Below are positions 1 to 64,000 of a DNA stretch of 64,000 nucleotides, in pieces. The notes beneath the pieces are model-generated. The model made no database searches and was not told where the DNA came from. It saw only the letters and a list, made by a program, of their open reading frames with translations. How positions within the stretch are numbered: position 1 is the first letter of the stretch; each line of letters begins with the position of its first letter. Source of the stretch: an uncultured virus (IMG/VR IMGVR_UViG_3300029288_000154) (lineage: Duplodnaviria > Heunggongvirae > Uroviricota > Caudoviricetes). The stretch is from the IMG/VR virus record IMGVR_UViG_3300029288_000154, one strand, 5' to 3'. Both the position numbers and the translations under genes were made by a program.

Positions 1-1
1 T

Positions 2-274
2 TTCGATATTTACGGCGGCTGTCAAGTTTTTTCAGACTTTGACGAATGTGTGAAGTTCGCAAAAACATTATCGAAAGATGTTTATATTTGTGGTGGGGCG
101 AGTGTTTACAAACAAGCATTAGAAAAAGATTTTGTTGACGAATTGGTCATTTCTTTCATCAAAAAAGAGTATTTGGGGGATGTGAGGTTTCCAGATTTTG
201 TTTCGATGGGGTGGATGACAAAAGAGGTCATTTACGAAACCGACTCGTTTGTAACAAAAAAATATAGAAAGTAA
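2..274 (+). CDS. folA: Dihydrofolate reductase, 5'-truncated by window edge
   Basis: Frame open from base 2; VYICGGASVYKQAL...DELVISFI...GDVRFP is the DHFR C-terminal half. Confidence 0.85.
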   Translation, partial: FDIYGGCQVFSDFDECVKFAKTLSKDVYICGGASVYKQALEKDFVDELVISFIKKEYLGDVRFPDFVSMGWMTKEVIYETDSFVTKKYRK

Positions 275-277
275 GTT

Positions 278-2107
278 ATGATAACAAAGATTAAGGTTAA
301 AGATAGAAACAATCCAGAAAAAGAAATTGTTCTGGATAGATATTTAATCAACAAAGATTCCGAACCTGTTGCTATTATTTTCGGAAAGTTTTCTCCGTGG
401 ACAGGTGGTGATTTAGAGCATGGTCACGGTCGTCTAATCAAATTGGTAAAACAAAATGGTGTGAATAAATTCTATGTTGTTTCGCCCAAACGTGACGAAA
501 ATGTAACAGGTAAGAATTCACCAAACGTCTTTTCTCCAGAAGCAAGAAAACAAATTATTGAACATTCTTTGAAAAACATTCCAGGATTTCTAGGAGTCAT
601 TCAATCAGATTCTAACAATTTGATGGGTGTGATTAAACATATGATTCATCAAGTAGACCGCCCTATTTTTGTTGTTGGACCTGATAGAGAAAGATTGACA
701 CAAACGAATTTTGTAGATTTCGCCGCGCCCGTATCAAACGAAAAAGACGCTAATTTTGGAAAACCAGAATATTTGATTCTTAAAGGTGAGCGCGAAACAT
801 CTGGAACAAAGGTTAGAGAAAGTTTGGCGAATGATGATTTCGAAACATTTCACAAGTTAACAAATCACTCAGAGCAAATGTTTCGTTTCATGAAGAATCT
901 GATGAATCAAAAAAACGAATCATTCTCAAGTTTCTACACAACAATTTTTGAAGGTGGAAATCTTAGAATCGGAAACAACAAAGCAAACAAAATAGATTTA
1001 GCTTCTAACGAACATGATGATGTTGAAGCTTTGAAGAATAGAATCAAAGATTGTTTAACTTCTTTTGTTTCAAGCTTTCCTAATTCAGATTTTTGGAAAG
1101 AATATGTAAACCTAATTCAGAAAAACGAAATCTTCTCAGGTTCGTCTAAACATTTCTTTGAGAAAACGGTTGCTGAATTTTCAAAAGTCAAGAAGCTTGT
1201 TGGTGACATCGATGTTCAGTTTCCTATTGATTATGAAGAAGATTTGGATAAGTTTATCAAATCCAATGTCGGAAGACAATTTGGTGATATGATTCTCTTA
1301 GGTCAAGGTGGAAAGTCTCCAATTCAAATTAACACTCTATTTACAGACAATCTAACGGGACTAAATATTCAGATTGATTTTGAACCAACCGATTTTCATG
1401 ACAAGATTCCGTCGGAGTTTTCTAAATTCTCTAGGTCTTCTGATTGGTCTGACCTGAAAGAAAACATCAAAGGAGTATTTCATAAATATCTTCTTAGAGC
1501 GTTGGTTGGTTCTACAAAAATAAATAACATCTTTGTAGTTACATCTTATAATAAACTGGCTGAAAAATGGAGAGTTTCTAAAAAAGATTACGAAGGAACA
1601 AATCTCCAAGGATTCTCAGTTGACAAAGGTGTAAGAGTAAAATACGAACGAGCAAAAAACAAAGAAGGGAAAGAATTCTTTGTTGATAGAGATGGGAATG
1701 AATTTTTAACACAAGAAGCGGGAACGAAACCTGCTTATGTGGAAACTGATACAAAAACATATGACTACATTAAAAACGTTGGTGAAATAGCTACAATTTG
1801 TTTTGGAAGACAATTAGACAAAAATGAGCTATCGTTGTTCGCTTCGTTCGTTGGATGTCTAAAACTAATTGAAAAATATGTTGAGAATAAAGAAGATGCG
1901 TTTTCTGGATTTTTTGAATTGCTGTTTGGAAAATCGGCACAAGAAATTGAACAGGGTGAATTTGTTGGAGGAATTAACAACACAGATTTTGATGTAAAAT
2001 TTGCGGCATATTCAAAGATGAGAAATGTTAGTGATATGAATCAGCTTCCTGGAAACGAAATAGAAAGAATTAGAGAATATTACGAAGAATTAAAAAGAAA
2101 GAAGTAA
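278..2107 (+). CDS. Fusion of cytidylyltransferase-like (HIGH superfamily) domain and pol-beta-type nucleotidyltransferase-like domain
   Basis: FGKFSPW...HGH, VVGPDR, SGTKVR in N-terminal part; after FEGGN the motifs SGSS...GDIDV and IQIDF. Confidence 0.7.
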   Translation: MITKIKVKDRNNPEKEIVLDRYLINKDSEPVAIIFGKFSPWTGGDLEHGHGRLIKLVKQNGVNKFYVVSPKRDENVTGKNSPNVFSPEARKQIIEHSLKNIPGFLGVIQSDSNNLMGVIKHMIHQVDRPIFVVGPDRERLTQTNFVDFAAPVSNEKDANFGKPEYLILKGERETSGTKVRESLANDDFETFHKLTNHSEQMFRFMKNLMNQKNESFSSFYTTIFEGGNLRIGNNKANKIDLASNEHDDVEALKNRIKDCLTSFVSSFPNSDFWKEYVNLIQKNEIFSGSSKHFFEKTVAEFSKVKKLVGDIDVQFPIDYEEDLDKFIKSNVGRQFGDMILLGQGGKSPIQINTLFTDNLTGLNIQIDFEPTDFHDKIPSEFSKFSRSSDWSDLKENIKGVFHKYLLRALVGSTKINNIFVVTSYNKLAEKWRVSKKDYEGTNLQGFSVDKGVRVKYERAKNKEGKEFFVDRDGNEFLTQEAGTKPAYVETDTKTYDYIKNVGEIATICFGRQLDKNELSLFASFVGCLKLIEKYVENKEDAFSGFFELLFGKSAQEIEQGEFVGGINNTDFDVKFAAYSKMRNVSDMNQLPGNEIERIREYYEELKRKK

Positions 2108-2108
2108 C

Positions 2109-2375
2109 TTGAAACTTGAAACAAAACTTCACAAATTCTATACAACTAGTTATAAACTAATGTTTGAACCAGATGTTGATGATTGTGAAACTTTGTTGAG
2201 TTGTATCGCAAGAAATCACGAAAACGATGGAACTCATTGGTTAATTGAACAACTTAAGTTTGATGAAGATGATATTCATATTTACAAACATAATTTGTTT
2301 GGTTATATTTTATCTTTTGGAAAACAACATTATAAGTATTCGCGATTCAAAGCAAAGTTTAAGAATGAAACTTAA
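2109..2375 (+). CDS. Small MKI-family protein
   Basis: TTG start, MKLETKL...YSRFK; clear paralog of 3049..3294 (IHI..H..FGYI.SF.K). Confidence 0.6.
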   Translation: MKLETKLHKFYTTSYKLMFEPDVDDCETLLSCIARNHENDGTHWLIEQLKFDEDDIHIYKHNLFGYILSFGKQHYKYSRFKAKFKNET

Positions 2376-2622
2376 AACATATATTTCGTTTTCTTCCTCG
2401 GCAGCATCTCCACAAGGAACGACATATATTATTTTTGGCGACGTTAGACTACTCATAAACAAAACAATTAGTATTTTATTTAGTTCGGTTTTTATGAAAA
2501 ATCATTCATCATTTATTGTTAAAACTATATCTGTGCTAGATTATGAGAAATTGAGAGTTATTATAAAATATTATAGAAATCTAAAATACGAATATAAAAA
2601 ACTTCAGGAATTTCAACTATGA
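2365..2622 (+). CDS. Small MKI-family protein
   Basis: MKLKTYI...YEKLR; start re-called from 2245 to ATG 2365 overlapping upstream stop. Confidence 0.6.
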   Translation: MKLKTYISFSSSAASPQGTTYIIFGDVRLLINKTISILFSSVFMKNHSSFIVKTISVLDYEKLRVIIKYYRNLKYEYKKLQEFQL

Positions 2623-2789
2623 AAATAACATTATCAATCTCTACATTTTCTGGAAATTCATTTTTAATTTATACCGGAGATGTTAATGATGGAAAACGTG
2701 GACTTGATTTGCTAGATGTTGATTACATTAACGGAGTGGAAGTCTATAGAAAAACAACATCAAATAGATTGAAGAGGTGGGTTTTGTGA
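2619..2789 (+). CDS. Small MKI-family protein (56 aa, below ORF-track cutoff)
   Basis: Hand translation MKITLSISTF...SNRLKRWVL; ATGA overlap upstream, GTGA overlap downstream. Confidence 0.6.
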   Translation: MKITLSISTFSGNSFLIYTGDVNDGKRGLDLLDVDYINGVEVYRKTTSNRLKRWVL

Positions 2790-3052
2790 AAATTGAAACA
2801 AAGATAGATTATTATTCGGAAATTGACTTAGTAAAAGTTAATACTAATTTAATAGCCATTTATAATTATATTGGTCATTATTGTGAAATTTATTTCAAAA
2901 CTACCAAACACGTTGAACATATTTCAAAAAGAACCCCGGATATAAATTACAAAAAACTAAGATTTGTCACAAGAAAACACGCAGAACTTATGATAATAAT
3001 GAACAAATTTGAAGAAATAAAAAAAGAAATGGACGAAATGTCGTTATCATGA
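2786..3052 (+). CDS. Small MKI-family protein
   Basis: GTG start, KIETKI...YKKLRF. Confidence 0.6.
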   Translation: MKIETKIDYYSEIDLVKVNTNLIAIYNYIGHYCEIYFKTTKHVEHISKRTPDINYKKLRFVTRKHAELMIIMNKFEEIKKEMDEMSLS

Positions 3053-3294
3053 AAATTGAAACTAAAATACAAAAATATTATTACTCTAATTTTTACTTCA
3101 AACATGGACTTGGAAGTTTCGCGGATTTAATAGCTAAAAGAGAATGCTATTTAGATTTGACGAAGCATTCGTATTATTTTGATAAAGAGTCGTGCTTAAA
3201 TATAGAAAATCCAAAAATTCACATAATGCGCCACAAAACCTTTGGTTACATAGTTTCATTTGACAAAATTTACCGAACAGAAAGATTTCAATGA
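3049..3294 (+). CDS. Small MKI-family protein
   Basis: MKIETKI; ATGA overlaps at both ends. Confidence 0.6.
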   Translation: MKIETKIQKYYYSNFYFKHGLGSFADLIAKRECYLDLTKHSYYFDKESCLNIENPKIHIMRHKTFGYIVSFDKIYRTERFQ

Positions 3295-4169
3295 GTTTCA
3301 AAGAACAATATATGCCCGCCACAAAAAGAAAATCTATCACACATCTTTATGATGAAAAGAATCCAATGAAACCTTTGGATTTCATTTCTTTTTGTGAAAC
3401 CGTCAAATCAAAAGGCTATATTCTTTCAGACAAAAATTCCAAGTTTTCAGAAAAGATAGATGGTTTTGGTTTTCGTTTTGGAAAAGATTCGCACCAAAAT
3501 TTCTTCATCGAATCTTCTAACTCCGGACCAATCTTTTCTCCGGGGTGTTTCAGAAACTATTCAATTCAAAAACATGGAAGTTCAAATGAAATAACAGAAG
3601 CATACGAACAACTATTTGATATTTTAAGTTCTGATAAAAAATTGAATTTTGTTTTGGATAATTATAAAGATGGAATTAAAGTCATCTGCGAATGCCTGTT
3701 CACTTCTCTTGGGAAAAAGAACAACGTAAAACGAAAATTTGTTTGTATTGAATATGACGAAGACAAACTCGGAACCGTGGCAACATTTTCTATCATAAAA
3801 ATAGAAGATGCTTATGGAAACGAATTGAATTGCGTAGATGAAATTTTGGAATTGAGCAATAATAAAATCAAAATTGTTTCAAGTTATTTCAAAGATTTTC
3901 AAATAGATTTCAAGAAACAAGTTGATGAAGTTTTGAACATTGTTGATACTAAACAAATCTTAACCAATCTAAAAAGAGATGAAGAATCAATAAGACAACG
4001 AAATGAATTGAAAGAACGATTGCTGAAAATACAAAAGCAGATGAAAGATTGTGTTTTGGAAAAGTTTAATGTTGGAATGCTGGGAAATGAATATGAAGGG
4101 TTCGTTTTAACAGTAGATGATTTTGTTGTTAAGTTTGTAACCGAACACTTTACGAATGGTAAGAAATGA
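3291..4169 (+). CDS. RNA-ligase-like covalent nucleotidyltransferase (DUF6267-like phage protein)
   Basis: Motif I SEKIDG, EGFVL (motif IV-like), VKFV (motif V-like), N-terminal ITHL. Confidence 0.65.
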   Translation: MSFKEQYMPATKRKSITHLYDEKNPMKPLDFISFCETVKSKGYILSDKNSKFSEKIDGFGFRFGKDSHQNFFIESSNSGPIFSPGCFRNYSIQKHGSSNEITEAYEQLFDILSSDKKLNFVLDNYKDGIKVICECLFTSLGKKNNVKRKFVCIEYDEDKLGTVATFSIIKIEDAYGNELNCVDEILELSNNKIKIVSSYFKDFQIDFKKQVDEVLNIVDTKQILTNLKRDEESIRQRNELKERLLKIQKQMKDCVLEKFNVGMLGNEYEGFVLTVDDFVVKFVTEHFTNGKK

Positions 4170-4321
4170 AAATAACCGCTAAAATTAAAAAAGATGACGG
4201 GCGGTGGGTTTTTGAAAAAGGATTGTATGTTATCTTTAGTTATTTGTTAGTTTTTGTTCCTGAAATTAAAATATTCAAAACAAATTATTTCCACAAAAGA
4301 ATGATGAAATATGAAAATTAA
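4166..4321 (+). CDS. Small MKI-family protein (51 aa)
   Basis: Hand translation MKITAKIKK...HKRMMKYEN. Confidence 0.55.
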   Translation: MKITAKIKKDDGRWVFEKGLYVIFSYLLVFVPEIKIFKTNYFHKRMMKYEN

Positions 4322-4574
4322 GATGAATCTAATAATGAAATGTGGTGATATTCAATTCATTTCGTCAGTTTCGTTGTTTAATACTTATCTCCATCCAAGA
4401 TTAAGAAAATATGAAAATTAGAGCGAAGATAACCACACAAAACTCTGCCACCTGTCGGCCTGGAAAAATGTATAATTTGTTGTTCATTTTTGGAACATTG
4501 CTAGTAAGTATTCAACAAGAACCACCGTATTTGAAATTTGTTTATAGTAGTAGGATGAACAAATATGAAAATTA
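4307..4574 (+). repeat. Three exact copies of AAATATGAAAATTA at ORF junctions
   Basis: Copies at 4307-4320, 4407-4420 and 4561-4574; each encodes KYEN-stop in one frame and MKI in another. Confidence 0.85.
4311..4421 (+). CDS. Small MKI-family protein (36 aa)
   Basis: MKIKMNLI...HPRLRKYEN. Confidence 0.5.
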   Translation: MKIKMNLIMKCGDIQFISSVSLFNTYLHPRLRKYEN

Positions 4575-4575
4575 A
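4411..4575 (+). CDS. Small MKI-family protein (54 aa)
   Basis: MKIRAKIT...SSRMNKYEN. Confidence 0.55.
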   Translation: MKIRAKITTQNSATCRPGKMYNLLFIFGTLLVSIQQEPPYLKFVYSSRMNKYEN

Positions 4576-4765
4576 AACGGGTGTAAAAGAAGAAGGCGAC
4601 GATGTTTGTTTTTATTTAATCAACATTGACAAGAAATTAAAAACTGGATATATTTGTTCGGATTTCCCGCAAGATTTTCTTATTTTTAGAACAACCATAA
4701 ATTTTTCAAAAAGAAGATTTCAAAAATTGTTTAGAGAGAAGATTCAAGAAGTTTTTATTGACTAA
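4565..4765 (+). CDS. Small MKI-family protein
   Basis: MKIKTGV...KRRFQKL. Confidence 0.55.
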   Translation: MKIKTGVKEEGDDVCFYLINIDKKLKTGYICSDFPQDFLIFRTTINFSKRRFQKLFREKIQEVFID

Positions 4766-4769
4766 ATAT

Positions 4770-4919
4770 ATGAAAATAACAACAAAAATAGTTATGGTAC
4801 CTTGGATAAATATTTATATCATTGGTCCGGTTGTTTTAACATCCGCAAATCATACATTTAGAGCTGGCCCGAAAAGAATGGAAAGGTATTATATTGGAAA
4901 CATACAGAGATTTGAGTGA
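4770..4919 (+). CDS. Small MKI-family protein (49 aa)
   Basis: MKITTKIV...PKRMERY. Confidence 0.55.
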   Translation: MKITTKIVMVPWINIYIIGPVVLTSANHTFRAGPKRMERYYIGNIQRFE

Positions 4920-5424
4920 CAGAATAGTTTGGTGTTTCTCCGATACACATTTCTATCATACAAACGTGATTGGTTTTTGTTCTCGTCCATTTTTAACAAC
5001 AAATGAAATGAATGAAACAATGTTCAACAATTGGAATTCAACAGTGTCAGAAGATGATGTTGTTTTGTTTCTTGGTGATTTTGTTGTTGGTTCTGGAAAG
5101 TTTGGAATTGAAAAAGGAGAAGCTTCAAAAATCATTTATGACAATTTGAATGGTGAGAAAATATTCATAAGAGGAAATCATGACAAGGGAGTAACAACCA
5201 TTCCATATCATGAAGACCCAACAATGAAAATTTCTTACAAAGGACATTCATTTCTTTTGTCGCATCATCCAATAACTGTGTTTTCCGCAAACTTTCTTTT
5301 GCATGGTCATATACACAACTCGCAACATGAAATAAGAAATTGTAAAAGAGCGTTTAATTGCGGTGTTGAAGACCTTAATTACAAACCAATAAATTTAGAT
5401 GATGTAATAGAAAAATTGAAATAA
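4894..5424 (+). CDS. Calcineurin-like metallophosphoesterase (true start may be TTG 4912)
   Basis: SDTHFYH, LGDF, RGNHD, SHHP, HGHIH motifs. Confidence 0.9.
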   Translation: METYRDLSDRIVWCFSDTHFYHTNVIGFCSRPFLTTNEMNETMFNNWNSTVSEDDVVLFLGDFVVGSGKFGIEKGEASKIIYDNLNGEKIFIRGNHDKGVTTIPYHEDPTMKISYKGHSFLLSHHPITVFSANFLLHGHIHNSQHEIRNCKRAFNCGVEDLNYKPINLDDVIEKLK

Positions 5425-5444
5425 CAATTAAAACAAGGTAAAAT
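5416..5444 (+). promoter_or_regulatory. sigma70-type promoter interrupted just downstream by the TnpB element
   Basis: TTGAAA-17 nt-TAAAAT. Confidence 0.6.
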
Positions 5445-5600
5445 AACCGTTTCATCAAATCTACATAACATGTGTTTGCCACAATTTTGTAGATATAATT
5501 TCTTGTTTCATAGACGAGCACTGTTCAATTAAGAACTGCAATCTATCATCTCCACAAGCGTAACTTTCCGTAGAACTTACGGTAGTTGAATTTTCATCCA
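5425..5600 (-). ncRNA. Predicted TnpB omegaRNA (right-end RNA) with flank-derived guide TTATTTTACCTTGTTTTAATTG
   Basis: tnpB 3' end (TVSSTESYACG...SSMKQE) then ATCTACA...TGTAGAT hairpin ending GAAACGG, typical of an IS607-type right end; boundaries approximate. Confidence 0.6.
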
Positions 5601-6762
5601 AATGTTTGTCTATCAACCAGAGGCCAAAGAACTGGAGATTTTTCGTAGCGTTGACATCTCTATCATGTTCTGCTCCACATTTCTTACAAGTCCATTCTCT
5701 GTCGGATAGTTTTAATTCTTTATATTTTGTTCCACAAGATGAACAGAATTTAGATGAAGCATAAAACTGATGAGCTTGAATTAAATGTATTCCAGCCCAC
5801 TCACATTTATACTTCAGTAATTCTTTAATCTTGCCAAATGAAGAATCTAATATAGCTCCTGCGAGTTTATGATTTTTCACCATGTTGTTTGGCTTCAATG
5901 TTTCTATCACAATCATCTTTGGCTTGGTTTTCACCAACGATGTGGTTAATTTGTGAATAGAATCGTTACGAACATCCCCAATTTTCTTATGAACTTTCGC
6001 TAATTTTGTTACGGATTTTCTCCTATTCTTGCTTTCTTTTTGTTTTCGCGAAACTCTTCTCTGATATCTCTTAAGTTTCTTTAGATACTTACGATAAGTT
6101 TTAGGATTCTCAAAAGTCTGACCATCAGAAGTTATGGCTAATTCTTTTATACCTAAATCCACTCCGAGAACATCTTCCTGATGGATTTGGTGAACGGCGG
6201 CTAAGTCCGGGGCATCAATTTCTTCTTTTAGCAGAAATGAAACAAACCATCTATCAGCTTGCCGGAATATGGTTGCTTGTGTTAGTTTAACTCGCCATTC
6301 TAAGATAGGATAACATTTTTCTTTCAGTCTAACTTTACCAAATGTAGGTAATTGAATATGAGTTGGTGATAAATAGACAGAACCGTCAAGACGAAACGAA
6401 TCTTTCGCACCTCGTTTCTTATATTTTGGGTAATTTGATGTTTTTGAAAAGAATCTTTTAAAAGCTTTTTCTAAATTTCTAAGCGCTTCTTGCCCACAGC
6501 ACTTTGAAACGTCGTAAATCCATGGATTGTCTTTCTTAAAACAACACCATTCTTTGTGCCAGTCAATCGCCGAGCCAAGTTTACATTTAGGCTTTTCTAA
6601 ACCCAGTTCTTTAGCATCTTTCTTAGCTATTTCGTATCTTTCAGTAAGTTTGTGAAGCATCCAGTTATAGGCAAATCTTGCTGTTCCTGCACTTTTAACA
6701 CACAAAGCCCGTTGAGTTTTATTCAATTTCAGTTCAAGCCTATAACCTCTATATACTACCAT
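5461..6762 (-). CDS. tnpB: TnpB RNA-guided endonuclease (IS607/IS605 family), RuvC triad intact
   Basis: N-terminal RGYRLELKLN...AGTARFAYNW; RuvC GVDLG, IVIETL, DRDVNA; Zn finger CSSC...CKKC. Confidence 0.95.
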   Translation of the reverse strand: MVVYRGYRLELKLNKTQRALCVKSAGTARFAYNWMLHKLTERYEIAKKDAKELGLEKPKCKLGSAIDWHKEWCCFKKDNPWIYDVSKCCGQEALRNLEKAFKRFFSKTSNYPKYKKRGAKDSFRLDGSVYLSPTHIQLPTFGKVRLKEKCYPILEWRVKLTQATIFRQADRWFVSFLLKEEIDAPDLAAVHQIHQEDVLGVDLGIKELAITSDGQTFENPKTYRKYLKKLKRYQRRVSRKQKESKNRRKSVTKLAKVHKKIGDVRNDSIHKLTTSLVKTKPKMIVIETLKPNNMVKNHKLAGAILDSSFGKIKELLKYKCEWAGIHLIQAHQFYASSKFCSSCGTKYKELKLSDREWTCKKCGAEHDRDVNATKNLQFFGLWLIDKHLDENSTTVSSTESYACGDDRLQFLIEQCSSMKQEIISTKLWQTHVM

Positions 6763-6767
6763 GAAAG

Positions 6768-6773
6768 TATTTA
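6768..6773 (-). promoter_or_regulatory. T4-like late promoter for tnpB
   Basis: Minus strand CATAAATA-CTTTC-ATG; same 5-nt spacing as at 17379, 26389 and 40841. Confidence 0.65.
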
Positions 6774-6895
6774 TGAACCCGACCAGAACTATTAGATGTA
6801 ATTTATATTATGAAAATCGCATATTGTCTTGGTTGTATATAACTTTAACAGATACAACTAAATGTTGCTATTCTTTGATATGTCCCGGTAAAGAC

Positions 6896-6930
6896 AAAAG
6901 GAACAAAAATTAAATTTTTGTTCCTTTTTT
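6896..6930. terminator. Bidirectional intrinsic terminator
   Basis: AAAAGGAACAAAAAT-TAA-ATTTTTGTTCCTTTT perfect inverted repeat with A/T tails. Confidence 0.75.
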
Positions 6931-6988
6931 GTTAATTTTATTTATTCCGCGATAAAATAACCTCTGGAGGATGCACCCTCTGGAGGTT
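6929..6988 (+). promoter_or_regulatory. sigma70-type promoter followed by hairpin containing the Shine-Dalgarno
   Basis: TTGTTA-18-TAAAAT, then AACCTCTGGAGG-ATGCAC-CCTCTGGAGGTT (two GU pairs). Confidence 0.55.
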
Positions 6989-6990
6989 TT

Positions 6991-7164
6991 TTGTTTTTAT
7001 ATCCACCAAAAAGATTTGCTAAACTCAACATCAAACTTTGCGGTGAGTGTGGCTGGTCGTATTCATTAACAAGAATTGCTGGACGACTAGAAATGAAAAT
7101 AAGAAGAACGAATGTTATCTATTCTCCTTACATGCCTCTTTTTGTTCATAAAGTTATTATTTGA
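6991..7164 (+). CDS. Small hypothetical protein (57 aa)
   Basis: GGAGG then TTG; MFLYPPKRFAKLNIKLCGECGW...VHKVII by hand translation. Confidence 0.45.
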   Translation: MFLYPPKRFAKLNIKLCGECGWSYSLTRIAGRLEMKIRRTNVIYSPYMPLFVHKVII

Positions 7165-7175
7165 AAGGAATCAAA

Positions 7176-8303
7176 TTGAAAAAAGGATTAGTTGTAGAAA
7201 AATCAAATGTTAAAGGATTGGGAACTATTTTTTATTATTTCGGCCATTCAGCAACCGCCGAGAATGTTGGAGAACGTGGGGTTTCGCATTTAGCTGAACA
7301 TCTTCTGTGTAAGTCTTTTGACCATTTACTATCAACGATTACAACGTATAGCGTTTCTTATAACGCATTTACATCAGACGACCACGTTTGTTTTTATTGG
7401 TCTGGACTTGATGATAAGTTGACAGAATTAGAACCAGAGTTCAAGAAGTTGTTTAATTTCGTTCCAACTAAAGAACAATTTGAATTAGAAAAGTCAATCA
7501 TCATTCAAGAATATACTGGATGGTTCGCTGGACAATCTGCCATTTACGCAAACATAAATAGAAAATATTACGATTACTACGGACCAATTGGTTGCCGTCA
7601 AGATATTGAATCTATTTCATATGAACATTTTCTTGAATTTTACAAGCGGTTCAGTTCTCCAACAATCATTTACCGAGTTACTGGAAACAAGAAGTCGGAA
7701 ATTAAAGAACTTTACAAAGGAATTAAGTTTTCGAATCCTGTAAAACTAAAGAAAAAGAAAGCATCTAAACTTGTCATTGAAGAAACATCATCTTTTCCTA
7801 ATTCTGTTACTTTAATTGATTGGGTTGATGTTTCTAAATTTGAAAAGCACGAAATTGAGTTTGTTTCTTCTATGTTTTCTAATGGATTGGAATCGCCTCT
7901 TTATAAAGAAATCAGAGAGAACCGTGGATTGGTCTATGGACTAGGAACTTATACGGAAGACTTCGGAGATGTAAACAAATTTGAGTTTGTTGCTCAGTGC
8001 GTTCCTGAAAATGTTGCAGAAGTCAGAAGTGTTGCGAATGAGATTTTGACGAACCCTGAGAAATATTTAACAAGAGAGCGTTTTGAAAGTATCAAGATGT
8101 CAAGTGTTAATAATGAAAAACTAAAAAACATTCAGAACCAAGGAACCGGGTCAATCTTAAACAAAATCATTTATGGTAAAGACTATTTCGAAAAGATTCA
8201 AAACTTGACATTTGAACGAGTGATGGAAGTTGCCAATCTTTTGAAAGTTGAGTTGGAAACAAATGTTAAACACGCTTCTTTAGGCGAAACGCAGGAGATT
8301 TGA
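7176..8303 (+). CDS. M16 (insulinase-family) zinc peptidase
   Basis: GVSHLAEH inverted HxxEH, YNAFT, EKSIIIQE, SPLYKEIRENRGLVY; start moved to TTG after AAAGGA. Confidence 0.9.
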   Translation: MKKGLVVEKSNVKGLGTIFYYFGHSATAENVGERGVSHLAEHLLCKSFDHLLSTITTYSVSYNAFTSDDHVCFYWSGLDDKLTELEPEFKKLFNFVPTKEQFELEKSIIIQEYTGWFAGQSAIYANINRKYYDYYGPIGCRQDIESISYEHFLEFYKRFSSPTIIYRVTGNKKSEIKELYKGIKFSNPVKLKKKKASKLVIEETSSFPNSVTLIDWVDVSKFEKHEIEFVSSMFSNGLESPLYKEIRENRGLVYGLGTYTEDFGDVNKFEFVAQCVPENVAEVRSVANEILTNPEKYLTRERFESIKMSSVNNEKLKNIQNQGTGSILNKIIYGKDYFEKIQNLTFERVMEVANLLKVELETNVKHASLGETQEI

Positions 8304-8306
8304 AAA

Positions 8307-8798
8307 ATGGTAGAACTATATTTTGCGAAACTAAACGATAGAGCAAAGATTCCAACAAAATCAGATGAGAACGCTGGTTATGATGTTTATGCTAATTTTG
8401 ATGATGATTATATTGTCATTGAATCTCACGAAACAAAAATGATTCCAACTGGTATTGCTTCTGTTATTTCACAAGAATATTATTTCCAATTATTCGAACG
8501 AGGCTCAACCGGAACAAAAGGAATTGGTCAGCGATGTGGAGTTATCGATTCTTCATATCGGGGAGAATGGTTTATTCCAATCACAAACCACAATCCAAAA
8601 TGGTTGGTGATTTTCAAAAAAGAAGTAGAATCAAAATTTAGAGACAACATCTACCTCAAGTATCCGTATGAAAAAGCTCTTTCTCAGGCGGTTCTTCTTC
8701 CAGTTCCAAAAACAATCATCAAAGAAATTTCCGCAGAAGAATTGAAGAACTTTGGAACAAATCGCGGTGCAGGAATGCTTGGAAGTTCTGGTAAGTAA
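8307..8798 (+). CDS. dut: dUTPase (trimeric)
   Basis: AGYD, IPTG, RGS, GVIDSSYRGE, RGAGMLGSSG. Confidence 0.95.
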   Translation: MVELYFAKLNDRAKIPTKSDENAGYDVYANFDDDYIVIESHETKMIPTGIASVISQEYYFQLFERGSTGTKGIGQRCGVIDSSYRGEWFIPITNHNPKWLVIFKKEVESKFRDNIYLKYPYEKALSQAVLLPVPKTIIKEISAEELKNFGTNRGAGMLGSSGK

Positions 8799-8809
8799 GA
8801 AATTTTCAC

Positions 8810-8838
8810 TTGAAACTAAATTTCCCCAAAGATAAAAA
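8810..8838 (+). promoter_or_regulatory. sigma70-type promoter of CCAAAGATAAAA class
   Basis: TTGAAA-17-TAAAAA with the CCAAAGA spacer shared with 44117 and 44498. Confidence 0.5.
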
Positions 8839-8887
8839 TAAAAGAAGAGAAGGCGTGATACCCTTCCTAAATCAAAGGACAATAACA

Positions 8888-9088
8888 ATGGAGTATAAGT
8901 TAATCGCAGATACGAACTCAACAAAGTTTGCTGAACAAATCAACGCCGCAATTGCTGACGGTTTTGAACTTTATGGACAACCTTTCACTCGCGATGGATT
9001 CTATGAAGAGAGAGATAGGGACGGACAGCGCGGAGAATTTAATTATCGTCCTCTGTTTGCTCAGGCTCTTGTTCGTGGAGGTAAGTAA
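8888..9088 (+). CDS. DUF1737-like small protein
   Basis: MEYKLI...INAAIADGFELYGQPF...FAQALVR; AAGGA upstream of ATG 8888. Confidence 0.75.
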   Translation: MEYKLIADTNSTKFAEQINAAIADGFELYGQPFTRDGFYEERDRDGQRGEFNYRPLFAQALVRGGK

Positions 9089-9789
9089 TGGTTGTTACAT
9101 TTAACAAAGAAGTTCTCGCACTGATTGATGAACTAACTTCTATCAATGCTGCTATTAAGATTTACAAGGATGATAACAAGCTTTTCATTAAGTCTCAGAA
9201 TCCTTCAGAGTCTATGGCATACATCTTGACAACCGAAGTTTCTTCGTTTGATTTTGATGGTGAAGAGATTGCGTTCTATAATTATTCTGATTTTTACAAG
9301 TGGATTTCGGCTCTAAATGTTACAGAGATTTCGCAGTCGGCTGATGGAATGCTTCAGCTTGGAAACGGAAAGCAGCGTGGGCAGTATCAGAGTTCAGATG
9401 TTGATATTGTTAAGGGTGGAAATTTCGACATTGAGTTTGAAGACCCGGACGTTACTTTCAATCTTTCTTCGGAAAATCTTAAAGAGATGACCAAGCTGAA
9501 GAATCTGATTGCTAAGGACAATAACAATCTTAAGTTTACGTTTGATGGCCGTGTTGGTCATATTGAGATTTACAACACAGAGACTTCAAATATGGTTGAG
9601 ACAGATATCGATCTTTTGAACACTGTTGATGAAGCATTCTCTATTAGGTTGTCAGATGAATTTCTAACAACTCTTCCAGGAAAGTATTCGTATCGTGTTG
9701 ATGTTAAACGTGAAGGAATTGCGCGTTTTAGTATGAACAACGACCTTGGTGTTGATGTTGAACTTTACATTGCGGAAGTTGAGGAATAA
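9088..9789 (+). CDS. gp45: T4 gp45-like DNA polymerase sliding clamp
   Basis: LTSINAAI, IAFYNYSDF, DVTFNLSSENLKEM, LYIAEVE pattern; size and position upstream of clamp loader. Confidence 0.8.
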   Translation: MVVTFNKEVLALIDELTSINAAIKIYKDDNKLFIKSQNPSESMAYILTTEVSSFDFDGEEIAFYNYSDFYKWISALNVTEISQSADGMLQLGNGKQRGQYQSSDVDIVKGGNFDIEFEDPDVTFNLSSENLKEMTKLKNLIAKDNNNLKFTFDGRVGHIEIYNTETSNMVETDIDLLNTVDEAFSIRLSDEFLTTLPGKYSYRVDVKREGIARFSMNNDLGVDVELYIAEVEE

Positions 9790-10406
9790 TGGAACTAGAA
9801 AATTTAAACAACGAAGAAGAGATTCTACCTACAGAAGAAATTCAATACGAAGCCGACTCGGTTGAGACTGGAACAATTACAACTTCTGATAACTATAAAC
9901 CAGTTAAAGACGAAACTGTTCTCGTAGACCCGACCACTGGAGCCGTAATTGATGTTAAAACTCTTCCTCCGTTTGAACGAATCAAGTTCGTTTCGGAAAG
10001 AATGGGAAAGAAAATCAACGACCCTGATAAGAATTGTAAGAAGTGCTACGGACGAGGTTATGTGAATATTGACGCTAACGATGGTGTTCCGACTCCTTGC
10101 CAGTGTATTTTTCATGATTTTTATGAAGCAAATCCGTACTACAAGAACGTTGAATATCCTTCATTCAATCGTGCCACAAAGCGAGCTTACGAAAGGCAGG
10201 CAAAGAAGAAGCATCTTCCAAATCATGCTCTCGAAAAGCGTCAGAAGCGAATGAACGATTTGATGAAGGATTCTATCAAGAAGATGCTTGCTAAGGAAGC
10301 TTTGGAGAATGCTGAACTTGAAACGGCAGAAACCGAAGTCATTGAACAAGCTCCGTTTGATGGTGTTGAATCCGCAGAGTTTACTCCAATCAAAAGTGAG
10401 GAATAA
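9789..10406 (+). CDS. Acidic protein with CxxC/CxC zinc finger
   Basis: CKKCYGRG...PCQC; strong SD. Confidence 0.7.
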   Translation: MELENLNNEEEILPTEEIQYEADSVETGTITTSDNYKPVKDETVLVDPTTGAVIDVKTLPPFERIKFVSERMGKKINDPDKNCKKCYGRGYVNIDANDGVPTPCQCIFHDFYEANPYYKNVEYPSFNRATKRAYERQAKKKHLPNHALEKRQKRMNDLMKDSIKKMLAKEALENAELETAETEVIEQAPFDGVESAEFTPIKSEE

Positions 10407-11341
10407 TGGCAAATAGAGCTGATTTTACTCTTTGGGTTGAAAAGTATCGTCCACAAAAAATAGACCATGCGATTCTTCCTAACGAATATAAGAAGTTCTT
10501 TAGAAAAATTGTAAAGACAGGAGATATTCCAAATCTCCTTCTTTACTCTTCTTCTCCTGGAACTGGTAAAACAACAATCGCTAAAGCTCTGTGTCTTGAA
10601 GCCGGAGTTGATTATCTTTACATCAATGCTTCAAAAGATACAGGAATTGACACTCTAAGAACAACTATTACGAAATATGCTTCTGGAAAATCACTTTCGG
10701 GAAAAAAGAAAGTTGTGATTCTGGATGAGGTAGACGGTTCTTCAGCAACTTCATTCCAAGCAGCATTGAGAGCGTTCATTGAAGAATTTCACAATAGTTG
10801 CCGATTTATTTTAACCTGTAATTATGTGAACAAAATCATTTCTCCTCTTCGGTCACGTTGTCAGGAATTTGATTTCAATGTAACTACAAAAGAACTACGA
10901 CAAGAATTGGTTCCTAAGATTACACAAAGATTAGAAAAGATATTGGACACCGAAGAAGTCACATATTCTGATGGGGTTGTTGGTAAATTGTCAGATGCGC
11001 TTTTTCCAGACATAAGGAAAATGCTATCGATGCTCCAGCAGTATTCAACTATTTCTGGACATGTTGATGAGAATATTTTCAAGTATGAGTCTGTGGATGA
11101 GGAGTTTTACGAATTTATTCTCAACAAGCAATTCACCAAAGCCCGTCAGTTTGTGATCGATTCTGGATATAATTTAGATGAATTATATACTGCTCTTTAC
11201 AGAAATCTTGTTCCGAGAATGCCGAAAGAAAATCAAGGACAAGCAATTCTTTCAATAGCAGAGTGGCAGTATCGTTCAGCTTTTAGTGCGGATAAAGAAA
11301 TTCCTTTTGCCGCGATGTTATTGGAGATTATTAACTTATGA
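10406..11341 (+). CDS. gp44: T4 gp44-like clamp loader ATPase subunit
   Basis: WVEKYRP, PGTGKTT, DEVD, FILTCN, LRSRC, FPDIRK. Confidence 0.95.
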   Translation: MANRADFTLWVEKYRPQKIDHAILPNEYKKFFRKIVKTGDIPNLLLYSSSPGTGKTTIAKALCLEAGVDYLYINASKDTGIDTLRTTITKYASGKSLSGKKKVVILDEVDGSSATSFQAALRAFIEEFHNSCRFILTCNYVNKIISPLRSRCQEFDFNVTTKELRQELVPKITQRLEKILDTEEVTYSDGVVGKLSDALFPDIRKMLSMLQQYSTISGHVDENIFKYESVDEEFYEFILNKQFTKARQFVIDSGYNLDELYTALYRNLVPRMPKENQGQAILSIAEWQYRSAFSADKEIPFAAMLLEIINL

Positions 11342-11583
11342 ACAAAACAGATGAATTTAATATGGGGCGAAAAAGGCTTATCGAAATAGAAATGGTGGAT
11401 GGTAGTGTCAAAAAAATACAATTATCTAAATCAACGTCTTATGATACGGATTTGGTAACAGGCGATGCTATGTATATTGAACCCAATAAAGATGGGACAT
11501 ATAGATTGAGTCACGGGTCCAAGATGTTTCAATCCTTAGATGATATTGTTTCGATAAAGATTATTAGAGAAGATTTCAAATGA
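11338..11583 (+). CDS. Hypothetical protein
   Basis: Coupled ORF with SD. Confidence 0.65.
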   Translation: MNKTDEFNMGRKRLIEIEMVDGSVKKIQLSKSTSYDTDLVTGDAMYIEPNKDGTYRLSHGSKMFQSLDDIVSIKIIREDFK

Positions 11584-11849
11584 CTCCAAACGAATTTCAC
11601 ATCCAAAACAAAAACGGAATTTATCTTTTTGCCTCGGTTCATTGTGGAAAATGTTCAGAACAAAAAGAAAAGATGAAAAATGTAAAACATGTTGTTGTTG
11701 AATGTGATATTGACCCCGAATTTCTTTATAAAACATACAGAGTTGATTTAATTCCGTGTGTTAGAGTTTATAAAGATAACTTGGTTGTTTATGAGAAGTT
11801 GTTAGTTATGAATGACAAAGAATTGGAACATCTGAAGACCTATGAATGA
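11580..11849 (+). CDS. Thioredoxin-like protein
   Basis: FASVHCGKC and cis-Pro region LIPCV. Confidence 0.7.
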   Translation: MTPNEFHIQNKNGIYLFASVHCGKCSEQKEKMKNVKHVVVECDIDPEFLYKTYRVDLIPCVRVYKDNLVVYEKLLVMNDKELEHLKTYE

Positions 11850-12081
11850 AATCGTTGTTTTCTATTCAAACAAATGCCACACTTGTCAGGACCACATAAA
11901 GGAACTTGACAAGAAGTGGAAGAGTGAGAAAATTTGTGTTGATGATTTCCCGGAATTATATGAAGAATATCATTTGAATGTAACACCAACAACAATTGTG
12001 AAAAAGCTGGATTTTGAAATTTGGAGATGTGAAGGAATGATGTTTGATAAGCAATACGAAGAAATGAGAAGGTTTTTGTGA
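11842..12081 (+). CDS. Thioredoxin-like protein
   Basis: FYSNKCHTC and VTPTTIV. Confidence 0.75.
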   Translation: MNEIVVFYSNKCHTCQDHIKELDKKWKSEKICVDDFPELYEEYHLNVTPTTIVKKLDFEIWRCEGMMFDKQYEEMRRFL

Positions 12082-12644
12082 ATTGTTACATAACAATCAT
12101 AGGACCAAGGGATAAAAAGAAAGAATATCCTAATTCAATCGTAATAAACACAACATCGTGTTCGTCTGATTTTGGAAAAGGGTTATCTCCATTCTATCTT
12201 GGACCGTGTAATCTTTACGACGGTTGGATTTCAAAAACTGTAGAAAATGCTTGGCAATATTCGAAAGTTTATGAGAAACACGCAACTGACGGAGAACCAA
12301 ACGACGGATATTGGAATTGGGCCTATTCTGGTTGGAATTCATCAAAAGGCGAAAGATATCCCATGGGGAAAGGTGCGAAACCATTATACTCTCTTTGGAA
12401 TGGTGAAAAATTAAATTATATTGAAGCACGTAGGAAGATTTATATTCCGGTTTATTCTGAAGCAGCAAGAAAATCAGAAGCATACAAACAATTAAAAGAT
12501 TTATATGACAGTGGAGAGAATTTGGTTATGTGGGATTTTGATGGATACGAAACTAATTTAGAAATGGAAGAGATAATAAACAATACAAAACATTCAATGG
12601 GACATGCGTTTGTTCTTAAGTGGATGTTGGAGGGTAAGATATGA
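12078..12644 (+). CDS. Conserved viral protein (DUF6939/NADAR-like, tentative)
   Basis: LSPFYLGP, VENAWQYSKVY, ARRKIYIPVY, GHAFVL. Confidence 0.5.
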   Translation: MNCYITIIGPRDKKKEYPNSIVINTTSCSSDFGKGLSPFYLGPCNLYDGWISKTVENAWQYSKVYEKHATDGEPNDGYWNWAYSGWNSSKGERYPMGKGAKPLYSLWNGEKLNYIEARRKIYIPVYSEAARKSEAYKQLKDLYDSGENLVMWDFDGYETNLEMEEIINNTKHSMGHAFVLKWMLEGKI

Positions 12645-13234
12645 GCGATGGATTTTTATATGGGTTAACGGGTTGGATGTTAGGAACTATGAATCATCAC
12701 GGAACACACAACACTATTATAAAAGAAGTTCCAACAGAATCATGGGAAACCAGACAAAATAAGAAAAAAGAAAATGACCTGAAAGCAGAAGAAATTTATC
12801 TTACAAAAGTTAAGATGTTTATCGATTCTATTGACGTGAATTGTAACAAAGACGATTTGGAACTTCCTATATATGATGTATTAGAAGAATCAAAATATGT
12901 GAGTGTGTTTTTTGAGGAATCCGAGAAACAAAATAAAATTACCCCTTTCGAAGGCCGCTGGTCGGAAGAAAAGCATCAAGGTTTTTATATGTTTTTGAAA
13001 AATAAAAATATCAAAACATACGACGACGAAATGATGATAAAAGCGTATGAGCAATATAGGGGATGGATAAAGCATTTCGGAAAAGTTGTTGGTAAGACTA
13101 ATGATAGATATGATTATTGTATGTATCTAAAACTTGGCCCGTCGTATCAAGCAAAATATATAAGCCAAGAAGAATTACTTAAGATTATATCGGAGAATAA
13201 ATATGGATATTCTAAACATTTGATGGGAGTGTGA
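12641..13234 (+). CDS. Hypothetical protein
   Basis: 197 aa coupled ORF, Gly-rich hydrophobic N-terminus. Confidence 0.6.
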   Translation: MSDGFLYGLTGWMLGTMNHHGTHNTIIKEVPTESWETRQNKKKENDLKAEEIYLTKVKMFIDSIDVNCNKDDLELPIYDVLEESKYVSVFFEESEKQNKITPFEGRWSEEKHQGFYMFLKNKNIKTYDDEMMIKAYEQYRGWIKHFGKVVGKTNDRYDYCMYLKLGPSYQAKYISQEELLKIISENKYGYSKHLMGV

Positions 13235-13241
13235 AACGTAA

Positions 13242-13610
13242 ATGAACCTCTCTTGCGCATACGGAATTCCTGCTTCTGGAAAAACAACATTTCTTAAAAC
13301 TTTACCAGGAGAATATTACGATTATGATTCTCCCGACAAAAGAAAGAAAGTAAAACAATTCATTGAATCTCTTTCAAATGGTGAATATGTAATTGATTTT
13401 CTTTTGAAGCAACCAAATGATTTCGTAGAGTTTTTCTTTTCAAAGTTTCAGAATTCTAATCTAACAATTTATTATTTTGTTCCTAATAGAGAAGAATCAG
13501 AACTAAGAGATAAAAATAGAAGAGAAAAATCATCATTAGATTTGATTAAAAATATGACACTGGAAGAAATAAAAGAACACAAAAACTTAACAATAAAGGT
13601 AATATCATGA
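13242..13610 (+). CDS. P-loop kinase (polynucleotide-kinase/AAA_33-like)
   Basis: GIPASGKTT Walker A; R..R lid (LRDKNRR). Confidence 0.65.
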   Translation: MNLSCAYGIPASGKTTFLKTLPGEYYDYDSPDKRKKVKQFIESLSNGEYVIDFLLKQPNDFVEFFFSKFQNSNLTIYYFVPNREESELRDKNRREKSSLDLIKNMTLEEIKEHKNLTIKVIS

Positions 13611-13996
13611 GTTATTGGAGAAGCACAGATGCGGAAAGCGACATCGTTGGACAGACAATCAAAAATATAATTGTTAACAAAGAAGATAACGAATTACTTT
13701 TTAGAATGGCAGATGGTTCGGAATACAAGATGTATCATGACCAAGATTGCTGCGAATCAGTTACTATTGATTGGCCAGAATGTAGTGATTTGAATGAATT
13801 GATTGGTAAGAAGATTGTTGGTTTTAAGGAAACATCTGATAATGAATCAAGCGGTTATAGAGGCGATGATTCTTCTACAGTAACTAAATATAGGTTTGAA
13901 ACCGATTCGGGAATTTATAACATTGTTTGGTTTGGATGTTCAAATGGTTATTATTCCGAGTCACCAAGCTTTTATAAGACGAAAGGGATAGAATGA
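13607..13996 (+). CDS. Conserved phage protein (DUF7448-like)
   Basis: MYHDQDCCESV and WFGCSNGYYSE. Confidence 0.7.
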   Translation: MSYWRSTDAESDIVGQTIKNIIVNKEDNELLFRMADGSEYKMYHDQDCCESVTIDWPECSDLNELIGKKIVGFKETSDNESSGYRGDDSSTVTKYRFETDSGIYNIVWFGCSNGYYSESPSFYKTKGIE

Positions 13997-14226
13997 TTAA
14001 AGAAAAACAAATATTGGTAACTAAATATGAAACAGAAGATGGCCGTTTATTTGATACTCTCAAAGCCGCAGAACATCACGAAAAACTTCAAACAGGTCAG
14101 AGAAAAAAATGTCCAATGTGTGATGGCTCGGGTGAAGTAGATGCTTATGGAGATGGGCGAGTATTCTCAAGATGTCAAAAATGTGGTGGTAAGGGTTGGC
14201 TTGAATTAAAAGGAATGTGGGTATAG
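13993..14226 (+). CDS. DnaJ-type CxxCxGxG zinc-finger protein
   Basis: CPMCDGSG...CQKCGGKG. Confidence 0.7.
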   Translation: MIKEKQILVTKYETEDGRLFDTLKAAEHHEKLQTGQRKKCPMCDGSGEVDAYGDGRVFSRCQKCGGKGWLELKGMWV

Positions 14227-14227
14227 A

Positions 14228-14635
14228 ATGATTACTTGGATTAAGAAGTTAATAGAACGGGGGGCTGATGACCCAATTAACGAATATGAAAAACAGATAA
14301 CCGAGCAAGCAAGAATATCTGAAAGAAGTAAAAAGATAGATGACTTAATAGAGCAAAAGACAAAAGAATTAAACGATTTAATAGAACATGATGAGAAATT
14401 TGAAATTGGTGATTATGTGAAATATACAAAAATACCAAATGATTTGAAATTGGGAGTCGTATCATATTCGCCAAGAAGTATGTGTTTGGGGCGATATTCT
14501 GATTCGGACGGCGATTTCCCGGATGTTTATTTATACGAACCAGTGATTGCTGCTCAGTATATCTACAACGGAGAAATTAAACAAATAAAAGATGCCGCCA
14601 AATGGTTTGTTAAAGTAGAAAAGGAAGAAAAATGA
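14228..14635 (+). CDS. Hypothetical protein
   Basis: 135 aa coupled ORF. Confidence 0.6.
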   Translation: MITWIKKLIERGADDPINEYEKQITEQARISERSKKIDDLIEQKTKELNDLIEHDEKFEIGDYVKYTKIPNDLKLGVVSYSPRSMCLGRYSDSDGDFPDVYLYEPVIAAQYIYNGEIKQIKDAAKWFVKVEKEEK

Positions 14636-15357
14636 TAAATTTCGTATTAGCGCGATATGATAATGATGGATTTGAAGAGTTCTTTAACAAATCATCTTTT
14701 AAGCAGAATCATACAATCGTTCATATTTCAAACGACCATATGATTCAGAACAATCTTCCTAACAGTATCTTTGAAAAGTATAATCTTGGACGCGGATATT
14801 ACATTGAAAAAGGATTAGCTGATAATGACATTGTTGTCTTTTGTCATGCTGATGTAAAAATATTAGACGAAGCGTTTGAAGAGAAACTTGAATATGCTTT
14901 CTCTCGTTTGAATGTAGACATCGCGGGAGTGATTGGAGCAACCGAAATCCACGAAACCGCAGGATGGTGGTTGTCTGACAATTCTCTTCATCGCGGCCAT
15001 TTGATTCAGTGGAAGAACTCAGAAGAGAAATATCACATGGTTAGAACCATCGGCAACTTTCCAAAGATGACAGTTGTTGATGGACTGTTTATGGCTGTTC
15101 GTGGTTCTCTTCTTAAAAAGTTAGCATTTGATTCTGCATCGTATCCATTCTCTTATGACTTCTATGACTATGATTATTGTCTAGAAGCAAAGTCTTTGGG
15201 GTCGGATGTTGTCGTTCTTGATATTTTAGTTGAACACAAGTCAAATGGTTCAGGAATCTTCAAAGAATCTTGGGAGTCAAATAAAAAGTTATTCCTTGAC
15301 AAGTGGAAAAATAAGGGATTTTCTTTCCCAATTAGACACGAAAGCTTCGGTAAATAA
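14632..15357 (+). CDS. GT-A fold glycosyltransferase-like protein
   Basis: SIFEKYNLG, FCHADV (DxD-like), GVIG, VDGLFMA, DFYDYDYC, VEHKSNG. Confidence 0.8.
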   Translation: MINFVLARYDNDGFEEFFNKSSFKQNHTIVHISNDHMIQNNLPNSIFEKYNLGRGYYIEKGLADNDIVVFCHADVKILDEAFEEKLEYAFSRLNVDIAGVIGATEIHETAGWWLSDNSLHRGHLIQWKNSEEKYHMVRTIGNFPKMTVVDGLFMAVRGSLLKKLAFDSASYPFSYDFYDYDYCLEAKSLGSDVVVLDILVEHKSNGSGIFKESWESNKKLFLDKWKNKGFSFPIRHESFGK

Positions 15358-15373
15358 AGGCTTTTTACTCCGA

Positions 15374-15379
15374 TAAATA
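15374..15379 (+). promoter_or_regulatory. T4-like late promoter within inverted repeat
   Basis: GATAAATA inside CTCCGATAA...TTATCGGAG. Confidence 0.45.
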
Positions 15380-15407
15380 ATTAAAGAATTATCGGAGATT
15401 TTTAATT

Positions 15408-16238
15408 TTGTTAACTTTAATTTCGTCCTTATTGGCAAGCCCTAATTTTTATTCGTTCATTATTTTGCCAACATTTGCGTTTGTTTTAGTTTTAATTTTG
15501 TGGATGATTTCGTTATTGTCTGGAAAAGAAATGAATCTAAGTCTTGGACCATTGAAACTATCTCTTCCTGGTAGAAAAAAGGAAAAGGAAATAAAGACAA
15601 AAGAACAATCTCCTGTAAAAACGGCGAATCAGACTTTGTTAATAGCAAGATTACAAAGTTTTATTGTAGAGAAGCAGAAATTGATTTTTAGAACTCATGT
15701 GGAAAATACCGAAAGACAGATGAATTTCTTTGATGAAAAACTTGTTGAAATTCGTTCTTTATACATTGAAGAATATGCGAGATTGTTAGAGAAGAAAACA
15801 GAGAGTCATATTGATGTAAGGAATCACCAAGAGTTCAGAAATTACCGAATGATGGTTGATTTGATGTTAGAAGATATAAAAACAAAAACTTACAAGAAAT
15901 CAATCAAACAGAATCACTTAGCTGACATTACGATGGAACTTTGGGAATCGTTTGTTGAGCAAAAAGTTAATGTTACTCTAGCGATGATTAAAGATTATTT
16001 TGACAATAACTATCCAGATGATATGACAATTACCCGCCGGGAAATTGATGAAGCAAACGAAAGAGTTTTTGATAAATGTCGGTCGTTGTTTACATTATCT
16101 TACAGGAGAGCCAGAGAGATTGCTATCGAAACGCGAACAAAAATCAAATACATTGAGGATGAGATAGAGAGAGAAGTTAGAGAAGAGAATATTCATTTGT
16201 CTCGCATAGATTCCAATGAATTAGAAAGTTTGTCGTGA
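15408..16238 (+). CDS. N-terminally membrane-anchored helical protein
   Basis: Hydrophobic FIILPTFAFVLVLILWMISLL then charged helical region. Confidence 0.65.
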   Translation: MLTLISSLLASPNFYSFIILPTFAFVLVLILWMISLLSGKEMNLSLGPLKLSLPGRKKEKEIKTKEQSPVKTANQTLLIARLQSFIVEKQKLIFRTHVENTERQMNFFDEKLVEIRSLYIEEYARLLEKKTESHIDVRNHQEFRNYRMMVDLMLEDIKTKTYKKSIKQNHLADITMELWESFVEQKVNVTLAMIKDYFDNNYPDDMTITRREIDEANERVFDKCRSLFTLSYRRAREIAIETRTKIKYIEDEIEREVREENIHLSRIDSNELESLS

Positions 16239-16471
16239 AATTAAAAATGTTTATTAGAAATGGTGTTGTTGATATGTTTAGAGTTGTTACAAGGGCAACC
16301 TTATCTTCAAACATAATAAAAACTACAATTCATAGATTTTATACGTGCGGAAAGTTAACAGGACAATATTCCCCGGACAGACTTAAGAAAAATGCGAGAT
16401 TGGTTACAAAAGGTGTGAAGATTTTTATTGAAAATGGGCAGTGGAAGATAAGACAAGAAAGGTTTATGTAA
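16235..16471 (+). CDS. Small MKI-family protein
   Basis: GTG start, KLKMFI...PDRLKK. Confidence 0.5.
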   Translation: MKLKMFIRNGVVDMFRVVTRATLSSNIIKTTIHRFYTCGKLTGQYSPDRLKKNARLVTKGVKIFIENGQWKIRQERFM

Positions 16472-16860
16472 TGGCATTAGGTTTATTTGACCATTGGAAG
16501 AATTTAACAACCAATAAAGTTCGTTTGGACTCAGAAGCTAAAGATGATGTGAGTTCATATTCACCTTACATGACAAATCGGTTAGCTTCAATGATAAACA
16601 TTTATTTACCACTAGCAGCAGAAATATGTAGATATGACGTTCCTAAAGATGTTCATTATAATTTTTGGTTCATTTCTCTTCCAAAAAGATTCATAAAATT
16701 CACATATCTTAAGAAATCAAAAGATGATGATTCGGTGGAAGATGCTGAAAAGATTCAGAAATATTTTGAATCGGGTAGTAGAGACACAGCGTTGATTATG
16801 AAAATGCTTAGTAAAGAAGAGAAGAAACAAATTGTTAAAAAGTTTGGGGGAAGAAAATGA
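16471..16860 (+). CDS. gp62: T4 gp62-like clamp loader small subunit
   Basis: LFDHWKNL, YSPYMTNRLAS, HYNF...LPKRF, IQKYF; start re-called to ATG 16471. Confidence 0.8.
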   Translation: MALGLFDHWKNLTTNKVRLDSEAKDDVSSYSPYMTNRLASMINIYLPLAAEICRYDVPKDVHYNFWFISLPKRFIKFTYLKKSKDDDSVEDAEKIQKYFESGSRDTALIMKMLSKEEKKQIVKKFGGRK

Positions 16861-17372
16861 AAGTTTATCCAAGAGATTATTTCGTCCCAGTTGTTGTTAA
16901 GAATAGAGATTATTTGGTTGGTTTTCTTAATTCATTAAACAACTTCTCCCTCGGTTCGTCTAAGTTTGATTTCGTATTAAACGAAAGCTCTGTCAAATTT
17001 AATGACATTCTTCCGGGTGGGGTTCGTCGTAGAGAAATTGATTTAGAGCAGCAAATAAATTTAATGATTGATTATAGACTAAAAATGTCGGTTGTTGAGG
17101 ATGTTGAAAGTATTGTTGATTCCGAAGAAGACGACAAATATCTGGAATTAAATTGTGAATGTGGAAATTATGTTTCGTTTGATTCGGCAACAGATATTCC
17201 AACACACTCTTATAAATGTGATATCTGTGGAAAAGTTTTAATTGATTACACAAACACTAACGATGAAGATTTTATTTATGATGGTGATTTAGAAAACCAC
17301 ATTGATTTTACAGATGTTTTGGAAATGTTAATTGGGGACGATGATGAAGACGAATCGTCTGAAGAAGAATAA
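16857..17372 (+). CDS. Acidic zinc-ribbon protein
   Basis: CECG...CDICG, acidic tail. Confidence 0.65.
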   Translation: MKVYPRDYFVPVVVKNRDYLVGFLNSLNNFSLGSSKFDFVLNESSVKFNDILPGGVRRREIDLEQQINLMIDYRLKMSVVEDVESIVDSEEDDKYLELNCECGNYVSFDSATDIPTHSYKCDICGKVLIDYTNTNDEDFIYDGDLENHIDFTDVLEMLIGDDDEDESSEEE

Positions 17373-17378
17373 CTAACA

Positions 17379-17384
17379 TAAATA
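17379..17384 (+). promoter_or_regulatory. T4-like late promoter
   Basis: CATAAATA-GTTCT-ATG. Confidence 0.7.
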
Positions 17385-17389
17385 GTTCT

Positions 17390-19525
17390 ATGAAAAGCTT
17401 TTCTTCATTTTACAACCAAGACGATTTCACTATTTCTTTACTTGAGAATTTTATAAATGAAGATTATTCGCTGAACTATTTCTTATCAAAAAACAAGAAA
17501 ATCAGACCAACTAAGAATGGTCTTTCAGTAATTCCCAATCTTCCGAGTGACATCAACACCGCTACAAACTTTTCGCCAATTTCAAATTCATTAGAAAATC
17601 CAAAAGATGATGTCGGCGAAGATGTTAAAACATATTTTATTTTGAAGCAAGTTGTCAGAAAACCCAACGGAAAATATGATGTTTCTGGTGGTAAGCTCGC
17701 AGGTGTGTTTGGCTCTGTTGGTGGAAATGGAAATACAAATCTAACAAGAAATCAAATCATATATCGCTATAACAAGAATAAGCTTGAACCGGTTTCGTTG
17801 ATTTTGAAGAACGACGATTCAGGAGAAATGTATGAATTTGTTGGTTCTAAAAGCGTCATGGAAACGGCATTCTTAGGCGAAGAATCTATCGTTGCTAAAA
17901 AAGAAACAAAAGAAAAATTAGCAAAAACATCAAAAGAATCAGAAACAGATTTCGTAAAGAACGTTGTCCTTCATCAAGCAATTTCAAACGATTCGTGGAC
18001 AGATTCACGGCAAGAGGCCATTCAAGCGATAGGTGTTGTTGGTGATTTTGAAGATTTATCAAATCATCTTCTTGAAATTCTTTATGGCCAAGATGACATT
18101 TTTGATGACGTTGATTACGAAGACGTTTACAAAGACTCCCGTTTTAGAAAAATTATCAAACCTATACTTGATGCTTTTAATACAAACGATGCGTCAAAAG
18201 ATATTGAATTTTTCAAAAAAAGTTCAAACAATGAACAGTTTCAAATTCTTGATTGGGTTCAGATTGTTCGTTTGATGCTAGGCGCTTCGATGTTTTCGTC
18301 ACACAAATCAACAATTAAAACTCCCCATCTTATACACGATTCGGTATCTGAGTTTAGAAAATTAGCATCTACAGACGAATCCGATTCGAAAGTTTCGACA
18401 GTTGATATGGTTCTGTCGTCAGTTCCGGCAGGAAAATTGATTTCACTACTGAAGACAAATAATACAAAGGTAAACGAGGACGGGTCGGTTACTGTTGGAG
18501 ACGACCTTGCTAAATTCTACCAGATTTCGTTAAAGAAGACTGTGGACGCCCAACTAGGAAGCGTCAAGTCATTTATTTCGGCAAATTACAAAGCAATGAA
18601 TAAAGAAATGGCTGGTAGAGAAATTGTAAAAGAATCTCTAAACGAGTCGGTTCTAAAGAACATTTCGGACAAATTGAAGGTTGGTGCTGAGAAAATAAAA
18701 GCATTAGGAACAAAGATTTTCAAAAAAGTTTCGGAATTTGTTGCGATGTCTAAGAAATGGTTTTCGTCAATCATTAAAAATATCGAAACCGGAGCCAACA
18801 AGGACAAGAAGAAATATGCCGTTGAATTATTTTCTGGATTACTAACAGAAGCAGAAGAATCCTATTCAGAAATCGTTAGTAAATATAATTCTCTAACAGA
18901 TGACGAAAAAATAGAAGTTTGTAACAAAGCCATCAAAAAAGTAAATTCGGTTTTGAATAAGATTAAGACGAGTATAAATAAAATGCCTAATTGTGGAGCA
19001 AACATTTCGTTGATTGATTCGGTTATTGATGTTGCTCCAAACACTTTTAATTCCCTTGTTGGTAACTACGCAATAGCCAACACAATTGAATCTATTTTGA
19101 CCGAACTGAACGAACCTTCTAAATTGATAAAAGGCATAACAAACATTTTAGCCGAAGCCTTGTTTGGTCGGTCTAAATTTCCAATGTATATCGTTTATGC
19201 TGCCGATGCTGAAATGAATGTGAAAGAACCGGTATTACTAAAACAAAAAGGTGAATTTTCTTCAGATAAAATCTCATTGTTTGAGAAGAATCTAAATGAA
19301 AACATTCCTCTGTTTTATTTCAAAGCAAGAGAAAACACCGCGTCTGTAAACAAACAAAATGTAGGCTCTTACATTCTTAATTTCTACACACTGTCAGATA
19401 TTTCTAAAAAAGATGATTCTTTAAGTTTCTCGGTAATGGAATATAGATGCGATTCTGGAAACGATATAGTTATTAAAGCTACCAGAGAAATAGAAATGGA
19501 AGACTTCTTTGAAAATTACGCTTAA
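17390..19525 (+). CDS. Large probable virion/internal head protein with PD-(D/E)xK-like motif
   Basis: MKSFSSFY...LLE leader; STVDMVLS...YQISLKK; late promoter. Confidence 0.55.
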   Translation: MKSFSSFYNQDDFTISLLENFINEDYSLNYFLSKNKKIRPTKNGLSVIPNLPSDINTATNFSPISNSLENPKDDVGEDVKTYFILKQVVRKPNGKYDVSGGKLAGVFGSVGGNGNTNLTRNQIIYRYNKNKLEPVSLILKNDDSGEMYEFVGSKSVMETAFLGEESIVAKKETKEKLAKTSKESETDFVKNVVLHQAISNDSWTDSRQEAIQAIGVVGDFEDLSNHLLEILYGQDDIFDDVDYEDVYKDSRFRKIIKPILDAFNTNDASKDIEFFKKSSNNEQFQILDWVQIVRLMLGASMFSSHKSTIKTPHLIHDSVSEFRKLASTDESDSKVSTVDMVLSSVPAGKLISLLKTNNTKVNEDGSVTVGDDLAKFYQISLKKTVDAQLGSVKSFISANYKAMNKEMAGREIVKESLNESVLKNISDKLKVGAEKIKALGTKIFKKVSEFVAMSKKWFSSIIKNIETGANKDKKKYAVELFSGLLTEAEESYSEIVSKYNSLTDDEKIEVCNKAIKKVNSVLNKIKTSINKMPNCGANISLIDSVIDVAPNTFNSLVGNYAIANTIESILTELNEPSKLIKGITNILAEALFGRSKFPMYIVYAADAEMNVKEPVLLKQKGEFSSDKISLFEKNLNENIPLFYFKARENTASVNKQNVGSYILNFYTLSDISKKDDSLSFSVMEYRCDSGNDIVIKATREIEMEDFFENYA

Positions 19526-19733
19526 GTTTGAAGATAAATTAAATCATTCAATGTGGTTTCTTAGTTCTCCCAATCAACACATTCTATCTTTCTTTTTTAA
19601 CAAGAATAACCTTTTTGTTAGCTTCTTCGGATATTGTAATGGGTTCTCGGTTACTTCATTTATAAATTCTATTAGAGATATTCGTAAGTTTACAAAAATA
19701 ACAAAAAACACAAAAACTTTGCTTGACAAATAA
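19509..19733 (+). CDS. Small MKI-family protein
   Basis: TTG start, KITLKF...RDIRKF. Confidence 0.5.
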   Translation: MKITLKFEDKLNHSMWFLSSPNQHILSFFFNKNNLFVSFFGYCNGFSVTSFINSIRDIRKFTKITKNTKTLLDK

Positions 19734-19751
19734 TTTTCCAAAGCGTAATAT
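19723..19751 (+). promoter_or_regulatory. sigma70-type promoter
   Basis: TTGACA-17-TAATAT upstream of dNMP kinase. Confidence 0.75.
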
Positions 19752-19767
19752 AAAGTTATAGGAGATA

Positions 19768-20418
19768 TTGATGAAAACCGTTATTCTTGTTTCGGGAAAG
19801 CTTCAGAGTGGTAAAAATTTATTCACAGATTTGTGTATGGAAAATTTAAAAGAAAAATATTCCGTCTCATATGATTATTTTGCGAAAGAATTGAAAAATA
19901 GATGTAAAGAAGATTTCTCAACATTTGTTCACTTCATAAATAAAATTTCTGAACATTTGCCGGAAGATATTAAAGATTCAATACACACTAATGATGAAAA
20001 TTGGTATGAAAATAAAAATCAATTAACTCGTCTTCTATTACAACTCTACGGAACTGAAATTTTCAGAAATCGCGTAGATGTAAATTATTGGGCACATCAA
20101 TTAGTTAAAAATGTGAAAAAATCTAATTCTGAAATTGTCTTCATCACAGATGTTCGTTTTCCATCAGAAATAGAAGCTCTAAAAGGGTTTGGGTTTAATC
20201 TAATAACTGTGAGAATCAACCGAACAATCACAAGAGAAGAAGAATTCAATCAACACGAATCCGAACTTGCTTTGGATAATTACAAGAAGTTTAACCATGT
20301 GATTGAGAACAACGGAACTTTGGACGAACTAAAAGAAAAAGCGAGGTTGTTCTCTGAAACAATCATATCTCAAATTGAAACAACCAATAATCAGATAACA
20401 ATGGATTTCGGTATCTGA
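19768..20418 (+). CDS. Deoxynucleoside monophosphate kinase (T4 gp1-like)
   Basis: SGKLQSGK, FAKELK, RLLLQLYGTE, ITDVRFPSE, HESE. Confidence 0.9.
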   Translation: MMKTVILVSGKLQSGKNLFTDLCMENLKEKYSVSYDYFAKELKNRCKEDFSTFVHFINKISEHLPEDIKDSIHTNDENWYENKNQLTRLLLQLYGTEIFRNRVDVNYWAHQLVKNVKKSNSEIVFITDVRFPSEIEALKGFGFNLITVRINRTITREEEFNQHESELALDNYKKFNHVIENNGTLDELKEKARLFSETIISQIETTNNQITMDFGI

Positions 20419-20423
20419 TAGAA

Positions 20424-20440
20424 TTGGCACGTTCCTTGCT
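20424..20440 (+). promoter_or_regulatory. sigma54 (-24/-12) promoter
   Basis: TTGGCACGTTCCTTGCT matches TGGCAC-N5-TTGC consensus, 44 nt upstream of hsp20. Confidence 0.8.
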
Positions 20441-20484
20441 AATATAGATGGTCGGCAACAGCCATTATTTAACAAGGAGAAAAT

Positions 20485-20811
20485 ATGTTTAGTGTTTTTG
20501 ATTATTTTGATTCGTTTGATATTTACAATTCGGATAATGGATACAAAACCGAAACAACCGAAAATGAACTAAAATTGTTTGTTTATCTTGCGGGAGTTAA
20601 GAAAGAAGATATTGGAATTTCTGTTTCTAACAATGAACTGACAATCGACGCTAAGAATCGGGTTGGATACAAAGATTGGAAACTGAAGAAATTATGGAAG
20701 CTTTCGGGAATCAATACAGAAAGCATCTCGTCAAGTTACGAAAATGGAGTTTTGGTTGTTAATTTGCCAAAGAAAAATTCAGAGAATGTTAGAAAAATAG
20801 TTGTTGCTTAG
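20485..20811 (+). CDS. hsp20: Small heat shock protein Hsp20/alpha-crystallin
   Basis: LAGVKKEDI.I....NELTI and SSSYENGVLVVNLPK...RKI. Confidence 0.9.
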   Translation: MFSVFDYFDSFDIYNSDNGYKTETTENELKLFVYLAGVKKEDIGISVSNNELTIDAKNRVGYKDWKLKKLWKLSGINTESISSSYENGVLVVNLPKKNSENVRKIVVA

Positions 20812-21271
20812 TAAAAAAGAAAAGCGTATATTAAATCCTGCGAAGTGCGTCCTGCCTTTGTGGGATTTTTTGTTTTGGAAAAAGAGGTTGTTGTGGCGTT
20901 TGTTTTCAAAAAAAACGGAAATAGAACAAATACATGATGGTTATAATGGACATTTGAAAATTCATTTGTTTTTCGACCCTATGGAATTCACAACCAAAAT
21001 CAACAAAAAAATTACAGATACTTATACAGAATGTTTCGGCAGAAGAATGTTATATGAAATGAAGCGTGTTGGAAAATTGTATTCGCTTTGTTTTGAATGT
21101 TATCATGACTTTGACCCATTTTTTCAAGTGTCTGAAATTAAAAATTACATAAAAGAACTTCATCTTATTTCCGAGAATCAAGCAAAGGCTTTGCTGAATA
21201 TAAAATCCGATGATGTTTTGATTAGATTTATTTCAATGTTGGTTGTTCAGATAAACGAGGTTGGAATTTGA
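20801..21271 (+). CDS. Hypothetical protein with C-terminal HEAT-like motif (true start probably near 20890-20900)
   Basis: ALLNIKSDDVLIRFISMLVV; 5' part overlaps terminator. Confidence 0.55.
   Translation: MLLSKKEKRILNPAKCVLPLWDFLFWKKRLLWRLFSKKTEIEQIHDGYNGHLKIHLFFDPMEFTTKINKKITDTYTECFGRRMLYEMKRVGKLYSLCFECYHDFDPFFQVSEIKNYIKELHLISENQAKALLNIKSDDVLIRFISMLVVQINEVGI
20833..20873 (+). terminator. Probable intrinsic terminator after hsp20
   Basis: AAATCCTGCGAAG...CTTTGTGGGATTT followed by T run. Confidence 0.5.
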
Positions 21272-21498
21272 AAATTACAACGAAGATAGTTAACGATTAT
21301 CAATTGCGAGAACATTATCTGATTTTAGGGACACATACTCCGGATTTCTATTTTCAATATAATGGCAAAATTACTACACGTTATTTGTATCGGGATTATT
21401 TTTTAACAACTAAAGATTTGCGAAGCTTTACAAAACAAGTAGTTGAGATAGAAAAATTGAGAATGCCACTAACAAAACAGTTTAGGAAACCGAAATAA
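21268..21498 (+). CDS. Small MKI-family protein
   Basis: TTG start, KITTKI...KDLRSF. Confidence 0.6.
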   Translation: MKITTKIVNDYQLREHYLILGTHTPDFYFQYNGKITTRYLYRDYFLTTKDLRSFTKQVVEIEKLRMPLTKQFRKPK

Positions 21499-21770
21499 TG
21501 AAAATAGAACTAACAATGTTGTCGTGGGATAGTAATGATACTGATATATTTTTTGGCGGGAGGTGGAAATCAACAGAATCTGAAACCCATAAGTATCAAT
21601 TATATTCTGTTAACTTACAAAAAGATAGAATGTCGTTTCAAGGTATTGGCGCGTTACAAGAATCTTACAAGATAACAACTACCGGGAAATTTTACAGAAC
21701 CTTTGGTAAAATAATTCAAAAGATAGAATTGTTGAATAAAGAAGTAAACAAAACATTGGATGAATTATAA
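21498..21770 (+). CDS. Small MKI-family protein
   Basis: MKIELTM; TAATG coupling. Confidence 0.6.
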   Translation: MKIELTMLSWDSNDTDIFFGGRWKSTESETHKYQLYSVNLQKDRMSFQGIGALQESYKITTTGKFYRTFGKIIQKIELLNKEVNKTLDEL

Positions 21771-22028
21771 TGAAAATTGGAATAACTATAAAAAAAGATG
21801 TTTTAACTATAGAAAAAGATGTTTATGCTATTGCTGATGGTTGTTATCAAATAGTGTTTGATAATGGGGGTCTTGCCACATATTTATATCTCTGAAACAC
21901 GGGTTTGGTTCTCAATTGATATTCATCATAATGTTAACAAATATTCAAAGTTAAGAAAACTAACATATATGATAAAAAAATTAAATCAAACTTGTTCAGA
22001 AAGTTACAAAATGTTTAAGGAACCATAG
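21770..22028 (+). pseudogene. Frameshifted MKI-family gene
   Basis: MKIGITI... stops at 21895; removing one G from GGGGG (21866-21870) restores frame to YSKLRKL...KEP. Confidence 0.55.
21783..21824 (+). repeat. 21-nt tandem duplication, one mismatch
   Basis: TAACTATAAAAAAAGATGTTT / TAACTATAGAAAAAGATGTTT. Confidence 0.8.
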
Positions 22029-22262
22029 ATGAAAATCAAAATGTCGGTTGATACAATAGATATTGAATATAATGTATATTTTGATTTTGGAGTATTTGTT
22101 TCGGTAAACACAAACGGAATAATATTTGTAATAGGCGACAATCCTCGAAATGGTTATTCATATATTCCGGATTTCAAAAACATTGGATATCGTTCGATAA
22201 GAAAATATGGAAGGAAATTAAATGAAAATCGTAGAAATGAGTTACGAAATCCCTGGAGTTGA
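22029..22262 (+). CDS. Small MKI-family protein
   Basis: MKIKMSV...YRSIRKY. Confidence 0.6.
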   Translation: MKIKMSVDTIDIEYNVYFDFGVFVSVNTNGIIFVIGDNPRNGYSYIPDFKNIGYRSIRKYGRKLNENRRNELRNPWS

Positions 22263-22641
22263 TTCGAAACTCTTGGAGATTTTAGATGATAAAACATTAG
22301 AGTTCCTTCAAGGTTTTTATAACTTCAAAAGGGAAATGTTTTTGAATATTCGTATAAGAAATCCAAAGAAAAATACAACAGATTTGATTCTTACGAACGA
22401 GATTGCGAAAGTCCCCGGTGGAAGAATTTACTTAGAAAATATAGATTCTTTTGGAACAGATACGAAAAATTACAAGTTCAAACTGATGGCTTCGAATGTA
22501 GTTTTTCAAAAGATTGTTGAATTGAAAACAATTAACGGTAATTTCGGAAAGATTGCTATGAGTTTGGTTAGTTCTGATTATTATGAATGCGTTGTTGCTA
22601 AGATAATTTATAATTTAATGGAATATTTTGATGAAAATTAA
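22222..22641 (+). CDS. Hypothetical protein with C-terminal HEAT-like motif
   Basis: IAMSLVSSDYYECVVAKII. Confidence 0.55.
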   Translation: MKIVEMSYEIPGVDSKLLEILDDKTLEFLQGFYNFKREMFLNIRIRNPKKNTTDLILTNEIAKVPGGRIYLENIDSFGTDTKNYKFKLMASNVVFQKIVELKTINGNFGKIAMSLVSSDYYECVVAKIIYNLMEYFDEN

Positions 22642-22840
22642 AAGCGGCTTCAGTGATTTTGGTAATATATTTGGTTTTTATTTTGGCGATAGTGTTGGTG
22701 TCATTTTCTACAAGGATACTGGCGCTATTCGCTTGTTTTTGAAATATATAGATGTTAATGGAAACGAATCAGCCACACATGATTATTGCTGTTGCTGTTT
22801 AATATTCGCCAAAAGAATGAAATATAACTATGAAAATTGA
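22631..22840 (+). CDS. Small MKI-family protein
   Basis: MKIKSGF...AKRMKYNYEN. Confidence 0.6.
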   Translation: MKIKSGFSDFGNIFGFYFGDSVGVIFYKDTGAIRLFLKYIDVNGNESATHDYCCCCLIFAKRMKYNYEN

Positions 22841-23126
22841 AACCGAAGTAACTCATCTAATAAAAGTATTTCGTCAGATAAATAAAAAACACGACGTTTA
22901 TGTTGTTAATCAGATATTGAACAACAAAATACTAATGGAACTCACATTAACAAATAGTGGATTGATTCTTATAAAAAGAGAACCGATTCCTTTTATAACG
23001 GAAAATCCAAAACCATTACGATTAAAAAATTGGAGATTCTTGCGGAAACATACAAAGATTGAAAGAATGAGAAAAGAAATAAGACAAATTTGCAGAGAAA
23101 TCTATGACCCATATAAACTTCCATAA
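22830..23126 (+). CDS. Small MKI-family protein
   Basis: MKIETEV...WRFLRKH. Confidence 0.6.
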   Translation: MKIETEVTHLIKVFRQINKKHDVYVVNQILNNKILMELTLTNSGLILIKREPIPFITENPKPLRLKNWRFLRKHTKIERMRKEIRQICREIYDPYKLP

Positions 23127-23517
23127 AATCTATCTCGCCGGACCATTATTCACGAAACCTGAACAAGATTGGAACGAAGCCTTATCTAAGAAGTTAAATA
23201 AGATTGGTTGCGAAACCTTTCTACCTCAAGTGGAATGTAAACGTAAAAGTCAATTAGAAATCTTTCAAACACGTATTTCGGGAATAGATTCTTGTGATTT
23301 GATTCTTGCTAATGTTGATGGAACCGATGCTGATTCTGGAACATGTTTTGAACTTGGTTATGCTTATGGAAAACAAAAGAAAATCATTCTCTACCGAACA
23401 GATTTTAGAAAATGTGGAGATGATGGGTTTACAAATTTGATGCTTAGTAAATCAACAAATGTTTTTCTGATTGTCAAAGATGCGGATGAACTTGTAAATA
23501 AGGTTTTCTGCTTGTGA
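23104..23517 (+). CDS. Nucleoside 2-deoxyribosyltransferase / N-deoxyribosylhydrolase
   Basis: IYLAGPLF, FLPQ, DGTDADSGTCFELGYAY, NLML. Confidence 0.9.
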   Translation: MTHINFHKIYLAGPLFTKPEQDWNEALSKKLNKIGCETFLPQVECKRKSQLEIFQTRISGIDSCDLILANVDGTDADSGTCFELGYAYGKQKKIILYRTDFRKCGDDGFTNLMLSKSTNVFLIVKDADELVNKVFCL

Positions 23518-23738
23518 AAATCAGAACAGAGATGACTGAAAATTACATTCAATTTTCGCCAAAAGGTTATAGTGGTCCGATTTCCAAGATAACGGTGTTG
23601 TATTTTCGTGGATGTTATCCAATTTCATATAGTAGCCCGTTTGACTTTTCATATATTATAATTTTTGATACATATAAAAAGCTAAGATATTTACAAAAGA
23701 TAAAAGAATATAAAAAACTAATATTTGGCGATATATGA
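23514..23738 (+). CDS. Small MKI-family protein
   Basis: GTG start, KIRTEM...YKKLRYL. Confidence 0.6.
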   Translation: MKIRTEMTENYIQFSPKGYSGPISKITVLYFRGCYPISYSSPFDFSYIIIFDTYKKLRYLQKIKEYKKLIFGDI

Positions 23739-23926
23739 AAATAAAAACAATTATAACAGGAAATAGAATTAAGTTTACTAGCGTTTATGATATTCATTTC
23801 TGTGTTGATATCACGAACAGAGATATGAGTATTTTGTTTGATTATACAACAAGCCTTCGTAATACTTTTGAAAATGGTTATAAAAAATTACGGAAGCTTA
23901 AACTAAATAAAACGATTTGTGGATAA
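23735..23926 (+). CDS. Small MKI-family protein
   Basis: MKIKTII...YKKLRKL. Confidence 0.6.
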   Translation: MKIKTIITGNRIKFTSVYDIHFCVDITNRDMSILFDYTTSLRNTFENGYKKLRKLKLNKTICG

Positions 23927-23933
23927 AAATAAT

Positions 23934-24137
23934 ATGAAGATTTGTACAAAGATAACCAGACCATTTATGTAATTTTCATATGAGTTATCTATATATTTTC
24001 CATACTATGTTCCTGCATTTTCACCAGAACCTCCTATTTTGTTCGCTTATGAATATGTAATATACGATTTGTCGGAAAGTTACAAACCATTAAGAAAAAT
24101 TCAATTTCGTAATAAATGGTTAGAAAGCTTGAAATGA
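23934..24137 (+). pseudogene. MKI-family gene with in-frame TAA
   Basis: MKICTKITRPFM-stop(23970)-FSYEL...YKPLRKI in the same frame. Confidence 0.55.
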
Positions 24138-24322
24138 AAATAGAACTCCATCTCAAAATTATTCCTAGAAAATGGAATTATTTTATATTTTATTTAGGAA
24201 AAACGCAGGTTAAACATTACGATATAAACGATGTTGTTGTTTATAGAAATGGGAAATTTTATACCTGTTACGATTCACCTAAACATATACGGAGGAGGTA
24301 TTTTTGTGAAACTACAAACTAA
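24134..24322 (+). CDS. Small MKI-family protein
   Basis: MKIELHL...PKHIRRR. Confidence 0.6.
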   Translation: MKIELHLKIIPRKWNYFIFYLGKTQVKHYDINDVVVYRNGKFYTCYDSPKHIRRRYFCETTN

Positions 24323-24518
24323 AATTCACAATTCAAAAATCTATGGTTATACATTTCAAGATATAACGTTCAAATATGTTTGTATCTATTTTGAAAATGG
24401 TCGAAGAGATGAATTTTCATTTAATATGGGGCGCTATCCAAAATTAGAATACGAAGGACCAAAAGAACTAAGAAACTTTTTGAGATTGTTAAGACAAACT
24501 ACAGAGGAATTAAAATGA
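24306..24518 (+). CDS. Small MKI-family protein
   Basis: GTG start, KLQTKI...PKELRNF. Confidence 0.6.
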   Translation: MKLQTKIHNSKIYGYTFQDITFKYVCIYFENGRRDEFSFNMGRYPKLEYEGPKELRNFLRLLRQTTEELK

Positions 24519-25401
24519 ACAAAGAAGAAACACAATATTTAGAGTTGATAAAAGAAATAATCGAAACGGGCTACGACCAATCTGACAGAACTGGTGTTGG
24601 AACAAAAACACTTGTAGGAACGCAGATGAAGTTTGATTTAAGAAACGATAAACTTCCAGTGATGACAACAAGAAGAACATTTTTCCGTGGAGCCGTTGAA
24701 GAACTTTTGTGGATTCTTAGAGGCGAAACAGATATCACTTCTATGAAAAACAACAACATTCACATTTGGGATGGAAACACGACAAAAGAATTTCTCAAGA
24801 ACCGAGGATTGGAAAACACGGTTCCGGAAAATTCAATCGGAACTCTTTATGGATTCCAAGTTAGAAATTGGAATGGTGATTGGATTGAATGGCGTGATAA
24901 CAACAAGAGAACCGGAATAGACCAATTACAGAAAGTTGTGAATCTTCTCAAGGATTACCCCGAAAGTCGCCGTATATTGATTTCAAATTATAATGTGGGT
25001 CAAACATCTACGGTGTTCTTGAACCATGCCACACTCTATATTCTTTTAATGTTGATTGGAATAGAAAAGAAATCCATTCGTTGCTTTGGATGCGTTCTTC
25101 GGATATGTTATGTGGTGTTCCTCTTAATATTATTCATATTAGTTTGCTAACTCGCATCTTTGCTAAAATGCTTGGATATAAAGCAGGAACGTTTACATTC
25201 CAAGCCGCGAATACGCATGTTTACAAGAACCATATTCAAGATGCTCTTATTCAAATTGAAAGAGAACCGTATGAATTTCCTACGGTAGAAATTAAAAAAG
25301 AAATCAAAACCATAGAGGATATTGAGAATTTGAAATTCGAAGATTTTGTTTTGAATGACTATAAATGTCACTCTCCTATTAAATATGAAATGGCGGTTTG
25401 A
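24515..25401 (+). pseudogene. thyA: Thymidylate synthase split by a 1-nt frameshift near 25010 (real or sequencing error)
   Basis: DRTGVGT, EELLW, IWD.N, YGFQVR, SRRI in first frame; GVLEPCH, MRSSD, PLN, HVY.NH, MAV in second frame. Confidence 0.9.
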
Positions 25402-25403
25402 GA

Positions 25404-25657
25404 ATGAAACTAGAATGGAAATGTGTTTTGGATGATGATTTTTCTATTTCAAAATAACAAACGAACATTATACATATGTTGTTGGTAATGAGAGAACGGC
25501 CAAAGACAATCGGTTGTCGGTTGTCACCATGAACTACAGACAAAAATTTACATATTCTCAAAATGTTAATTTGAGAAATATTGTAAAAATAGAGTTGTTG
25601 CGAAATAAATTACAAATACTGGTTGAAGAAAATAAAATATCCGTAGATATTGACTAA
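25404..25657 (+). pseudogene. Frameshifted MKI-family gene
   Basis: MKLEWKC...; adding one T to T5 at 25439-25443 restores frame to NVNLRNI...VDID. Confidence 0.55.
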
Positions 25658-25659
25658 GT

Positions 25660-25881
25660 ATGAAAATTGAATTAAAGATTTATACAGATGAATTTGAAAG
25701 ATTCTACGCGGTTTCAACTTCCGAACCAATAGTTTATTGTTTTGATTCTGTAACCGGGACTGTTTATATGTCGTATAGTAACCAATTCTTTAATTTCGCT
25801 AACTCAAACATAAGAAAAATAATAAAATATAATATTTCATTTCAAAAATCCGTTAAATTATTAGCAAGCATATCAAAATGA
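25660..25881 (+). CDS. Small MKI-family protein
   Basis: MKIELKI...SNIRKI. Confidence 0.6.
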   Translation: MKIELKIYTDEFERFYAVSTSEPIVYCFDSVTGTVYMSYSNQFFNFANSNIRKIIKYNISFQKSVKLLASISK

Positions 25882-26135
25882 AAATATTCTGGAAATTTTA
25901 CAAACTAGGACCACATAATTACTTTCGCATAAACCCCAAAAAGTATGCATATGTTATTACCGATAAAGAAGAGAATGAACGAAAGATAATATCGTCAGCG
26001 TCGGGTGAAAAATTAATTATAAAATATCCAATAACTTTGAATATACGCAAGTTAGTATTTCTCGAAAAAGAAAGAACAGATTTATTCCGCAAATTTTCTA
26101 ATAATAAAGTTATATTGGAAAAATATCATTATTAA
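25878..26135 (+). CDS. Small MKI-family protein
   Basis: MKIFWKF...LNIRKL. Confidence 0.6.
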   Translation: MKIFWKFYKLGPHNYFRINPKKYAYVITDKEENERKIISSASGEKLIIKYPITLNIRKLVFLEKERTDLFRKFSNNKVILEKYHY

Positions 26136-26151
26136 AATAGAAAGAACAAAA

Positions 26152-26391
26152 ATGAAAATAGTGTGGAGAATTGAAAAAATAAACTCGCAAAATATTAGAT
26201 TCCACTGGTCGGGATATTTGAATTATTTATTTATATATGATATTCTTGGAAAATATTTTTACTTTAATGATATAGACAAAGTTTCAAGAAAAATGGTCAA
26301 CATATTAAATTACAGAAAACTGATAAAACTTTGTATAGCTCATAAAAAGATATTGAATAATTTTAGATATAATAATATTTGTAAATTCTAA
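26152..26391 (+). CDS. Small MKI-family protein
   Basis: MKIVWRI...LNYRKL. Confidence 0.6.
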   Translation: MKIVWRIEKINSQNIRFHWSGYLNYLFIYDILGKYFYFNDIDKVSRKMVNILNYRKLIKLCIAHKKILNNFRYNNICKF

Positions 26392-26399
26392 ATATTTTC

Positions 26400-26621
26400 A
26401 TGGGAACGTTACGTAATTTTATTTATCGAATTAAACTATTTTTCATTAAAAAGAAACCACATAAAATTGAAATTAAAATAAAACAATACGACCTTTATTA
26501 TGACACTTGTGTATCTTTTCAATCAAGAGAAACAGGAATCAAAACAACAAAAATTTTAAGGTTTGTTTCTCATAGATATCATAAAATGCTAATGAGATAT
26601 AAATACAAATTCTATCAATAG
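26400..26621 (+). CDS. MKI-family protein with amphipathic N-terminal extension
   Basis: LRNFIYRIKLFF then KIEIKI...KILRF; TAAATA 5 nt before ATG. Confidence 0.55.
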   Translation: MGTLRNFIYRIKLFFIKKKPHKIEIKIKQYDLYYDTCVSFQSRETGIKTTKILRFVSHRYHKMLMRYKYKFYQ

Positions 26622-26633
26622 AACGAAGGTAAT

Positions 26634-26867
26634 ATGAAAATTCAATGGACGATTTTTAACAAAGACGGATATGTTTATTTTAATTATTGTTCATGTGTCA
26701 GGTATGTTTTTTATTACAATTACAATAACGATACCTATAGAATTAAAGACGCCTATACGAATTACAAAATAAAAATCAACAATATCAATTACAGAAAACT
26801 TCAGAAAACCGTAAGAAAAATAAAATCATTAAACGATGAAATGAAAAATAATGGATTTTATATTTAG
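26634..26867 (+). CDS. Small MKI-family protein
   Basis: MKIQWTI...INYRKL. Confidence 0.6.
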   Translation: MKIQWTIFNKDGYVYFNYCSCVRYVFYYNYNNDTYRIKDAYTNYKIKINNINYRKLQKTVRKIKSLNDEMKNNGFYI

Positions 26868-27760
26868 CGTTTCCCAATTTCTGGAAGTTTAATCGCATCT
26901 CTTCCCGGAACCTTGATTCTCGCTTCATATCCTTTTTTAACATGAAGTGTCTTTGGTGATTCATAATCTTCACCAGCTTCCTTAGCTTTGTTGGCTTTCT
27001 TAGCATCATCCATATGTTTACGAGAAATCTCTGTTTCGATGACTTCTCTCAAGCGAGGAATCCAGTGAACAGGAACCGCAAATTCATCTTCTCCTAAAGC
27101 CTTGTCAAAAGCTTGGGTGTCGGTTTGAATGTGTTTGAATTTCTTTTTTTCAGATTCCAACTTGCTATTAGCTTTTGTCAACCATTCACCAATCTTCTTT
27201 TTCTTAGCATCTCCTGTCAAACGAATTCTCGCTCCAATGACAAACTTCTTGTAGAAACCTTCCATGATTCCAATTTCGATGACACGACACTGAGAGACTA
27301 ATAGAAACGCATTCTTTTTAGATTCTTTCTTCTCTTTCTTTGTCAATGTGGTTTCAACTTCTTTTCCACCTTCAATGTGACGAATTTCAGCATTTCCTAA
27401 CTTTCCAGCACGAAGACTTGTAATTCCTAAAGTGTAGAATTTTCCTTTTCCAATTCCGCCTGTCTTAGCTGCGGCTTGAATCAAACGGTCTGTGTATTTT
27501 GATTTGTATTTAGCTACAGCTTCGTCAATTGTAGAAGGCCCATCAATTGTAAACTTAGCTGGTTCGGATTCGGCAGTATCAACATTGACAGCATCTTTTG
27601 GAACGTCTTCAACCGGAACTTCAGCATCCGCTCCCGATTCAACAGCACCAATATCTTCAACGGAATCTGCTTTTTCAACAACCTTGTCATCAAGCTGTGT
27701 GTTAACAGGAATCTCTTCGGTTTCATTAAGAACTAAGGAAATATAATCACGAAATTTCAT
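26864..27760 (-). CDS. Probable head-packaged protein (acidic N-terminus, basic core)
   Basis: MKFRDYI...LNE leader; late promoter and SD upstream. Confidence 0.65.
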   Translation of the reverse strand: MKFRDYISLVLNETEEIPVNTQLDDKVVEKADSVEDIGAVESGADAEVPVEDVPKDAVNVDTAESEPAKFTIDGPSTIDEAVAKYKSKYTDRLIQAAAKTGGIGKGKFYTLGITSLRAGKLGNAEIRHIEGGKEVETTLTKKEKKESKKNAFLLVSQCRVIEIGIMEGFYKKFVIGARIRLTGDAKKKKIGEWLTKANSKLESEKKKFKHIQTDTQAFDKALGEDEFAVPVHWIPRLREVIETEISRKHMDDAKKANKAKEAGEDYESPKTLHVKKGYEARIKVPGRDAIKLPEIGKR

Positions 27761-27767
27761 AGGTAAT

Positions 27768-27786
27768 CCTCTTTGAACTATTTATG
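27768..27786 (-). promoter_or_regulatory. T4-like late promoter plus SD
   Basis: Minus strand CATAAATAGTTCAAAGAGG, identical to 42232-42250 on plus. Confidence 0.8.
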
Positions 27787-27890
27787 TTGTATATTTCCTT
27801 TAGAAAAAATAATGAGCCAAAGATAATAGATTACGCTTGGAATAATTATAAACGAGGAAATAACAAAACAACAAAAATAAAAATTTCGGC

Positions 27891-27919
27891 TTGACTTGTA
27901 AAAAATAATGGAGTAATAT
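27891..27919 (+). promoter_or_regulatory. sigma70-type promoter (GCTTGACTTG class)
   Basis: TTGACT-17-TAATAT; ATG begins 7 nt after the -10 box. Confidence 0.75.
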
Positions 27920-27925
27920 AAAGGT

Positions 27926-28924
27926 ATGAGCAATTCTAAGTTTATTTCCGACGAATTTGATTTGGCATATGATGATGTGTTAATCAATCCTGTGTTCTCA
28001 ACTATTATTTCACGTTTTGGTTCGGACGTAAATCCATACTATGAAGGAAAACTTCCGGTTGTTTCTGCTCCAATGGATTCGATTGTTTGTAAGAAGTTTT
28101 CCGAAGCAACCAAAGACAAAATTTACGCGGTTTTTAGTCACCGTTTCCAAACAAAAGAAAAGCAAATTCAAGACCTAAAAGATGGTGCTAATGGAGCGGT
28201 GATTTGCCTTCAGACTCCCGACGAAGAGATTTTAGAATATTTGGAAAATGGAGCCAAACATATTCTTCTTGATGTTGCTAATGGCGGGAACATTGCGGTT
28301 GTTGAAAAGCTAGATGACATTCAATGGGTTCGTGAAAAGGCAAAGTTGTGGGCAGGAAATGTTGCCAACGGATTGTCATATTTTCATTTGAGAGAATTGT
28401 GCGATTTTGTTTGTGTAGGAATAGGCAACGGCGCGGCATGTTCGACGAAAATCCAAACTTCTTGCGGACGGTCTTCACTTTCATCAATTCTAGAATGTGC
28501 TGAATTTTATCATGAAGGTTTTGCTAAGATTGTTGCTGACGGCGGAATTAAACAAAATGGTCACATCTGCACGGCACTCGCAGCCGGAGCACACCTTGTA
28601 ATGCTTGGAAGTCGTTTCGCTTCTTGTGAGGAATCAGCATCAGAATTGGTAATTGGTGATAGATGTAATTACAAGAAATATCGAGGAATGGCATCCAGAG
28701 AAGTTAATGAAGAAGCGGGAAAACAAAACTTTTCGGTTGAAGGCGAGTCCGGTCTAATTCCTTGTATTGGTTCTGTTTCGGAAATGCTTTCACAAATTGA
28801 CGCAAATCTAAGAAGTTCAATGTCATACGTTAACGCAAGAACATTAAACGAGTTTTCATCGAACGCAAAGTTTGTTAGAATATCTCAAAATGCTACGAAC
28901 GAAAACAAAACAATTTTTAGATGA
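27926..28924 (+). CDS. IMP dehydrogenase / GMP reductase family protein without CBS domains
   Basis: YDDVLI.P, SAPMD, DVANG, AGNVA, VGIGNGAACST, ADGGI, YRGMAS, EG, LRSSMSY. Confidence 0.9.
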   Translation: MSNSKFISDEFDLAYDDVLINPVFSTIISRFGSDVNPYYEGKLPVVSAPMDSIVCKKFSEATKDKIYAVFSHRFQTKEKQIQDLKDGANGAVICLQTPDEEILEYLENGAKHILLDVANGGNIAVVEKLDDIQWVREKAKLWAGNVANGLSYFHLRELCDFVCVGIGNGAACSTKIQTSCGRSSLSSILECAEFYHEGFAKIVADGGIKQNGHICTALAAGAHLVMLGSRFASCEESASELVIGDRCNYKKYRGMASREVNEEAGKQNFSVEGESGLIPCIGSVSEMLSQIDANLRSSMSYVNARTLNEFSSNAKFVRISQNATNENKTIFR

Positions 28925-29094
28925 CAACCAAAATAATTAAATCTTGTTCTAAAATTTATCTAATGGAACTTGGTTTTGTTCCTGGAACAGAAGTTACAAT
29001 AATCACCAAAGTTTTCGGAATCATTGTTCTTTATTTTCGAGGAACTAAATACGCTCTAAGAACCGAAGATTTTTATTCGTTAACTTTTTATTAA
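28921..29094 (+). CDS. feoA: FeoA-like SH3 domain protein (57 aa)
   Basis: Hand translation LMELGFVPGTEVTII...IVLYFRGTKYALR. Confidence 0.75.
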   Translation: MTTKIIKSCSKIYLMELGFVPGTEVTIITKVFGIIVLYFRGTKYALRTEDFYSLTFY

Positions 29095-29175
29095 CATTTT
29101 TCCAAACATACAACCCACCCAAACTACTGTCTTTTATTTTCTCCAAACCAAATACAAATCTTAAAAACATTTCGC

Positions 29176-29204
29176 TTGACTTGGAAAAAATATTGAAGTA
29201 TAAT
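29176..29204 (+). promoter_or_regulatory. sigma70-type promoter (GCTTGACTTG class)
   Basis: TTGACT-17-TATAAT. Confidence 0.8.
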
Positions 29205-29230
29205 AATATCTCCAACCAATTGAGGCAAAC

Positions 29231-29866
29231 ATGTGTCAAACAGATAAATCCGGAAAGAGCGAAGGTTCGTGCTCTCGTCCATCTAAATCGCCCGCTTATT
29301 TCTATGTTGAATTTCTTGGCATTAAAGAACGCGAGATTGACACCAACAAACTTATGGGTGGCGAATCTGATTCAGGAGAAGAGTGGAAGAAAGCTCTAGG
29401 CGAAGGAAATCCACTAACAGACGGGCTTCCTAAAAAGTTTAAGATTCCGGAAGGCGACGTTTTCGGAACTACAATTTACGCAGAAAGCGGATTGTTCGTC
29501 CCGTCGGCAATTATTGACTATTTGAAATCTTCATTTAATTTGGACAAAGTTTCGTTCCAGTTAATTCATAAGATTTCTAAAGAAGAATATCAAGCGGAAT
29601 TGGAGTATCAACAGCATCAAGAAGAATATAGGGAAATGTATAAGAAGCTTGAAGATGCGGTCAAAGCTAAGTCAGAAGAAAAGAAAACCGAAAAGAAAGA
29701 AGTCAAACTCAAGTATGATGTCCGGGACGAATTGGACAGTTTGATTTCATCGGTTGAATCTGGAAGACTACATGTTATTGGACCGGCGGCAGATGAACCC
29801 GATTTTGAAAAACCACCTTCTGATGATGATTTGCTTGGTGGAAATTTTGAATGGGGAGATGAATAA
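29231..29866 (+). CDS. Hypothetical acidic protein
   Basis: 211 aa, GAGG SD, own promoter. Confidence 0.65.
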   Translation: MCQTDKSGKSEGSCSRPSKSPAYFYVEFLGIKEREIDTNKLMGGESDSGEEWKKALGEGNPLTDGLPKKFKIPEGDVFGTTIYAESGLFVPSAIIDYLKSSFNLDKVSFQLIHKISKEEYQAELEYQQHQEEYREMYKKLEDAVKAKSEEKKTEKKEVKLKYDVRDELDSLISSVESGRLHVIGPAADEPDFEKPPSDDDLLGGNFEWGDE

Positions 29867-29867
29867 C

Positions 29868-30062
29868 ATGAGTAAATGTAGCGAGTGTCCTTATTCAAGT
29901 GGTGGAAGTAGAGATTCGTTGAGTGATATTTGTGACGGATGTCGAAACGACTCAGATACTGGATGGGGCGGATTCACAGACCATAGTATTGGAAAACATT
30001 TTTACACCTAATATGAACGCGAAGAATATCTACGGAACGTTTTTGATGATGAGGAAGAATAA
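29868..30062 (+). pseudogene. Small Cys-rich protein with in-frame TAA at 30009
   Basis: MSKCSECPY...CDGC...HFYT-stop-YEREEYLRNVFDDEEE. Confidence 0.45.
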
Positions 30063-30064
30063 GA

Positions 30065-30322
30065 ATGCCAATAATTGAATATGTTTGTGACGATTGTCAT
30101 CACACGGAAGAAATCTTTTACAAACAAAAATTTGATGATATTGTTCACCCAACAAACTGCCCGAACTGTTCTTCAGAAAAATACCACAACACTTTGCCGT
30201 CTTCATTTCTTTTCGATGTAGTCGATGGTTCAGCTTACAATGGTGGATACAAAGACTATAAAAGCCGAATGGGTGTAGAGGACCAAGTGAAAGTTCTAAA
30301 TGGCCAGAAAGACCCGTGGTGA
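30065..30322 (+). CDS. FmdB-type zinc-ribbon protein
   Basis: MPIIEYVCDDC...CPNCSS. Confidence 0.8.
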   Translation: MPIIEYVCDDCHHTEEIFYKQKFDDIVHPTNCPNCSSEKYHNTLPSSFLFDVVDGSAYNGGYKDYKSRMGVEDQVKVLNGQKDPW

Positions 30323-30597
30323 AAATTTCGCTTTATATATTCGAAGAAAAATATGATACGGTGTATGAGTTGGGTAATATAAAAATTCAGCACGAACTAA
30401 TCTGTTTTGATACTGATAATATCGGTTGTCATGCTTCTTCTGAGGCAACGTGTTTTGTATCAACAATAGGATTGAGTGAAACTTTTATAGAAAACATAAA
30501 AGGAATGGTTGAACCTATTGAATATTTCAATGCTGCAAAGATTGTAACTCCAAACTTCTACAAACGGATGAAATTCAAAATAGATTATGAAGATTGA
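30319..30597 (+). CDS. MKI-family protein, Cys-motif subgroup
   Basis: KISLYI...GCHASSEATCF...NFYKRMKF. Confidence 0.65.
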   Translation: MKISLYIFEEKYDTVYELGNIKIQHELICFDTDNIGCHASSEATCFVSTIGLSETFIENIKGMVEPIEYFNAAKIVTPNFYKRMKFKIDYED

Positions 30598-30847
30598 ATT
30601 GGTTGTAACAGACGACACATCTTATGTAAAATTAAAGAACAACATTTTGGTTACTCTTGGAAGGGATGCCAGCGGATGTTTATGTTCTAGCAAATCATCG
30701 TGTTTTATTATAAATAAAGAATCACAAAATGCGTATATCTCATCTATTAAACATAATGGCTCGTTTTACACTTATGAACAAATATTCAAACAAACTGTTA
30801 ACAGAGACTTCTACAGAAGAATGAAATTTCCTATTGACAAAATATGA
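30587..30847 (+). CDS. MKI-family protein, Cys-motif subgroup
   Basis: MKIELVV...GCLCSSKSSCF...DFYRRMKF. Confidence 0.65.
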   Translation: MKIELVVTDDTSYVKLKNNILVTLGRDASGCLCSSKSSCFIINKESQNAYISSIKHNGSFYTYEQIFKQTVNRDFYRRMKFPIDKI

Positions 30848-31083
30848 AAATAGAACTAAAAATAACAAAATCTACAATCTATAACAGAAAAATTAAAAAT
30901 CTTTTATTGGTATGCCCAACACACAAAGGTTGTATTTGTTCAACAAACGCATCGTGTTTTTTATTAAACAAATATAGTCAAGACGCATTCGTGTCTGAGG
31001 TCGCTAATTATGTCGATATATTTCTACACGAGGTTCAACGAAATTTCTACCGTCGGATGAAATTTAACTTAGATAAGATTTGA
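30844..31083 (+). CDS. MKI-family protein, Cys-motif subgroup
   Basis: MKIELKI...GCICSTNASCF...NFYRRMKF. Confidence 0.65.
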   Translation: MKIELKITKSTIYNRKIKNLLLVCPTHKGCICSTNASCFLLNKYSQDAFVSEVANYVDIFLHEVQRNFYRRMKFNLDKI

Positions 31084-31148
31084 GAAAGAAAAGATGAACG
31101 ACTGATAATCTTTTCTTATTATACAAACCAGTCAAACAGAGAGAATAT

Positions 31149-31772
31149 ATGAACCTTGATACTATTGTGAAGAACCAAAACCAAACTATTAGAAATCGTT
31201 CAAACTTGAGAAACATTGGAATTGATATTGACAACACGCTGTTTTACATTCCTATTGTAGAATATGTGAATGAAAAGTTTGGAGAGAGTTACAATCATTA
31301 TGATATTAGTGATTGGTCTTTTTCAAACCTTCCTGAGCACATTCGTCAGGATATTTTCCAGCAGTTTAAGAATCCTGATTTCATGTGTCGCCTTCACAGT
31401 CTTCCGGGAGCGTTTTCTACCATCCGCGATTGGCATTCCGCTGGCCATCGTATTTTTCTTATCACCTCCAGAGACTTTTCAATTCGCCGTCAAACAGAAG
31501 ATATGATTCGTAAGGAGTTTCTTGACTTGGTAGAAGAAGTTGGATTTGTTGGTCATGATAACAAGAAAGCGGCTCTAAAGTATTACCGTATCACCGATTT
31601 CATTGATGACTATTGTGTTGAAGATGGGTTGGAATTGAAGATTAACACTTGGCTGATTACAAACGAAAAGACTGTTTATAATCACTCCAAGCGAACTGAT
31701 ATGCGTTTGAATCAAGCTGCTGCACTTAAACATGTAAGGTTGCTAAATGACCATCGCGCTATTATTCATTAA
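31149..31772 (+). CDS. HAD-family 5'(3')-deoxyribonucleotidase
   Basis: IGIDIDNTL, LITSR, K, FIDD, YN. Confidence 0.85.
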   Translation: MNLDTIVKNQNQTIRNRSNLRNIGIDIDNTLFYIPIVEYVNEKFGESYNHYDISDWSFSNLPEHIRQDIFQQFKNPDFMCRLHSLPGAFSTIRDWHSAGHRIFLITSRDFSIRRQTEDMIRKEFLDLVEEVGFVGHDNKKAALKYYRITDFIDDYCVEDGLELKINTWLITNEKTVYNHSKRTDMRLNQAAALKHVRLLNDHRAIIH

Positions 31773-31917
31773 CATTCTTTTGCTCCTGTTTTTAATTAGA
31801 ATTGTATTGGTTCTTGTTAATAAACTGGATAAACTGAACGACACTAACAAAGATTTCCATAACAAGAACGCAGACTTGTGGAAAGAAACTGCTGAAATTC
31901 TGCGAAACTATCTCTAA
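31747..31917 (+). CDS. Small membrane protein (56 aa)
   Basis: Hand translation MTIALLFINILLLLFLIRIVLVLV... Confidence 0.5.
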   Translation: MTIALLFINILLLLFLIRIVLVLVNKLDKLNDTNKDFHNKNADLWKETAEILRNYL

Positions 31918-31946
31918 ACCCCACAATCAAAAAGGACAAATAAACA

Positions 31947-33080
31947 ATGCCTAGCGTATCAGAAATCAAGAACATTTTCGAAAAGACTCCAATCAAGCAG
32001 CCTATCCTTCTCAGGGGCGGTCACGGAATTGGTAAGTCGGAAATCTTCACGCAGATTGGAACAGACCTTGGTTACGACCGCGTAATTACTCTGTTTCTTG
32101 GTCAGGCAGCAGATGCGGGTGATATTATCGGTCTTCCAACTCGTATTCCGGTTGTTGTTGACGGCGAAGAAACTTTTATGACGGATTTCGCTCCTCCTAA
32201 GTGGTGGCCGCGAAATCAGGACGAAAAGGTTATCATCTTCCTTGATGAGCTTAACCGTGGAAAGCCAGAAATCATGCAGTGTGTGATGGATATGGTTCTA
32301 AATCGTGTTTTGAATGGCCGTCGTCTTCCTCCACACACCCGTATTGTTGGAGCAATGAATCCAATGGATGATGGGTATTATCAGGTTGAAGACCTTGACC
32401 CAGCATTCATTGACCGTTGGAACATTTATGATTTCACTCCTTCTGTTGAAGAGTGGTGTGATTGGGCGTTCAACAACGGAATCAATCCGCTTGTTCGCAC
32501 ATTCATTGCTCACCACCCTGACCATCTCGATCCTCCCAATTCGAAAGATAAGACAACGAAGTCGCAGGATGTTAACCCATCGCGTCGTTCTTGGGTCCGT
32601 ATTTCCGATACTCTGAATGCCGCGCCTGAACTTCTTGATGCTAAGAATCTTTCGACGCTCGTTAACATGGTTATGGGTGTTGTTGGTTCGCGGTCAACTT
32701 CTCAGTTCAGGAAGTTTGTGAAGGAAATTAAACATTCTTACACGCCAGACATCATTCTTGAAAAGTGGGATGATGAAGTTAAGAAGGGTATCGGGGCGAT
32801 GCAGATTCTTGATACTATGCAGGTCAACCAGTCAATTGAGTATTACATTCGTGAGAAGTTTGACAAGCTGAAGAAGAGTAAGCAGGATTCGCAGATGATT
32901 GCTTTGAATCTTCAGAACTATCTTGAGACAATTTCTCCGGAAGTTGCCGCCGATTTCTTTGACCGTCTTTCGCGAGCAAATAATCAGAAAGAGCCTTGGC
33001 CTAATCTGATTTGTGCAGCAAACGCAAATCTTGGAAAACGGTTCATCAAGGTTATGCGCGGCGAAGAACTCGAATCGTAA
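31947..33080 (+). CDS. MoxR-like AAA+ ATPase
   Basis: GGHGIGKS, FLDELNR, GAMNP, LDPAFIDR, PSRRSW. Confidence 0.9.
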   Translation: MPSVSEIKNIFEKTPIKQPILLRGGHGIGKSEIFTQIGTDLGYDRVITLFLGQAADAGDIIGLPTRIPVVVDGEETFMTDFAPPKWWPRNQDEKVIIFLDELNRGKPEIMQCVMDMVLNRVLNGRRLPPHTRIVGAMNPMDDGYYQVEDLDPAFIDRWNIYDFTPSVEEWCDWAFNNGINPLVRTFIAHHPDHLDPPNSKDKTTKSQDVNPSRRSWVRISDTLNAAPELLDAKNLSTLVNMVMGVVGSRSTSQFRKFVKEIKHSYTPDIILEKWDDEVKKGIGAMQILDTMQVNQSIEYYIREKFDKLKKSKQDSQMIALNLQNYLETISPEVAADFFDRLSRANNQKEPWPNLICAANANLGKRFIKVMRGEELES

Positions 33081-33090
33081 TTCTTAAAAA

Positions 33091-33126
33091 TGTGGGAGTA
33101 GAGAAATCTACTCCTACGTTATTTTT
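33091..33126 (+). terminator. Hairpin/terminator between MoxR and vWA genes
   Basis: TGTGGGAGTAGA-GAAA-TCTACTCCTACG then T-rich. Confidence 0.6.
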
Positions 33127-33158
33127 ACATCTATATTTCATTAACAAAAAGGAAATAA

Positions 33159-34508
33159 ATGGCCGACTTAAACAAAGCTAAAAAGCGGATGGACAAAATT
33201 GTTGTAAATTGGTTTGTCCAAGACCCGATGCTACTTGGTGCTTGGTCGCTGACAGAAAAGATTCCATGTAAAGATACAAAAAATATCGGAATCGATTCTC
33301 GTAGTCAACCCCCATGTATTCGTTACAATCCAAACTTCATCAATTCCCTGAACGATGAAGTTCTTGAACACGTCATGGCATCTCAGAGTTTTAAGATTCT
33401 TCTTCGTCACGCAACGACTCGTATTAAGAAGCCTAAAGAAGTTGCGGGCCTTGCTTCTGACATCACTGTTAATCAGATGTCTATGAAGAATCTTCCAAAC
33501 ATCGATGGTATTATGGACATCATTCCAATGCCTGGAAAATTCAATCTTGAGAAAAATCAGTGGCTTGAAAAGTATTATCGGGATATGATGGACAAACTCG
33601 ACGAAACCAACGAAGATATCAACAAGATGTTTGGACCAAAGAAACAAAATTCTCCGGGCCAAAATCCTGGTGGACAATCGGGCCAAGGTGGAGAGGATGG
33701 TGACGAAGAATCTGATGGTCAAGGTTCTGGTAGTCAACAGGGAGATGAAGAGGGTGACGCCCAAGGTTCGGGAGATTCAAATCTTGATGAAGACGGTTTC
33801 CAGAAAGTTGGAAGTCAAAAAGAATCTCTGAAAGAAATGATGGACCCTCGCGGGGAAACCAACAAGAATTGGGGAGAAAACGTCGTTCTCGATGCTGATG
33901 TTCAGAACATGGTCAACGAGAAAAAAGGTTCCTCTAAGATGTGGGGAAAATTCACCGCAGATTTCCTTGGAGATATTGTTGCGGCAAACACCCCAAAAAT
34001 CTCTTGGAAAGAAATCATTCGTCGGTTCAACACTTCCGTTGTTACAACCAGCACGGTTTCTACACGAAAGAAGGCGAATCGTCGTTTCGATCTTGATGCT
34101 CCTGGACGGCGGAGAGTATATACCACAAAAATCATTTTCGCAGTGGACGTTTCGGGTTCCATGAGTGATGATGATTTGGCCGAAGGTTTCGCGGTTATCA
34201 ACTCTGTCTGTCGTCACGCCGAAATCGAATATGTTCTTTTCGATACAGAAATCAAGCTGGTTGAAAAGAAGATGAAGAAGGCGAAAGACAAGTTCAAGGT
34301 TAAGGGTCGTGGAGGCACTGATTTTGAAATGATGTGTCGTTACGCCGATGACCACAAAGCTGATGGAATGATTATTTTCACAGACGGTGATGCTCCAGCT
34401 CCAAATCCTCCAAAGAGTTGTAAAGTTCTTTGGCTGCTTACGAGCAAAGACAACAAGCCGCCAGTCGAGTGGGGATTTTCCGCCCATTTGGATAGAAACG
34501 AATCGTAA
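33159..34508 (+). CDS. DUF2201-type metallopeptidase-like / vWA domain protein
   Basis: YNPNF, ASDITVNQ, G/Q/D-rich linker, ISWK, DVSGSM MIDAS, GRGGTDF, FTDG. Confidence 0.9.
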   Translation: MADLNKAKKRMDKIVVNWFVQDPMLLGAWSLTEKIPCKDTKNIGIDSRSQPPCIRYNPNFINSLNDEVLEHVMASQSFKILLRHATTRIKKPKEVAGLASDITVNQMSMKNLPNIDGIMDIIPMPGKFNLEKNQWLEKYYRDMMDKLDETNEDINKMFGPKKQNSPGQNPGGQSGQGGEDGDEESDGQGSGSQQGDEEGDAQGSGDSNLDEDGFQKVGSQKESLKEMMDPRGETNKNWGENVVLDADVQNMVNEKKGSSKMWGKFTADFLGDIVAANTPKISWKEIIRRFNTSVVTTSTVSTRKKANRRFDLDAPGRRRVYTTKIIFAVDVSGSMSDDDLAEGFAVINSVCRHAEIEYVLFDTEIKLVEKKMKKAKDKFKVKGRGGTDFEMMCRYADDHKADGMIIFTDGDAPAPNPPKSCKVLWLLTSKDNKPPVEWGFSAHLDRNES

Positions 34509-34513
34509 AATCC

Positions 34514-34540
34514 AAAGGCGGAACCAAAAATCCGCCTTTT
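34514..34540 (+). terminator. Intrinsic terminator
   Basis: AAAGGCGGA-ACCAAAAA-TCCGCCTTTT. Confidence 0.75.
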
Positions 34541-34551
34541 CATAACTTACA

Positions 34552-34751
34552 ATGAAGATAAAATTCCTAATAAGAACCAATTCAAATTTAACAGTTTTTG
34601 TTACTAAATGGTTATTGTTTTCTATCAAACACGACAAACTTTCTTATAGGTTTTTTATGACAAAGGTTTTCAAGATGCGCGTGACTCCCGCAAAGACATT
34701 CCCGAAAACTTAAATTTCTTCCGAAGAATGAAACACCACAAGGAAAAATAA
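34552..34751 (+). pseudogene. Frameshifted MKI-family gene
   Basis: MKIKFLI...; adding one T to T6 at 34651-34656 restores frame to FFRRMKHHKEK. Confidence 0.5.
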
Positions 34752-34752
34752 A

Positions 34753-35355
34753 ATGAAAAGAATCCAAAGAAAATGTCAGGATTGTGGGAATATGTTGGTT
34801 GGTGCTGAACTAACCGTTGGTCCTATTACACGATGTTTTAAGTGTAGCAATATTGAACAAGAACGAGACAGAATTAAGAATTCAGAACAAAAACAACCAT
34901 TGAAAACTATTCTGAAAAAGATTAGTGATAATAAAAAAATAGTTTTTGTTTCAGATGTTAAAATTCCGTTGGATAAAGAACAATTTCTAACACAAGTATG
35001 TTCAACTTTGGAAACGGATTTGTTAGTAATAACGAGTAGCGGATATATGACGGTGTTGGACTATCAACAATATGATTTATATTTTAATAATCCAATAGAT
35101 AATCCAATTAAAGACTTGTTGTATGATAAGGCAATATGGTGTAGTTCGTTGTCTAAATATGGAACGACCTTGTTCATCCAGTGCGATTGTTCACACCCGG
35201 AATTTACTTTGTCACAAATTCAATTTGATAAAAATAACAAAAATGTCAAAATAAACAATTTAATGCTTGATAACGATTTTTTGTTATATGTCTATGATAA
35301 AATGGAAGTTGATGAACGAGACCTTTACGAAAAACTTAAAAAGAAATATAATTAA
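34753..35355 (+). CDS. Hypothetical protein with N-terminal zinc finger
   Basis: CQDC...CFKC. Confidence 0.6.
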   Translation: MKRIQRKCQDCGNMLVGAELTVGPITRCFKCSNIEQERDRIKNSEQKQPLKTILKKISDNKKIVFVSDVKIPLDKEQFLTQVCSTLETDLLVITSSGYMTVLDYQQYDLYFNNPIDNPIKDLLYDKAIWCSSLSKYGTTLFIQCDCSHPEFTLSQIQFDKNNKNVKINNLMLDNDFLLYVYDKMEVDERDLYEKLKKKYN

Positions 35356-35388
35356 ACCGTTAGCGACATAAGTAAAAGGAAAAATAAA

Positions 35389-36282
35389 ATGAAAAATATA
35401 TTGGTTCTTCCAGGCGGCGGTGCTAAAGGTTATCTACAACTTTCGGTTCTTGTCTATCTTGAGAAACTTCTAAAGAAGCCGATTTCCCAATATTTTGATT
35501 TGATTGCTGCTACTTCTGTCGGTGGATTGAATGGTGCTGTTCTTGCTTCGGGGAAAGTTTCAGCAGAAGAATATTTTGAAGACTTCCAGCCAATCTGTTC
35601 GAAGACATTTACTAAAAACTATCTTCTTCGTCCTCCACTTATTAGTCCGATTTATTCTACCAAACATGTTATGAAATATGCTGATAAAGTTTTTGGTGAC
35701 AAACTGATGAATTCTCTGAAGACTAAGTTGCTAATAACTTCTGTTTCGGAATTGGATGAAAGAACCCATTTCTTTAAGAGTTGGGAAGAAAAAGATGGAA
35801 ATGAAAAGATTGTAGATGTTCTTCCGAGGACATTCGCCGCGCCCTATTTTTTCGGTCACAACATTGATGAAAAGAATCGGCAAGTCTGGATGGATGGTGC
35901 GACAGGTTTGAATAATGACCCAACAGATTTCGCTTTCATAGAAGCCGGTAGACAGGGTTGGGACAAATTTCGAATTCTTGTGATTGGAACTGGATATTCG
36001 AAAGAACCAGTGGGAACTTTTCATGATGTTAAAGAACACGGGCAGTTGAAACAAATACTAAAGTTTCTCGACCCTCTTTCTGGAGGTTTGGCGAGAGCAC
36101 AGTATGAAGAACAACAGAAGAATCGTTATGTTGCTGAGGCATTGAAGAATCCAAATTTCAAATATGATTATGTGAACATCGAAATCACTAAAGAAATGGA
36201 TGTTATGGATTATACTGATTTGGATGAGTATGATGTATTTGCTGAAATGATGAAAGCCAAATTATCATCTTTGGAATTGTGA
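35389..36282 (+). CDS. Patatin-like phospholipase
   Basis: GGGAKG, ATSVG nucleophile elbow, AAPYFF, DGA. Confidence 0.9.
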   Translation: MKNILVLPGGGAKGYLQLSVLVYLEKLLKKPISQYFDLIAATSVGGLNGAVLASGKVSAEEYFEDFQPICSKTFTKNYLLRPPLISPIYSTKHVMKYADKVFGDKLMNSLKTKLLITSVSELDERTHFFKSWEEKDGNEKIVDVLPRTFAAPYFFGHNIDEKNRQVWMDGATGLNNDPTDFAFIEAGRQGWDKFRILVIGTGYSKEPVGTFHDVKEHGQLKQILKFLDPLSGGLARAQYEEQQKNRYVAEALKNPNFKYDYVNIEITKEMDVMDYTDLDEYDVFAEMMKAKLSSLEL

Positions 36283-36494
36283 TGAAATTAACAACCTATC
36301 TGATAGACGGAAGAGCCGACAGACGAGCCTACGGTTTTTGGCGCGTTTCCAACAATTATAATTTTTTCGCAAGCACTTGGAACCGTTGTTATTTAGTTTT
36401 GTTTCAATCAAAAAATAAAGTTTGGGCTTCTAAATTAGGGAACCAAAAAAGAATTGAGAAAATATTTTCCAACATGGAACCAACAAATAGGTAA
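36282..36494 (+). CDS. Small MKI-family protein
   Basis: MKLTTYL...QKRIEKI. Confidence 0.55.
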   Translation: MKLTTYLIDGRADRRAYGFWRVSNNYNFFASTWNRCYLVLFQSKNKVWASKLGNQKRIEKIFSNMEPTNR

Positions 36495-36496
36495 AT

Positions 36497-37111
36497 ATGG
36501 ATTATTGTAAAAACAAACAATTTATAGCATTTATAAACAAAGAAAGTAAGGACAGATTTTGGTGTGATGGTTCTTTCGCTTGGGAAGAATATGCTCCAAA
36601 GATTCATCCATACGACACACCCGAACACAAACAAATAGCTAAAGAAATTTGCGAAAGTTTGTTTTGTTGGAGTGAAACTGGAGATATTGAAGCTGTAATT
36701 TTGACAGTTTCTAAAGAGCCATTTCCAATGATGACTAAAAAAGATAAACCCGCTCTTGTTGAAAAGTGGGAAAAAATATGTGATGATAAAAAGAAAGCAT
36801 ATTACGAAGAACAATCAAAAAAGAAACACAAGAAAGAAAACACCGAAGACACTTCGGTTGTGTCGGTTGACCAAATTGTTGTAACTCCAGTTGTTGAAAC
36901 AAACCCCGAACCAATAAAGACAGTTAGGAAAACAAAAGAGCTTACTGTTAAAAAAGTTGAACCTACGCAAGTTGTAAAAGAGGAAAAGAAACGCTCTCCT
37001 CTCGAAATCAAAAGTTCCCAAAAGGAAAAGGAAACGAAGGTAACTACCGCGCCTTCTGAACCTAAAAAACAAGGCGGGTTGTCAAAAATATTAAAGAAAG
37101 GAAAAACATGA
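36497..37111 (+). CDS. Hypothetical protein with low-complexity K/E/T/V tail
   Basis: 204 aa, SD present. Confidence 0.65.
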   Translation: MDYCKNKQFIAFINKESKDRFWCDGSFAWEEYAPKIHPYDTPEHKQIAKEICESLFCWSETGDIEAVILTVSKEPFPMMTKKDKPALVEKWEKICDDKKKAYYEEQSKKKHKKENTEDTSVVSVDQIVVTPVVETNPEPIKTVRKTKELTVKKVEPTQVVKEEKKRSPLEIKSSQKEKETKVTTAPSEPKKQGGLSKILKKGKT

Positions 37112-37278
37112 AGAAGATTCTATTCGGTGGTGTTGCTTGTGCTTTCGTTCTGATTGCTTGTCAGTCAAAGACAGAGGTTAGCAATACCGATTCGACAGTT
37201 GCTGATACTATTCTCGTTGACACGAATTTTGTTGATTCGTTTGTCACTGATACTGTTGTTTCTGATTCTGCTAAGTAA
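37108..37278 (+). CDS. Small lipoprotein with D(S/T)x repeats (56 aa)
   Basis: Hand translation MKKILFGGVACAFVLIA-C-QSK...DSTVADTILVDTNFVDSFVTDTVVSDSAK. Confidence 0.75.
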   Translation: MKKILFGGVACAFVLIACQSKTEVSNTDSTVADTILVDTNFVDSFVTDTVVSDSAK

Positions 37279-37288
37279 TTTCAGAATT

Positions 37289-37320
37289 GAGGAGAGGAGA
37301 TTTGCGTTTCCTCTCCTTTT
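37289..37320 (+). terminator. Intrinsic terminator
   Basis: GGAGAGGAG...TTCCTCTCC-TTTT. Confidence 0.7.
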
Positions 37321-37342
37321 ATTTTCAAGGAGAACATAAATA

Positions 37343-37564
37343 ATGAATGTAGCTAAATTGATTGCTCATCTACAAACATTTCCGGCATATTATGAAGTCG
37401 TGCTTGCGAAAAATTCAAAAGGTGATTGTTTTTCTCCCGCCGAAACTATTGGCGAATCTATGTTTGTTCCTTGGAAAGAAGTGCCGTTTGAAGGAAATGT
37501 TGGAGAGCTTGTTATCACCGACAAGAAAAAGAACAATTGTGTTTATTTGATTCCTAAGTTTTAA
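37343..37564 (+). CDS. Small phage protein
   Basis: MNVAKLIAHLQTFP...VVL; AGGAG SD. Confidence 0.65.
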   Translation: MNVAKLIAHLQTFPAYYEVVLAKNSKGDCFSPAETIGESMFVPWKEVPFEGNVGELVITDKKKNNCVYLIPKF

Positions 37565-37585
37565 TTTTTCCAAAGAGGTTATATC

Positions 37586-37786
37586 ATGATTGGTCGCAGA
37601 ACAGTTACTAAGCCCTACAAGATAATCAAGAGCACTCCGGGGGTCTACCTTGGGGCGTTGACAAGTGGTAGGAAAGTTTATACATTTGCCAAATCTCAAG
37701 AAGATGCTGTAGTTAGAATTCTAAGCACTCTGAAGTTCAACGAAAATATCAAATCTGTTTATCACGTTAATGATTTGGAGTCTTGA
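37586..37786 (+). CDS. Hypothetical protein
   Basis: GAGGT SD. Confidence 0.55.
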   Translation: MIGRRTVTKPYKIIKSTPGVYLGALTSGRKVYTFAKSQEDAVVRILSTLKFNENIKSVYHVNDLES

Positions 37787-38202
37787 TGGGACTTTTTGAT
37801 ACTGTTGTTTTGGAAATAGATGATAATAGATTTCTTAATCGTTTTACCAAAAAGATATTACATGAAAAGTTGAACGATATCTATTTCCAAACAAAGAGTC
37901 TTGGAAGTAACATGGTAAATTATCTTATTGATAGAGATGGGAGATTTCGAATAGATGACGGCCCTTATCTTTCTAATTTTTCAGGAAACTTTGAGATTTA
38001 TCAAATGAGCCGTGGTTACTGGTTCAGTTTCATGATTTATATTAGTAGGGGTTGGTTGTCCAATATAACAGTTCAAGAGATTAAAATTACACAACCCAAA
38101 ACCATAAATATTATTAACATCATACTGGAAGATTCTGTAACATTTGAGAATGAGAATTATTTACGGGACATATTAAAAAAACATGAAAAGAGTCGACATT
38201 GA
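37783..38202 (+). CDS. Conserved phage protein (MG.FD...FQTKSL type)
   Basis: MGLFDTV...FQTKSL...YLIDRDGR. Confidence 0.6.
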   Translation: MMGLFDTVVLEIDDNRFLNRFTKKILHEKLNDIYFQTKSLGSNMVNYLIDRDGRFRIDDGPYLSNFSGNFEIYQMSRGYWFSFMIYISRGWLSNITVQEIKITQPKTINIINIILEDSVTFENENYLRDILKKHEKSRH

Positions 38203-38461
38203 TTCGGAATTAAATCCGTTTTTTGACGCAACAGAACGCTATCTTATAAAATTTAATACGTGGAGAGAAAAGGAAGATTTTGCTGAAGAACACAATCATC
38301 TAATTGGGTCTCAAGAATTATCTGAACTAAAAACAAACGTAGAATATTTGATAGAGATAGATTATTATTCAGAATATCCATATATAACCGTAACTAAGAA
38401 AGACGAAATACTAAACAAAATAGAAACATTGTTAGACCATTTGAAAAACTGTTGCTTGTAG
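38183..38461 (+). CDS. Hypothetical protein
   Basis: 92 aa coupled ORF. Confidence 0.55.
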   Translation: MKRVDIDSELNPFFDATERYLIKFNTWREKEDFAEEHNHLIGSQELSELKTNVEYLIEIDYYSEYPYITVTKKDEILNKIETLLDHLKNCCL

Positions 38462-38473
38462 AAAGGAGAAAAA

Positions 38474-38665
38474 ATGCCAATAGTTGATTACCAAGATTTG
38501 GGAACTGGTGAAATATTTGAAGTGTATATTCGCAGTGGAGAAATTCCCGAAGAAATGATAAATGAGAACACAGGAAACAAAGCCAAACGAATCTATTCCG
38601 GAAAAGTTGGTTTTGAATTCAAAGGAGCTGGTTTTTACGAGACAGATTATAAAAACAAGAATTAA
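38474..38665 (+). CDS. FmdB-like protein lacking the zinc-binding cysteines
   Basis: MPIVDY...FEV...GFEFKGAGFYETDY. Confidence 0.7.
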   Translation: MPIVDYQDLGTGEIFEVYIRSGEIPEEMINENTGNKAKRIYSGKVGFEFKGAGFYETDYKNKN

Positions 38666-38677
38666 CAGAAAGTTTAT

Positions 38678-39463
38678 ATGCGATTTAACATACCAAAACA
38701 GACACTTACAAAAGAACAAGAGCTTGAACTTTTTAAGAAATACAATATTTTAGGAAACCTTCAATCAAAAATAACAAACGCAGACGATAAATTAAAGACG
38801 GAAAAAATAAGAGACAAGATAAGAGATACACTAATTCAACAAAACATGAGATTGGTTTTTAAGCTATCTCACAACCACGTAAGAAAATTAACATCAACAA
38901 ATTTAGAATTCTCGGATATTGTTCAAATAGGAATGCTTGGACTAATGAAAGCTGTGGATGGTTTCGATCCAAATTCTGGTTACAAATTTTCATCATACGC
39001 ATCTACATCTATTGATTTGACTATTCTCCGGCATATAAACAATCTCGGAAGAACCATAAGAATTCCCGAAAAGGTTAGTATAAAACATTTGAAGCTGGCA
39101 AAACAACAAAAAAATGATTTGAATGACGCAAATATAGAAAATGTTTCAATTTACAACATTTTGTTTGGAAGTAATGATAATTCGGATGAGTCGTTGAGCT
39201 ACGTTAGAAATGATGTGGATTTTGATACTGTGTTTTTTGAGCAAGACTTAAAAACCTTTATGATGTGTTTAACCGACAAAGAACTTTACGCGATTACTAA
39301 TTTCTACGGTCTTTTTGACAAGCCAAGTATAAACACAAGAGAAATTTCAAAACTTTTAGATGTGTCTACACAAACGGTTTACACTATATTAAAAACTGGA
39401 ATAGAAAAACTACAAAAGAGAAAAGAACTAATTGAAGGTTGGGCAAATTATGAGCAAACGTAA
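38678..39463 (+). CDS. sigma70-family RNA polymerase sigma factor
   Basis: NMRLV, DIVQIGMLGLMKAVDGFDP..GYKFSSYA, RTIRIP, region 4 REISKLLDVSTQTV. Confidence 0.9.
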   Translation: MRFNIPKQTLTKEQELELFKKYNILGNLQSKITNADDKLKTEKIRDKIRDTLIQQNMRLVFKLSHNHVRKLTSTNLEFSDIVQIGMLGLMKAVDGFDPNSGYKFSSYASTSIDLTILRHINNLGRTIRIPEKVSIKHLKLAKQQKNDLNDANIENVSIYNILFGSNDNSDESLSYVRNDVDFDTVFFEQDLKTFMMCLTDKELYAITNFYGLFDKPSINTREISKLLDVSTQTVYTILKTGIEKLQKRKELIEGWANYEQT

Positions 39464-39671
39464 AATACGACAAGTTTTGAATAAAGAATCGGGAATATAC
39501 CATCTTGTAAATGAGAGCGTTGAGCAAAATGCTGGCGAATCTCCGGGTGGATATTTTATCGAAAAGTCGCGTAAAACTGAACTGTTTAGATTACAAGAAA
39601 GACAAACGACGGCAGAAACACCAAAAGAAAAATCTTGGATTGAAAAAATAAAAGAGTGGTTTTTTGGATGA
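39450..39671 (+). CDS. Hypothetical protein
   Basis: MSKRKIR...WIEKIKEWFFG. Confidence 0.55.
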   Translation: MSKRKIRQVLNKESGIYHLVNESVEQNAGESPGGYFIEKSRKTELFRLQERQTTAETPKEKSWIEKIKEWFFG

Positions 39672-39841
39672 AATTAAATCTGATTGTTAAAGATGGATTT
39701 TACAGAGGGAGTCCTATAAAATATCAAACGCTGATTTACAACTTTTATTATCATTTGAACATAAAAGTTGATAATATAAATTTCTATGTACGCGAAAACC
39801 GATTGAAAGAAAGAATGCGAAAATGGTGGCCTAGAAAGTGA
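39668..39841 (+). CDS. Small MKI-family protein
   Basis: MKLNLIV...ERMRKW. Confidence 0.55.
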   Translation: MKLNLIVKDGFYRGSPIKYQTLIYNFYYHLNIKVDNINFYVRENRLKERMRKWWPRK

Positions 39842-40310
39842 TTAAATCCCAAGCAGCGATGTATTTTCGCAAATCGGAAATTCTATTCAACCATCCTTTG
39901 AGAAATACTTTTTGTGAAGGGTTGTTTTTGACGATTCGGTTATAAAATTCTTCACGCAATTTGAACAGAGTTTCGATGTTGCCTTTTGCGAGAGAATGAA
40001 ATTTTTTGGCGCGGTTCAGCCCCGAGTTGACCGCCAAATCAAAAATTATACAAGCGTATTTCCCATCTTCTAGTTTGTCACAACCAGCTTTAATCCAATA
40101 ATTATATTTGTAAATCTTAACAACCTCTTCCATCTCAATGTAAAGAACCGATTGTGTTGGTATGTTCACAGATTCTCTGAATTCACTGTAAGCGGCCTGA
40201 CAAATACCCTTATTGGTGGCCCCTTGTTTGTCGTTTGGATGATTTACATATCCACCTTCTTTGGAAAGCACGAATCCAAGGGCCTTATCAAAATCTAATT
40301 TAGTTGTCAT
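39831..40310 (-). CDS. Glycoside hydrolase family 108 lysozyme (endolysin candidate)
   Basis: EGGYVNHPND..GATNKGI, IYK.NYW, FDLAVNSG, FLKGWLNR. Confidence 0.92.
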   Translation of the reverse strand: MTTKLDFDKALGFVLSKEGGYVNHPNDKQGATNKGICQAAYSEFRESVNIPTQSVLYIEMEEVVKIYKYNYWIKAGCDKLEDGKYACIIFDLAVNSGLNRAKKFHSLAKGNIETLFKLREEFYNRIVKNNPSQKVFLKGWLNRISDLRKYIAAWDLITF

Positions 40311-40332
40311 ATTCTTTTCTCCATCTACAAAC

Positions 40333-40338
40333 TATTTA
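40333..40338 (-). promoter_or_regulatory. T4-like late promoter for lysozyme
   Basis: Minus strand CTAAATAGTT then GGAG SD. Confidence 0.65.
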
Positions 40339-40373
40339 GGAAAATGATAAGTAATAATAAGAGGAATTTTACA

Positions 40374-40847
40374 ATGAAAGAGAAACAACTATCTTCCGGA
40401 TTTTTAATAAGATGTGTGGACAAGTTTTTAATTTGTCGTTCGTTTTCAGATGATTTGTCAAATTTGGACAGTGGAAAATGGACTATTCCAAAAGGGCATG
40501 TTGAAGATGGAGAAACAACATTAGAAGCTGCTTATAGAGAAACAAAAGAAGAATGTGGATTAGATTTGAAATCTCTTCCATATGTTGACGTTTGGAAACA
40601 TTTTTCTCATATGTATAGCTTAAGAAACAAAGACGTTGTTGTGTTTTTTGCCGAAGATAAAACAGGAATGCTAATGGATGAAAAACTTTTCTGTAGTTCA
40701 TTTATTGATGACGACGTAACCAAACCGGAGATAGATTCTTATAAATGGGTGACTTACAAAGACGCAAAAGTAATTATTTCAAGAAGTCAGCAAGAATTGT
40801 TCTCTAAAAAGATGCCTTGGATACGTGATTTGAAAAAAGATAAATAG
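40374..40847 (+). CDS. Nudix hydrolase
   Basis: WTIPKGHVEDGETTLEAAYRETKEECGL. Confidence 0.9.
   Translation: MKEKQLSSGFLIRCVDKFLICRSFSDDLSNLDSGKWTIPKGHVEDGETTLEAAYRETKEECGLDLKSLPYVDVWKHFSHMYSLRNKDVVVFFAEDKTGMLMDEKLFCSSFIDDDVTKPEIDSYKWVTYKDAKVIISRSQQELFSKKMPWIRDLKKDK
40841..40846 (+). promoter_or_regulatory. T4-like late promoter
   Basis: GATAAATA-GTTAT-ATG. Confidence 0.65.
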
Positions 40848-40851
40848 TTAT

Positions 40852-41796
40852 ATGATGGGATTTAGAGAATTTTACGAATCAAAAACTGAAAGAGATACAA
40901 ATCAATTTGTAACAGTTTATCATATTTCTCCCGAAGGTGATATAAAACATTTTCGCCCGAAAGTTAATAGAATTCTAAAAGACGAAGTTGTGTTTTTCTC
41001 GCCAAGTTTTCATAGCTTAATTGTTGATTGGGCTCCTTACGTAAAATATCGCAGAGGAAAAACACGAAGAGGAATTCACGACAACACCGATTCGTATAAA
41101 ACGTTGTATCTATACACTGTTAAAATTCCAAAATCGGTTTATAAAGATGCTATGACCTACATGAACAAAAAATATGATGAAGATACAACAACGGACGGAG
41201 ATCCTGGGTTTTGGTATTGGGGTTCTCAAATAGCACTAACCAAAGACCAATTGGAAACTATCAAAATATCAAATGTCAGAAAACTAACAACATCAGAATA
41301 TCACAAACTATATAAATCCGAAAACTTTAATAACCGAAATAGTAGTAATTACAAACTGTTAGATTTGTCATCATTGAAAAAATTACCAAAAGACTGGTTA
41401 AATGTATTCCATATTAAATTATTAGAAACAATTTATGATTTAGACAAAACCAAACAGTCTTCGGAAAAATTTCAAAAATTGAACGAAAGACTAATGCGAA
41501 TCAGATTAAAATGTGGTTTTTCTAACTGTGTCATAATTCCCACAAAAGATGTTGATAAAACCGAATTTGAAAAAATAGAACGTGAATTTCAGTCTATACA
41601 AAATCCAAAATCTTCAAGAGACAAAAACAAAGAACGCACAGACCGAATGGAAAAGGTTATTGATTCTCTTCGTAAAAGTGATTCTGAGGCGGTTAAGAAA
41701 ATAGTTCTTCCTAAATTTGAAAAACTATATGCAGATGGTAATTATGAAGATTTCAAAAAAGCCATAGAATTTTACAAAAATTGGATACGAAAATGA
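40852..41796 (+). CDS. Probable head-packaged protein, N-terminal domain ADP-ribosyltransferase-like (tentative)
   Basis: GFREFYE leader; VYHIS...VFFSP...YLYTVKIP. Confidence 0.45.
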   Translation: MMGFREFYESKTERDTNQFVTVYHISPEGDIKHFRPKVNRILKDEVVFFSPSFHSLIVDWAPYVKYRRGKTRRGIHDNTDSYKTLYLYTVKIPKSVYKDAMTYMNKKYDEDTTTDGDPGFWYWGSQIALTKDQLETIKISNVRKLTTSEYHKLYKSENFNNRNSSNYKLLDLSSLKKLPKDWLNVFHIKLLETIYDLDKTKQSSEKFQKLNERLMRIRLKCGFSNCVIIPTKDVDKTEFEKIEREFQSIQNPKSSRDKNKERTDRMEKVIDSLRKSDSEAVKKIVLPKFEKLYADGNYEDFKKAIEFYKNWIRK

Positions 41797-42236
41797 AATT
41801 CAAAACTTTTTATTTGAACGAAGCTGTCTCCGAAAAAGACAAAAATGTAAAGTCTTTGAAGAACTTTTTATCGGGGTTCCTTCAGAAAGACCCAACATCT
41901 ACAACTAAAAGAGAAAAAGGATTAGTTATCAAATTTTCCCCAATTGGTTCGTGGACAACATTTATAAACTATCTCAACAACAATCTTCCTGGTTATAAAT
42001 TTGTTGATTCTAAATCTAATGAAAACGACTTAGCTTACAAATCTAACAAACTTTTCTTTTGGGCTAGACAAGTCGGAACAGATGGGTTAATTTATGTAAC
42101 AGACACAAAAAATCCAAAAGAGCCAGATTGGGGAGAAAATGTAGAATCTCCTGAAACGGAACCAACAGAACCATCACCTACAGAAATCGAACCTGAAATT
42201 CCAGCAGAAGCAGCCGCAGAATCTCCTGAAGCATAA
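41793..42236 (+). CDS. Probable head-packaged protein with P/E-rich tail
   Basis: MKFKTFYLNEA leader. Confidence 0.6.
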   Translation: MKFKTFYLNEAVSEKDKNVKSLKNFLSGFLQKDPTSTTKREKGLVIKFSPIGSWTTFINYLNNNLPGYKFVDSKSNENDLAYKSNKLFFWARQVGTDGLIYVTDTKNPKEPDWGENVESPETEPTEPSPTEIEPEIPAEAAAESPEA

Positions 42237-42250
42237 ATAGTTCAAAGAGG
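42232..42250 (+). promoter_or_regulatory. T4-like late promoter plus SD
   Basis: CATAAATAGTTCAAAGAGG. Confidence 0.8.
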
Positions 42251-42259
42251 AAACTAAAA

Positions 42260-42634
42260 ATGAATTATGATAATATTTTGAAAAGTGCGAACTATTTTCT
42301 TGGAGAAGATTTTCAAAACTCACCAACGGCTAATGCTCCACAAGTTCCAAACTCTGATGTGATTCGTAATGATTATACTTCTATTTTCCCACACGGGTTT
42401 ACAACCGACGCAACAACTTTATCAGAAAAAGAAATTCAGGCGGTAATTGACACGGTTGCTGAGTGTAATGATTTGCGGCATCTTCTGGCTTATAAGAAAC
42501 AGAACGAAGATAATATCGCAACACTAAAAACACTTGGACAAAATAACCGAATTAACGATTTGACTGTTCGTGATTTCATTGTTGAACGCGCAATAGCTAT
42601 CAAGAATTCTCGCGCTCCACATTTAGAAAACTAA
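42260..42634 (+). CDS. Late-expressed hypothetical (probable virion) protein
   Basis: Late promoter, SD, FLGE/LSE sites. Confidence 0.6.
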   Translation: MNYDNILKSANYFLGEDFQNSPTANAPQVPNSDVIRNDYTSIFPHGFTTDATTLSEKEIQAVIDTVAECNDLRHLLAYKKQNEDNIATLKTLGQNNRINDLTVRDFIVERAIAIKNSRAPHLEN

Positions 42635-42673
42635 TTCTTCCAAAGTTATTTTCTAAAGTTTCATATTTTTCGC

Positions 42674-42702
42674 TTGACTTGTGAAAAATAACAACGTATT
42701 CT
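42674..42702 (+). promoter_or_regulatory. sigma70-type promoter (GCTTGACTTG class)
   Basis: TTGACT-17-TATTCT. Confidence 0.7.
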
Positions 42703-42729
42703 ATTATTTGAAGAAAGGTCTGCTCTGTC

Positions 42730-43155
42730 ATGGTAAAGCCGAGAGATGTCAATTTTATTGATATTCTAACCGATTACACTAAAAAGAATCGGATAAAAAA
42801 CTATTACACTGTCGGAGCAATCCTTGTTGAAAAACGTGACATTTTGAGTTGGGGATTGAATGATTACAAGAAAACTAATCCACACACGCCCCAGCTTAGT
42901 AATTACATTATTCCAACTCATGCTGAAGTGAACTGCATTTCAAAATATATTTCCAAAAGAAACTATATAAATGACAACATGACATTATATGTTGTTGGAC
43001 TCACTAAAGCAAACGAACCAAATTACACTATCTCATCAAAACCATGTGAATCTTGTATGAATTATATTTTTGATGTGTGTGGATTGAAAAGGGTAGTGTA
43101 TGTCGACAACAACGGTGGCAACATCAGCATTCGGGAGCGGGAGTTATTCCAATAA
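42730..43155 (+). CDS. Cytidine/dCMP deaminase-like zinc protein
   Basis: VGAILV, HAE, SKPCESC, RVVY. Confidence 0.85.
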   Translation: MVKPRDVNFIDILTDYTKKNRIKNYYTVGAILVEKRDILSWGLNDYKKTNPHTPQLSNYIIPTHAEVNCISKYISKRNYINDNMTLYVVGLTKANEPNYTISSKPCESCMNYIFDVCGLKRVVYVDNNGGNISIRERELFQ

Positions 43156-43489
43156 TACAAGTAACACATTAGTATATACAAGTGGGTATTCATATTCTGG
43201 TCTTACTTGGCCACTATTCACAAAACCTGATAGAAGTCAGAAACTTTCTTATGTAATTCAAATAATGAAGCTCAACGAAAAAAGAAAAACAACTGATAGA
43301 ACTTTGAAAATCTACGAAATTTTATGCTCAACTGTTCATGAAACTTCGTTGGTTACCGAGAAATTACTTGAAAAATACTCAAACATAATGAAGATAGCCG
43401 AAGGTAACTCTGCGGTTTGGTTAATGTTATCAAAAGATTCAGACAAAGATGTTTCGGAAATCGCGACATTCATAATTCAACATTACTAA
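43100..43489 (+). CDS. Hypothetical protein with C-terminal HEAT-like motif
   Basis: AVWLMLSKDSDKDVSEIATFII. Confidence 0.55.
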   Translation: MSTTTVATSAFGSGSYSNNTSNTLVYTSGYSYSGLTWPLFTKPDRSQKLSYVIQIMKLNEKRKTTDRTLKIYEILCSTVHETSLVTEKLLEKYSNIMKIAEGNSAVWLMLSKDSDKDVSEIATFIIQHY

Positions 43490-43502
43490 CAGAAAGTAAT
43501 TC

Positions 43503-44120
43503 ATGCTCATTTATTCAATCTATCATTTTGGATTTCTTTGGGGAATCTTTTCAGTTGTTCTATTTTTTCCTTTTATAGCTATCTCTTTAGCAGTTCATGA
43601 ATTTGGACATGCTTTCGCCGCCTATCTTTATGGCGACGATACTGCCAAAAACCAAGGGCGGCTTACGATGAATCCACTAAAACATTTAGATTTTTATGGA
43701 ACAATACTGATGTTGTTTGTTGGAATTGGTTACGCGAAACCTGTTCCAATTCAAGTTCATAAATTTAGAAAATTGAAAGAAGGATATTTCGTAGTATCTA
43801 TCGCCGGAATAGTTGGAAATCTTCTAATGTTTACTGCCGCTGGTATAATTGGTAGATTTCTTCCCGAATATTTGAAATTCATCCCGCAACTCATCATGCT
43901 GATTAACGCAAGTTTGGCAATTTTTAATTTGTTTCCAATCTTTCCGATGGATGGTGGAAGAATATTAGAATGTATTTCGGATAAAGGTAGAAATATTTCT
44001 GTCTGGCTTACGAAAAACAATCTTGTGGCGTTGGCGCTAATGTTGTTTTCTGCGTTCTACATACTACCATTCTTGTCAACAAATGTTATAAATCCCGTGA
44101 TTAACGCAATTTTGTTTTGA
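43503..44120 (+). CDS. M50 site-2 intramembrane zinc protease
   Basis: HEFGH, GRLTMNPLKHLD, VSIAG, FNLFPIFPMDGG. Confidence 0.92.
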   Translation: MLIYSIYHFGFLWGIFSVVLFFPFIAISLAVHEFGHAFAAYLYGDDTAKNQGRLTMNPLKHLDFYGTILMLFVGIGYAKPVPIQVHKFRKLKEGYFVVSIAGIVGNLLMFTAAGIIGRFLPEYLKFIPQLIMLINASLAIFNLFPIFPMDGGRILECISDKGRNISVWLTKNNLVALALMLFSAFYILPFLSTNVINPVINAILF

Positions 44121-44145
44121 ATTTAATTTTCACCAAAGATAAAAT
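44117..44145 (+). promoter_or_regulatory. sigma70-type promoter of CCAAAGATAAAAT class
   Basis: TTGAAT-17-TAAAAT. Confidence 0.75.
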
Positions 44146-44190
44146 AATAGCATATCCCTCTTCAACGGGATAAACTACGAAAGGTGAAAT

Positions 44191-44460
44191 ATGATTAAGT
44201 CAAAGCAGCAAGTTCGTGATAGTTGGTATGAGTCGGAACGTGCTCGTCGTCGTCTAGCAGAGGAAGGTTCGGTTCAGTCGTTAACTCTTCCTGAAATTGA
44301 GTCTCTTCTTGAGATTCCTTTTGATAAGACTGAGCTACGCGCCGAAAGGAAGCGCCGTCTGGAGCGTCTTCGTTATGCCCGAATCATGGCAAATCCATCG
44401 ACCCGTTCAGCTTATCGGGAACATAAGCGAAATTATCGCCAGTCTGTAAGGGAGTGGTAA
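44191..44460 (+). CDS. Arg-rich small protein in stand-alone transcription unit
   Basis: AAGGTG SD, own promoter and terminator, GC-richer codons. Confidence 0.8.
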   Translation: MIKSKQQVRDSWYESERARRRLAEEGSVQSLTLPEIESLLEIPFDKTELRAERKRRLERLRYARIMANPSTRSAYREHKRNYRQSVREW

Positions 44461-44465
44461 TAAAG

Positions 44466-44494
44466 AAGGCGGGAATCAAAAGTTCCCGCCTTTT
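44466..44494 (+). terminator. Intrinsic terminator
   Basis: AAGGCGGGAA-TCAAAAG-TTCCCGCCTT-TT. Confidence 0.8.
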
Positions 44495-44497
44495 ATT

Positions 44498-44526
44498 TTG
44501 AATTTCTTTTCCTCCAAAGATAAAAT
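44498..44526 (+). promoter_or_regulatory. sigma70-type promoter of CCAAAGATAAAAT class
   Basis: TTGAAT-17-TAAAAT. Confidence 0.75.
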
Positions 44527-44544
44527 AACTTTAGAGGACTCTGT

Positions 44545-45345
44545 ATGAAAAAAGTATTCGATATAAATTCTGACAAAATAAATGAAATAATTATAGACAA
44601 AAATCGGTATTACTTAAAAATAAATAGCTCAGATTCAATTGAAGATATTGCTGAAACTTTTCGTAAAATTGTCGGAAATAATTTCAACAACCAAGTCGAA
44701 ACCGGAACGGAAGCAAATACATATAATCATAACTTTAAGAATTATCATCCAAATACAGATTGTGGGTTCAAGTCAACAGGTGTGAAATTAAAAAATCACA
44801 AGTATGGTTGGTGGGCTATAAGATTCTTAAATGTTTATAAAACTAACAGTCAAGCATATCGTTGGGGAGCTACATACGTTTCGGACGTGAGATACAATAA
44901 TGCTTTACTGATAGACCACGACCGACAAGAATTTCGTTTCATAATTCCAGCAAACACAATCTTAGAATTTCCAATTTCAAAATATATCAAATACATAAAA
45001 GATTCTTTCAAAGCATCAGACGAAAGAAAAAAAGACGCAAACATCAAAAAGTTTGTTAGTTCTTTGACGTGGATGGGAATCTTTGGAGAATTTAGAGAAT
45101 TTGGCTGGGAAGATATTGGATTGACAAAATCACATGATGAGTTTTCGTATCGGGCTCAGATGAAAAATGGAAGATTACTGGAGATTAAACTTCAAAAGAA
45201 TTCCGAAGAAGATAATCCGTTGTTTACTATTTGGATGGTAAAAGGCCAACTCGGAAAAGACATCACAAAAGAAGCAATGATGAAATTGGTTGATTCCCTC
45301 TTGACAATGGGACAGCTTACAGGAAAGAGAATTGTTAATGAGTAA
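44545..45345 (+). CDS. Hypothetical protein (dispersed 240-310 aa paralog group)
   Basis: 266 aa with SD and promoter. Confidence 0.7.
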   Translation: MKKVFDINSDKINEIIIDKNRYYLKINSSDSIEDIAETFRKIVGNNFNNQVETGTEANTYNHNFKNYHPNTDCGFKSTGVKLKNHKYGWWAIRFLNVYKTNSQAYRWGATYVSDVRYNNALLIDHDRQEFRFIIPANTILEFPISKYIKYIKDSFKASDERKKDANIKKFVSSLTWMGIFGEFREFGWEDIGLTKSHDEFSYRAQMKNGRLLEIKLQKNSEEDNPLFTIWMVKGQLGKDITKEAMMKLVDSLLTMGQLTGKRIVNE

Positions 45346-45660
45346 GAGAAATGTAAAAACGTTTGATGAAATAAAAACATTGTCGTTTGATGATATTGTC
45401 AAGAATAAAGTATTTTGGAATCAGAAGTTCCAGGAGTTTCGTTTGAACTTATTGAACGACAGCATTCAAATCTTCTAAAAACAGTTATGATTAAAGTTGG
45501 AAGATATACAAAAATTGAAGCGGTTTATAAAAAGGAAGTTGAAGAAAACTATTTTTCGCTAAAAGATTCTCAATATTATACAATAAAAATGGAACAATTA
45601 ACAAAAGATAATCTTATCAAATTATTAAAAACATTAAACGAAATTGGAGAGATTAAATGA
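45338..45660 (+). pseudogene. Hypothetical gene, probable frameshift in T run near 45413
   Basis: MSKRNVKTF...NKVF joins LESEVPG frame if one T is added. Confidence 0.4.
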
Positions 45661-46592
45661 AATATCTTGAAACAAATTTAATAGATGCTACCAATGAAAA
45701 GTTTTTAGAAATATCAGCCGTCAAACTGGCGGATAATAACGACATTGCTAAAATTATAATTGAAGCTTTTGAAAAGAATGGTTATAAAAAAGCAAATGGT
45801 AGCGGAAGTTATATGAATTGGTATGAATCAACTTCGTTTTCATTCAAATATGGATTCAGAGATTACATAAGATTCGGAATTTATAAAACGGCTGCAATAA
45901 ACGCATGTTGTAATTTTTCCCCATCAGCAAATATTATAGAAACCTGTATACAAACCAAGACACACCAAACCACAATTCCCCACCCAAAGACGCCGAATAA
46001 ATTTCTAACCCATCAAATTATAACAATTGATTTTTCTCTACTTGACCAAATGATAGCGGAGCACAAAGTTAAGAAAGTTGAAATTAAGCAGAACAAATCT
46101 GTTTCAAAATTCAAGAAAGATTTGTTTTTGCCTTGGTTCATGGGGCATATTCAAGAAGTTATTCCAGATTTCGAAAAAGCAAATGTTGGTAGTCGCCATA
46201 ACATTATCGCCAGTTATCAATCACAAACTCTTAGGTTTAATATTGAATCGCGGGAGATGACCAAGAAGGAATTCTCCGATATTGAGTTTGATGATATTCG
46301 GTTCAAAATAAATATGAGAATTGAAAAACAAGGTTTCAATTCTTCGGGACTAAGCATGGACGGATTGAAAAATGCCCTGGCTAATTTCAAAGAGATAAAA
46401 AAGTTTGTTGATTCAGAAGATGAAAAATTCAAAAATGATACCAAACCATTTTTGAAAAACATGTCGGATATTGAAAATCAAATAGCAATTCTAAATCAAG
46501 AAAAACATAAGACAAAAGAAAAAATAGAAGCTTTGAAAGTTGAATCAAAAAAGAGAATCGCGAAATTTGCCAATACCATCAAGAACAATTAA
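45657..46592 (+). CDS. Hypothetical protein with C-terminal coiled coil
   Basis: 311 aa, GGAG SD. Confidence 0.7.
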   Translation: MKYLETNLIDATNEKFLEISAVKLADNNDIAKIIIEAFEKNGYKKANGSGSYMNWYESTSFSFKYGFRDYIRFGIYKTAAINACCNFSPSANIIETCIQTKTHQTTIPHPKTPNKFLTHQIITIDFSLLDQMIAEHKVKKVEIKQNKSVSKFKKDLFLPWFMGHIQEVIPDFEKANVGSRHNIIASYQSQTLRFNIESREMTKKEFSDIEFDDIRFKINMRIEKQGFNSSGLSMDGLKNALANFKEIKKFVDSEDEKFKNDTKPFLKNMSDIENQIAILNQEKHKTKEKIEALKVESKKRIAKFANTIKNN

Positions 46593-46797
46593 CGGAACGC
46601 CTATAAGAAATGTGAAGAAAGAAATTGGTTCTGATTGTAATTGTTCTCTTTCTAAAACAATTCTGATTGGAGAAGTTTTGATAGATAATTCTTGGCACAA
46701 AACAAAATGGAATCTTGATGGAACAAATATTTCCGGTGTAGAACGTTGGCGGCTAAATATTTCAAATGCCGCAGATTCTGAAACCCGAAATATTTGA
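46540..46797 (+). CDS. Hypothetical protein
   Basis: RTINGTPIR...KWNLDG; start uncertain. Confidence 0.45.
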   Translation: MNQKRESRNLPIPSRTINGTPIRNVKKEIGSDCNCSLSKTILIGEVLIDNSWHKTKWNLDGTNISGVERWRLNISNAADSETRNI

Positions 46798-47317
46798 AGA
46801 TAAAGATTTGGATTTGTATTGTACAAAAGATTTGTTCAAAAAAGCCAAACTTCTATACCAAAAAGATAATATTAAAATATATTGGAAATCCGCCGATAAA
46901 AATAGAATCATTGACGAAGATTACGGCTTTTTAATTCTGAAAAACAAACTAATTGGCGTTGTTGAATTTTGGTTCCAAGAGTTTGAAAAGATTAAAATTC
47001 CAAAAATAAAAAATTCAACAATCCTAAAAGAACATCGCGGAAATGGATACGCCACACTTATCTATGAAACTCTTTACAAAAAGTTCGGTGGATTGATTTC
47101 GGATGTAACATTAAATGGAAACAAACGAACTCCTTCAGGAAGTTATGGATTATGGTTGCGGTTAATGAAAAGGCACGACCATTTTATTTTTGACGAACGC
47201 GATGACAAATTTATCAAATATACAAAATATTGCGCATTTGAATCTATTAGAAAAGGCTACCGCAGAGTTGTAATAATACAAAGTAAAAATAAGAAATATT
47301 TCAAAATTTCCGCTTGA
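46766..47317 (+). CDS. GNAT-like acetyltransferase
   Basis: HRGNGYATLIYE acetyl-CoA motif, LISD...GLW.RL. Confidence 0.7.
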   Translation: MPQILKPEIFEDKDLDLYCTKDLFKKAKLLYQKDNIKIYWKSADKNRIIDEDYGFLILKNKLIGVVEFWFQEFEKIKIPKIKNSTILKEHRGNGYATLIYETLYKKFGGLISDVTLNGNKRTPSGSYGLWLRLMKRHDHFIFDERDDKFIKYTKYCAFESIRKGYRRVVIIQSKNKKYFKISA

Positions 47318-47342
47318 CTTGGAAAAAATAAGAGAGTAAATT
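47314..47342 (+). promoter_or_regulatory. sigma70-type promoter (GCTTGACTTG class)
   Basis: TTGACT-17-TAAATT. Confidence 0.7.
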
Positions 47343-47414
47343 TAATAAAAGTTGTTCAGAAAGGACAACCAAACAAACTCAATTTTCACAATTCTTAAAC
47401 AGAAAGGAAATACT

Positions 47415-48044
47415 ATGAAAAAGGCTATTATAAACATGGCCGTGGTCATGCTTTCCTTCACGGTAATGGGAAACAGTTCTAACTCATTTGAAAAAATCAT
47501 TGAAGAAGAACAGGCACTAGACATTCATGAAATTTATCCTCCCAAAGATTTTAATTACGAAATATATTATTACATTGAAAAATTAGCATCAGAACTAAAA
47601 ATAAACCCGGAAGATTTGTTCCAGTTGATATATTTCGAAACTGCTGGGACGATGAATCCAAAAATTGAAAATCCAAAGTCTTCTGCGAAAGGTCTGATTC
47701 AATTTACAGACGCTTCCTCAAGAAAATTGAAAGATTCTTCCGGCAGCAAATACATTTCGTCTTTTGATTTGATTACAAAATGTGGAACGGTTGAGTGTCA
47801 GTTATCAACACCCTCAAGAAATAATAACCTTGGAGGGCCAGTTTATCAATATCTTCGTAAATTCAAAAACTTAAATACAAAAGAAAAATTGTTCATGGCG
47901 GTATTCTATCCTAACGCAATCGGAAAAGGCGATTATGAATTTTCCAAAGAAATCTCGGAATTGAACTCGGGAATTAGTAAAGTATCGGATTATGTAAAAC
48001 AGGCAGATGCTAGAATGCCTAAGAAAGATGGGTTTAATGATTGA
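47415..48044 (+). CDS. Lytic transglycosylase / lysozyme-like protein with signal peptide
   Basis: IYFETAGTMNP..NPKSSAKGLIQF, LFMAVFYP; MKKAIINMAVVMLSF leader after AAAGGA. Confidence 0.8.
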   Translation: MKKAIINMAVVMLSFTVMGNSSNSFEKIIEEEQALDIHEIYPPKDFNYEIYYYIEKLASELKINPEDLFQLIYFETAGTMNPKIENPKSSAKGLIQFTDASSRKLKDSSGSKYISSFDLITKCGTVECQLSTPSRNNNLGGPVYQYLRKFKNLNTKEKLFMAVFYPNAIGKGDYEFSKEISELNSGISKVSDYVKQADARMPKKDGFND

Positions 48045-48415
48045 TGTTAAAGCGTATGCGTTTAACTACAAACCTCTACTAAAATCTGAAAACGGTTTTA
48101 TAATTTCGAAACCCGAATTAACTTTATATTTTGGTTTTGAATATTCCGATAGCGCAGAATCGGTTTTGCGAAAGAATGGGAAATTTGAATCCAAACAACC
48201 ACAATAAAGTTGTTTTTCCATTTAGTATCAATTTGAATCTTGAAGAAGAGTATGAAGAGGCCGCGATATGTAATTTAATATCCCGAATCAAAACACTAAT
48301 AGAAAATCCTATGAATGCTATTCTAAACAAGCACGACAACGATGCTCGTATTAAAAAATTGTCCGATGTCTTGCTTGTTTGTTTCAATACAGACGAAGCA
48401 AAATTTATTGAATAG
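48037..48415 (+). pseudogene. HEAT-motif hypothetical gene, probable frameshift near 48178
   Basis: MIDVKAY...LRKNG joins NLNPNNH...HDNDARIKKLS if one base is removed. Confidence 0.4.
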
Positions 48416-48471
48416 CTTTGGAAAATTAACAATTATTACAAGCATAAACGAATCTTTTCAAAAAATTTTAA

Positions 48472-48500
48472 TTGCCTTGTTAAAAATAACGGGGTATATT
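48472..48500 (+). promoter_or_regulatory. sigma70-type promoter
   Basis: TTGCCT-17-TATATT followed by GCCC-AAAGTG-GGGC hairpin. Confidence 0.65.
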
Positions 48501-48552
48501 AAACGAAAGCCCAAAGTGGGGCAGTCAACCAAACCAGCCAGAAAGGTAATCT

Positions 48553-48894
48553 ATGTCAACAGAAACAGTTAACGATCCACGCGCAAGAGCCATCCTCAAG
48601 GGTGTTCGTAAGGAAAACGATGAGGTAATCGCCACGCTCATTCTTGAACCAACTGAGGAGAATCACAAGACCATTATGGACCTCGGGTACGAAATCACCG
48701 ACCACGACCAGATTGAGTGGGATATGAGCATTCCCAATCATGAGGCTCTCGGAATTGATAACTTCGGGGATTTCCTGTCGTCGTCTACTCAGTGGATTAT
48801 GGCACTCAAGGACGAGTATGTTCCTAAGCGCGAGTTTGCGAAGATTCTCATCGAATTCTTTCACGAAATCGTTGACGGGCGCTCCCAGAAGTGA
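48553..48894 (+). CDS. Acidic small protein, probably highly expressed
   Basis: AAAGGT SD, own promoter, GC-richer codons than neighbours. Confidence 0.8.
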   Translation: MSTETVNDPRARAILKGVRKENDEVIATLILEPTEENHKTIMDLGYEITDHDQIEWDMSIPNHEALGIDNFGDFLSSSTQWIMALKDEYVPKREFAKILIEFFHEIVDGRSQK

Positions 48895-48907
48895 ATTGCC
48901 GCGCTCT

Positions 48908-49327
48908 ATGATTACTGTAAAAGAAGTTGTCGGATACAAACTCATAGAGCGCGAAATTCCTTTCAGGGTTTTGAAAGATGCTAAATGTTATTGCGAAATT
49001 TGTAAATCTCCGATAGAAATTCATTCAAAAATAAAATTTGGCATCTTTAATTATCCTAAAGATTATATTCATGATAAATTTTACGAACTAATGTATATTT
49101 CCAAATACGGAAGCTTCAACCAAAAGATTTCTACTTACGAAAACCGAGCCGATATTCAAAAATATCCGGACATCTATTTAAATTTTACTTTCACAACTTT
49201 CGATGCTGTTCCTCTACTAAATAATAATGCGGCGTGTGTGATGTATCTAAATCACGAAGACCAAGCCATTCGGTTCTTTTCAAATTTTCTAATCACATTC
49301 GAAATCGATGAGATAAAATATATTTAG
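48908..49327 (+). CDS. Hypothetical protein with C-terminal HEAT-like motif
   Basis: CYCEIC; ACVMYLNHEDQAIRFFSNFLI. Confidence 0.55.
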   Translation: MITVKEVVGYKLIEREIPFRVLKDAKCYCEICKSPIEIHSKIKFGIFNYPKDYIHDKFYELMYISKYGSFNQKISTYENRADIQKYPDIYLNFTFTTFDAVPLLNNNAACVMYLNHEDQAIRFFSNFLITFEIDEIKYI

Positions 49328-49340
49328 TAGGAGATTTGCG

Positions 49341-49643
49341 ATGTTGCTCGATAATAAAAACTATGTTACTCGTAATGGAAAAGATGTATTTAATGTGTTC
49401 AATAGAAAGACAATGACAAATGAAAGTGTGTTTTCTTACTTTCTTGAATGGATAAAGAAAAATAAAGATTCGGAAATTTTAGCCGACGAAATCGTTTCAA
49501 ATTTAAGTTCTTCAATAAAATTCCCATTTGTTGGAATTTTCTACTCTTCAAAAAACAAAAGATGGATTATAGACAACTGGACTCTTAGCGGAAAATACGA
49601 TACCGACGAAAGTCCAAATGATTTAGTTCGTTTGAAAGGATAA
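49341..49643 (+). CDS. Hypothetical phage protein
   Basis: YVTRNGK...FPFVG...W.LSG...NDL; AGGAG SD. Confidence 0.65.
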   Translation: MLLDNKNYVTRNGKDVFNVFNRKTMTNESVFSYFLEWIKKNKDSEILADEIVSNLSSSIKFPFVGIFYSSKNKRWIIDNWTLSGKYDTDESPNDLVRLKG

Positions 49644-49645
49644 AA

Positions 49646-51196
49646 TTGAAAATCAAGTTCATTCGTAAAGGTTTCGCAAACAATTCATCTTCGTCGCATT
49701 CTATTATCTTTACAAATAAAAACTTTGATAAGATTTCTGATAACGACGAAGGATATTTTGGTTGGAATAATTTCACATGTTCTTCAAGATATTCTAAAGA
49801 AAAATATTTGTTGATTATGCTGATTGACAATATGTCTCAGTATTCTAAAAGTCAAACCCAATTTTACTCTAAACGTTCTATAAAAAGCAAACATGACTGG
49901 ACATGTAATCCAATTGTTTATAAAGTCGGAACTCGAATGATTCTGGATTTCAACGAATATAAAAGCGAAGAATACGTTTACATCATCAAGAATGATTTGG
50001 TTGAATTTGGTTACGACAAGGTATTTCGACATTTCGATGAGATTCTTTCGGAACTAGCAAGCAACTATGATGGAATCGATCATCAAAGTGTTATTCGTCT
50101 TCCTAACAACGCGAAAACCGGATTCGTCGATCATAATTTTGCGAAAGCTCTTTGTAAGACGGTTATTGAACAAGATTTTGTTATTCTTGGTGGAAATGAT
50201 AATGATTGTGACGACCACGAGTATTCTTCTTACAACGAAGGCCATGAACTAATAACATTTTTGAAAAGCATCAAATACACATCCCCTGTTATAGTTTACG
50301 ATTCTTTGAACGATGATTATATTATTCAAGATAAAGACGAAGGGCACTTGTATCGCATTTCTTTCACTTCCGAAGAAACGGTCAAGTCAGCGTTTCCAAC
50401 TCTTGTAGATATTTCAATCACATCCTTCTGTGACAAGGGGTGCTCGTTTTGCTATCAGGAATCCACGTCTAAAGGAAAACATGCCGATTTGGATGTGATT
50501 AAAACCATTCTTGATGAATTAAAAAAAGAAGGATGCCTGGAAGTTGTTTTTGGTGGAGGAGAGCCAACATCACACCCTAAGTTTTTAGACATCATTTCTT
50601 ACGCGAAAGGTCTTGGGTTAACAGTTGGCGTTACGACCAAAAACTACAATCTTGATAAGAACAAGAAAATAGAAGAAATAATGAAAAACATCAACACGAT
50701 GGCATTTTCATGTAATTCTTTGGAAGAAACCAAAAATGTTACCGAAACTATAAACAACATTCAAGAGATTGTTTATAACAAAACCAAATTCTATTATCAG
50801 GCAATTCTTGGATTGAATGATTTGGATTCTTTGATGTCACAAGTAAAACATGTGATCGAAGATGGAAGTTACAACGCTAACAATTTCAACTTCCTCGGTT
50901 TCAAAGACTTTGGCTTTGGTAAGAATACGAAGCAAAATCCTGTAGACGGCTGGATTGAAAGATTCACAAGTCTAGATGATTACCAAAGTATTTCTCTCGG
51001 AGTTGATTCTGTTGTTGTTAAAAAATACAAACAAGAACTCCTTTCAGCTAACGTAAATCCAAGATTTCTGGTTGGTGAAGAGGGAAAGTTTTCTTGCTAC
51101 ATCGACGCAGTAAAAAACAAAATTGCGGCGAGTTCTTTCACAGAAACCATGTTTGATTTTGATTCGAACTGGCTTCAAACCTACAAAACATTCTAA
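49646..51196 (+). CDS. Radical SAM protein with N-terminal RxGFxxNSSSSHS domain
   Basis: CDKGCSFCYQ, GGGEPT, GEEGKFSCYIDAV. Confidence 0.9.
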   Translation: MKIKFIRKGFANNSSSSHSIIFTNKNFDKISDNDEGYFGWNNFTCSSRYSKEKYLLIMLIDNMSQYSKSQTQFYSKRSIKSKHDWTCNPIVYKVGTRMILDFNEYKSEEYVYIIKNDLVEFGYDKVFRHFDEILSELASNYDGIDHQSVIRLPNNAKTGFVDHNFAKALCKTVIEQDFVILGGNDNDCDDHEYSSYNEGHELITFLKSIKYTSPVIVYDSLNDDYIIQDKDEGHLYRISFTSEETVKSAFPTLVDISITSFCDKGCSFCYQESTSKGKHADLDVIKTILDELKKEGCLEVVFGGGEPTSHPKFLDIISYAKGLGLTVGVTTKNYNLDKNKKIEEIMKNINTMAFSCNSLEETKNVTETINNIQEIVYNKTKFYYQAILGLNDLDSLMSQVKHVIEDGSYNANNFNFLGFKDFGFGKNTKQNPVDGWIERFTSLDDYQSISLGVDSVVVKKYKQELLSANVNPRFLVGEEGKFSCYIDAVKNKIAASSFTETMFDFDSNWLQTYKTF

Positions 51197-51207
51197 GGAG
51201 AAATAAC

Positions 51208-51603
51208 ATGAGCAAAGCTAGAACTATTGGGTTTCTTGTCCATCAAGGAATACTGGACGTTGGTGATTCGTTTCGTCTTGTTGGGGAAACATTTGAACGA
51301 ATCATTTCGGAAATTGATTATGATAACAATGAAGTTGCTCTAAAAAATGGTGCGGGGGTTTTCGGGTTTTCTGAAAAAGTATATCCAAATAAAATTATCA
51401 AGAAAAACGAATCTGATAAAGAATACACAATTTCTTTCAAGGTTGAACTTGATATGGAATATGTAGACAACGAGTCTTTTTCGTTTGAAGAAGCGTTGAG
51501 CAAATTCAGGAGTATGAAGCCTTGGGTGGTTATCACGAAATCTAAAGCCGTCGATCATCACACAGACCCTGAAATTTTTGCTATCACCGAAAATGAAAAA
51601 TGA
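51208..51603 (+). CDS. Hypothetical protein
   Basis: AGGAG SD, 131 aa. Confidence 0.65.
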   Translation: MSKARTIGFLVHQGILDVGDSFRLVGETFERIISEIDYDNNEVALKNGAGVFGFSEKVYPNKIIKKNESDKEYTISFKVELDMEYVDNESFSFEEALSKFRSMKPWVVITKSKAVDHHTDPEIFAITENEK

Positions 51604-52043
51604 CAGCAACTAATTATTATTAATTAACAACATATATTATCAATATTTGTTCTATATATGTTGTTCGCAGAATGTGGATTTGCCACTTCATCAACAAATT
51701 TCCTGCATTACACAAAAATTCGTGGAAGAGTTTGGGGAAGGAATCAATCCCAGTTTGGTTTGCTGCGGCATTTTCTCCAATTCCTGGATTTGGAATTTTG
51801 ATGATGTGTCTTTTGACAAGGGATTTTTCTTTTCGTTATTATAAACCGAAAGTAATAATGAAAATAAATTATCTTGGAAAAGTGGATGTTGGGTATGCCC
51901 CGAAATATCTAAAACCCGAAAACATAAACAAATTTTTGTATGAATATCAAATCCTAGACGAATACAAATACAAACAAACTTCCAGATTAACAAAAGCATT
52001 GTCTGGAAACTTCCTCAAACAGAAAGAAAATAAGCATGTATAA
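51600..52043 (+). CDS. Membrane protein with MKI-like C-terminal part; in-frame TAA at 51621 near 5' end
   Basis: WFAAAFSPIPGFGILMMCLL then KVIMKI...SRLTK. Confidence 0.4.
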
Positions 52044-52626
52044 CAATCTTCCAATGCCTACGGTTATTGAACGAGTCGGAAATACTGAAAAATATTACGA
52101 CCTTATTTCTAAACACTTTGAACATCGCAACGTCTTTCTTGTTGGCGGTGTGAATCAAGCTTCCGCATTTACCGTAATCGCCCAGCTCATGTATTTGGAT
52201 TCTCAGGATTCGTCTACACCTATCAATTTTTACATCAGTTCAAACGGAGGAAGTGTTATTGATGGTCTCGCCATTCTCGATACTATGAATACTATCAAAG
52301 CACCGATTAACATGATTGGTTTTGGTGTGTGTGCGTCAATGGGGGCGTTTCTTCTCGCTTCCGGAAAGAAATGTGAAAAATCATCAAGAAAAGGTCTAAA
52401 AAACATTCAAATTATGACTCACCACGTTTCTGGTGGAGCTGGCGGACAAGCGTCAGATATTGTTATAACAGCAAAGCAGATGACTAAGTTGAACGACCGT
52501 CTAAAGAATTATATGGAAAAGTTTACCAACCAATCCTCCGAAGAAATCGACCGCATCTTCGCAAGAGATTATTGGATGGATGCTGATGAAGCCCTTAAAC
52601 TGGGACTAATCGATGGTGTGATTTGA
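52036..52626 (+). CDS. clpP: ClpP protease proteolytic subunit
   Basis: IAQLMYL, YISSNGGSV, CASMGAFLL (Ser), IMTH (His), RDYWM (Asp), GLID. Confidence 0.95.
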   Translation: MYNNLPMPTVIERVGNTEKYYDLISKHFEHRNVFLVGGVNQASAFTVIAQLMYLDSQDSSTPINFYISSNGGSVIDGLAILDTMNTIKAPINMIGFGVCASMGAFLLASGKKCEKSSRKGLKNIQIMTHHVSGGAGGQASDIVITAKQMTKLNDRLKNYMEKFTNQSSEEIDRIFARDYWMDADEALKLGLIDGVI

Positions 52627-52862
52627 AATTTGGCATTGTCATTTCGGATTGGATGGAGTTTGGTTTTGTTGCCATCCAATTCAACAGCAACACAAACATA
52701 ATGTGTGAAAAAATAATATTCAACAAAGACGAAAATGTAACAAAAGATAATTATAAAAATTTTCACGATGATAATATTTTCAAAGAAACGGTATTCGTGA
52801 AAAAGAATGTAATTATAAACGTAGTCCGCCACGGATTAAAATTGGAGAGAATCAAATGTTAG
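52623..52862 (+). CDS. Small protein, divergent MKI-family member
   Basis: TTG start overlapping clpP stop, KFGIVI...NVVRH. Confidence 0.45.
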   Translation: MKFGIVISDWMEFGFVAIQFNSNTNIMCEKIIFNKDENVTKDNYKNFHDDNIFKETVFVKKNVIINVVRHGLKLERIKC

Positions 52863-53299
52863 TTGAAAAATTAAACGAAGATATCAAAACCGCTATGAAA
52901 GAAAAGAATTCCGAAAAGCTTTTGGCTCTACGAACTCTTTATTCAGATGTTAAGAATATAGCGATTAAAGATAGCCGAAAAGAACTTACTGACGAAGATG
53001 TTCTAACGGCTGTTCAAAAAGCTATTAAACAGCGTTCGGATTCCGCTACCCAATTTAGGAACGGCGGAAGAATTGAATTGGCCGAAACCGAAGAAGCTCA
53101 AATCAATTTTTACAAAGTATATCTTCCAGAGCAGTTAACCAATGAACAGCTTGAAATCCTTGTTAGACAGGTTATATTGACTGTTGGGGCTACTACAAAA
53201 AAGGATATTGGTCGTGTTATGAAAGAACTAACCCCAAGAATCAAAGGCAAAGCGGATATGCGAGAAGTAAATTCAATTATTTCGGGAATTCTACAGTAA
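52856..53299 (+). CDS. yqeY: GatB/YqeY domain protein
   Basis: DIKTAMK, KQRSDSA..F..GGR.ELAE.E, YLPEQL, DIGRVMK...GKAD. Confidence 0.92.
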   Translation: MLVEKLNEDIKTAMKEKNSEKLLALRTLYSDVKNIAIKDSRKELTDEDVLTAVQKAIKQRSDSATQFRNGGRIELAETEEAQINFYKVYLPEQLTNEQLEILVRQVILTVGATTKKDIGRVMKELTPRIKGKADMREVNSIISGILQ

Positions 53300-53303
53300 C
53301 CAA

Positions 53304-53606
53304 ATGTTCTACGCTATTTGGATTCCGTTAGCAATCATTTTCAATGTTGTTCAAGCTTTCTTATCAACAAAAGTAGCATCTGACAAAATGTTCTTCTTTT
53401 TGATTTGGGCTTGGGGAACGCTGCCGGTTTGGGCGTTGGTTGCTAAATATTCCAAAAACTTGTTCTTTGATGCTGTTCTGTATGATTCAATAATTATTAT
53501 TTCTTATTCTCTTTCTCTTCTACATTTCACCAAAACAGAATTAAAACCTATGAATGTGGTAGGTTTATTTTTATTGTTTGTTTCTGTAGTTCTAATAAAA
53601 CTGTAA
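53304..53606 (+). CDS. Small multi-pass membrane protein (SMR/EamA-like)
   Basis: Four hydrophobic segments, VGLFLLFVSVVLI. Confidence 0.6.
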   Translation: MFYAIWIPLAIIFNVVQAFLSTKVASDKMFFFLIWAWGTLPVWALVAKYSKNLFFDAVLYDSIIIISYSLSLLHFTKTELKPMNVVGLFLLFVSVVLIKL

Positions 53607-53613
53607 GGAATCC

Positions 53614-54042
53614 ATGAAAAGATTTTGTATTATCTCAGGTCACGGCTTTATGGCTGGATTTAATTTTGAAAACGAAGAGAACGAAAAGAATCTGATAAAC
53701 AAAATTGGTCACGTTTGGGAATATTATCATAACGATTTTCGAATTATGTTTTCCGGTGAGGGAGAACTTAAATTATTTGGCCCGAATAATATGTGGAACA
53801 AAATTTATACATCTGATGATTTTTGCGAATGGTTGAAAGATATAATTGAATTGAAAACGTCTACATTTGTTCTCCAAGAAAGAAGCAAACAAATCTATGT
53901 TGACCAAATGGATGAATCCCCGTTGAGAAAACATTTATTCAAGAAATTGATAGAACAGGCAGAAAAAGAATTGGAAAGAGATAAGAAATTTATCGAACAA
54001 TTGAACCGGTTAATAAAAGATATTAAGGAGTTTTCAATATGA
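53614..54042 (+). CDS. Hypothetical protein
   Basis: AAGGA SD, 142 aa. Confidence 0.6.
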   Translation: MKRFCIISGHGFMAGFNFENEENEKNLINKIGHVWEYYHNDFRIMFSGEGELKLFGPNNMWNKIYTSDDFCEWLKDIIELKTSTFVLQERSKQIYVDQMDESPLRKHLFKKLIEQAEKELERDKKFIEQLNRLIKDIKEFSI

Positions 54043-54176
54043 AGATTTCGTTATATTTGACAGGGCGGTCGTTGTTTTATTGTATAAACGATAACCATAA
54101 GTCCTGGCAATTTTTCTCATTGGGTAACGGATATTCTCATGATTATACCGTTAGAAACAAATTTGGAATTTGTTAA
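54039..54176 (+). CDS. Small MKI-family protein (45 aa)
   Basis: MKISLYL...VRNKFGIC. Confidence 0.55.
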   Translation: MKISLYLTGRSLFYCINDNHKSWQFFSLGNGYSHDYTVRNKFGIC

Positions 54177-54358
54177 TGAAAATAAAGCTTAAAATTACAC
54201 AGGATTGTTTGTTTTATAGTTATGACATAATTAACAATAAACCAAAAAGAAAACAACAAACGTTTTCGGCTGAATTGAAACATTTGTCGTTTACTGGCTG
54301 TATTAGAAGAAACAAATATAGATTCGTTTCGTCAGTTAACAACGTTTGGGACTGGTAG
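54176..54358 (+). CDS. Small MKI-family protein
   Basis: MKIKLKI...IRRNKYRF. Confidence 0.55.
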   Translation: MKIKLKITQDCLFYSYDIINNKPKRKQQTFSAELKHLSFTGCIRRNKYRFVSSVNNVWDW

Positions 54359-54360
54359 CT

Positions 54361-54573
54361 GTGAAAATAAAATTATTGTTACACCACGATGATTATTACA
54401 AATACAATTTATATTGTCTTCAAACTTGTGTGCGTGGAAAATTTGTAAATATGAGTCAATTACATATTTTACAACCTATGTTTGGATATCATGAGAAAAT
54501 AAGAAAACAATTTGGAATTTGCTACTATGCGCGAAACCCTAAATGTCAATCATACAGAAAGAAGCACCAATGA
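54361..54573 (+). CDS. Small MKI-family protein
   Basis: GTG start, KIKLLL...IRKQFGIC. Confidence 0.55.
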   Translation: MKIKLLLHHDDYYKYNLYCLQTCVRGKFVNMSQLHILQPMFGYHEKIRKQFGICYYARNPKCQSYRKKHQ

Positions 54574-55004
54574 AAGCTCTTGAATATACCGGACCACGTT
54601 GCGACCAAGCAGTCGATATCGCCATTTTCAATTCAACCATGACTGAAATTCTTCTTGGTCGTAAAGAACACCAACCTCATTTTCGTTTCATTGGTGGGTT
54701 CTCTTCAGTTGATTCAGATTCCCTTGAAGAAGATGCCATAAGAGAAGTTGAAGAAGAAACTGGATTGGTTGTTGAAAATCCAGCATATGTCGGAAGTCGC
54801 AAAGTTGACGACCCAAGATACCACGGAACAATTCACGCAATCAAAACGTGCTTGTTCTTTACTATTGGTTATGAAGGAACAGCAAAAGCTAACGATGATA
54901 TTTTTGAAGTCAAATGGTTTCCGGTTGACGTATTCCTAAGAATGGAAATGATGCCGGAACATATGAAGCTTCGGGATATGATTGTTCGTTCGGGGGTTGT
55001 GTGA
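54570..55004 (+). CDS. Nudix hydrolase (NadM/NrtR-type ADP-ribose pyrophosphatase-like)
   Basis: AVDIAI, ILLGRK, FIGGF...REVEEETGL, ANDD...KWF, EH. Confidence 0.85.
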   Translation: MKALEYTGPRCDQAVDIAIFNSTMTEILLGRKEHQPHFRFIGGFSSVDSDSLEEDAIREVEEETGLVVENPAYVGSRKVDDPRYHGTIHAIKTCLFFTIGYEGTAKANDDIFEVKWFPVDVFLRMEMMPEHMKLRDMIVRSGVV

Positions 55005-55228
55005 AGATAATATTAAACATTTCAAAACGACCTGTTAACTATAGAGAAAATCAAGCAGCGTTGTTTTTCTTAACCTCCGATGATATGAACGTTCCAACGA
55101 GGTTGTTATTCGAACATTTTAAGATTGAAAATATTTACGAAATTATAGACCATTCGGAGAAATTTCTAAAGAGAATGAAATGTTATGATGAGTTTAACGA
55201 ATATTATTTTGGAAAGAAACCAGAATGA
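55001..55228 (+). CDS. Small MKI-family protein
   Basis: GTG start, KIILNI...LKRMKC. Confidence 0.6.
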   Translation: MKIILNISKRPVNYRENQAALFFLTSDDMNVPTRLLFEHFKIENIYEIIDHSEKFLKRMKCYDEFNEYYFGKKPE

Positions 55229-55404
55229 AAAACTTTTGGAGAATTTGGGCAAAGTCTATTGGGCAAAAAGATGGAAAGACGGATAAAGATTCAGACAACA
55301 TCGCCATCGTCAGAACTCTGTTTGTTTTGTCAACTCTTTTTGGAATTTTCTTTTCAACAATAACCAACATATTCATCATAGCTGGAGTAATCAAGCATTG
55401 GTAA
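55225..55404 (+). CDS. Small membrane protein of the kind seen in T4-like phages (59 aa)
   Basis: Hand translation MKNFWRIWAKSIG.K.G..D..SD..A..RT...TNIFIIAGVIKHW. Confidence 0.7.
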   Translation: MKNFWRIWAKSIGQKDGKTDKDSDNIAIVRTLFVLSTLFGIFFSTITNIFIIAGVIKHW

Positions 55405-55601
55405 CACTTCATCTAATATGGTCAGAGTACACAGTTAACGCGTTTCGGTTTGTATCTCCAACTGATGTTATGATTCTAACCGCAGATTTCAAAGAATTTG
55501 ATTTGCCAAGAATCTCAAAAAGAAAATTGGTGGTCGTGTATAAAACTTTCGCCAAACCTAATTATTATCTTTCTGAGGCTCCTGTAATAAAGAAATGGTG
55601 A
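55398..55601 (+). CDS. Small protein, possible divergent MKI-family member
   Basis: VTLHLIW...PRISKRK. Confidence 0.4.
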   Translation: MVTLHLIWSEYTVNAFRFVSPTDVMILTADFKEFDLPRISKRKLVVVYKTFAKPNYYLSEAPVIKKW

Positions 55602-55635
55602 ATAAAAACAAAAATAACAATATAAAAGAAAGGAC

Positions 55636-55664
55636 TTGACTTTGAGTTAATTTAACCGTATATT
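55636..55664 (+). promoter_or_regulatory. sigma70-type promoter
   Basis: TTGACT-17-TATATT. Confidence 0.75.
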
Positions 55665-55686
55665 ACTAGCTGGAGAAGGAGGTTCT

Positions 55687-55950
55687 ATGCGAATTGACTT
55701 ACCAGTTCCCAAACCATTTTTCGTGATTACTGCCAAAGACGAACACAATAGAATTCTGTGTCTTCAAGATATTCACAGTATCTATACACCTGCTTGGTCT
55801 TCATTAATTACCGAATATACTAAAAAATTTGATGACAAAGCTTCGGCAGAGGAAATCAAAAAAATTCAAAATTCATCTTTTCCAGAACAAAACAAAAATC
55901 TTTCTTGCTTCAAAGTCAGGAAAGTCAAGGTAGCTTACATTTTCGAATAA
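55687..55950 (+). CDS. Hypothetical protein
   Basis: AAGGAGG SD and promoter. Confidence 0.7.
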   Translation: MRIDLPVPKPFFVITAKDEHNRILCLQDIHSIYTPAWSSLITEYTKKFDDKASAEEIKKIQNSSFPEQNKNLSCFKVRKVKVAYIFE

Positions 55951-55966
55951 ACATAAACGAGGTTGA

Positions 55967-56587
55967 ATGTATTCAGAGGAACAAGTCCTCAATACATTCC
56001 GCCAAGAAGATTATCAAAATCATTTAATCAACCAAATCAAAAAACATCATTCAATTTACAAAACTCCGATTGACGGAATTTATTTTGAGGAACTAATAAA
56101 CAACGGATTGGAATATTTCGGGATAGAAACCGATTGGAACCCACTTGACAAAAGCCACAAACAAGGCGTTGACATTTGTGGGTATAGTCTAAAAACCTGT
56201 AGATTGAAAAACAAAAAGTTTTCAATTACAAGTTTCAGAACCACAAGTCAAAAAACACTTGACGATAAATTGAAATACATAAACGAAATCGGTGATGGTA
56301 TTACTGGTTATGTTGTCTGCATGAAAGAGTTTGACAAGAAAACAACCGATTTGAAATACATGATTTATCAGTTTGACCACGGAATAGATTTTTTAGATGT
56401 TACTAATTATTCATGGAAACAAACCGATTCTGGATATACTGGAACTTTTGAAAATTACATTGCCAAAATAACTTACAGCATGAGTCACCAATTGATTTTT
56501 TCTAATTTGGAACTGGAGAAAATCCAGAAAAATGAAAAATGTCATCTGTTGTGCGGATTTCAAACTAACATAGGAGAAATGAAATGA
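55967..56587 (+). CDS. PD-(D/E)xK restriction-endonuclease-like protein (tentative)
   Basis: FEELI...SHKQGVDI...YSLKT. Confidence 0.5.
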   Translation: MYSEEQVLNTFRQEDYQNHLINQIKKHHSIYKTPIDGIYFEELINNGLEYFGIETDWNPLDKSHKQGVDICGYSLKTCRLKNKKFSITSFRTTSQKTLDDKLKYINEIGDGITGYVVCMKEFDKKTTDLKYMIYQFDHGIDFLDVTNYSWKQTDSGYTGTFENYIAKITYSMSHQLIFSNLELEKIQKNEKCHLLCGFQTNIGEMK

Positions 56588-57438
56588 ACACAGATACGCT
56601 TGAAAAAATCGTTGACACTTCTTTCTTTGTTGAAAATAAAATCAACGAAGGAAACAAAAACGCGAAAGCCAATCTTAAGAAATGTCTGCCTTTAGAAGTT
56701 CCTGTTCTACAAGAATTGGCGCAAGATACAAAGACAGATTTTATGGAAGGTTATGATAATAGATTTCCAAGAATCAATATGAGTGTTGTTAATGATTCAT
56801 ATAAACAAATCAACGGCGTTAACGTTCCTGCATTTGCTGTATATGATGTTTTCTCTCAAAATAACACATACGAAAAAGAATTTGTTATTAGTTCCACGAC
56901 AGAATACAAATACGAACATGCTCTTTCAAAACTAATGGTTCCTCACAATCCGACGATGATGAAGTTATATAATCATGTTTGGAGAAACTATGACTACGGG
57001 GGAGAAGCGCCGTTTTTGGTTTTGGGTATTAGTGGAACTATCGTTGGTTTACTCTGTACGTTTCTCCCGACACCATTTTTAATAAAATCCATATTCTTGC
57101 CAGTTGTTGTCATATCAATGTTGTCGGTGATTTATGGCATTGTCATTGCCAAATTCTCTACAAATTCTGTAGGAATCTCCCGGAAGTTCTCCCATACGTT
57201 TTCGGGGATGATTCCGGACGATGTTCGTAAAACCGTCGTCTCTGAACGACCAAAATTCAATAAGATTCTTCTTGTTGAGGAATCGTATAATTGGAAAATT
57301 GATGATTCTATTGAACTACAAAAGAAGCCAAATTCCGACCCACTAATTGTTGGTGAGATAAAAGGCAAACATTTTCTTATCACCTCGTTCGTCGTCACAC
57401 CACTTGAAAAGCTACTCGCTCAAGAATTCTCCGCATAA
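56584..57438 (+). CDS. Two-TM membrane protein
   Basis: Two hydrophobic segments; FSGMIP, DPLIVG...TPLE. Confidence 0.7.
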   Translation: MNTDTLEKIVDTSFFVENKINEGNKNAKANLKKCLPLEVPVLQELAQDTKTDFMEGYDNRFPRINMSVVNDSYKQINGVNVPAFAVYDVFSQNNTYEKEFVISSTTEYKYEHALSKLMVPHNPTMMKLYNHVWRNYDYGGEAPFLVLGISGTIVGLLCTFLPTPFLIKSIFLPVVVISMLSVIYGIVIAKFSTNSVGISRKFSHTFSGMIPDDVRKTVVSERPKFNKILLVEESYNWKIDDSIELQKKPNSDPLIVGEIKGKHFLITSFVVTPLEKLLAQEFSA

Positions 57439-57444
57439 TTTAAC

Positions 57445-57474
57445 AAAGAGCCGTTTTAACAGGCGGCTCTTTTT
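57445..57474 (+). terminator. Intrinsic terminator
   Basis: AAAGAGCCGTTT...AGGCGGCTCTTTTT. Confidence 0.75.
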
Positions 57475-57486
57475 ATTCGAGGAACA

Positions 57487-58196
57487 ATGATTTATAAATT
57501 CGGAAAAAAGAAAGAAGCTATAAACAACCAAGATTTTGAAGCGTTTAAAAAATTTCTAACCGATGAGTTTGGAAAAATATGTAATTGTAAATTTTCTATT
57601 TCTCTTCTTAATCTTCTTTGGAAGAGTGTTTCTTTTAATATGTATGGAATGACGAATTTTGAAAACGCGTTCCGATATTGTTATACCGAAAAGAATGTTC
57701 ATAATAAAAATTACCATATTGAATTTCCAAAGTTCGTTGAGAAATACAACGAGCACAAAAAAAAAATTACGATGATTGGGTTCGCCGATTCAATGTCATA
57801 TCTGCTAACTATGAATTTTTAAAAATATATTTAACAAACTTCTGTAAAAAATTTCCGGAATTAAAAACAACAGATATTTGTGAACTTAAATATAGTCAAT
57901 TAGAATTTACAAAATTTGGTTTGAATTTTCAAATAGACTTGTATAATTTAGATTGTGATTCTGTTTCAAATGTTATTATTCAATGTGGATATTTTGAGTT
58001 CAAACTTATAGATTTCGTAAACCACACCCACAAGATTGTTAAAACTATAAAGTCAAGATTAAAAGAAATAGAAAATTTACAATTATCAAGAGACAACGAA
58101 CAGAGGAAAATAGAATCCGAATATGACGAAAAGACAAAAAAGTTAAACGACGACTTCGGCAAACAAATAAACTCACTAAAACAAATAGAGGTATAA
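57487..58196 (+). pseudogene. Coiled-coil paralog split by frameshift in A10 run (57757-57766)
   Basis: One extra A joins YNEHKKK to NYDDWVRRF...LNFQIDLY and the 57921..58196 ORF. Confidence 0.65.
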
Positions 58197-58198
58197 CC

Positions 58199-58531
58199 AT
58201 GTATCACGCAAATATTGTGACTTCTACGGCCAAAACTTTGAAAGATTTTAGCGCATACAAAGTTGAAGAATCAAATGAAAAAGGAATCAAAGTAAAAATT
58301 GTTAAACTTTGTAAATGTCAAGATTGTGGAAAAGAATGTGTTGAAGATAACGAAATGATTATCAACCAAGATTTTCCTAACACGTTTCAGCAGAACATTT
58401 TCAATTTTAATTCGGAAGTTCATGGAATGTTGAAGCAAATGGGCCTGGTTAAGCTGGCAAAACTTCCTGAAACAATTCAAAGAAAAAATGAAAAGAAGAT
58501 TTGTTCAATTTGTATGCTGGAGGTAGAATGA
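58199..58531 (+). CDS. Zinc-finger hypothetical protein
   Basis: CQDC...CSIC; GAGGT SD. Confidence 0.6.
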   Translation: MYHANIVTSTAKTLKDFSAYKVEESNEKGIKVKIVKLCKCQDCGKECVEDNEMIINQDFPNTFQQNIFNFNSEVHGMLKQMGLVKLAKLPETIQRKNEKKICSICMLEVE

Positions 58532-59349
58532 TTGTTTTAGAGAAAGCTGTTGTAGGAACTAGAAGTTTCTTTACAGATGAAAATGTTCAAAAATGTAAAG
58601 AAATTGAAAAGGAATTAGTTGATAATGGTTTTACAATAGACAGACCTAGATATGGTAATAATTTTATTATTGAAAGTTATGGAGCCTCAATTCGGGTTAA
58701 AAAATATGGATTGCTGTTAACTCTAAACATCCAACAACCATCATGTAATAACAAAAATGACAAAATTGTTTTTGAATCTAACGAAAATCAAATCTTCTTT
58801 GACATCAATAAAGTCGTTGATTATTTCGAATCCTACAAGATTAAAGAAGAAAAAAGAAAGATTCGTGAAAATTGTGCAGCTTTCAACGAACCGATGTTGA
58901 TTTCTTACATTGAAGGGACTTTACATTTTGCTGGAATAGAATATGAAAAAGAAACTCAATATCACTGCACATATTTCAAAACTCCAAATTTCAAACTAAC
59001 TTATGTAAAACTACCTCCCGGAAAATTGGCGAAATTAAACATCAAAAACATTGACTTGCGTTTGGAATATACAAGAAATTCAAAAAATTATTCTTGTGAA
59101 ATAAAATTCACAAAGTTTGTTGAATCTCCTGAAACATATATGGAAGAGATTGCTACTTATATTGACGAATTGAACGCTGCGAACGAAAAGCTATGTAAGA
59201 TACGAACTGATTATGCGAACCAAATAAAACAAATCGAAGCTGAGTTGGGTAAAACCGCTCAAAAAGGTTTTGATTTGAATAAAAAGAAATATGAATCGCA
59301 AATGAAAGAAATGTTTAAGAAGAAAAATGTTGAAAATTCCAATTGCTGA
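58528..59349 (+). CDS. Hypothetical protein with C-terminal coiled coil
   Basis: GGAGG SD before ATG 58528. Confidence 0.7.
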   Translation: MIVLEKAVVGTRSFFTDENVQKCKEIEKELVDNGFTIDRPRYGNNFIIESYGASIRVKKYGLLLTLNIQQPSCNNKNDKIVFESNENQIFFDINKVVDYFESYKIKEEKRKIRENCAAFNEPMLISYIEGTLHFAGIEYEKETQYHCTYFKTPNFKLTYVKLPPGKLAKLNIKNIDLRLEYTRNSKNYSCEIKFTKFVESPETYMEEIATYIDELNAANEKLCKIRTDYANQIKQIEAELGKTAQKGFDLNKKKYESQMKEMFKKKNVENSNC

Positions 59350-59360
59350 TTTTCTAAAAG

Positions 59361-59615
59361 ATGATTGTTAATATTTTCAAAAGATTATTAGGGAAAAAGA
59401 ACCACAAACTTGTATTTAAGTGGAGTAAACGCCCATACATAATAAAAGCCGGACATTTTATATGGAATACTGTGGGATATGACGGACACACTCCAAAACC
59501 AATAGCTGTTAAATTAAATGTCGCAAGAGAAACGGTAATTTTTGAAACAGAAAATAAGTTACATAGACGCGGACTTACCATAATGAATCATCCACGTATG
59601 AGAAAATGGCAATGA
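59361..59615 (+). CDS. MKI-family protein with amphipathic N-terminal extension
   Basis: NIFKRLLG then KLVFKW...HPRMRKW. Confidence 0.6.
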   Translation: MIVNIFKRLLGKKNHKLVFKWSKRPYIIKAGHFIWNTVGYDGHTPKPIAVKLNVARETVIFETENKLHRRGLTIMNHPRMRKWQ

Positions 59616-59875
59616 TTAAAAAGTTTATTCGTAAAATTTTCCGTAGAGAGAAAATACTGAAAATAACTACAAAAATTGAAACAAAGATGGCTTTACGAAC
59701 AGCATTCACAAATCCGGCTATTTGTTACTATCATGTTAATTTTGTATTTAGAAAACGACACAATAATAAATTTTATATTAAGCTAATTACCTTTTATCAT
59801 TTCTATCTAAGAACCAAATCGTTTTCTAATAATTATGCTGATTTCAAACGGCTTCACAAATGGGATTCTAGGTGA
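59612..59875 (+). CDS. MKI-family protein with amphipathic N-terminal extension
   Basis: MIKKFIRKIF then KITTKI...FKRLHKW. Confidence 0.6.
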   Translation: MIKKFIRKIFRREKILKITTKIETKMALRTAFTNPAICYYHVNFVFRKRHNNKFYIKLITFYHFYLRTKSFSNNYADFKRLHKWDSR

Positions 59876-59991
59876 AAATTTCCATATCTTTTGTCGATGG
59901 TTATATTCAAAAAACACCCGCTTATTCTTCTCTCGTTTCATCTTTCTTCAACAAATTTAATTCAAGGATGCTGAAATGGAAATCGCGTTAA
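59872..59991 (+). CDS. Small MKI-family protein (39 aa)
   Basis: GTG start, KISISF...SRMLKW. Confidence 0.5.
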   Translation: MKISISFVDGYIQKTPAYSSLVSSFFNKFNSRMLKWKSR

Positions 59992-60275
59992 ATGATTGTA
60001 TTGGTATTCTGTTCATCAAAACAAAACATCTAAAAGAAACCTATCGTGTTGTTTATCTAACTTCTCTTGATGAACTTTATTACGATGACATTCTTGAAAA
60101 AATGACAACGGACGCTAATGTGGTTTTAGAAAATGCTCGAATTTTATTTTCAGATTCGCCGGTTCTTCTTTCGAGAGAACTTGCGTATTCTGTTGCAGAC
60201 GAAATTCAAATTGAAAAGAAATCCAAACAAGGAATTAAATTGATTTCTATTCCAACAACGGATGATGAATTTTGA
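59976..60275 (+). CDS. Hypothetical protein with HEAT-like motif
   Basis: ARILFSDSPVLLSRELAYSVA. Confidence 0.55.
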   Translation: MEIALNDCIGILFIKTKHLKETYRVVYLTSLDELYYDDILEKMTTDANVVLENARILFSDSPVLLSRELAYSVADEIQIEKKSKQGIKLISIPTTDDEF

Positions 60276-60433
60276 GAATCAAATTAAAACTGAGAATGGG
60301 CTATTCTTTTGATAACACCTGTCATTTCTTTTTATTTGCCGAGACCGATTCTGAAAAAAATTTGGAATACAAAATGTCAAGATGGTTTAGATTTCAAACA
60401 ACAAAAACAAAACGATTGAGAAAATATAAATGA
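60272..60433 (+). CDS. Small MKI-family protein (53 aa)
   Basis: TTG start, RIKLKL...KRLRKYK. Confidence 0.55.
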   Translation: MRIKLKLRMGYSFDNTCHFFLFAETDSEKNLEYKMSRWFRFQTTKTKRLRKYK

Positions 60434-60666
60434 TTAATAATTTTTTTAAAAAATTATTTTGTAGCGAAAGAGCAACAACAAAAATTATAACTCTGATTGA
60501 ACTAAATAAATTAAACACAGACTCAATTGACGTTTACTTTATTTTTAAGAATTTACAAAAAAGAACATTTAAAATAATAGCTTATGGATATTGTAACCAA
60601 ATTCAGTTTTTCACAAGCGGATATGATAAATTTCCAAGACTTCATAAATGGACGAAAAACAAATGA
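60430..60666 (+). CDS. MKI-family protein with amphipathic N-terminal extension
   Basis: MINNFFKKLF then KIITLI...FPRLHKW. Confidence 0.6.
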   Translation: MINNFFKKLFCSERATTKIITLIELNKLNTDSIDVYFIFKNLQKRTFKIIAYGYCNQIQFFTSGYDKFPRLHKWTKNK

Positions 60667-60815
60667 AAATTAACATGATGTTTTACTACGAATGTTTAAG
60701 AAATGATAATCAATGTTATCCGGGGTTCTTGATTTCCAATTCTTTTATTTATAGCGTAACAAAAAACACATGCTTGTTAAAAAGAATGGAGAAATGGAAA
60801 TGCGAATTGGATTGA
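60663..60815 (+). CDS. Small MKI-family protein (50 aa)
   Basis: MKINMMF...LKRMEKW. Confidence 0.55.
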   Translation: MKINMMFYYECLRNDNQCYPGFLISNSFIYSVTKNTCLLKRMEKWKCELD

Positions 60816-60952
60816 TTTGGCATGTGAGTAGAGTGAGAGATGAATATTCTAGATTTGGTTTTTACATTCCATTTGAAGGCTGTCGCGTATCTTTTGATTT
60901 TTGCGGCGGAAACAAAACAAGAAAAGATAGATATCAAATTAAGATAACATGA
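60800..60952 (+). CDS. Small MKI-family protein (50 aa)
   Basis: MRIGLIW...KDRYQ. Confidence 0.5.
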   Translation: MRIGLIWHVSRVRDEYSRFGFYIPFEGCRVSFDFCGGNKTRKDRYQIKIT

Positions 60953-61119
60953 TACTTAAAACAGCATTTATTCAATATCAAAACGTAACCAAGGTCAAAT
61001 TTACATGTGATGTATTTTATATTTTCGTTGCTTCTGAAAATAAATATTACATTCTAGATTTCTGTCCACCACCAAAAAGATTAGAAAAATATAACAAATT
61101 TGAGATTTTTAACAAATGA
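60949..61119 (+). CDS. Small MKI-family protein (56 aa)
   Basis: MILKTAF...PKRLEKY. Confidence 0.55.
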   Translation: MILKTAFIQYQNVTKVKFTCDVFYIFVASENKYYILDFCPPPKRLEKYNKFEIFNK

Positions 61120-61295
61120 AAATAAAACTAAAAATATTTCCAGATTATTACGGATATAACTTTGATATGGTCCATACAAAGTTCTGTATTGATTTTGAAG
61201 ACGACCCGCGTGGAGTTTTCTGGTTCAAAAAATTAACGACCAGATTTGTGAAGATGTATAAACAAGAAATTAAACTAAACAACTATTATAACTAA
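61116..61295 (+). CDS. Small MKI-family protein (59 aa)
   Basis: MKIKLKI...TTRFVKM. Confidence 0.55.
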   Translation: MKIKLKIFPDYYGYNFDMVHTKFCIDFEDDPRGVFWFKKLTTRFVKMYKQEIKLNNYYN

Positions 61296-61304
61296 GGAGA
61301 AACA

Positions 61305-62741
61305 ATGAGCAACTTTGAAAAACTAATGAAAATGTATAACGTGATTGCGAAACTCGGAACAACGTCAGCTATTCTTTCATACGACCAGCAGGTAAATATG
61401 CCCGAAGCCGGAGCAGAATATCGTGGAGATGTTCTTGAGATGATTTCTATTTCAATTGCCAAACAGTTGAAATCTACGAAATTCAATAAGCTTCTTCAAT
61501 CGTGTCTTTCAGATTCTTCTCTTTCGCCAGACCAAATGCTGATTGTTAAAGATATTGACAACTCCACAAAGTTTTCCAATAGAATTCCTGTTTCTCTTCA
61601 TGGCAAACTGTCAAAAGCTCAATCTAAATGTTCTGCGGAATGGGAAAAGGTTAAGCTTAAGAAGACAAATGATAAAAAGTATCTAAAACTCCTTGACAAC
61701 TATGTAAAGCTCGCCAAACAATCTATTTCTTATGCCAACCAAGGTGAATTCACAACTCCCTACGATTATCTTCTTTATGGTTATTCCAAAGGATTCACAT
61801 GCGAAAAGATCGAGTCTGTTTTCAATCAACTGAAGCCTTTTGTAGATTCTTCTCTTCAAAAGCTAAACAACGCAACCGAATCAAAAGAATTCTCAAAGCC
61901 GGACCACGAAGTTCTTGAATTTTGCGAATCGGTGATGACAGAAATTACTGGAACACCTGAAAAAGTTCGTCTAGCAAAATCTACACATCCGTTCTGCTCA
62001 ACATTGGGAAGAAATGATATTAGAATTACAACCCGAATCAAACCAGGAAACATTCTCGACGCAATTGGTTCAACAGTTCATGAATCCGGACATGCTACTT
62101 ATGAAGCTGGATTAGATTCGGAAAATTATGGAAATTGCCTCGGCTCTGCTGCTTCCATTGCCGCTCACGAAGGAATCTCTCTATTTTACGAAAAACACGT
62201 TGGTGAATCAGAACAAATGGCGACGAAGATTTCCGAAGAACTTGGTTTCGAATTTGATGATGTTCTTTCTTGGATGCGCGAAATCAATTCTGAAAATCTA
62301 ATCAGAACAGAATCAGATGAAATCACCTACCAGAGGCACATCATCAATCGGTTCACTATCGAAAAAGAATTGTTTAATAGTGATTTGAAAGTGAAAGACA
62401 TTCCGGCTCGTTGGAACGAACTTTACGGAAAAGATTTGTCTCCAGAAGTTGGGTATGCTGTTGATGTTCATTGGAGTAACGGAAGCTTTGGATACTTTCC
62501 TTCTTACACACTCGGACATCTAATCGCTGCTCAACTTAGAAATAAAATGGAACAAGAAATCTCTCTGTTCAACGGAAACGAAATCAACTATGAAGGAATT
62601 CGTAATTGGCTTTCTGAAAACTATTTCAAACACAGTGGAAGATACGGAACAGATGAACTTGTAAAAATTGCTACCGGTGAAGAACTAAATGCTGAACATT
62701 GGATTCGTTTCATCACTAACAAATTTAACATCGGAGAATAA
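61305..62741 (+). CDS. M32 carboxypeptidase (carboxypeptidase Taq family)
   Basis: HPFC, DIRITTR, HESGHATYE, HEG, IRTESDE, DVHWS.G.FGYFPSYTLG. Confidence 0.95.
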   Translation: MSNFEKLMKMYNVIAKLGTTSAILSYDQQVNMPEAGAEYRGDVLEMISISIAKQLKSTKFNKLLQSCLSDSSLSPDQMLIVKDIDNSTKFSNRIPVSLHGKLSKAQSKCSAEWEKVKLKKTNDKKYLKLLDNYVKLAKQSISYANQGEFTTPYDYLLYGYSKGFTCEKIESVFNQLKPFVDSSLQKLNNATESKEFSKPDHEVLEFCESVMTEITGTPEKVRLAKSTHPFCSTLGRNDIRITTRIKPGNILDAIGSTVHESGHATYEAGLDSENYGNCLGSAASIAAHEGISLFYEKHVGESEQMATKISEELGFEFDDVLSWMREINSENLIRTESDEITYQRHIINRFTIEKELFNSDLKVKDIPARWNELYGKDLSPEVGYAVDVHWSNGSFGYFPSYTLGHLIAAQLRNKMEQEISLFNGNEINYEGIRNWLSENYFKHSGRYGTDELVKIATGEELNAEHWIRFITNKFNIGE

Positions 62742-62743
62742 TA

Positions 62744-63037
62744 ATGAAAACTAAATGGACTTCCCCAAAAGACAAAATCCTTCAAATTGAAAAATCTTTG
62801 GAAATAAAGAGGCTTAAAACTAAAATAAATTCAAAAATAAAAACTAATCGTCAATATGTTCATTTTGTTAATGTCGGTAGGGATGTTTATGAGATTTCAT
62901 TTCAGGGATTAGACATTTATATAAGTCATAACAACAAACCCGAACTAATAAACGATATATGCCTTAAAACATTAGAGCTTATTGTTTTAGAAATAGAGGA
63001 AGACAGGTGTGAAGCGGACCCATCGTATCAATGGTAA
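62744..63037 (+). CDS. Hypothetical protein
   Basis: GGAG SD; helical C-terminus. Confidence 0.55.
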   Translation: MKTKWTSPKDKILQIEKSLEIKRLKTKINSKIKTNRQYVHFVNVGRDVYEISFQGLDIYISHNNKPELINDICLKTLELIVLEIEEDRCEADPSYQW

Positions 63038-63070
63038 TACTAGAAAATAACATTTTTGTAGAATAATAAA

Positions 63071-63298
63071 ATGAAAATTAAAACATCGTTTGTTTTTGAA
63101 ACAATATATTTTCTTGGCGGCCCGCGCGATTTGGTAACTATCAACTTTGAAAAAACTTCAATACAGCAAAATGGTATTGGTGAATGGTTATTATGTTTCA
63201 ACAACTCAAATCTAAAAATAAATCGTATTTTGTTAGATACGTCAGAACTACAAAGAAAACATTTCAAAATTGTTAGGATGATATTAAATGAAGATTAA
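63071..63298 (+). CDS. Small MKI-family protein
   Basis: MKIKTSF...FKIVRM. Confidence 0.55.
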   Translation: MKIKTSFVFETIYFLGGPRDLVTINFEKTSIQQNGIGEWLLCFNNSNLKINRILLDTSELQRKHFKIVRMILNED

Positions 63299-63473
63299 GT
63301 TGAAATTTACACAGCACGCTTTTTGTTTTGGTAGCGCAGGACCTATGAAATACGAACTTCAGGTTACCTTATTTGAGTTGGAACATAGAGACAAATTTAT
63401 AATTCCCATGACATCCCGTGATTCCTTACAAAAAGCTTATGAAACTTTCAAAAGAAGAATGAAATTAAAATGA
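63288..63473 (+). CDS. Small MKI-family protein
   Basis: MKIKLKF...TFKRRMKLK. Confidence 0.6.
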   Translation: MKIKLKFTQHAFCFGSAGPMKYELQVTLFELEHRDKFIIPMTSRDSLQKAYETFKRRMKLK

Positions 63474-63751
63474 AAATAATTTTAATGGTTGAACATTTTG
63501 ATAATAAATCTCCAAGAGTTTCAATTCACCATGATAAAATTGAATGGAAGAAATATTCCGAAGCATTTGGGTGTACATCCGATGGATTGAATTATGCATC
63601 AACAAGTAAAAAATCCGTGACATCCCATCTTCTATATTACATCAACAACTCTCACACATTTTTCAAAATCAACAACATAAATATATCAAGATTTTTAAAA
63701 TTTCTTGATAAAACGAAATTCAAAATATTTGAAAATAACAACTATAATTGA
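63470..63751 (+). CDS. Small MKI-family protein
   Basis: MKIILMV...SRFLKF. Confidence 0.55.
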   Translation: MKIILMVEHFDNKSPRVSIHHDKIEWKKYSEAFGCTSDGLNYASTSKKSVTSHLLYYINNSHTFFKINNINISRFLKFLDKTKFKIFENNNYN

Positions 63752-63923
63752 CAATAGTTTTGATATACTATGTATTACTTTTGGGTTGTCAACTCAAATT
63801 TCTGAAAACTTACAAGTTACGGAAAGTGAGTTAAATAAACATAACAAGTTTCTAATCCCCGAGTTCAATTGTAAAGTTTATAAATCCTATGTTACTTTCA
63901 AAAGAAGAATGAAACTCCTGTGA
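63705..63923 (+). CDS. Small MKI-family protein
   Basis: KITTII...LQVT..EL...KF.IP...TFKRRMKLL; close paralog of 63288..63473. Confidence 0.6.
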   Translation: MIKRNSKYLKITTIIDNSFDILCITFGLSTQISENLQVTESELNKHNKFLIPEFNCKVYKSYVTFKRRMKLL

Positions 63924-64000
63924 AAATACAATTGAAAGTTTATAAAATACCTGGAAACGATACTTGGGCGATTTTAATAGATGGCTTAGGGTTAAATAAT
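63920..64000 (+). CDS. MKI-family protein, 3'-truncated by window edge
   Basis: GTG start overlapping TGA, KIQLKV... Confidence 0.45.
   Translation, partial: MKIQLKVYKIPGNDTWAILIDGLGLNN

Follow-up and report, generated by a model that had tools for sequence, protein, structure and literature searches.

The mini-genes described here belong to an uncultured giant phage whose contig spans 305,169 bp, of which a 64-kb stretch (the window) was analyzed. Its clamp loader matches phrog_168 (E 7.6e-94), which identifies it as T4-type, and its closest GenBank phage matches are 45% identical. The mini-genes form same-strand chains in variable gaps separating conserved replication and nucleotide-metabolism genes. 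The only mobile gene in the window, a TnpB-type gene (5461-6762), is unconnected to them. Fifty-two small plus-strand ORFs of 36-139 aa were counted as candidate members, and a 53rd, starting at 63920, is cut off by the window end; the preliminary description had estimated about 50-55, and every cluster and singleton that it listed is present. The candidate list merges its coordinates with the hits of a search for NTG-K-[IL] ORFs no shorter than 30 aa, of which there were 64 on the plus strand and 14 on the minus strand. Forty-four of the 64 entered the list, and the other 20 were excluded because they were starts inside longer genes or overlapped such genes in a different frame. Members are named below by their start positions, and "N" and "C" denote the opening-strand and closing-helix motifs.

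2109..2375, +, N and C (MKLETKL...); paralogue of 3049
2365..2622, +, N and C; start uncertain (2245, 2263 or 2365)
2619..2789, +, N only
2786..3052, +, N only; NYKKLRF mid-protein
3049..3294, +, N only; paralogue of 2109 (phmmer E 2e-7)
4166..4321, +, N and C; end ...KRMMKYEN, 11-nt overlap with next start
4311..4421, +, N and C; 36 aa, shortest form (strand, strand, helix)
4411..4575, +, N; C score 7.0, slightly below threshold
4565..4765, +, N and C
4770..4919, +, N and C; hydrophobic core, one of two TM-like
16235..16471, +, singleton, N only; slot empty in relative
19509..19733, +, singleton, N only; slot empty in relative
21268..21498, +, N only
21498..21770, +, N only
21770..22028, +, two-frame member; N in 21770-21895, C (YSKLRKL) in 21858-22028
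22029..22262, +, N only
22222..22641, +, doubtful member, 139 aa, MKIVEMS; neither motif passes
22631..22840, +, N and C
22830..23126, +, N and C
23514..23738, +, N and C (YKKLRYL)
23735..23926, +, N and C (YKKLRKL); last of chain, without coupled downstream gene
24134..24322, +, N and C
24306..24518, +, N and C
25660..25881, +, N only
25878..26135, +, MKIFWKF (W at position 5), C
26152..26391, +, MKIVWRI, C (NYRKL)
26400..26621, +, N-extended, internal HKIEIKI behind 20-aa extension; C score 7.5
26634..26867, +, MKIQWTI; C score 7.4 (NYRKL)
30319..30597, +, trio subgroup (NFYKRMKF), N and C; external homologues
30587..30847, +, trio subgroup, N and C
30844..31083, +, trio subgroup, N and C; AF2 mean pLDDT 53.6
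34552..34713, +, singleton, N only; slot empty in relative
36282..36494, +, singleton, N only; slot empty in relative
39668..39841, +, singleton, N and C (KERMRKW); without coupled downstream gene
52623..52862, +, weak member, MKFGIVI, without C; directly behind ClpP gene
54039..54176, +, N only
54176..54358, +, N only (CIRRNKY)
54361..54573, +, N and C
55001..55228, +, N; C score 6.1 (FLKRMKC)
59361..59615, +, N-extended (MIVNIFKRLL..., internal HKLVFKW), C (PRMRKW)
59606..59875, +, N-extended (internal LKITTKI, L = CTG), C (KRLHKW); paralogue of 60430
59872..59991, +, N and C; 39 aa
59976..60275, +, doubtful member, neither motif
60272..60433, +, MRIKLKL, C (KRLRKY)
60430..60666, +, N-extended (internal TKIITLI), C (PRLHKW); paralogue of 59606
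60663..60815, +, N and C
60949..61119, +, MILKTAF, C (KRLEKY)
61116..61295, +, N only
63071..63298, +, N only
63288..63473, +, N and C (FKRRMKL); AF2 mean pLDDT 63.7, C-terminal helix; paralogue of 63729
63470..63751, +, N only
63729..63923, +, N and C; paralogue of 63288 (phmmer E 2.6e-9)
63920..64000, +, 53rd member, cut at window end; GTG start, KIQLKVY...

Forty of the 52 candidates overlap the stop codon of the upstream gene, compared with 35 of 87 other genes, the overlap being 4 nt in 22 candidates and 11 nt in eight. Because their starts overlap the preceding stops, the mini-genes are probably translationally coupled to the upstream genes; the geometry is observed, and from it we infer the coupling. 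An SD-like stretch of at least 4 nt is found for 13 of 52 candidates and for 46 of 87 other genes. The earlier impressions that most members overlap an upstream stop and that few have an obvious SD are thus borne out, while GTG or TTG starts, also remarked on as numerous, do occur in 14 of 52 but are no commoner than among other genes (23 of 87). NTGA is present at 49 of 52 starts, creating a stop in the +1 frame, and NTG-AAR-ATT-(RA or AG), with stops in both alternative frames, at 12. A sigma-70-like promoter motif has four plus-strand copies (0.05 expected), and the trio 30319/30587/30844 lies 1.1 kb downstream of one of them.

The N motif (M-K-hydrophobic-x-[hydrophobic/T/A/S]-x-hydrophobic; regex ^MK[ILVMF].[ILMVFTAS].[ILMVF]) opens 41 of 52 candidates and none of 91 other plus-strand genes, confirming the M-K-[IL]-type start first reported; it stands alone, without the C motif, in 20 of the 52. 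Among MK[IL]-start ORFs, the residues at positions 5 and 7 match the motif in 44 of 58 on the plus strand (76%) and in 2 of 11 on the minus strand, compared with 28 of 194 (14%) in 80 other T4-like loci. The density of the pattern is 0.77 per kb in the window (47 on the plus strand, two on the minus strand); in other T4-like contigs, 894 kb in all, it is 0.10 per kb. The second codon base is fixed as T for residue 3 in 50 of 52 candidates and for residue 7 in 48, third bases vary, and in four members the motif lies 16-21 residues inside the protein, behind CTG, CAC, ACA or CAT. The strand-type hydrophobic moment over the first nine residues is 0.62 in members and 0.26 in 42 other small proteins, supporting the view that the N end (M-K-I-x-T/L-x-I) behaves as an amphipathic strand.

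At the other end, a C motif of approximately F-K-R-M-x-K-Y/W was scored with a leave-one-out PSSM at a 95% shuffle threshold; 28 of 52 candidates passed, compared with 4 of the 91 remaining plus-strand genes and 9 of 441 minus-strand segments. When members were picked by the N motif only, it was found in 20 of 41, compared with 2 of 91 other genes, and its Gibbs score was 309, compared with 253-265 in five shuffled runs. The preliminary description had given this motif as [KR]-[LMI]-[RK]-K; a C-terminal motif does exist, but the literal regex is too narrow (5 of 35 vs 2 of 57, Fisher p 0.07), and under strict regex the association of N and C motifs does not reach significance (p 0.07 and 0.11). 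The best-scoring C motif among "non-members" proved to be the second half of the frameshifted N-motif gene at 21770..22028, whose frame change falls at a run of five G. Arg and Leu codons vary within the C motif, which can sit as far as 26 residues from the C end. In 22 of 23 coupled motif-positive members it is located 11 to 92 nt upstream of the next start, in the remaining one 13 nt past an internal downstream start, and it is present in 5 of 9 members without a coupled downstream gene. Since synonymous positions vary, four N motifs are internal and the C motif is untied from the next start, both motifs, as judged from the sequences, operate at the protein level. A helix-type hydrophobic moment peaks near the C end (0.51 in members, 0.34 in other small proteins), which supports the final ~20 residues behaving as an amphipathic helix. 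The window-trained PSSM did not replicate in a syntenic relative, in which 0 of 15 N-motif ORFs and 8 of 79 others passed.

No model (AF2, Atlas) gave a confident fold. Mean pLDDT was 53.6 for the AF2 model of 30844 and 63.7 for that of 63288, in which a helix at residues 44-58 falls in blocks of mean pLDDT 77-90; the Atlas model reached 0.38. One low-confidence model suggests that the variable, aromatic-rich core may be strand-rich. Among 11 subgroups hhalign aligned almost only the termini, with a top probability of 43%. Of the single scaffold initially proposed, the amphipathic N strand and C helix are supported; these models and comparisons did not establish a common fold. Net charge is positive in 46 of 52 members (median +6), two of 52 look membrane-spanning, and GC at codon positions 1, 2 and 3 is 0.33, 0.30 and 0.26, compared with 0.44, 0.32 and 0.31. 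AT mutation pressure yields just such basic, F/Y/I/K/N-rich compositions in weakly constrained proteins, so the charge is weak evidence for nucleic-acid binding.

Neighbor similarity is significant for 2109/3049, 63288/63729, 30319/30587/30844 and 59606/60430; for 25878/26152/26634 and 54039/54361, which had also been paired, likeness exists at the motif level only. Full-length similarity is confined to groups of two to three, past which jackhmmer did not spread. In 10 of 10 paralogue pairs pN (0.35-0.46) lies below pS (0.57-0.85), with synonymous sites saturated or nearly so, and neither long DNA repeats nor near-identical copies linking members were found, the sole DNA repeats among them being end segments of 25-47 nt. 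On these sequence comparisons, saturation together with pN below pS indicates that the mini-genes are old paralogues under purifying selection. Some neighbors are true paralogues, but neither recent local duplication nor ongoing hypervariation finds support in these figures.

The mini-proteins matched no family in Pfam, PHROGs, NCBIfam or PDB, in keeping with the initial failure to recognize a described one. The syntenic relative (clamp loader 76% identical) carries mini-genes in the same five multi-gene slots, about half as many, and the N pattern has 19 forward and three reverse matches in 94 kb of it; members of the two phages show no detectable similarity, and none is detectably orthologous. 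Five single-gene slots that are occupied in the window phage are vacant in the relative, and for one slot it is the other way round; the 16235 insert sits exactly between orthologous genes. Four homologues of the trio subgroup come from other metagenomes; they align end-to-end or nearly so (E 2e-8 to 3.5e-5) and retain MK[IL] and NFY[KR]RM[KN]F.

Several explanations can be weighed against these data. In T4 internal proteins (Ips), a capsid-targeting leader is the sole common part. The mini-proteins might likewise be unrelated bodies with portable terminal signals, MKIxLKI directing them into the prohead for injection with the DNA as counter-defense factors. The T4-type phage, small and basic members with only their ends in common, and slot contents that differ between the window phage and its relative would all suit this reading; however, in four members the N motif sits within the protein, the C helix, conserved in about half, is a second conserved end that T4 Ips lack, no known Ip set comes anywhere near some 50 genes in 64 kb, and the chains are shared with nucleotide-metabolism genes. 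A T4-type protease site ([LI]xE) in the first 25 residues is found in 2 of 41 members and 23 of 91 other genes, and the T4 late-promoter word is not enriched (8 vs 5.5 expected), both tests being soft since these T4 motifs may not be this phage's own. We consider such packaging unlikely. Decidedly unlikely, in our judgment, is convergence, by which unrelated or newly born ORFans would have come to resemble each other at their ends through NTGA overlap, an A-rich initiation region and AT mutation bias. The start-codon contexts and stop overlaps, the AT-biased composition, the lack of detectable similarity among subgroups beyond the ends and the unreplicated C motif are as it predicts, but neither overlap nor initiation needs hydrophobics at positions 5 and 7, and the N motif is absent from the 91 other genes of the same chains although 35 of 87 overlap an upstream stop. 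The internal N motifs, the unanchored and codon-varied C motif, present even without a downstream gene, and pN below pS in every pair likewise argue against convergence.

That the mini-genes are selfish or modular cassettes, carried from slot to slot when their conserved ends recombine and persisting as passengers, as a coding analogue of PeSL-mediated shuffling (precedent in PMC2839356 and PMC4122927), seems quite improbable. The differing single-gene slots with the clean 16235 insertion, the identical 11-nt start-stop overlap at eight junctions and the restriction of DNA repeats to end segments would fit, but the multi-gene slots common to both phages imply that occupancy is mostly ancestral, and the absence of near-identical copies together with saturated synonymous sites implies no recent spread. 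Neither promoter nor terminator cassettes were found flanking the mini-genes (62 promoter-like sites vs 58.8 expected; 4 terminator-like sites vs 5.3), no linked nuclease, recombinase or mobility gene was seen beside them, the TnpB-type gene being unconnected, and with two genomes compared gain is indistinguishable from loss. The selfish mini-gene put forward in the preliminary description therefore lacks direct support. We regard as extremely improbable that an AAA+ protease recognizes the constant ends as tags, which would give each effector a short, timed life. Among ClpX degrons, one N class starts with Met followed by a basic and a hydrophobic residue, and C degrons of the MuA type are basic, a lead and not a test. 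The phage encodes a ClpP (52036-52626; Pfam CLP_protease E 1.3e-55), and ClpX binds N- and C-terminal degrons, of which PMC12723719 gives three N-terminal and two C-terminal classes; however, no ClpX or adaptor gene was found in the window, and an internal N motif in four members and a C motif up to 26 residues from the end fit terminal tags poorly.

We lean, with slightly better than even confidence, towards real, translated genes for a family of accessory mini-proteins, lineage-specific and expanded slot by slot, whose ends are constant, cores variable and translation coupled. Each protein would open with a constant amphipathic strand, continue into a variable core rich in aromatic residues and, in roughly half of the cases, close with a likewise constant, basic amphipathic helix. 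The group would predate the split from the nearest known relative, the window phage's set having grown to about twice the relative's number in plastic slots between conserved genes. The fold would be very small, with both constant ends as its common clasp or docking surface, and the variable core may direct each copy to a separate target, be it a host protein or a nucleic acid. As a set, the mini-proteins would constitute a host-takeover or counter-defense repertoire, comparable to the small genes of the T4 hyperplastic regions.

A scan for NTG-K-[IL] open reading frames (ORFs) of at least 30 aa returned 64 matches on the plus strand of the window and 14 on the minus strand. Twenty plus-strand matches were excluded because they began inside longer genes or overlapped them out of frame; merging the rest with the members located in the preliminary description gave 52 candidates, named here by start coordinate. 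A 53rd member begins at 63920 and is cut off by the window end, so that the hand count of about 50-55 members stands. The N-terminal motif (N motif; M-K-hydrophobic-x-[hydrophobic/T/A/S]-x-hydrophobic) was present by pattern match in 41/52 candidates and in 0/91 other plus-strand genes; MKI starts of this kind are thus not equally common in unrelated genes of the window. Given MK[IL], positions 5 and 7 fit the motif in 44/58 plus-strand ORFs of the window, compared with 2/11 on its minus strand and 28/194 in 80 other T4-like viral loci, which argues that the motif is not a general trait of MKI starts. The density of the pattern was 0.77 per kb in the window (47 on the plus strand, 2 on the minus strand) and 0.10 per kb in 894 kb of other T4-like loci.

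Four members (26400, 59361, 59606, and 60430) carry the N motif internally, as x-K-[I/L]-x-hydrophobic-x-hydrophobic, 16-21 residues in; the codons before it are CAT, CAC, CTG, and ACA, none of which is a start codon. The N-terminal extensions of these genes (59361-59615, 59606-59875, 60430-60666, and 26400-26621) are alike, reading M-I-x-N-[I/F]-F-K-[K/R]-L-[L/F], and would form an amphipathic-looking addition ahead of the usual N-terminal strand.

A second motif (C motif), discovered with a Gibbs sampler in the last 40 residues of the candidates, is a 7-mer approximating [F/H/Y/I]-x-[R/K]-[R/M/L]-x-[K/R]-[Y/F/W].

Leave-one-out scores for the C motif: sequences passing the 95% and the 99% shuffle threshold
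52 candidates: 28 at 95%, 22 at 99%
91 other genes: 4 at 95%, 1 at 99%
441 minus-strand segments: 9 at 95%, 1 at 99%

Because some candidates had been listed for their C-terminal ends, the procedure was redone on the 41 N-selected members. The motif was recovered in 20/41 versus 2/91 other genes at the 95% threshold and in 13/41 versus 0/91 at the 99% threshold, with a Gibbs score of 309 against 253-265 in five shuffled runs. A strict regex test of the association between the two motifs was not significant (p 0.07 and 0.11), the regexes being narrow and the N-negative class including true members with variant N-terminal ends. The basic C-terminal motif first noticed by eye therefore holds as a leave-one-out scoring matrix (PSSM), but not as a strict regex. 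Both motifs are present in 21 of the 52 candidates, the N motif only in 20, the C motif only in 7, and neither in 4. The top-scoring "non-member" C motif (21858-22028) is the second half of the N-motif gene 21770; in 21770-22028 the reading frame changes at a five-G run at about 21860, and read through, the gene would be an 86-aa member with both motifs. The split could be a pseudogene, a sequencing error, or a programmed shift.

Both motifs act at the protein level. At the start of the 52 members, the second codon base is T at codon 3 in 50 and at codon 7 in 48, while third bases vary; within the C motif, Arg is encoded by AGA, AGG, CGG, CGT, and CGA, and Leu by several codons. We rejected the C motif as the Shine-Dalgarno region of the next gene, given its variable distance, its varied codons, and its presence where no neighbor is coupled. 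Among 23 coupled motif-positive members, it lies 11 to 92 nt upstream of the next start in 22 and 13 nt beyond an internal downstream start in one, and its frequency is 5/9 in members without a coupled downstream gene versus 23/43 in those with one. Being unanchored to the next start and persisting without a neighbor, it is not a by-product of the neighbor's ribosome-binding site.

The two ends also differ in shape from those of other small proteins. Over the first nine residues the strand-type hydrophobic moment is 0.62, versus 0.26 in 42 other small proteins, and the helix-type moment of the last ~20 residues peaks at 0.51, versus 0.34. With a 48-row family alignment as input, AF2 modeled 30844 as four strands and two short helices (mean pLDDT 53.6) and 63288 (mean pLDDT 63.7) with a helix at residues 44-58, where the block means of pLDDT were 77-90, and a poor remainder; the ESM Atlas model of 30587 (pLDDT 0.38, no feature matches) was too poor for use. 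A Foldseek search of the PDB with the 63288 model alone gave no usable match (best E 1.9, TM about 0.3). The ribbon-helix-helix fold, a candidate suggested by the N-terminal strand, has such a strand followed by two helices that fill the rest of a 45-55 aa domain; none of the 52 proteins has a Pfam match to it, helix-type amphipathicity is limited to the last ~20 residues, and the low-confidence AF2 model of 30844 consists mostly of strands. Net charge is positive in 46/52 members (median +6), although it may partly reflect mutation pressure because codon composition is AT-biased, and F and Y are enriched. Most members have 0-2 Cys, with 3-4 kept only in the paralog trio 30319/30587/30844. A membrane-protein reading was rejected, with TM-like members numbering only 2/52.

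Substitution patterns in paralog pairs point to ancient duplication and purifying selection. In 10/10 paralog pairs tested, pN (0.35-0.46) was lower than pS (0.57-0.85), with synonymous sites saturated or close to saturation; 30587 and 30844 retain 52% amino-acid identity despite a pS of 0.83. No DNA repeat longer than 47 nt links members, and those found are end-coding segments. These results run counter to recent local duplication and to active hypermutation. A codon-usage frame test was non-discriminating, as spurious minus-strand open segments also favor frame 0 (180/209). By phmmer, the only links among members were 30319/30587/30844, 63288/63729, 2109/3049, and 59606/60430, and, weakly, 4166/4311 and 61116/24306; jackhmmer with eight seeds did not spread beyond each seed's own subgroup. 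When 11 subgroups were compared by hhalign, 17/55 pairs scored above the best reversed-sequence control, yet the highest probability was 43% and the aligned stretches were almost always the first 7-20 or the last 8-19 residues.

Database searches bore out the impression that this is not a described family. None of the 52 proteins had a match above curated cut-offs in Pfam (best E 0.0021), PHROGs, or NCBIfam, and the family and trio profiles had no match in the PDB at E up to 1 and 5; the open-access literature text yielded no description of such a family. Two family-wide profiles (A2 and A6), searched against 5.8 billion proteins, and likewise a single-member protein search, returned only the window contig's own proteins, and tblastn of 30587 in phages gave one chance row (E 0.8). 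Among 1.84 billion representatives, the trio profile matched nine proteins at E up to 0.001: three from the window, two long repetitive ones that we regard as spurious, and four of 79-96 aa (E 2.3e-8 to 3.5e-5), of which two align over their full length and two over the greater part of it. Three of these four external homologs begin with MK[I/L], and all four keep the G-C...S-S...T-C stretch and NFY[K/R]RM[K/N]F-x-[I/L]-D; the metagenome contigs that carry them reach 88.7 kb, and any name they have is only "hypothetical protein". Candidate loci for them (L096-L098) proved to be spurious high-GC matches.

The window is AT-rich (GC 0.29-0.43 per 2 kb) and is one long plus-strand gene chain, that strand holding 138/165 modeled ORFs. 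Its clamp loader is of T4 type (phrog_168, E 7.6e-94) and shares no more than 45% identity with those of GenBank phages, with cyanophage T4-likes as the top matches; this affinity, together with the 305,169-bp length of the contig carrying the window's own proteins, identifies the source as an uncultured T4-type giant phage. A search of GenBank phages with the DNA of 31000-36000 gave no match, and the contigs of the likely source DNA run were uninformative, yielding just 35-nt scraps and three joints whose sides measure 21-22 letters. Stop-codon recoding is unlikely, as ORFs of 609, 711, 516, and 478 aa are intact with table 11.

Annotated genes in the window
Nucleotide metabolism: dUTPase, dNMP kinase, nucleoside deoxyribosyltransferase, thymidylate synthase, dCMP deaminase, IMPDH/GMP-reductase-like enzyme
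Other: Hsp20, two NUDIX proteins, sigma-70-type factor, radical-SAM enzyme
Auxiliary: patatin, ClpP, M32 carboxypeptidase
Opposite strand: TnpB-type gene

The auxiliary load is unusual for a phage: a ClpP protease, an M32 carboxypeptidase, a patatin-like phospholipase, the IMPDH/GMP-reductase-like enzyme, and an M50-type peptidase fragment (52036-52626, 61305-62741, 35389-36282, 27926-28924, and 43503-44120).

For comparison we used a syntenic relative, one viral contig of 94 kb (CheckV completeness 42%) whose clamp loader is 76% identical, and compared it with the window over 39.6 kb. A second metagenome record appears to be the same relative, judging by the same 76% match and by lengths of 94,178 and 94,443 bp rather than by base-by-base comparison; in a metagenome scan for the clamp loader, relatives at 90-97% were present only as contigs of 1-2.6 kb.

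Mini-genes per slot in the relative and in the window
After the 609-aa gene: relative 0, window 5 (2263, a sixth start match, is another possible start for gene 2365)
After the 292-aa gene: relative 1, window 5
16235: relative 0, window 1
19509: relative 0, window 1
After Hsp20: relative 3, window about 11
After thymidylate synthase: relative 6, window 4
After the small Cys-rich gene: relative 2, window 3
34552: relative 0, window 1
36282: relative 0, window 1
After the sigma-factor neighbor: relative 2, window 1
One further slot: relative 1, window 0

Occupancy of the sites, which the preliminary description proposed to compare across sister genomes, gave a divided answer: five multi-gene slots are occupied in both, but the slot after the 609-aa gene and the single slots 16235, 19509, 34552, and 36282 are empty in the relative. 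At 16235, the insert falls precisely at the junction of two orthologous genes, and apart from it their starts and stops are preserved. The start pattern has 34 plus-strand matches and 1 minus-strand match in the window, and 19 forward and 3 reverse matches in the relative's 94 kb. From the shared slots and the pattern in the relative it follows that the group predates the split, with about double the number here. Two results speak against this reading: window members had no detectable similarity to the relative's members, and with the window-trained C-motif PSSM 0/15 N-motif ORFs of the relative passed, versus 8/79 others. Looser versions of the motif can be seen by eye in several of its members (NFFRRMAKTYE, NFFKRMKIKV, FVSRMTKWFT, and YKKVRKF), and the strict C motif marks the window phage's own expansions, not the whole group.

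A small Cys-rich gene (MPIIEYVCDDC.../MPIYEYGCEDC..., 60% identical) stands directly ahead of a mini-gene slot in both (window 30065-30322; relative's locus L095, 4120-4377), with three mini-genes following it in the window and two in the relative; this conserved adjacency might be functional. The 609-aa gene of the window (278-2107) corresponds to two ORFs in the relative (its locus L001, 3132-3782 and 3782-4981). Thymidylate synthase (24515-25401) lies in two frames, with the frame change near 25010; against the relative's single 295-aa gene, 24515-25150 corresponds to residues 1-166 and 25081-25401 to residues 189-295, and the split may reflect a frameshift, loss of function as a pseudogene, or faulty assembly. 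In addition, a TnpB/IS605 OrfB-type gene (5461-6762, minus strand), with OrfB_IS605, Cas12f1-like TNB, and HTH domains, lies within the phage chain and is absent from the relative; it suggests a mobile element inside a lytic-type phage genome.

Within the chain, the mini-genes are packed as first described, overlapping the upstream stop and seldom preceded by a Shine-Dalgarno (SD) sequence. The start overlaps the upstream stop in 40/52 members versus 35/87 other genes, by 4 nt in 22 members and by an identical 11 nt in 8, and an SD-like stretch precedes 13/52 members versus 46/87 other genes. NTGA occurs at 49/52 starts and NTG-AAR-ATT-(RA or AG) at 12, the latter placing stops in both other frames. 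Judged from this gene geometry, translational coupling is plausible. Around the clusters in 19000-32000, neither promoter-like sites (62 versus 58.8 expected) nor terminator-like sites (4 versus 5.3 expected) were enriched, nor was the T4 late-promoter word in the window (8 versus 5.5 expected). A 40-nt plus-strand motif around CGCTTGACTTG-N-AAAAAATA, with a TTGACT box 17 nt ahead of a TATAAT-like box, has four strict plus-strand copies, versus 0.05 expected, and five with a looser match.

Copies of the sigma-70-like motif
27876-27915, plus strand
29161-29200, plus strand
42659-42698, plus strand
47299-47338, plus strand
48457-48496, plus strand

These are probably the phage's host-sigma-70-type promoters, and the chain that includes the trio has one of them 1.1 kb ahead of it. 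A second conserved intergenic motif of 38 nt, TTTTGTTTTGAATTT...CACCAAAGATAAAATAA, has three copies (8803-8840, 44110-44147, and 44491-44528).

The best-supported reading of these data is a lineage-specific accessory mini-protein group with constant ends and variable cores, under selection, expanded slot by slot, and expressed in long chains. For the constant ends we favor a structural or docking role, since the N motif persists even at internal positions and each end has the character of an amphipathic secondary-structure element; what we say of function is inferred throughout. The strongest rival is the principle of the T4 internal proteins, in which otherwise unrelated bodies share only an addressing leader. 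Ip1, Ip2, and Ip3 of T4 and the products of the polymorphic ip loci of T-even phages carry a capsid-targeting leader and, in the accounts cited, are small, basic, mutually dissimilar, variable between relatives, and thought to act in counter-defense (PMC12373910; PMC3012670). The window set resembles them as so described, being likewise small, basic, and mutually dissimilar with a short common N-terminal sequence (41/52); its N motif is probably a different sequence from the T4 leader. The T4 prohead protease cuts at the consensus [LI]-x-E. This site occurs within residues 1-25 of only 2/41 members, versus 23/91 other genes; that test and the late-promoter count are soft, because the protease and late promoters of the window phage may differ from T4's. 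The T4 leader stands at the extreme N terminus, unlike the N motif of the four members that carry it behind a 16-21 residue extension, and the window members have a second conserved end, at the C terminus. Sheer gene number also weighs against this rival, with about 50 members in 64 kb versus three Ip in T4 and at least 10 across its relatives in the published accounts. Weaker still are convergence of the ends through gene-chain constraints, a self-spreading cassette (the selfish mini-gene offered as an alternative at the outset), and a degron tag.

A more specific form of the docking idea, which we consider improbable, is that the constant ends are the two-part address of an effector library, the N-terminal strand and basic C-terminal helix docking every copy on a common hub while the core chooses the target, with possibly more than 100 members genome-wide and cassettes insertable behind almost any gene. 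The hub would be the assembling capsid core, a protease or unfoldase, or host machinery (for example, ribosome or RNA polymerase), and the target would differ from copy to copy. Since an NTG-AAR-ATT-RA start closes both other frames with stops, a cassette could be expressed by termination-reinitiation behind almost any gene, which could explain singletons placed exactly between conserved genes.

Two further systems bear comparison. In the hyperplastic regions of T4-like phages, modular shuffling is PeSL-mediated (Arbiol et al. 2010, PMC2839356; Comeau et al. 2014, PMC4122927). As in those regions, the window's variable small genes cluster in slots flanked by conserved core blocks, and the relative has other numbers of them; unlike the PeSL-flanked genes of these accounts, the mini-genes abut or overlap without promoter/stem-loop cassettes (19000-32000), and they share protein motifs, whereas hyperplastic-region ORFans are there described as unrelated. 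Bacillus phage G has a lineage-specific expansion of about 35 zinc-ribbon mini-proteins, for which roles in transcription control or as structural proteins that bind DNA have been suggested (Iyer et al. 2021, PMC7824862). It too is a giant phage in which one type of small protein is multiplied tens of times, but the window members have no zinc-ribbon or other known domain (Pfam, PHROGs, and NCBIfam), and set against that account their copies are far more diverged and spread over at least 14 slots instead of one array. Thus, as far as the cited accounts go, hyperplastic regions, leader-sharing internal proteins, and the phage G expansion are already known in kind; new, judged against open-access text, are the family itself, the two brief end motifs that define it around cores that otherwise do not align, its scatter across 14 or more slots, and how large a part of the genes it makes up.

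In giant phages, small genes with no role assigned number in the hundreds, and here the mini-protein group accounts for 52 of about 140 coding-strand genes in 64 kb, or about a third. Pairwise, jackhmmer, Pfam, and PHROGs searches miss the family entirely; motif co-occurrence statistics and slot comparison are required, and the two short terminal motifs, kept by selection, make a testable family out of many ORFans. Should the ends form a common scaffold, the group would be a natural library of minimal binders; should they be an address, it would extend the T4 internal-protein principle to a far larger scale.

What the first reader, a model, noticed from the sequence alone, without database searches (positions are those of the whole stretch)
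5416..6962. TnpB element inserted in a promoter, with the promoter as guide and a second promoter copy on the far side
Seen: the right end (minus strand ...GATTTGATGAAACGG) abuts TTATTTTACCTTGTTTTAATTG, the reverse complement of the spacer and -10 box of a TTGAAA-17-TAAAAT promoter (5416-5444). TAAAATAACC is directly repeated at 5439-5448 and 6953-6962; deleting between the repeats gives a clean promoter followed by the hairpin and ORF at 6959-7164. The element side has a bidirectional terminator (6896-6930) and a replacement -35/-10. RuvC D/E/D residues are intact; no tnpA. Established: IS607 elements recombine at a GG core and TnpB guides come from the right flank. Inference: homing-like element that cuts the empty allele of co-infecting relatives at a promoter that is hard to mutate, while leaving downstream expression intact. 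The left junction shares only the first 8 guide bases, which may avoid self-cleavage or allow binding without cutting. An alternative left end near CCCGG at 6884-6888 cannot be excluded.
Basis: partly seen in the sequence, partly recalled or inferred. Interest (0 to 1): 0.75.

Follow-up and report, generated by a model that had tools for sequence, protein, structure and literature searches.

The report
Solo TnpB element in jumbo phage
A transposon-type RNA-guided nuclease gene (TnpB) with its guide RNA, but without its transposase, sits between two genes of a very large phage next to a likely promoter; it is a known kind of selfish element in an interesting place.

Summary
The sequence features are real. 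A 433-aa TnpB (minus strand, 5461-6762) has an intact RuvC triad and zinc finger. A structured, covarying omegaRNA scaffold ends at ...GAAACGG. Conservation across relatives stops at that same base, so the guide is the flank TTATTTTACCTTGTTTTAAT (5446-5427). Some relatives carry a serine-recombinase tnpA, which places the element in the IS607 family. The window has no tnpA.

The left end is not fixed. No family-type left end is detectable upstream of tnpB. A junction near 6886 fits the family's spacing.

The promoter call is plausible but unproven. Sigma-70-like matches are at chance level overall. However, TTGAAW-N17-TAAAAT occurs only three times in the window, and the other two copies lie in intergenic gaps 24-53 nt upstream of ORF starts. 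The hairpin at 6959-6988 is the best terminator in 20 kb, so the target looks like a composite promoter/stem-loop cassette.

The window is a large T4-like-replisome phage (contig about 305 kb). Close relatives of this TnpB lie among phage genes, often several per contig. No empty allele or RNA data could be found. Homing between co-infecting phages therefore remains an inference from known TnpB biology.

The parts
5461..6762 (-). tnpB, 433 aa, RuvC D202/E287/D369 and CxxC...CxxC intact
5447..5606 (-). omegaRNA scaffold. It overlaps the last ~145 nt of tnpB and ends at ...GAAACGG (GG = 5448, 5447).
   Evidence: 30 pairs, 97.4% of cells paired against 35-44% when partners are slid, 9 pairs with compensatory changes; z -2.59.
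5427..5446 (-). Flank that supplies the guide (TTATTTTACCTTGTTTTAAT on the minus strand). This is the target sequence of an element-free allele. The start is uncertain by about 2 nt.
   Evidence: Conservation across relatives ends at 5447. No other near match in the window.
5416..5444 (+). Promoter-like site TTGAAA-17-TAAAAT. The -35 hexamer abuts the stop codon (TAA 5422-5424) of the phosphoesterase gene.
5439..5448 (+). Direct repeat copy 1, TAAAATAACC (-10 box plus AACC). It abuts the right end.
6953..6962 (+). Direct repeat copy 2, TAAAATAACC.
6961..6965 (-). Candidate TAM AGAGG (minus strand), including the GG core at 6961-6962
   Evidence: flanks of relatives; PMC11061315 and 10.1101/2023.11.20.567912 passages
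6763..6960 (-). Region upstream of tnpB. No family-type left end is detectable. It contains a CATAAATA box at 6775-6768, 5 nt before the ATG.
6896..6928 (.). Near-perfect 33-nt palindrome, a bidirectional terminator-like hairpin (15 pairs)
6929..6958 (+). Outward-facing promoter-like site TTGTTA-18-TAAAAT
   Evidence: 9 of 12
6959..6998 (+). Stem-loop (12 pairs, loop ATGCAC) plus T-run: an intrinsic terminator directly after the -10/AACC
   Evidence: top-ranked in 1-20000
6884..6888 (-). Alternative left junction (CCGGG on the minus strand)
   Evidence: Its distance to the ATG (about 122 nt) fits the 95-125 nt of relatives. The TAM fit is poorer.
4894..5424 (+). Flanking phage gene: metallophosphoesterase
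7161..8303 (+). Flanking phage gene: M16-like peptidase, followed by dUTPase (8307-8798)

Best explanation
This is a transposase-less IS607-family tnpB/omegaRNA element of about 1.5 kb. It lies antisense to the phage's genes, in the regulatory gap between a phosphoesterase gene and the M16-peptidase/dUTPase/clamp gene block of a roughly 305-kb phage.

Shown:
- TnpB is full length with its catalytic residues.
- The omegaRNA scaffold is conserved and covaries.
- The scaffold ends at GG (5448/5447), so the transcript continues into the flank and carries the guide TTATTTTACCTTGTTTTAAT.
- Relatives have IS607-type serine recombinases, GG at both ends, and RRGGG-like motifs 5' of the left end.
- The window has no tnpA and no recognisable left end, so transposition from this copy is unlikely.

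Inferred from published TnpB work:
- TnpB-omegaRNA cuts phage genomes that lack the insertion, at AGAGG plus the guide match.
- Recombinational repair from the occupied genome then copies the element in. This is non-restorative homing, like a free-standing homing endonuclease gene.
- The occupied allele is protected because only 8 to 9 of the 20 guide positions match at the left junction.

The site hit is a composite promoter/stem-loop cassette. It consists of stop codon, TTGAAA-17-TAAAAT, AACC, and then a terminator hairpin. The element's left side carries a terminator-like palindrome and a second -10/AACC copy next to that hairpin. This arrangement could stop antisense read-through and restart downstream transcription, but that is not shown.
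For: - Identity: Pfam domains. Invariant D/E/D and Cys. Closest solved structure is ISDra2 TnpB, E 1.1e-53.
- Right end and guide: 40 of 46 rows share the AAC-GG-type end and then diverge.
- omegaRNA: 97.4% of cells paired against 35-44% for slid controls. 9 of 30 pairs have compensatory changes. Helix 1 has them in 5 of 5 pairs.
- IS607 membership of the clade: MerR-HTH plus Resolvase tnpA upstream of tnpB in relatives.
- TAM: the 12 relatives' left flanks are AAGGG x4, GAGGG x2, AGGGG x2, TGGGG, TAGGG, AAAGG and AGAGG. Published TAMs are AGGAG/GAGGG (PMC11061315 passages) and TGGG with a strict GG (10.1101/2023.11.20.567912 passages).
- No tnpA in the window. No left-end profile or PWM hit.
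- The guide has no second target in the window.
- Phage context: sliding clamp, clamp loader, dNMP kinase, ThyA, dUTPase, sigma factor, prohead protease. 106 of 115 ORFs are on the + strand.
- Phage residence of the clade: 14 of 17 relatives' loci have flanking proteins that hit PHROG families with a named function (tail sheath/tube, baseplate, head closure, Dda-like helicase, ligase and others). Among one genome for each of 185,579 species, the only copies above 45% identity are four on one 212,780-bp contig. That contig also encodes a homolog of the window's clamp loader.
- Promoter: TTGAAW-N17-TAAAAT gives 3 matches against 0.56 expected. TTGA-N19-TAAAATAA gives 3 against 0.16, and 0 of 100 shuffles reach 3. 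The other two copies lie in intergenic gaps upstream of ORFs.
- Concept: homing into orthologous sites of phages is proposed 'theoretically', and TnpA-independent spread has been shown in plasmids (PMC13565253 passages).
Against: - No element-free allele was found in any collection. The nearest relatives of the flanking peptidase are only 60-68% identical.
- No RNA data, so the omegaRNA ends, tnpB expression and promoter activity are untested.
- Sigma-70-like matches are at chance frequency overall. The promoter pattern counts are post hoc, because the pattern was derived from this site.
- The phage's most recurrent promoter motif (CTTGACTTG..., 6 on the + strand) is not present here.
- The left boundary is unresolved, so the TAM of the empty site is not certain.
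- AGAGG has A at -3, where 10 of 12 relatives have G.
- IS607 elements are reported to make no target duplication. The 8 extra repeated bases are therefore unexplained by this model.
Confidence: 0.6

Rival explanations
1. Same element, different left boundary. The insertion ends near 6886 (CCGGG on the minus strand). The stretch 6889-6998 is then native phage DNA: a terminator, a second promoter copy and a second stem-loop. Under this reading the phage had two tandem promoter/stem-loop cassettes, and the 10-nt repeat is simply the shared -10/AACC of two promoter copies.
For: - The distance from 6886 to the tnpB ATG (about 122 nt) fits the 95-125 nt seen in relatives with a recognisable left end.
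- This phage does repeat promoter cassettes. Two copies sharing CAAAGATAAAATAA lie 381 nt apart around a small ORF, one of them right after a terminator.
- GATAAAATAAC at 6951-6961 is identical to the copy at 44519.
- Tandem or degraded promoter/stem-loop cassettes near indels are described for T4-like phages (PMC4122927 passages).
Against: - CCGGG/ACCGG has C at position -4, where 12 of 12 relatives have a purine.
- The sequence after that GG starts GA/AC, where 11 of 12 relatives have TT.
Under this model that is a coincidence.
- Outside the 11-mer, similarity between 6885-6980 and the 44498 cassette is only compositional.
Confidence: 0.25
2. The full first-reader model. The promoter was chosen as the guide because it is hard to mutate. 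The element carries a replacement promoter that keeps downstream genes expressed. The 8-base match at the left junction lets TnpB bind its own junction without cutting.
For: - The guide overlaps the -10 box and spacer of a promoter-like site of a recurrent type.
- The left side has TTG at -35 distance (18 nt) before the second TAAAAT, preceded by a terminator-like palindrome.
- The repeat is unusually long. Identity between left-end tip and right flank is 0-3 nt in 9 relatives against 8 nt here.
- The 10-mer occurs nowhere else in the window.
Against: - There is no expression data.
- Relatives' right flanks are diverse and show no common promoter context.
- Published IS607 TnpB loses activity with single mismatches in positions 1-13 (PMC11061315 passages). 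Whether 8 matches allow stable binding is unknown.
- 'Hard to mutate' is untested.
- A transcript starting about 7 nt after either -10 would begin inside the terminator's 5' arm. That is unusual, though one described class of T4-type cassettes has this layout (PMC2839356 passages).
Confidence: 0.2
3. An inert relic. A solo tnpB was left after loss of tnpA and the left end. It is carried passively by the phage, and both the direct repeat and the promoter resemblance are chance in AT-rich DNA.
For: - No tnpA and no recognisable left end.
- Promoter-like matches are at chance level overall.
- In 8 of 100 shuffles a window-wide count of 2 for the 10-mer is reached.
Against: - The ORF is full length with all catalytic and zinc-binding residues.
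- The window's own omegaRNA keeps nearly all consensus pairs.
- The clade is multi-copy in phage contigs with intact ORFs.
- The second 10-mer copy lies within the 250 nt that matter and at a GG. By my own estimate's expected count, the chance of that is roughly 1e-3.
Confidence: 0.12

Closest known systems
IS607-family tnpB/omegaRNA elements (CboIStron IS607; ISFba1-type IS607 TnpBs)
   Same: - TnpB with RuvC and a zinc finger.
- A guide RNA that overlaps the 3' end of tnpB and runs into the right flank.
- GG at the element end.
- A G-rich motif 5' of the left end.
- Relatives carry a MerR-HTH plus resolvase-type TnpA.
   Different: - This copy has no tnpA and no recognisable left end.
- Its RNA is not RAGATH-18: no Rfam match at E up to 1 in 4500-8000, nor at gathering score in the whole window.
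- The protein is closer to ISDra2 TnpB (1.1e-53) than to the 384-aa 'Transposase' chain 8iaz (1.2e-43).
- A 10-nt rather than 2-nt repeat flanks it.
- It resides in a lytic-type giant phage.
ISDra2 TnpB (IS200/IS605), solved structures 8bf8/8ex9/8h1j
   Same: Best-matching natural solved structure, aligned over residues 6-377. It is an RNA-guided nuclease that cuts the element-free site.
   Different: ISDra2 uses a tyrosine (HUH) TnpA and an AT-rich TAM (recalled). Here the clade's transposase is a serine recombinase and the flank motif is G-rich.
Free-standing homing endonuclease genes of T4-type phages (seg, mob)
   Same: A nuclease gene inserted between conserved phage genes. It is expected to cut the genome of a co-infecting relative that lacks it and to be copied in by repair (PMC13565253 passages).
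   Different: Specificity here would come from an RNA guide plus a TAM, and self is distinguished by presence or absence of the insertion. Nothing was tested here.
PeSL promoter/stem-loop cassettes of T4-like phages
   Same: A stop codon in an AT-rich stretch, a sigma-70-like promoter with an N17 spacer, and a stem-loop that terminates upstream transcription. One described subclass has the stem-loop just downstream of the -10. The cassettes mark sites of insertion and deletion and can form mini-circles (PMC2839356 and PMC4122927 passages).
   Different: Only three copies of this promoter type are seen in 64 kb, and the stems are not the poly-G/poly-C type. Whether the phage is a T4 relative beyond its replisome genes is not established.
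TldR (TnpB-like nuclease-dead repressors encoded by phages)
   Same: A phage-borne TnpB-family protein whose guide lies on a promoter region.
   Different: TldRs have lost RuvC residues (abstracts in the listing). Here D202, E287 and D369 are all present.

Membership tests
TnpB (OMEGA RNA-guided nuclease) | RuvC-like domain with the D-E-D triad, a zinc-finger (TNB) insertion, and an N-terminal HTH/WED-REC region | tested here: met
   Pfam PF01385, PF07282 and PF12323. D202/E287/D369 and four Cys are invariant in 35 sequences. ISDra2 TnpB matches at E 1.1e-53.
TnpB (OMEGA RNA-guided nuclease) | A structured guide RNA scaffold that overlaps the 3' end of the gene and ends at the element's right end | tested here: met
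   A3: 30 pairs, 97.4% paired, 9 with compensatory changes. Slid controls give 35-44%. Conservation stops at ...AACGG.
TnpB (OMEGA RNA-guided nuclease) | RNA-guided, TAM-dependent DNA cleavage | not testable with these tools
   Needs a biochemical or plasmid-interference assay.
IS607 family insertion sequence | A serine-recombinase TnpA (MerR-type HTH plus resolvase catalytic domain) next to tnpB | tested here: not met
   None in the 64-kb window (best tblastn E 1.1). Present in relatives L008, L014, L024 and L030, with remnants in L007 and L043. The other roughly 241 kb of the contig could not be seen.
IS607 family insertion sequence | Element ends at a GG core dinucleotide on both sides | tested here: inconclusive
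   GG at the right end (5447-5448), as in 36 of 40 relatives. GG is present at both candidate left junctions, but the left end itself is not identifiable.
IS607 family insertion sequence | Subterminal repeats shared by the left and right ends (TnpA binding sites) | tested here: not met
   Relatives share AAATCTAyGCAAAACTATGCAA in inverted orientation at both ends. A profile and a PWM built from 11 left ends find nothing above chance in the 300 nt upstream of tnpB. The best PWM score is -26.1 against shuffle maxima of -28.3 +/- 5.7.
IS607 family insertion sequence | No target-site duplication beyond the core | tested here: not met
In 9 relatives the equivalent identity is 0-3 nt.
PeSL-like promoter/stem-loop cassette | A sigma-70-like promoter with an N17 spacer next to a stop codon, plus an adjacent terminator stem-loop, repeated in the genome | tested here: inconclusive
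   The geometry is met in the inferred empty site. There are 3 copies of the promoter type against 0.56 expected, but the pattern was derived post hoc. Activity is untested.
TldR (nuclease-dead TnpB repressor) | Loss of RuvC catalytic residues | tested here: not met
   All three residues are present.

The most novel reading that the evidence does not exclude
A TnpB lineage that lives in giant phages has given up transposition and behaves as an RNA-guided free-standing homing gene. This copy split a promoter/terminator cassette. It carries its own repair kit: a bidirectional terminator plus a copy of the interrupted -10/start region placed against the original stem-loop. Downstream phage genes would therefore stay expressed. 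The shared 10-nt sequence would act like an attachment core that lets the unit leave and enter as a circle.
Probability: 0.2. Interest if true: 0.7.

Novelty: new member of a known kind. Interest (0 to 1): 0.45.

Why it matters
TnpB is already known to be common in phages: 422 of 50,697 phage records hold a relative. TnpA-independent spread has been shown in plasmids, but for phages it is only proposed (PMC13565253 passages). My searches listed no experimental test in co-infecting phages.

This locus is a concrete test case. It combines an intact nuclease, a defined guide, a candidate TAM, no transposase, and a target that is a regulatory cassette. The clade it belongs to appears confined to large phage genomes, often in several copies. 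That makes it a natural system for asking whether RNA-guided nucleases act as homing or competition genes between phages.

Tried and rejected
**Empty allele**
- megablast of 4400-8400 against 50,697 phage records: no match.
- IMG/VR scans with the M16-like protein, with an alignment of it, and with the exact 26-nt stem-loop: nothing.
- The nearest relatives of the flanking peptidase are 68, 67, 63 and 60% identical. I could not fetch their DNA.
- A 39%-identical homolog in G001:C172 has no shared gene order.

**Reads**
- One DNA run was listed. It may be the source and is kept as contigs. One contig covers the whole stretch, and no joint skips the element. Contigs drop rare variants, so this says nothing about absence.
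- No RNA holder was listed.

**Whole genome**
- None is held for this window.

**Left end**
- Pairwise alignment, an nhmmer profile and a PWM all stayed at chance level.
- A third candidate at 6858 (AG|TTGTATCTG, similar to L004's tip) was dropped. It has no GG, no G-rich flank, and its score is within the shuffle range.

**Hairpin preference**
- Only 4 of 13 left flanks (window included) have the TAM in the 3' arm of a stable hairpin. This is not a general rule.

**Other checks**
- Rfam: only sub-threshold chance hits in 4500-8000. Nothing at gathering score in the window.
- A weak tblastn hit at 63282-63389 is a small 'MKI...' paralog, not a second tnpB.
- No CRISPR-like array lies near the gene.
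- Earlier-findings look-ups returned nothing.
Full report
**1. What is in the sequence**

The ORF on the minus strand at 5461-6762 encodes a 433-aa protein with the three TnpB Pfam domains: HTH_OrfB_IS605, OrfB_IS605 and Cas12f1-like TNB. In an alignment of 35 relatives, D202, E287, D369 and the four zinc-finger cysteines are invariant. The best natural solved relative is ISDra2 TnpB (E 1.1e-53, residues 6-377).

The neighbours are a metallophosphoesterase (4894-5424, +) and an M16-like peptidase (7161-8303, +) followed by dUTPase. 106 of 115 ORFs of 70 aa or more in the window are on the + strand, so tnpB lies antisense to the phage's genes.

The window is phage DNA. It encodes a sliding clamp, clamp loader, dNMP kinase, thymidylate synthase, dUTPase, a sigma factor, a prohead protease and a baseplate-hub-like protein. 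GC content is 33.6%. The protein database places this TnpB on a 305,169-bp contig.

**2. Right end and guide**

I fetched 79 metagenome loci, 47 viral loci and 80 genome loci that encode relatives.

- Among the 46 rows with at least 49% identity and a complete C-terminus (window included), 40 end in a shared ...TAGATTTGTTAGAAC-GG type motif. Their sequences then become unrelated.
- 36 of those 40 end in GG. The rest end in GC or GA.
- Five rows lack the motif, and one contig stops at the stop codon.

The flank is therefore the guide template. On the + strand it is 5427-5446, which covers the TAAAAT box (5439-5444) and 12 nt of the spacer. With up to 3 mismatches the 16-nt core of the guide has no better-than-chance second site in the window: 4 other matches, 4.6 expected.

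**3. The guide RNA**

The 160 nt before the right end fold into a conserved structure. In 17 sequences of the nearer subfamily, 30 consensus pairs are formed in 97.4% of cells, against 35-44% when partners are slid by 1-3 columns. Nine pairs show changes on both sides, and one 5-bp helix has them at all five pairs. No shuffle reaches the observed covariation score.

The conserved C-terminal tail of the protein is encoded by the same DNA. The window's own RNA folds with z = -2.6. It matches no Rfam family, including the RAGATH-18 RNA described for other IS607 TnpBs (PMC11061315 abstract and passages).

**4. Family**

In relatives L008, L014, L024 and L030, tnpB is preceded by a gene with a MerR-type HTH and a resolvase catalytic domain. 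L007 and L043 keep remnants. Relatives with a recognisable left end start GG-TTCGTAGCTGCTCC-AATAAATCTACGCAAAAC. This sequence holds an inverted copy of the right end's subterminal motif.

The five bases before the left-end interior are AAGGG x4, GAGGG x2, AGGGG x2, TGGGG, TAGGG, AAAGG and AGAGG in 12 distinct relatives. One of them, L039, rests on a weak profile match.

This agrees with what is published for IS607:
- a strict GG core and no target duplication;
- insertion 3' of G-rich motifs;
- TAMs AGGAG or GAGGG, or TGGG for CboIStron.

Sources: PMC13565253, PMC11061315 and 10.1101/2023.11.20.567912, passages only. The window has no tnpA.

**5. The left end is the weak point**

A profile and a position matrix built from 11 left ends find nothing above chance in the 300 nt upstream of tnpB. 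This copy has therefore lost, or never had, the family's left-end repeats. Several other relatives also lack them (L009, L013, L006, L002).

Two junctions remain possible.

- Its flank AGAGG is identical to L007's and has a purine at -4, as in 12 of 12 relatives.
- TT follows the GG, as in 11 of 12.
- It makes the 10-nt repeat abut both junctions.

*The alternative near 6886.* On the minus strand it reads TTTACCGGG|ACATATC.
- It would make 6889-6998 native phage DNA.

I put the odds at roughly 55:25, with 20% for something else.

**6. The direct repeat**

TAAAATAACC occurs only at 5439-5448 and 6953-6962 in the whole window. Two of its bases are the IS607 core. The other eight are not expected. 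In 9 relatives with both ends, the left-end tip and the right flank agree for only 0-3 nt.

The structure is what a crossover inside a shared 10-nt sequence between a circular form and the target would leave, like an attachment core. How the left tip came to match the target is unexplained. Candidates are selection for a -10 box next to the stem-loop, recombination between repeated promoter cassettes, or chance.

**7. Is the target a promoter?**

General sigma-70-like matches carry no information here: 76 found in 20 kb, 75.4 +/- 8.7 expected. The phage's clearest recurrent promoter motif is different. It is ...CGCTTGACTTG-N-AAAAATA...TAtAaT, present 6 times on the + strand, 5 of them 36-57 nt before ORF starts.

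However, TTGAAW-N17-TAAAAT occurs three times, all on the + strand:
- at 5416;
- at 44117 and 44498, which lie in intergenic gaps with their -10 boxes 53 and 24 nt before ORF starts. The second directly follows a GC-rich terminator.

Expected is 0.56, and 1 of 100 shuffles reaches 3. With the extended -10 (TAAAATAA), expected is 0.16 and 0 of 100 shuffles reach 3. These counts are post hoc, because the pattern came from this site, so I treat them as suggestive only.

The 'hairpin' after the promoter (6959-6988 plus T-run) is the best terminator-like site in the first 20 kb. A stop codon, an N17 promoter and a terminator stem-loop just after the -10 is one of the layouts described for PeSL cassettes of T4-type phages. 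Those cassettes mark indel sites and can form mini-circles (PMC2839356 and PMC4122927, abstracts and passages).

On the element's left side lie a 33-nt palindrome (6896-6928) and TTGTTA-18-TAAAAT. These could end antisense read-through and restart transcription. That is an inference.

**8. Where the clade lives**

- Among one genome for each of 185,579 species, the only copies above 45% identity are four on a single 212,780-bp contig filed under an Omnitrophota MAG. That contig also encodes a homolog of the window's clamp loader.
- Metagenome contigs carry 2-3 copies each: Ga0209098_1000123 and Ga0172381_10000033.
- About ten copies with at least 50% identity sit on IMG/VR contigs.
- I scanned 67 of the 112 flanking ORFs listed. 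Left out were the TnpB ORFs, ORFs nested antisense in others, and L012, which duplicates L130. In 14 of 17 loci at least one neighbour hit a PHROG family with a named function. These included tail sheath and tube, baseplate hub, head closure, sigma factor, Dda-like helicase, NAD ligase, PhoH and polynucleotide kinase.

This is a phage-resident TnpB lineage.

**9. How it most likely works**

Shown: an intact nuclease gene, its guide RNA scaffold, and a guide fixed by the flank.

Inferred:
- The RNP cuts genomes that carry AGAGG (or another G-rich motif) directly before TTATTTTACC..., that is, element-free relatives.
- The phage's recombination machinery repairs the break from the occupied genome.
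- Because the window holds no transposase and this copy no usable left end, this would be its likely way to spread or to resist loss.
- The occupied allele escapes cutting because only positions 1-8 and 10 match at the left junction. A characterised IS607 TnpB does not tolerate single mismatches in positions 1-13 (PMC11061315 passages).

The idea of homing into orthologous sites of phages is in print as a theoretical case, and TnpA-independent spread has been shown in plasmids (PMC13565253 passages). My four literature searches listed no experimental test in phages.

**10. Verdict**

The element is a new member of a known kind. What remains open is the left boundary, the origin of the 8 extra repeated bases, and whether either promoter-like site is active.

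Noticed in passing
window 3049-3294, 4166-4321, 4411-4575, 4565-4765, 4770-4919, 7094-7164, 63271-63469: A multi-copy family of small ORFs that start MKI(x)xKI and often end ...RM(K/N)KYEN or ...KRRMKL. They are packed head to tail with overlapping stop/start (AAATATGAAAAT). The tnpB insertion lies inside this variable-looking region. The copy at 7094-7164 is short.
   Followed up: partly
window 27890, 29175, 42673, 47313, 55635 (+ strand): A strongly conserved promoter-like motif, (T)TTCGCTTGACTTG-N-AAAAA(T)A followed by a TAtAaT-like box, lies 36-57 nt upstream of ORF starts. A sixth CTTGACTT at 31521 is inside a gene.
   Followed up: partly
window 17377, 40839, 42232 (+), 27786 and 6775 (-); loci L003, L004, L009, L015, L016, L018: A (C/G)ATAAATA(G)TT box lies 5-30 nt before the ATG of several phage genes. 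It also lies before tnpB, both here and in most relatives. It resembles the T4 late-promoter box TATAAATA (recalled). This suggests that tnpB is expressed with a phage gene class.
   Followed up: partly
window 24425-25401: Thymidylate synthase is split between two overlapping reading frames. Pfam positions 2-143 of 266 are in 24515-25150, and the PCH...NH-type C-terminal half is in the frame 24994-25401. This is a frameshift or an assembly error. No group I intron was found by Rfam at gathering score.
   Followed up: partly
window 44117-44147 and 44498-44528: Two copies of a roughly 30-nt promoter-like repeat (TTGAATTT...CCAAAGATAAAATAA) flank an 89-aa ORF. The second follows a GC-rich terminator. 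This looks like a promoter/terminator cassette around a small gene.
   Followed up: partly
G001:C18 (212,780-bp contig; loci L128-L131): A contig filed under a Candidatus Omnitrophota MAG carries four TnpB copies of this clade, a clamp-loader homolog of the window's phage, a sigma factor and an HNH endonuclease. It is probably a large phage binned with a bacterial genome.
   Followed up: partly
L009 3989-5269 and 7397-7432; L013 upstream of 3893: In some relatives tnpB is packed into phage operons with no left end at all. In L009 it starts 24 nt after a tail-tube gene, and its ORF runs past the right-end motif. In L013 the upstream sequence looked tRNA-like by eye (not checked with a tRNA finder). 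L009 also holds an inverted right-end copy 2 kb downstream.
   Followed up: no
L025 versus L026: Two near-identical insertions at the same site differ in the first four bases after the GG (ATAT... versus CTGT...). These bases are in the seed of the presumed guide.
   Followed up: no
window 38678-39463 and 33159-34508: A phage-encoded sigma factor (Sigma70_r2). Also a 449-aa protein that PHROGs call an HNH endonuclease but that Pfam reads as DUF2201 metallopeptidase/VWA-like.
   Followed up: no
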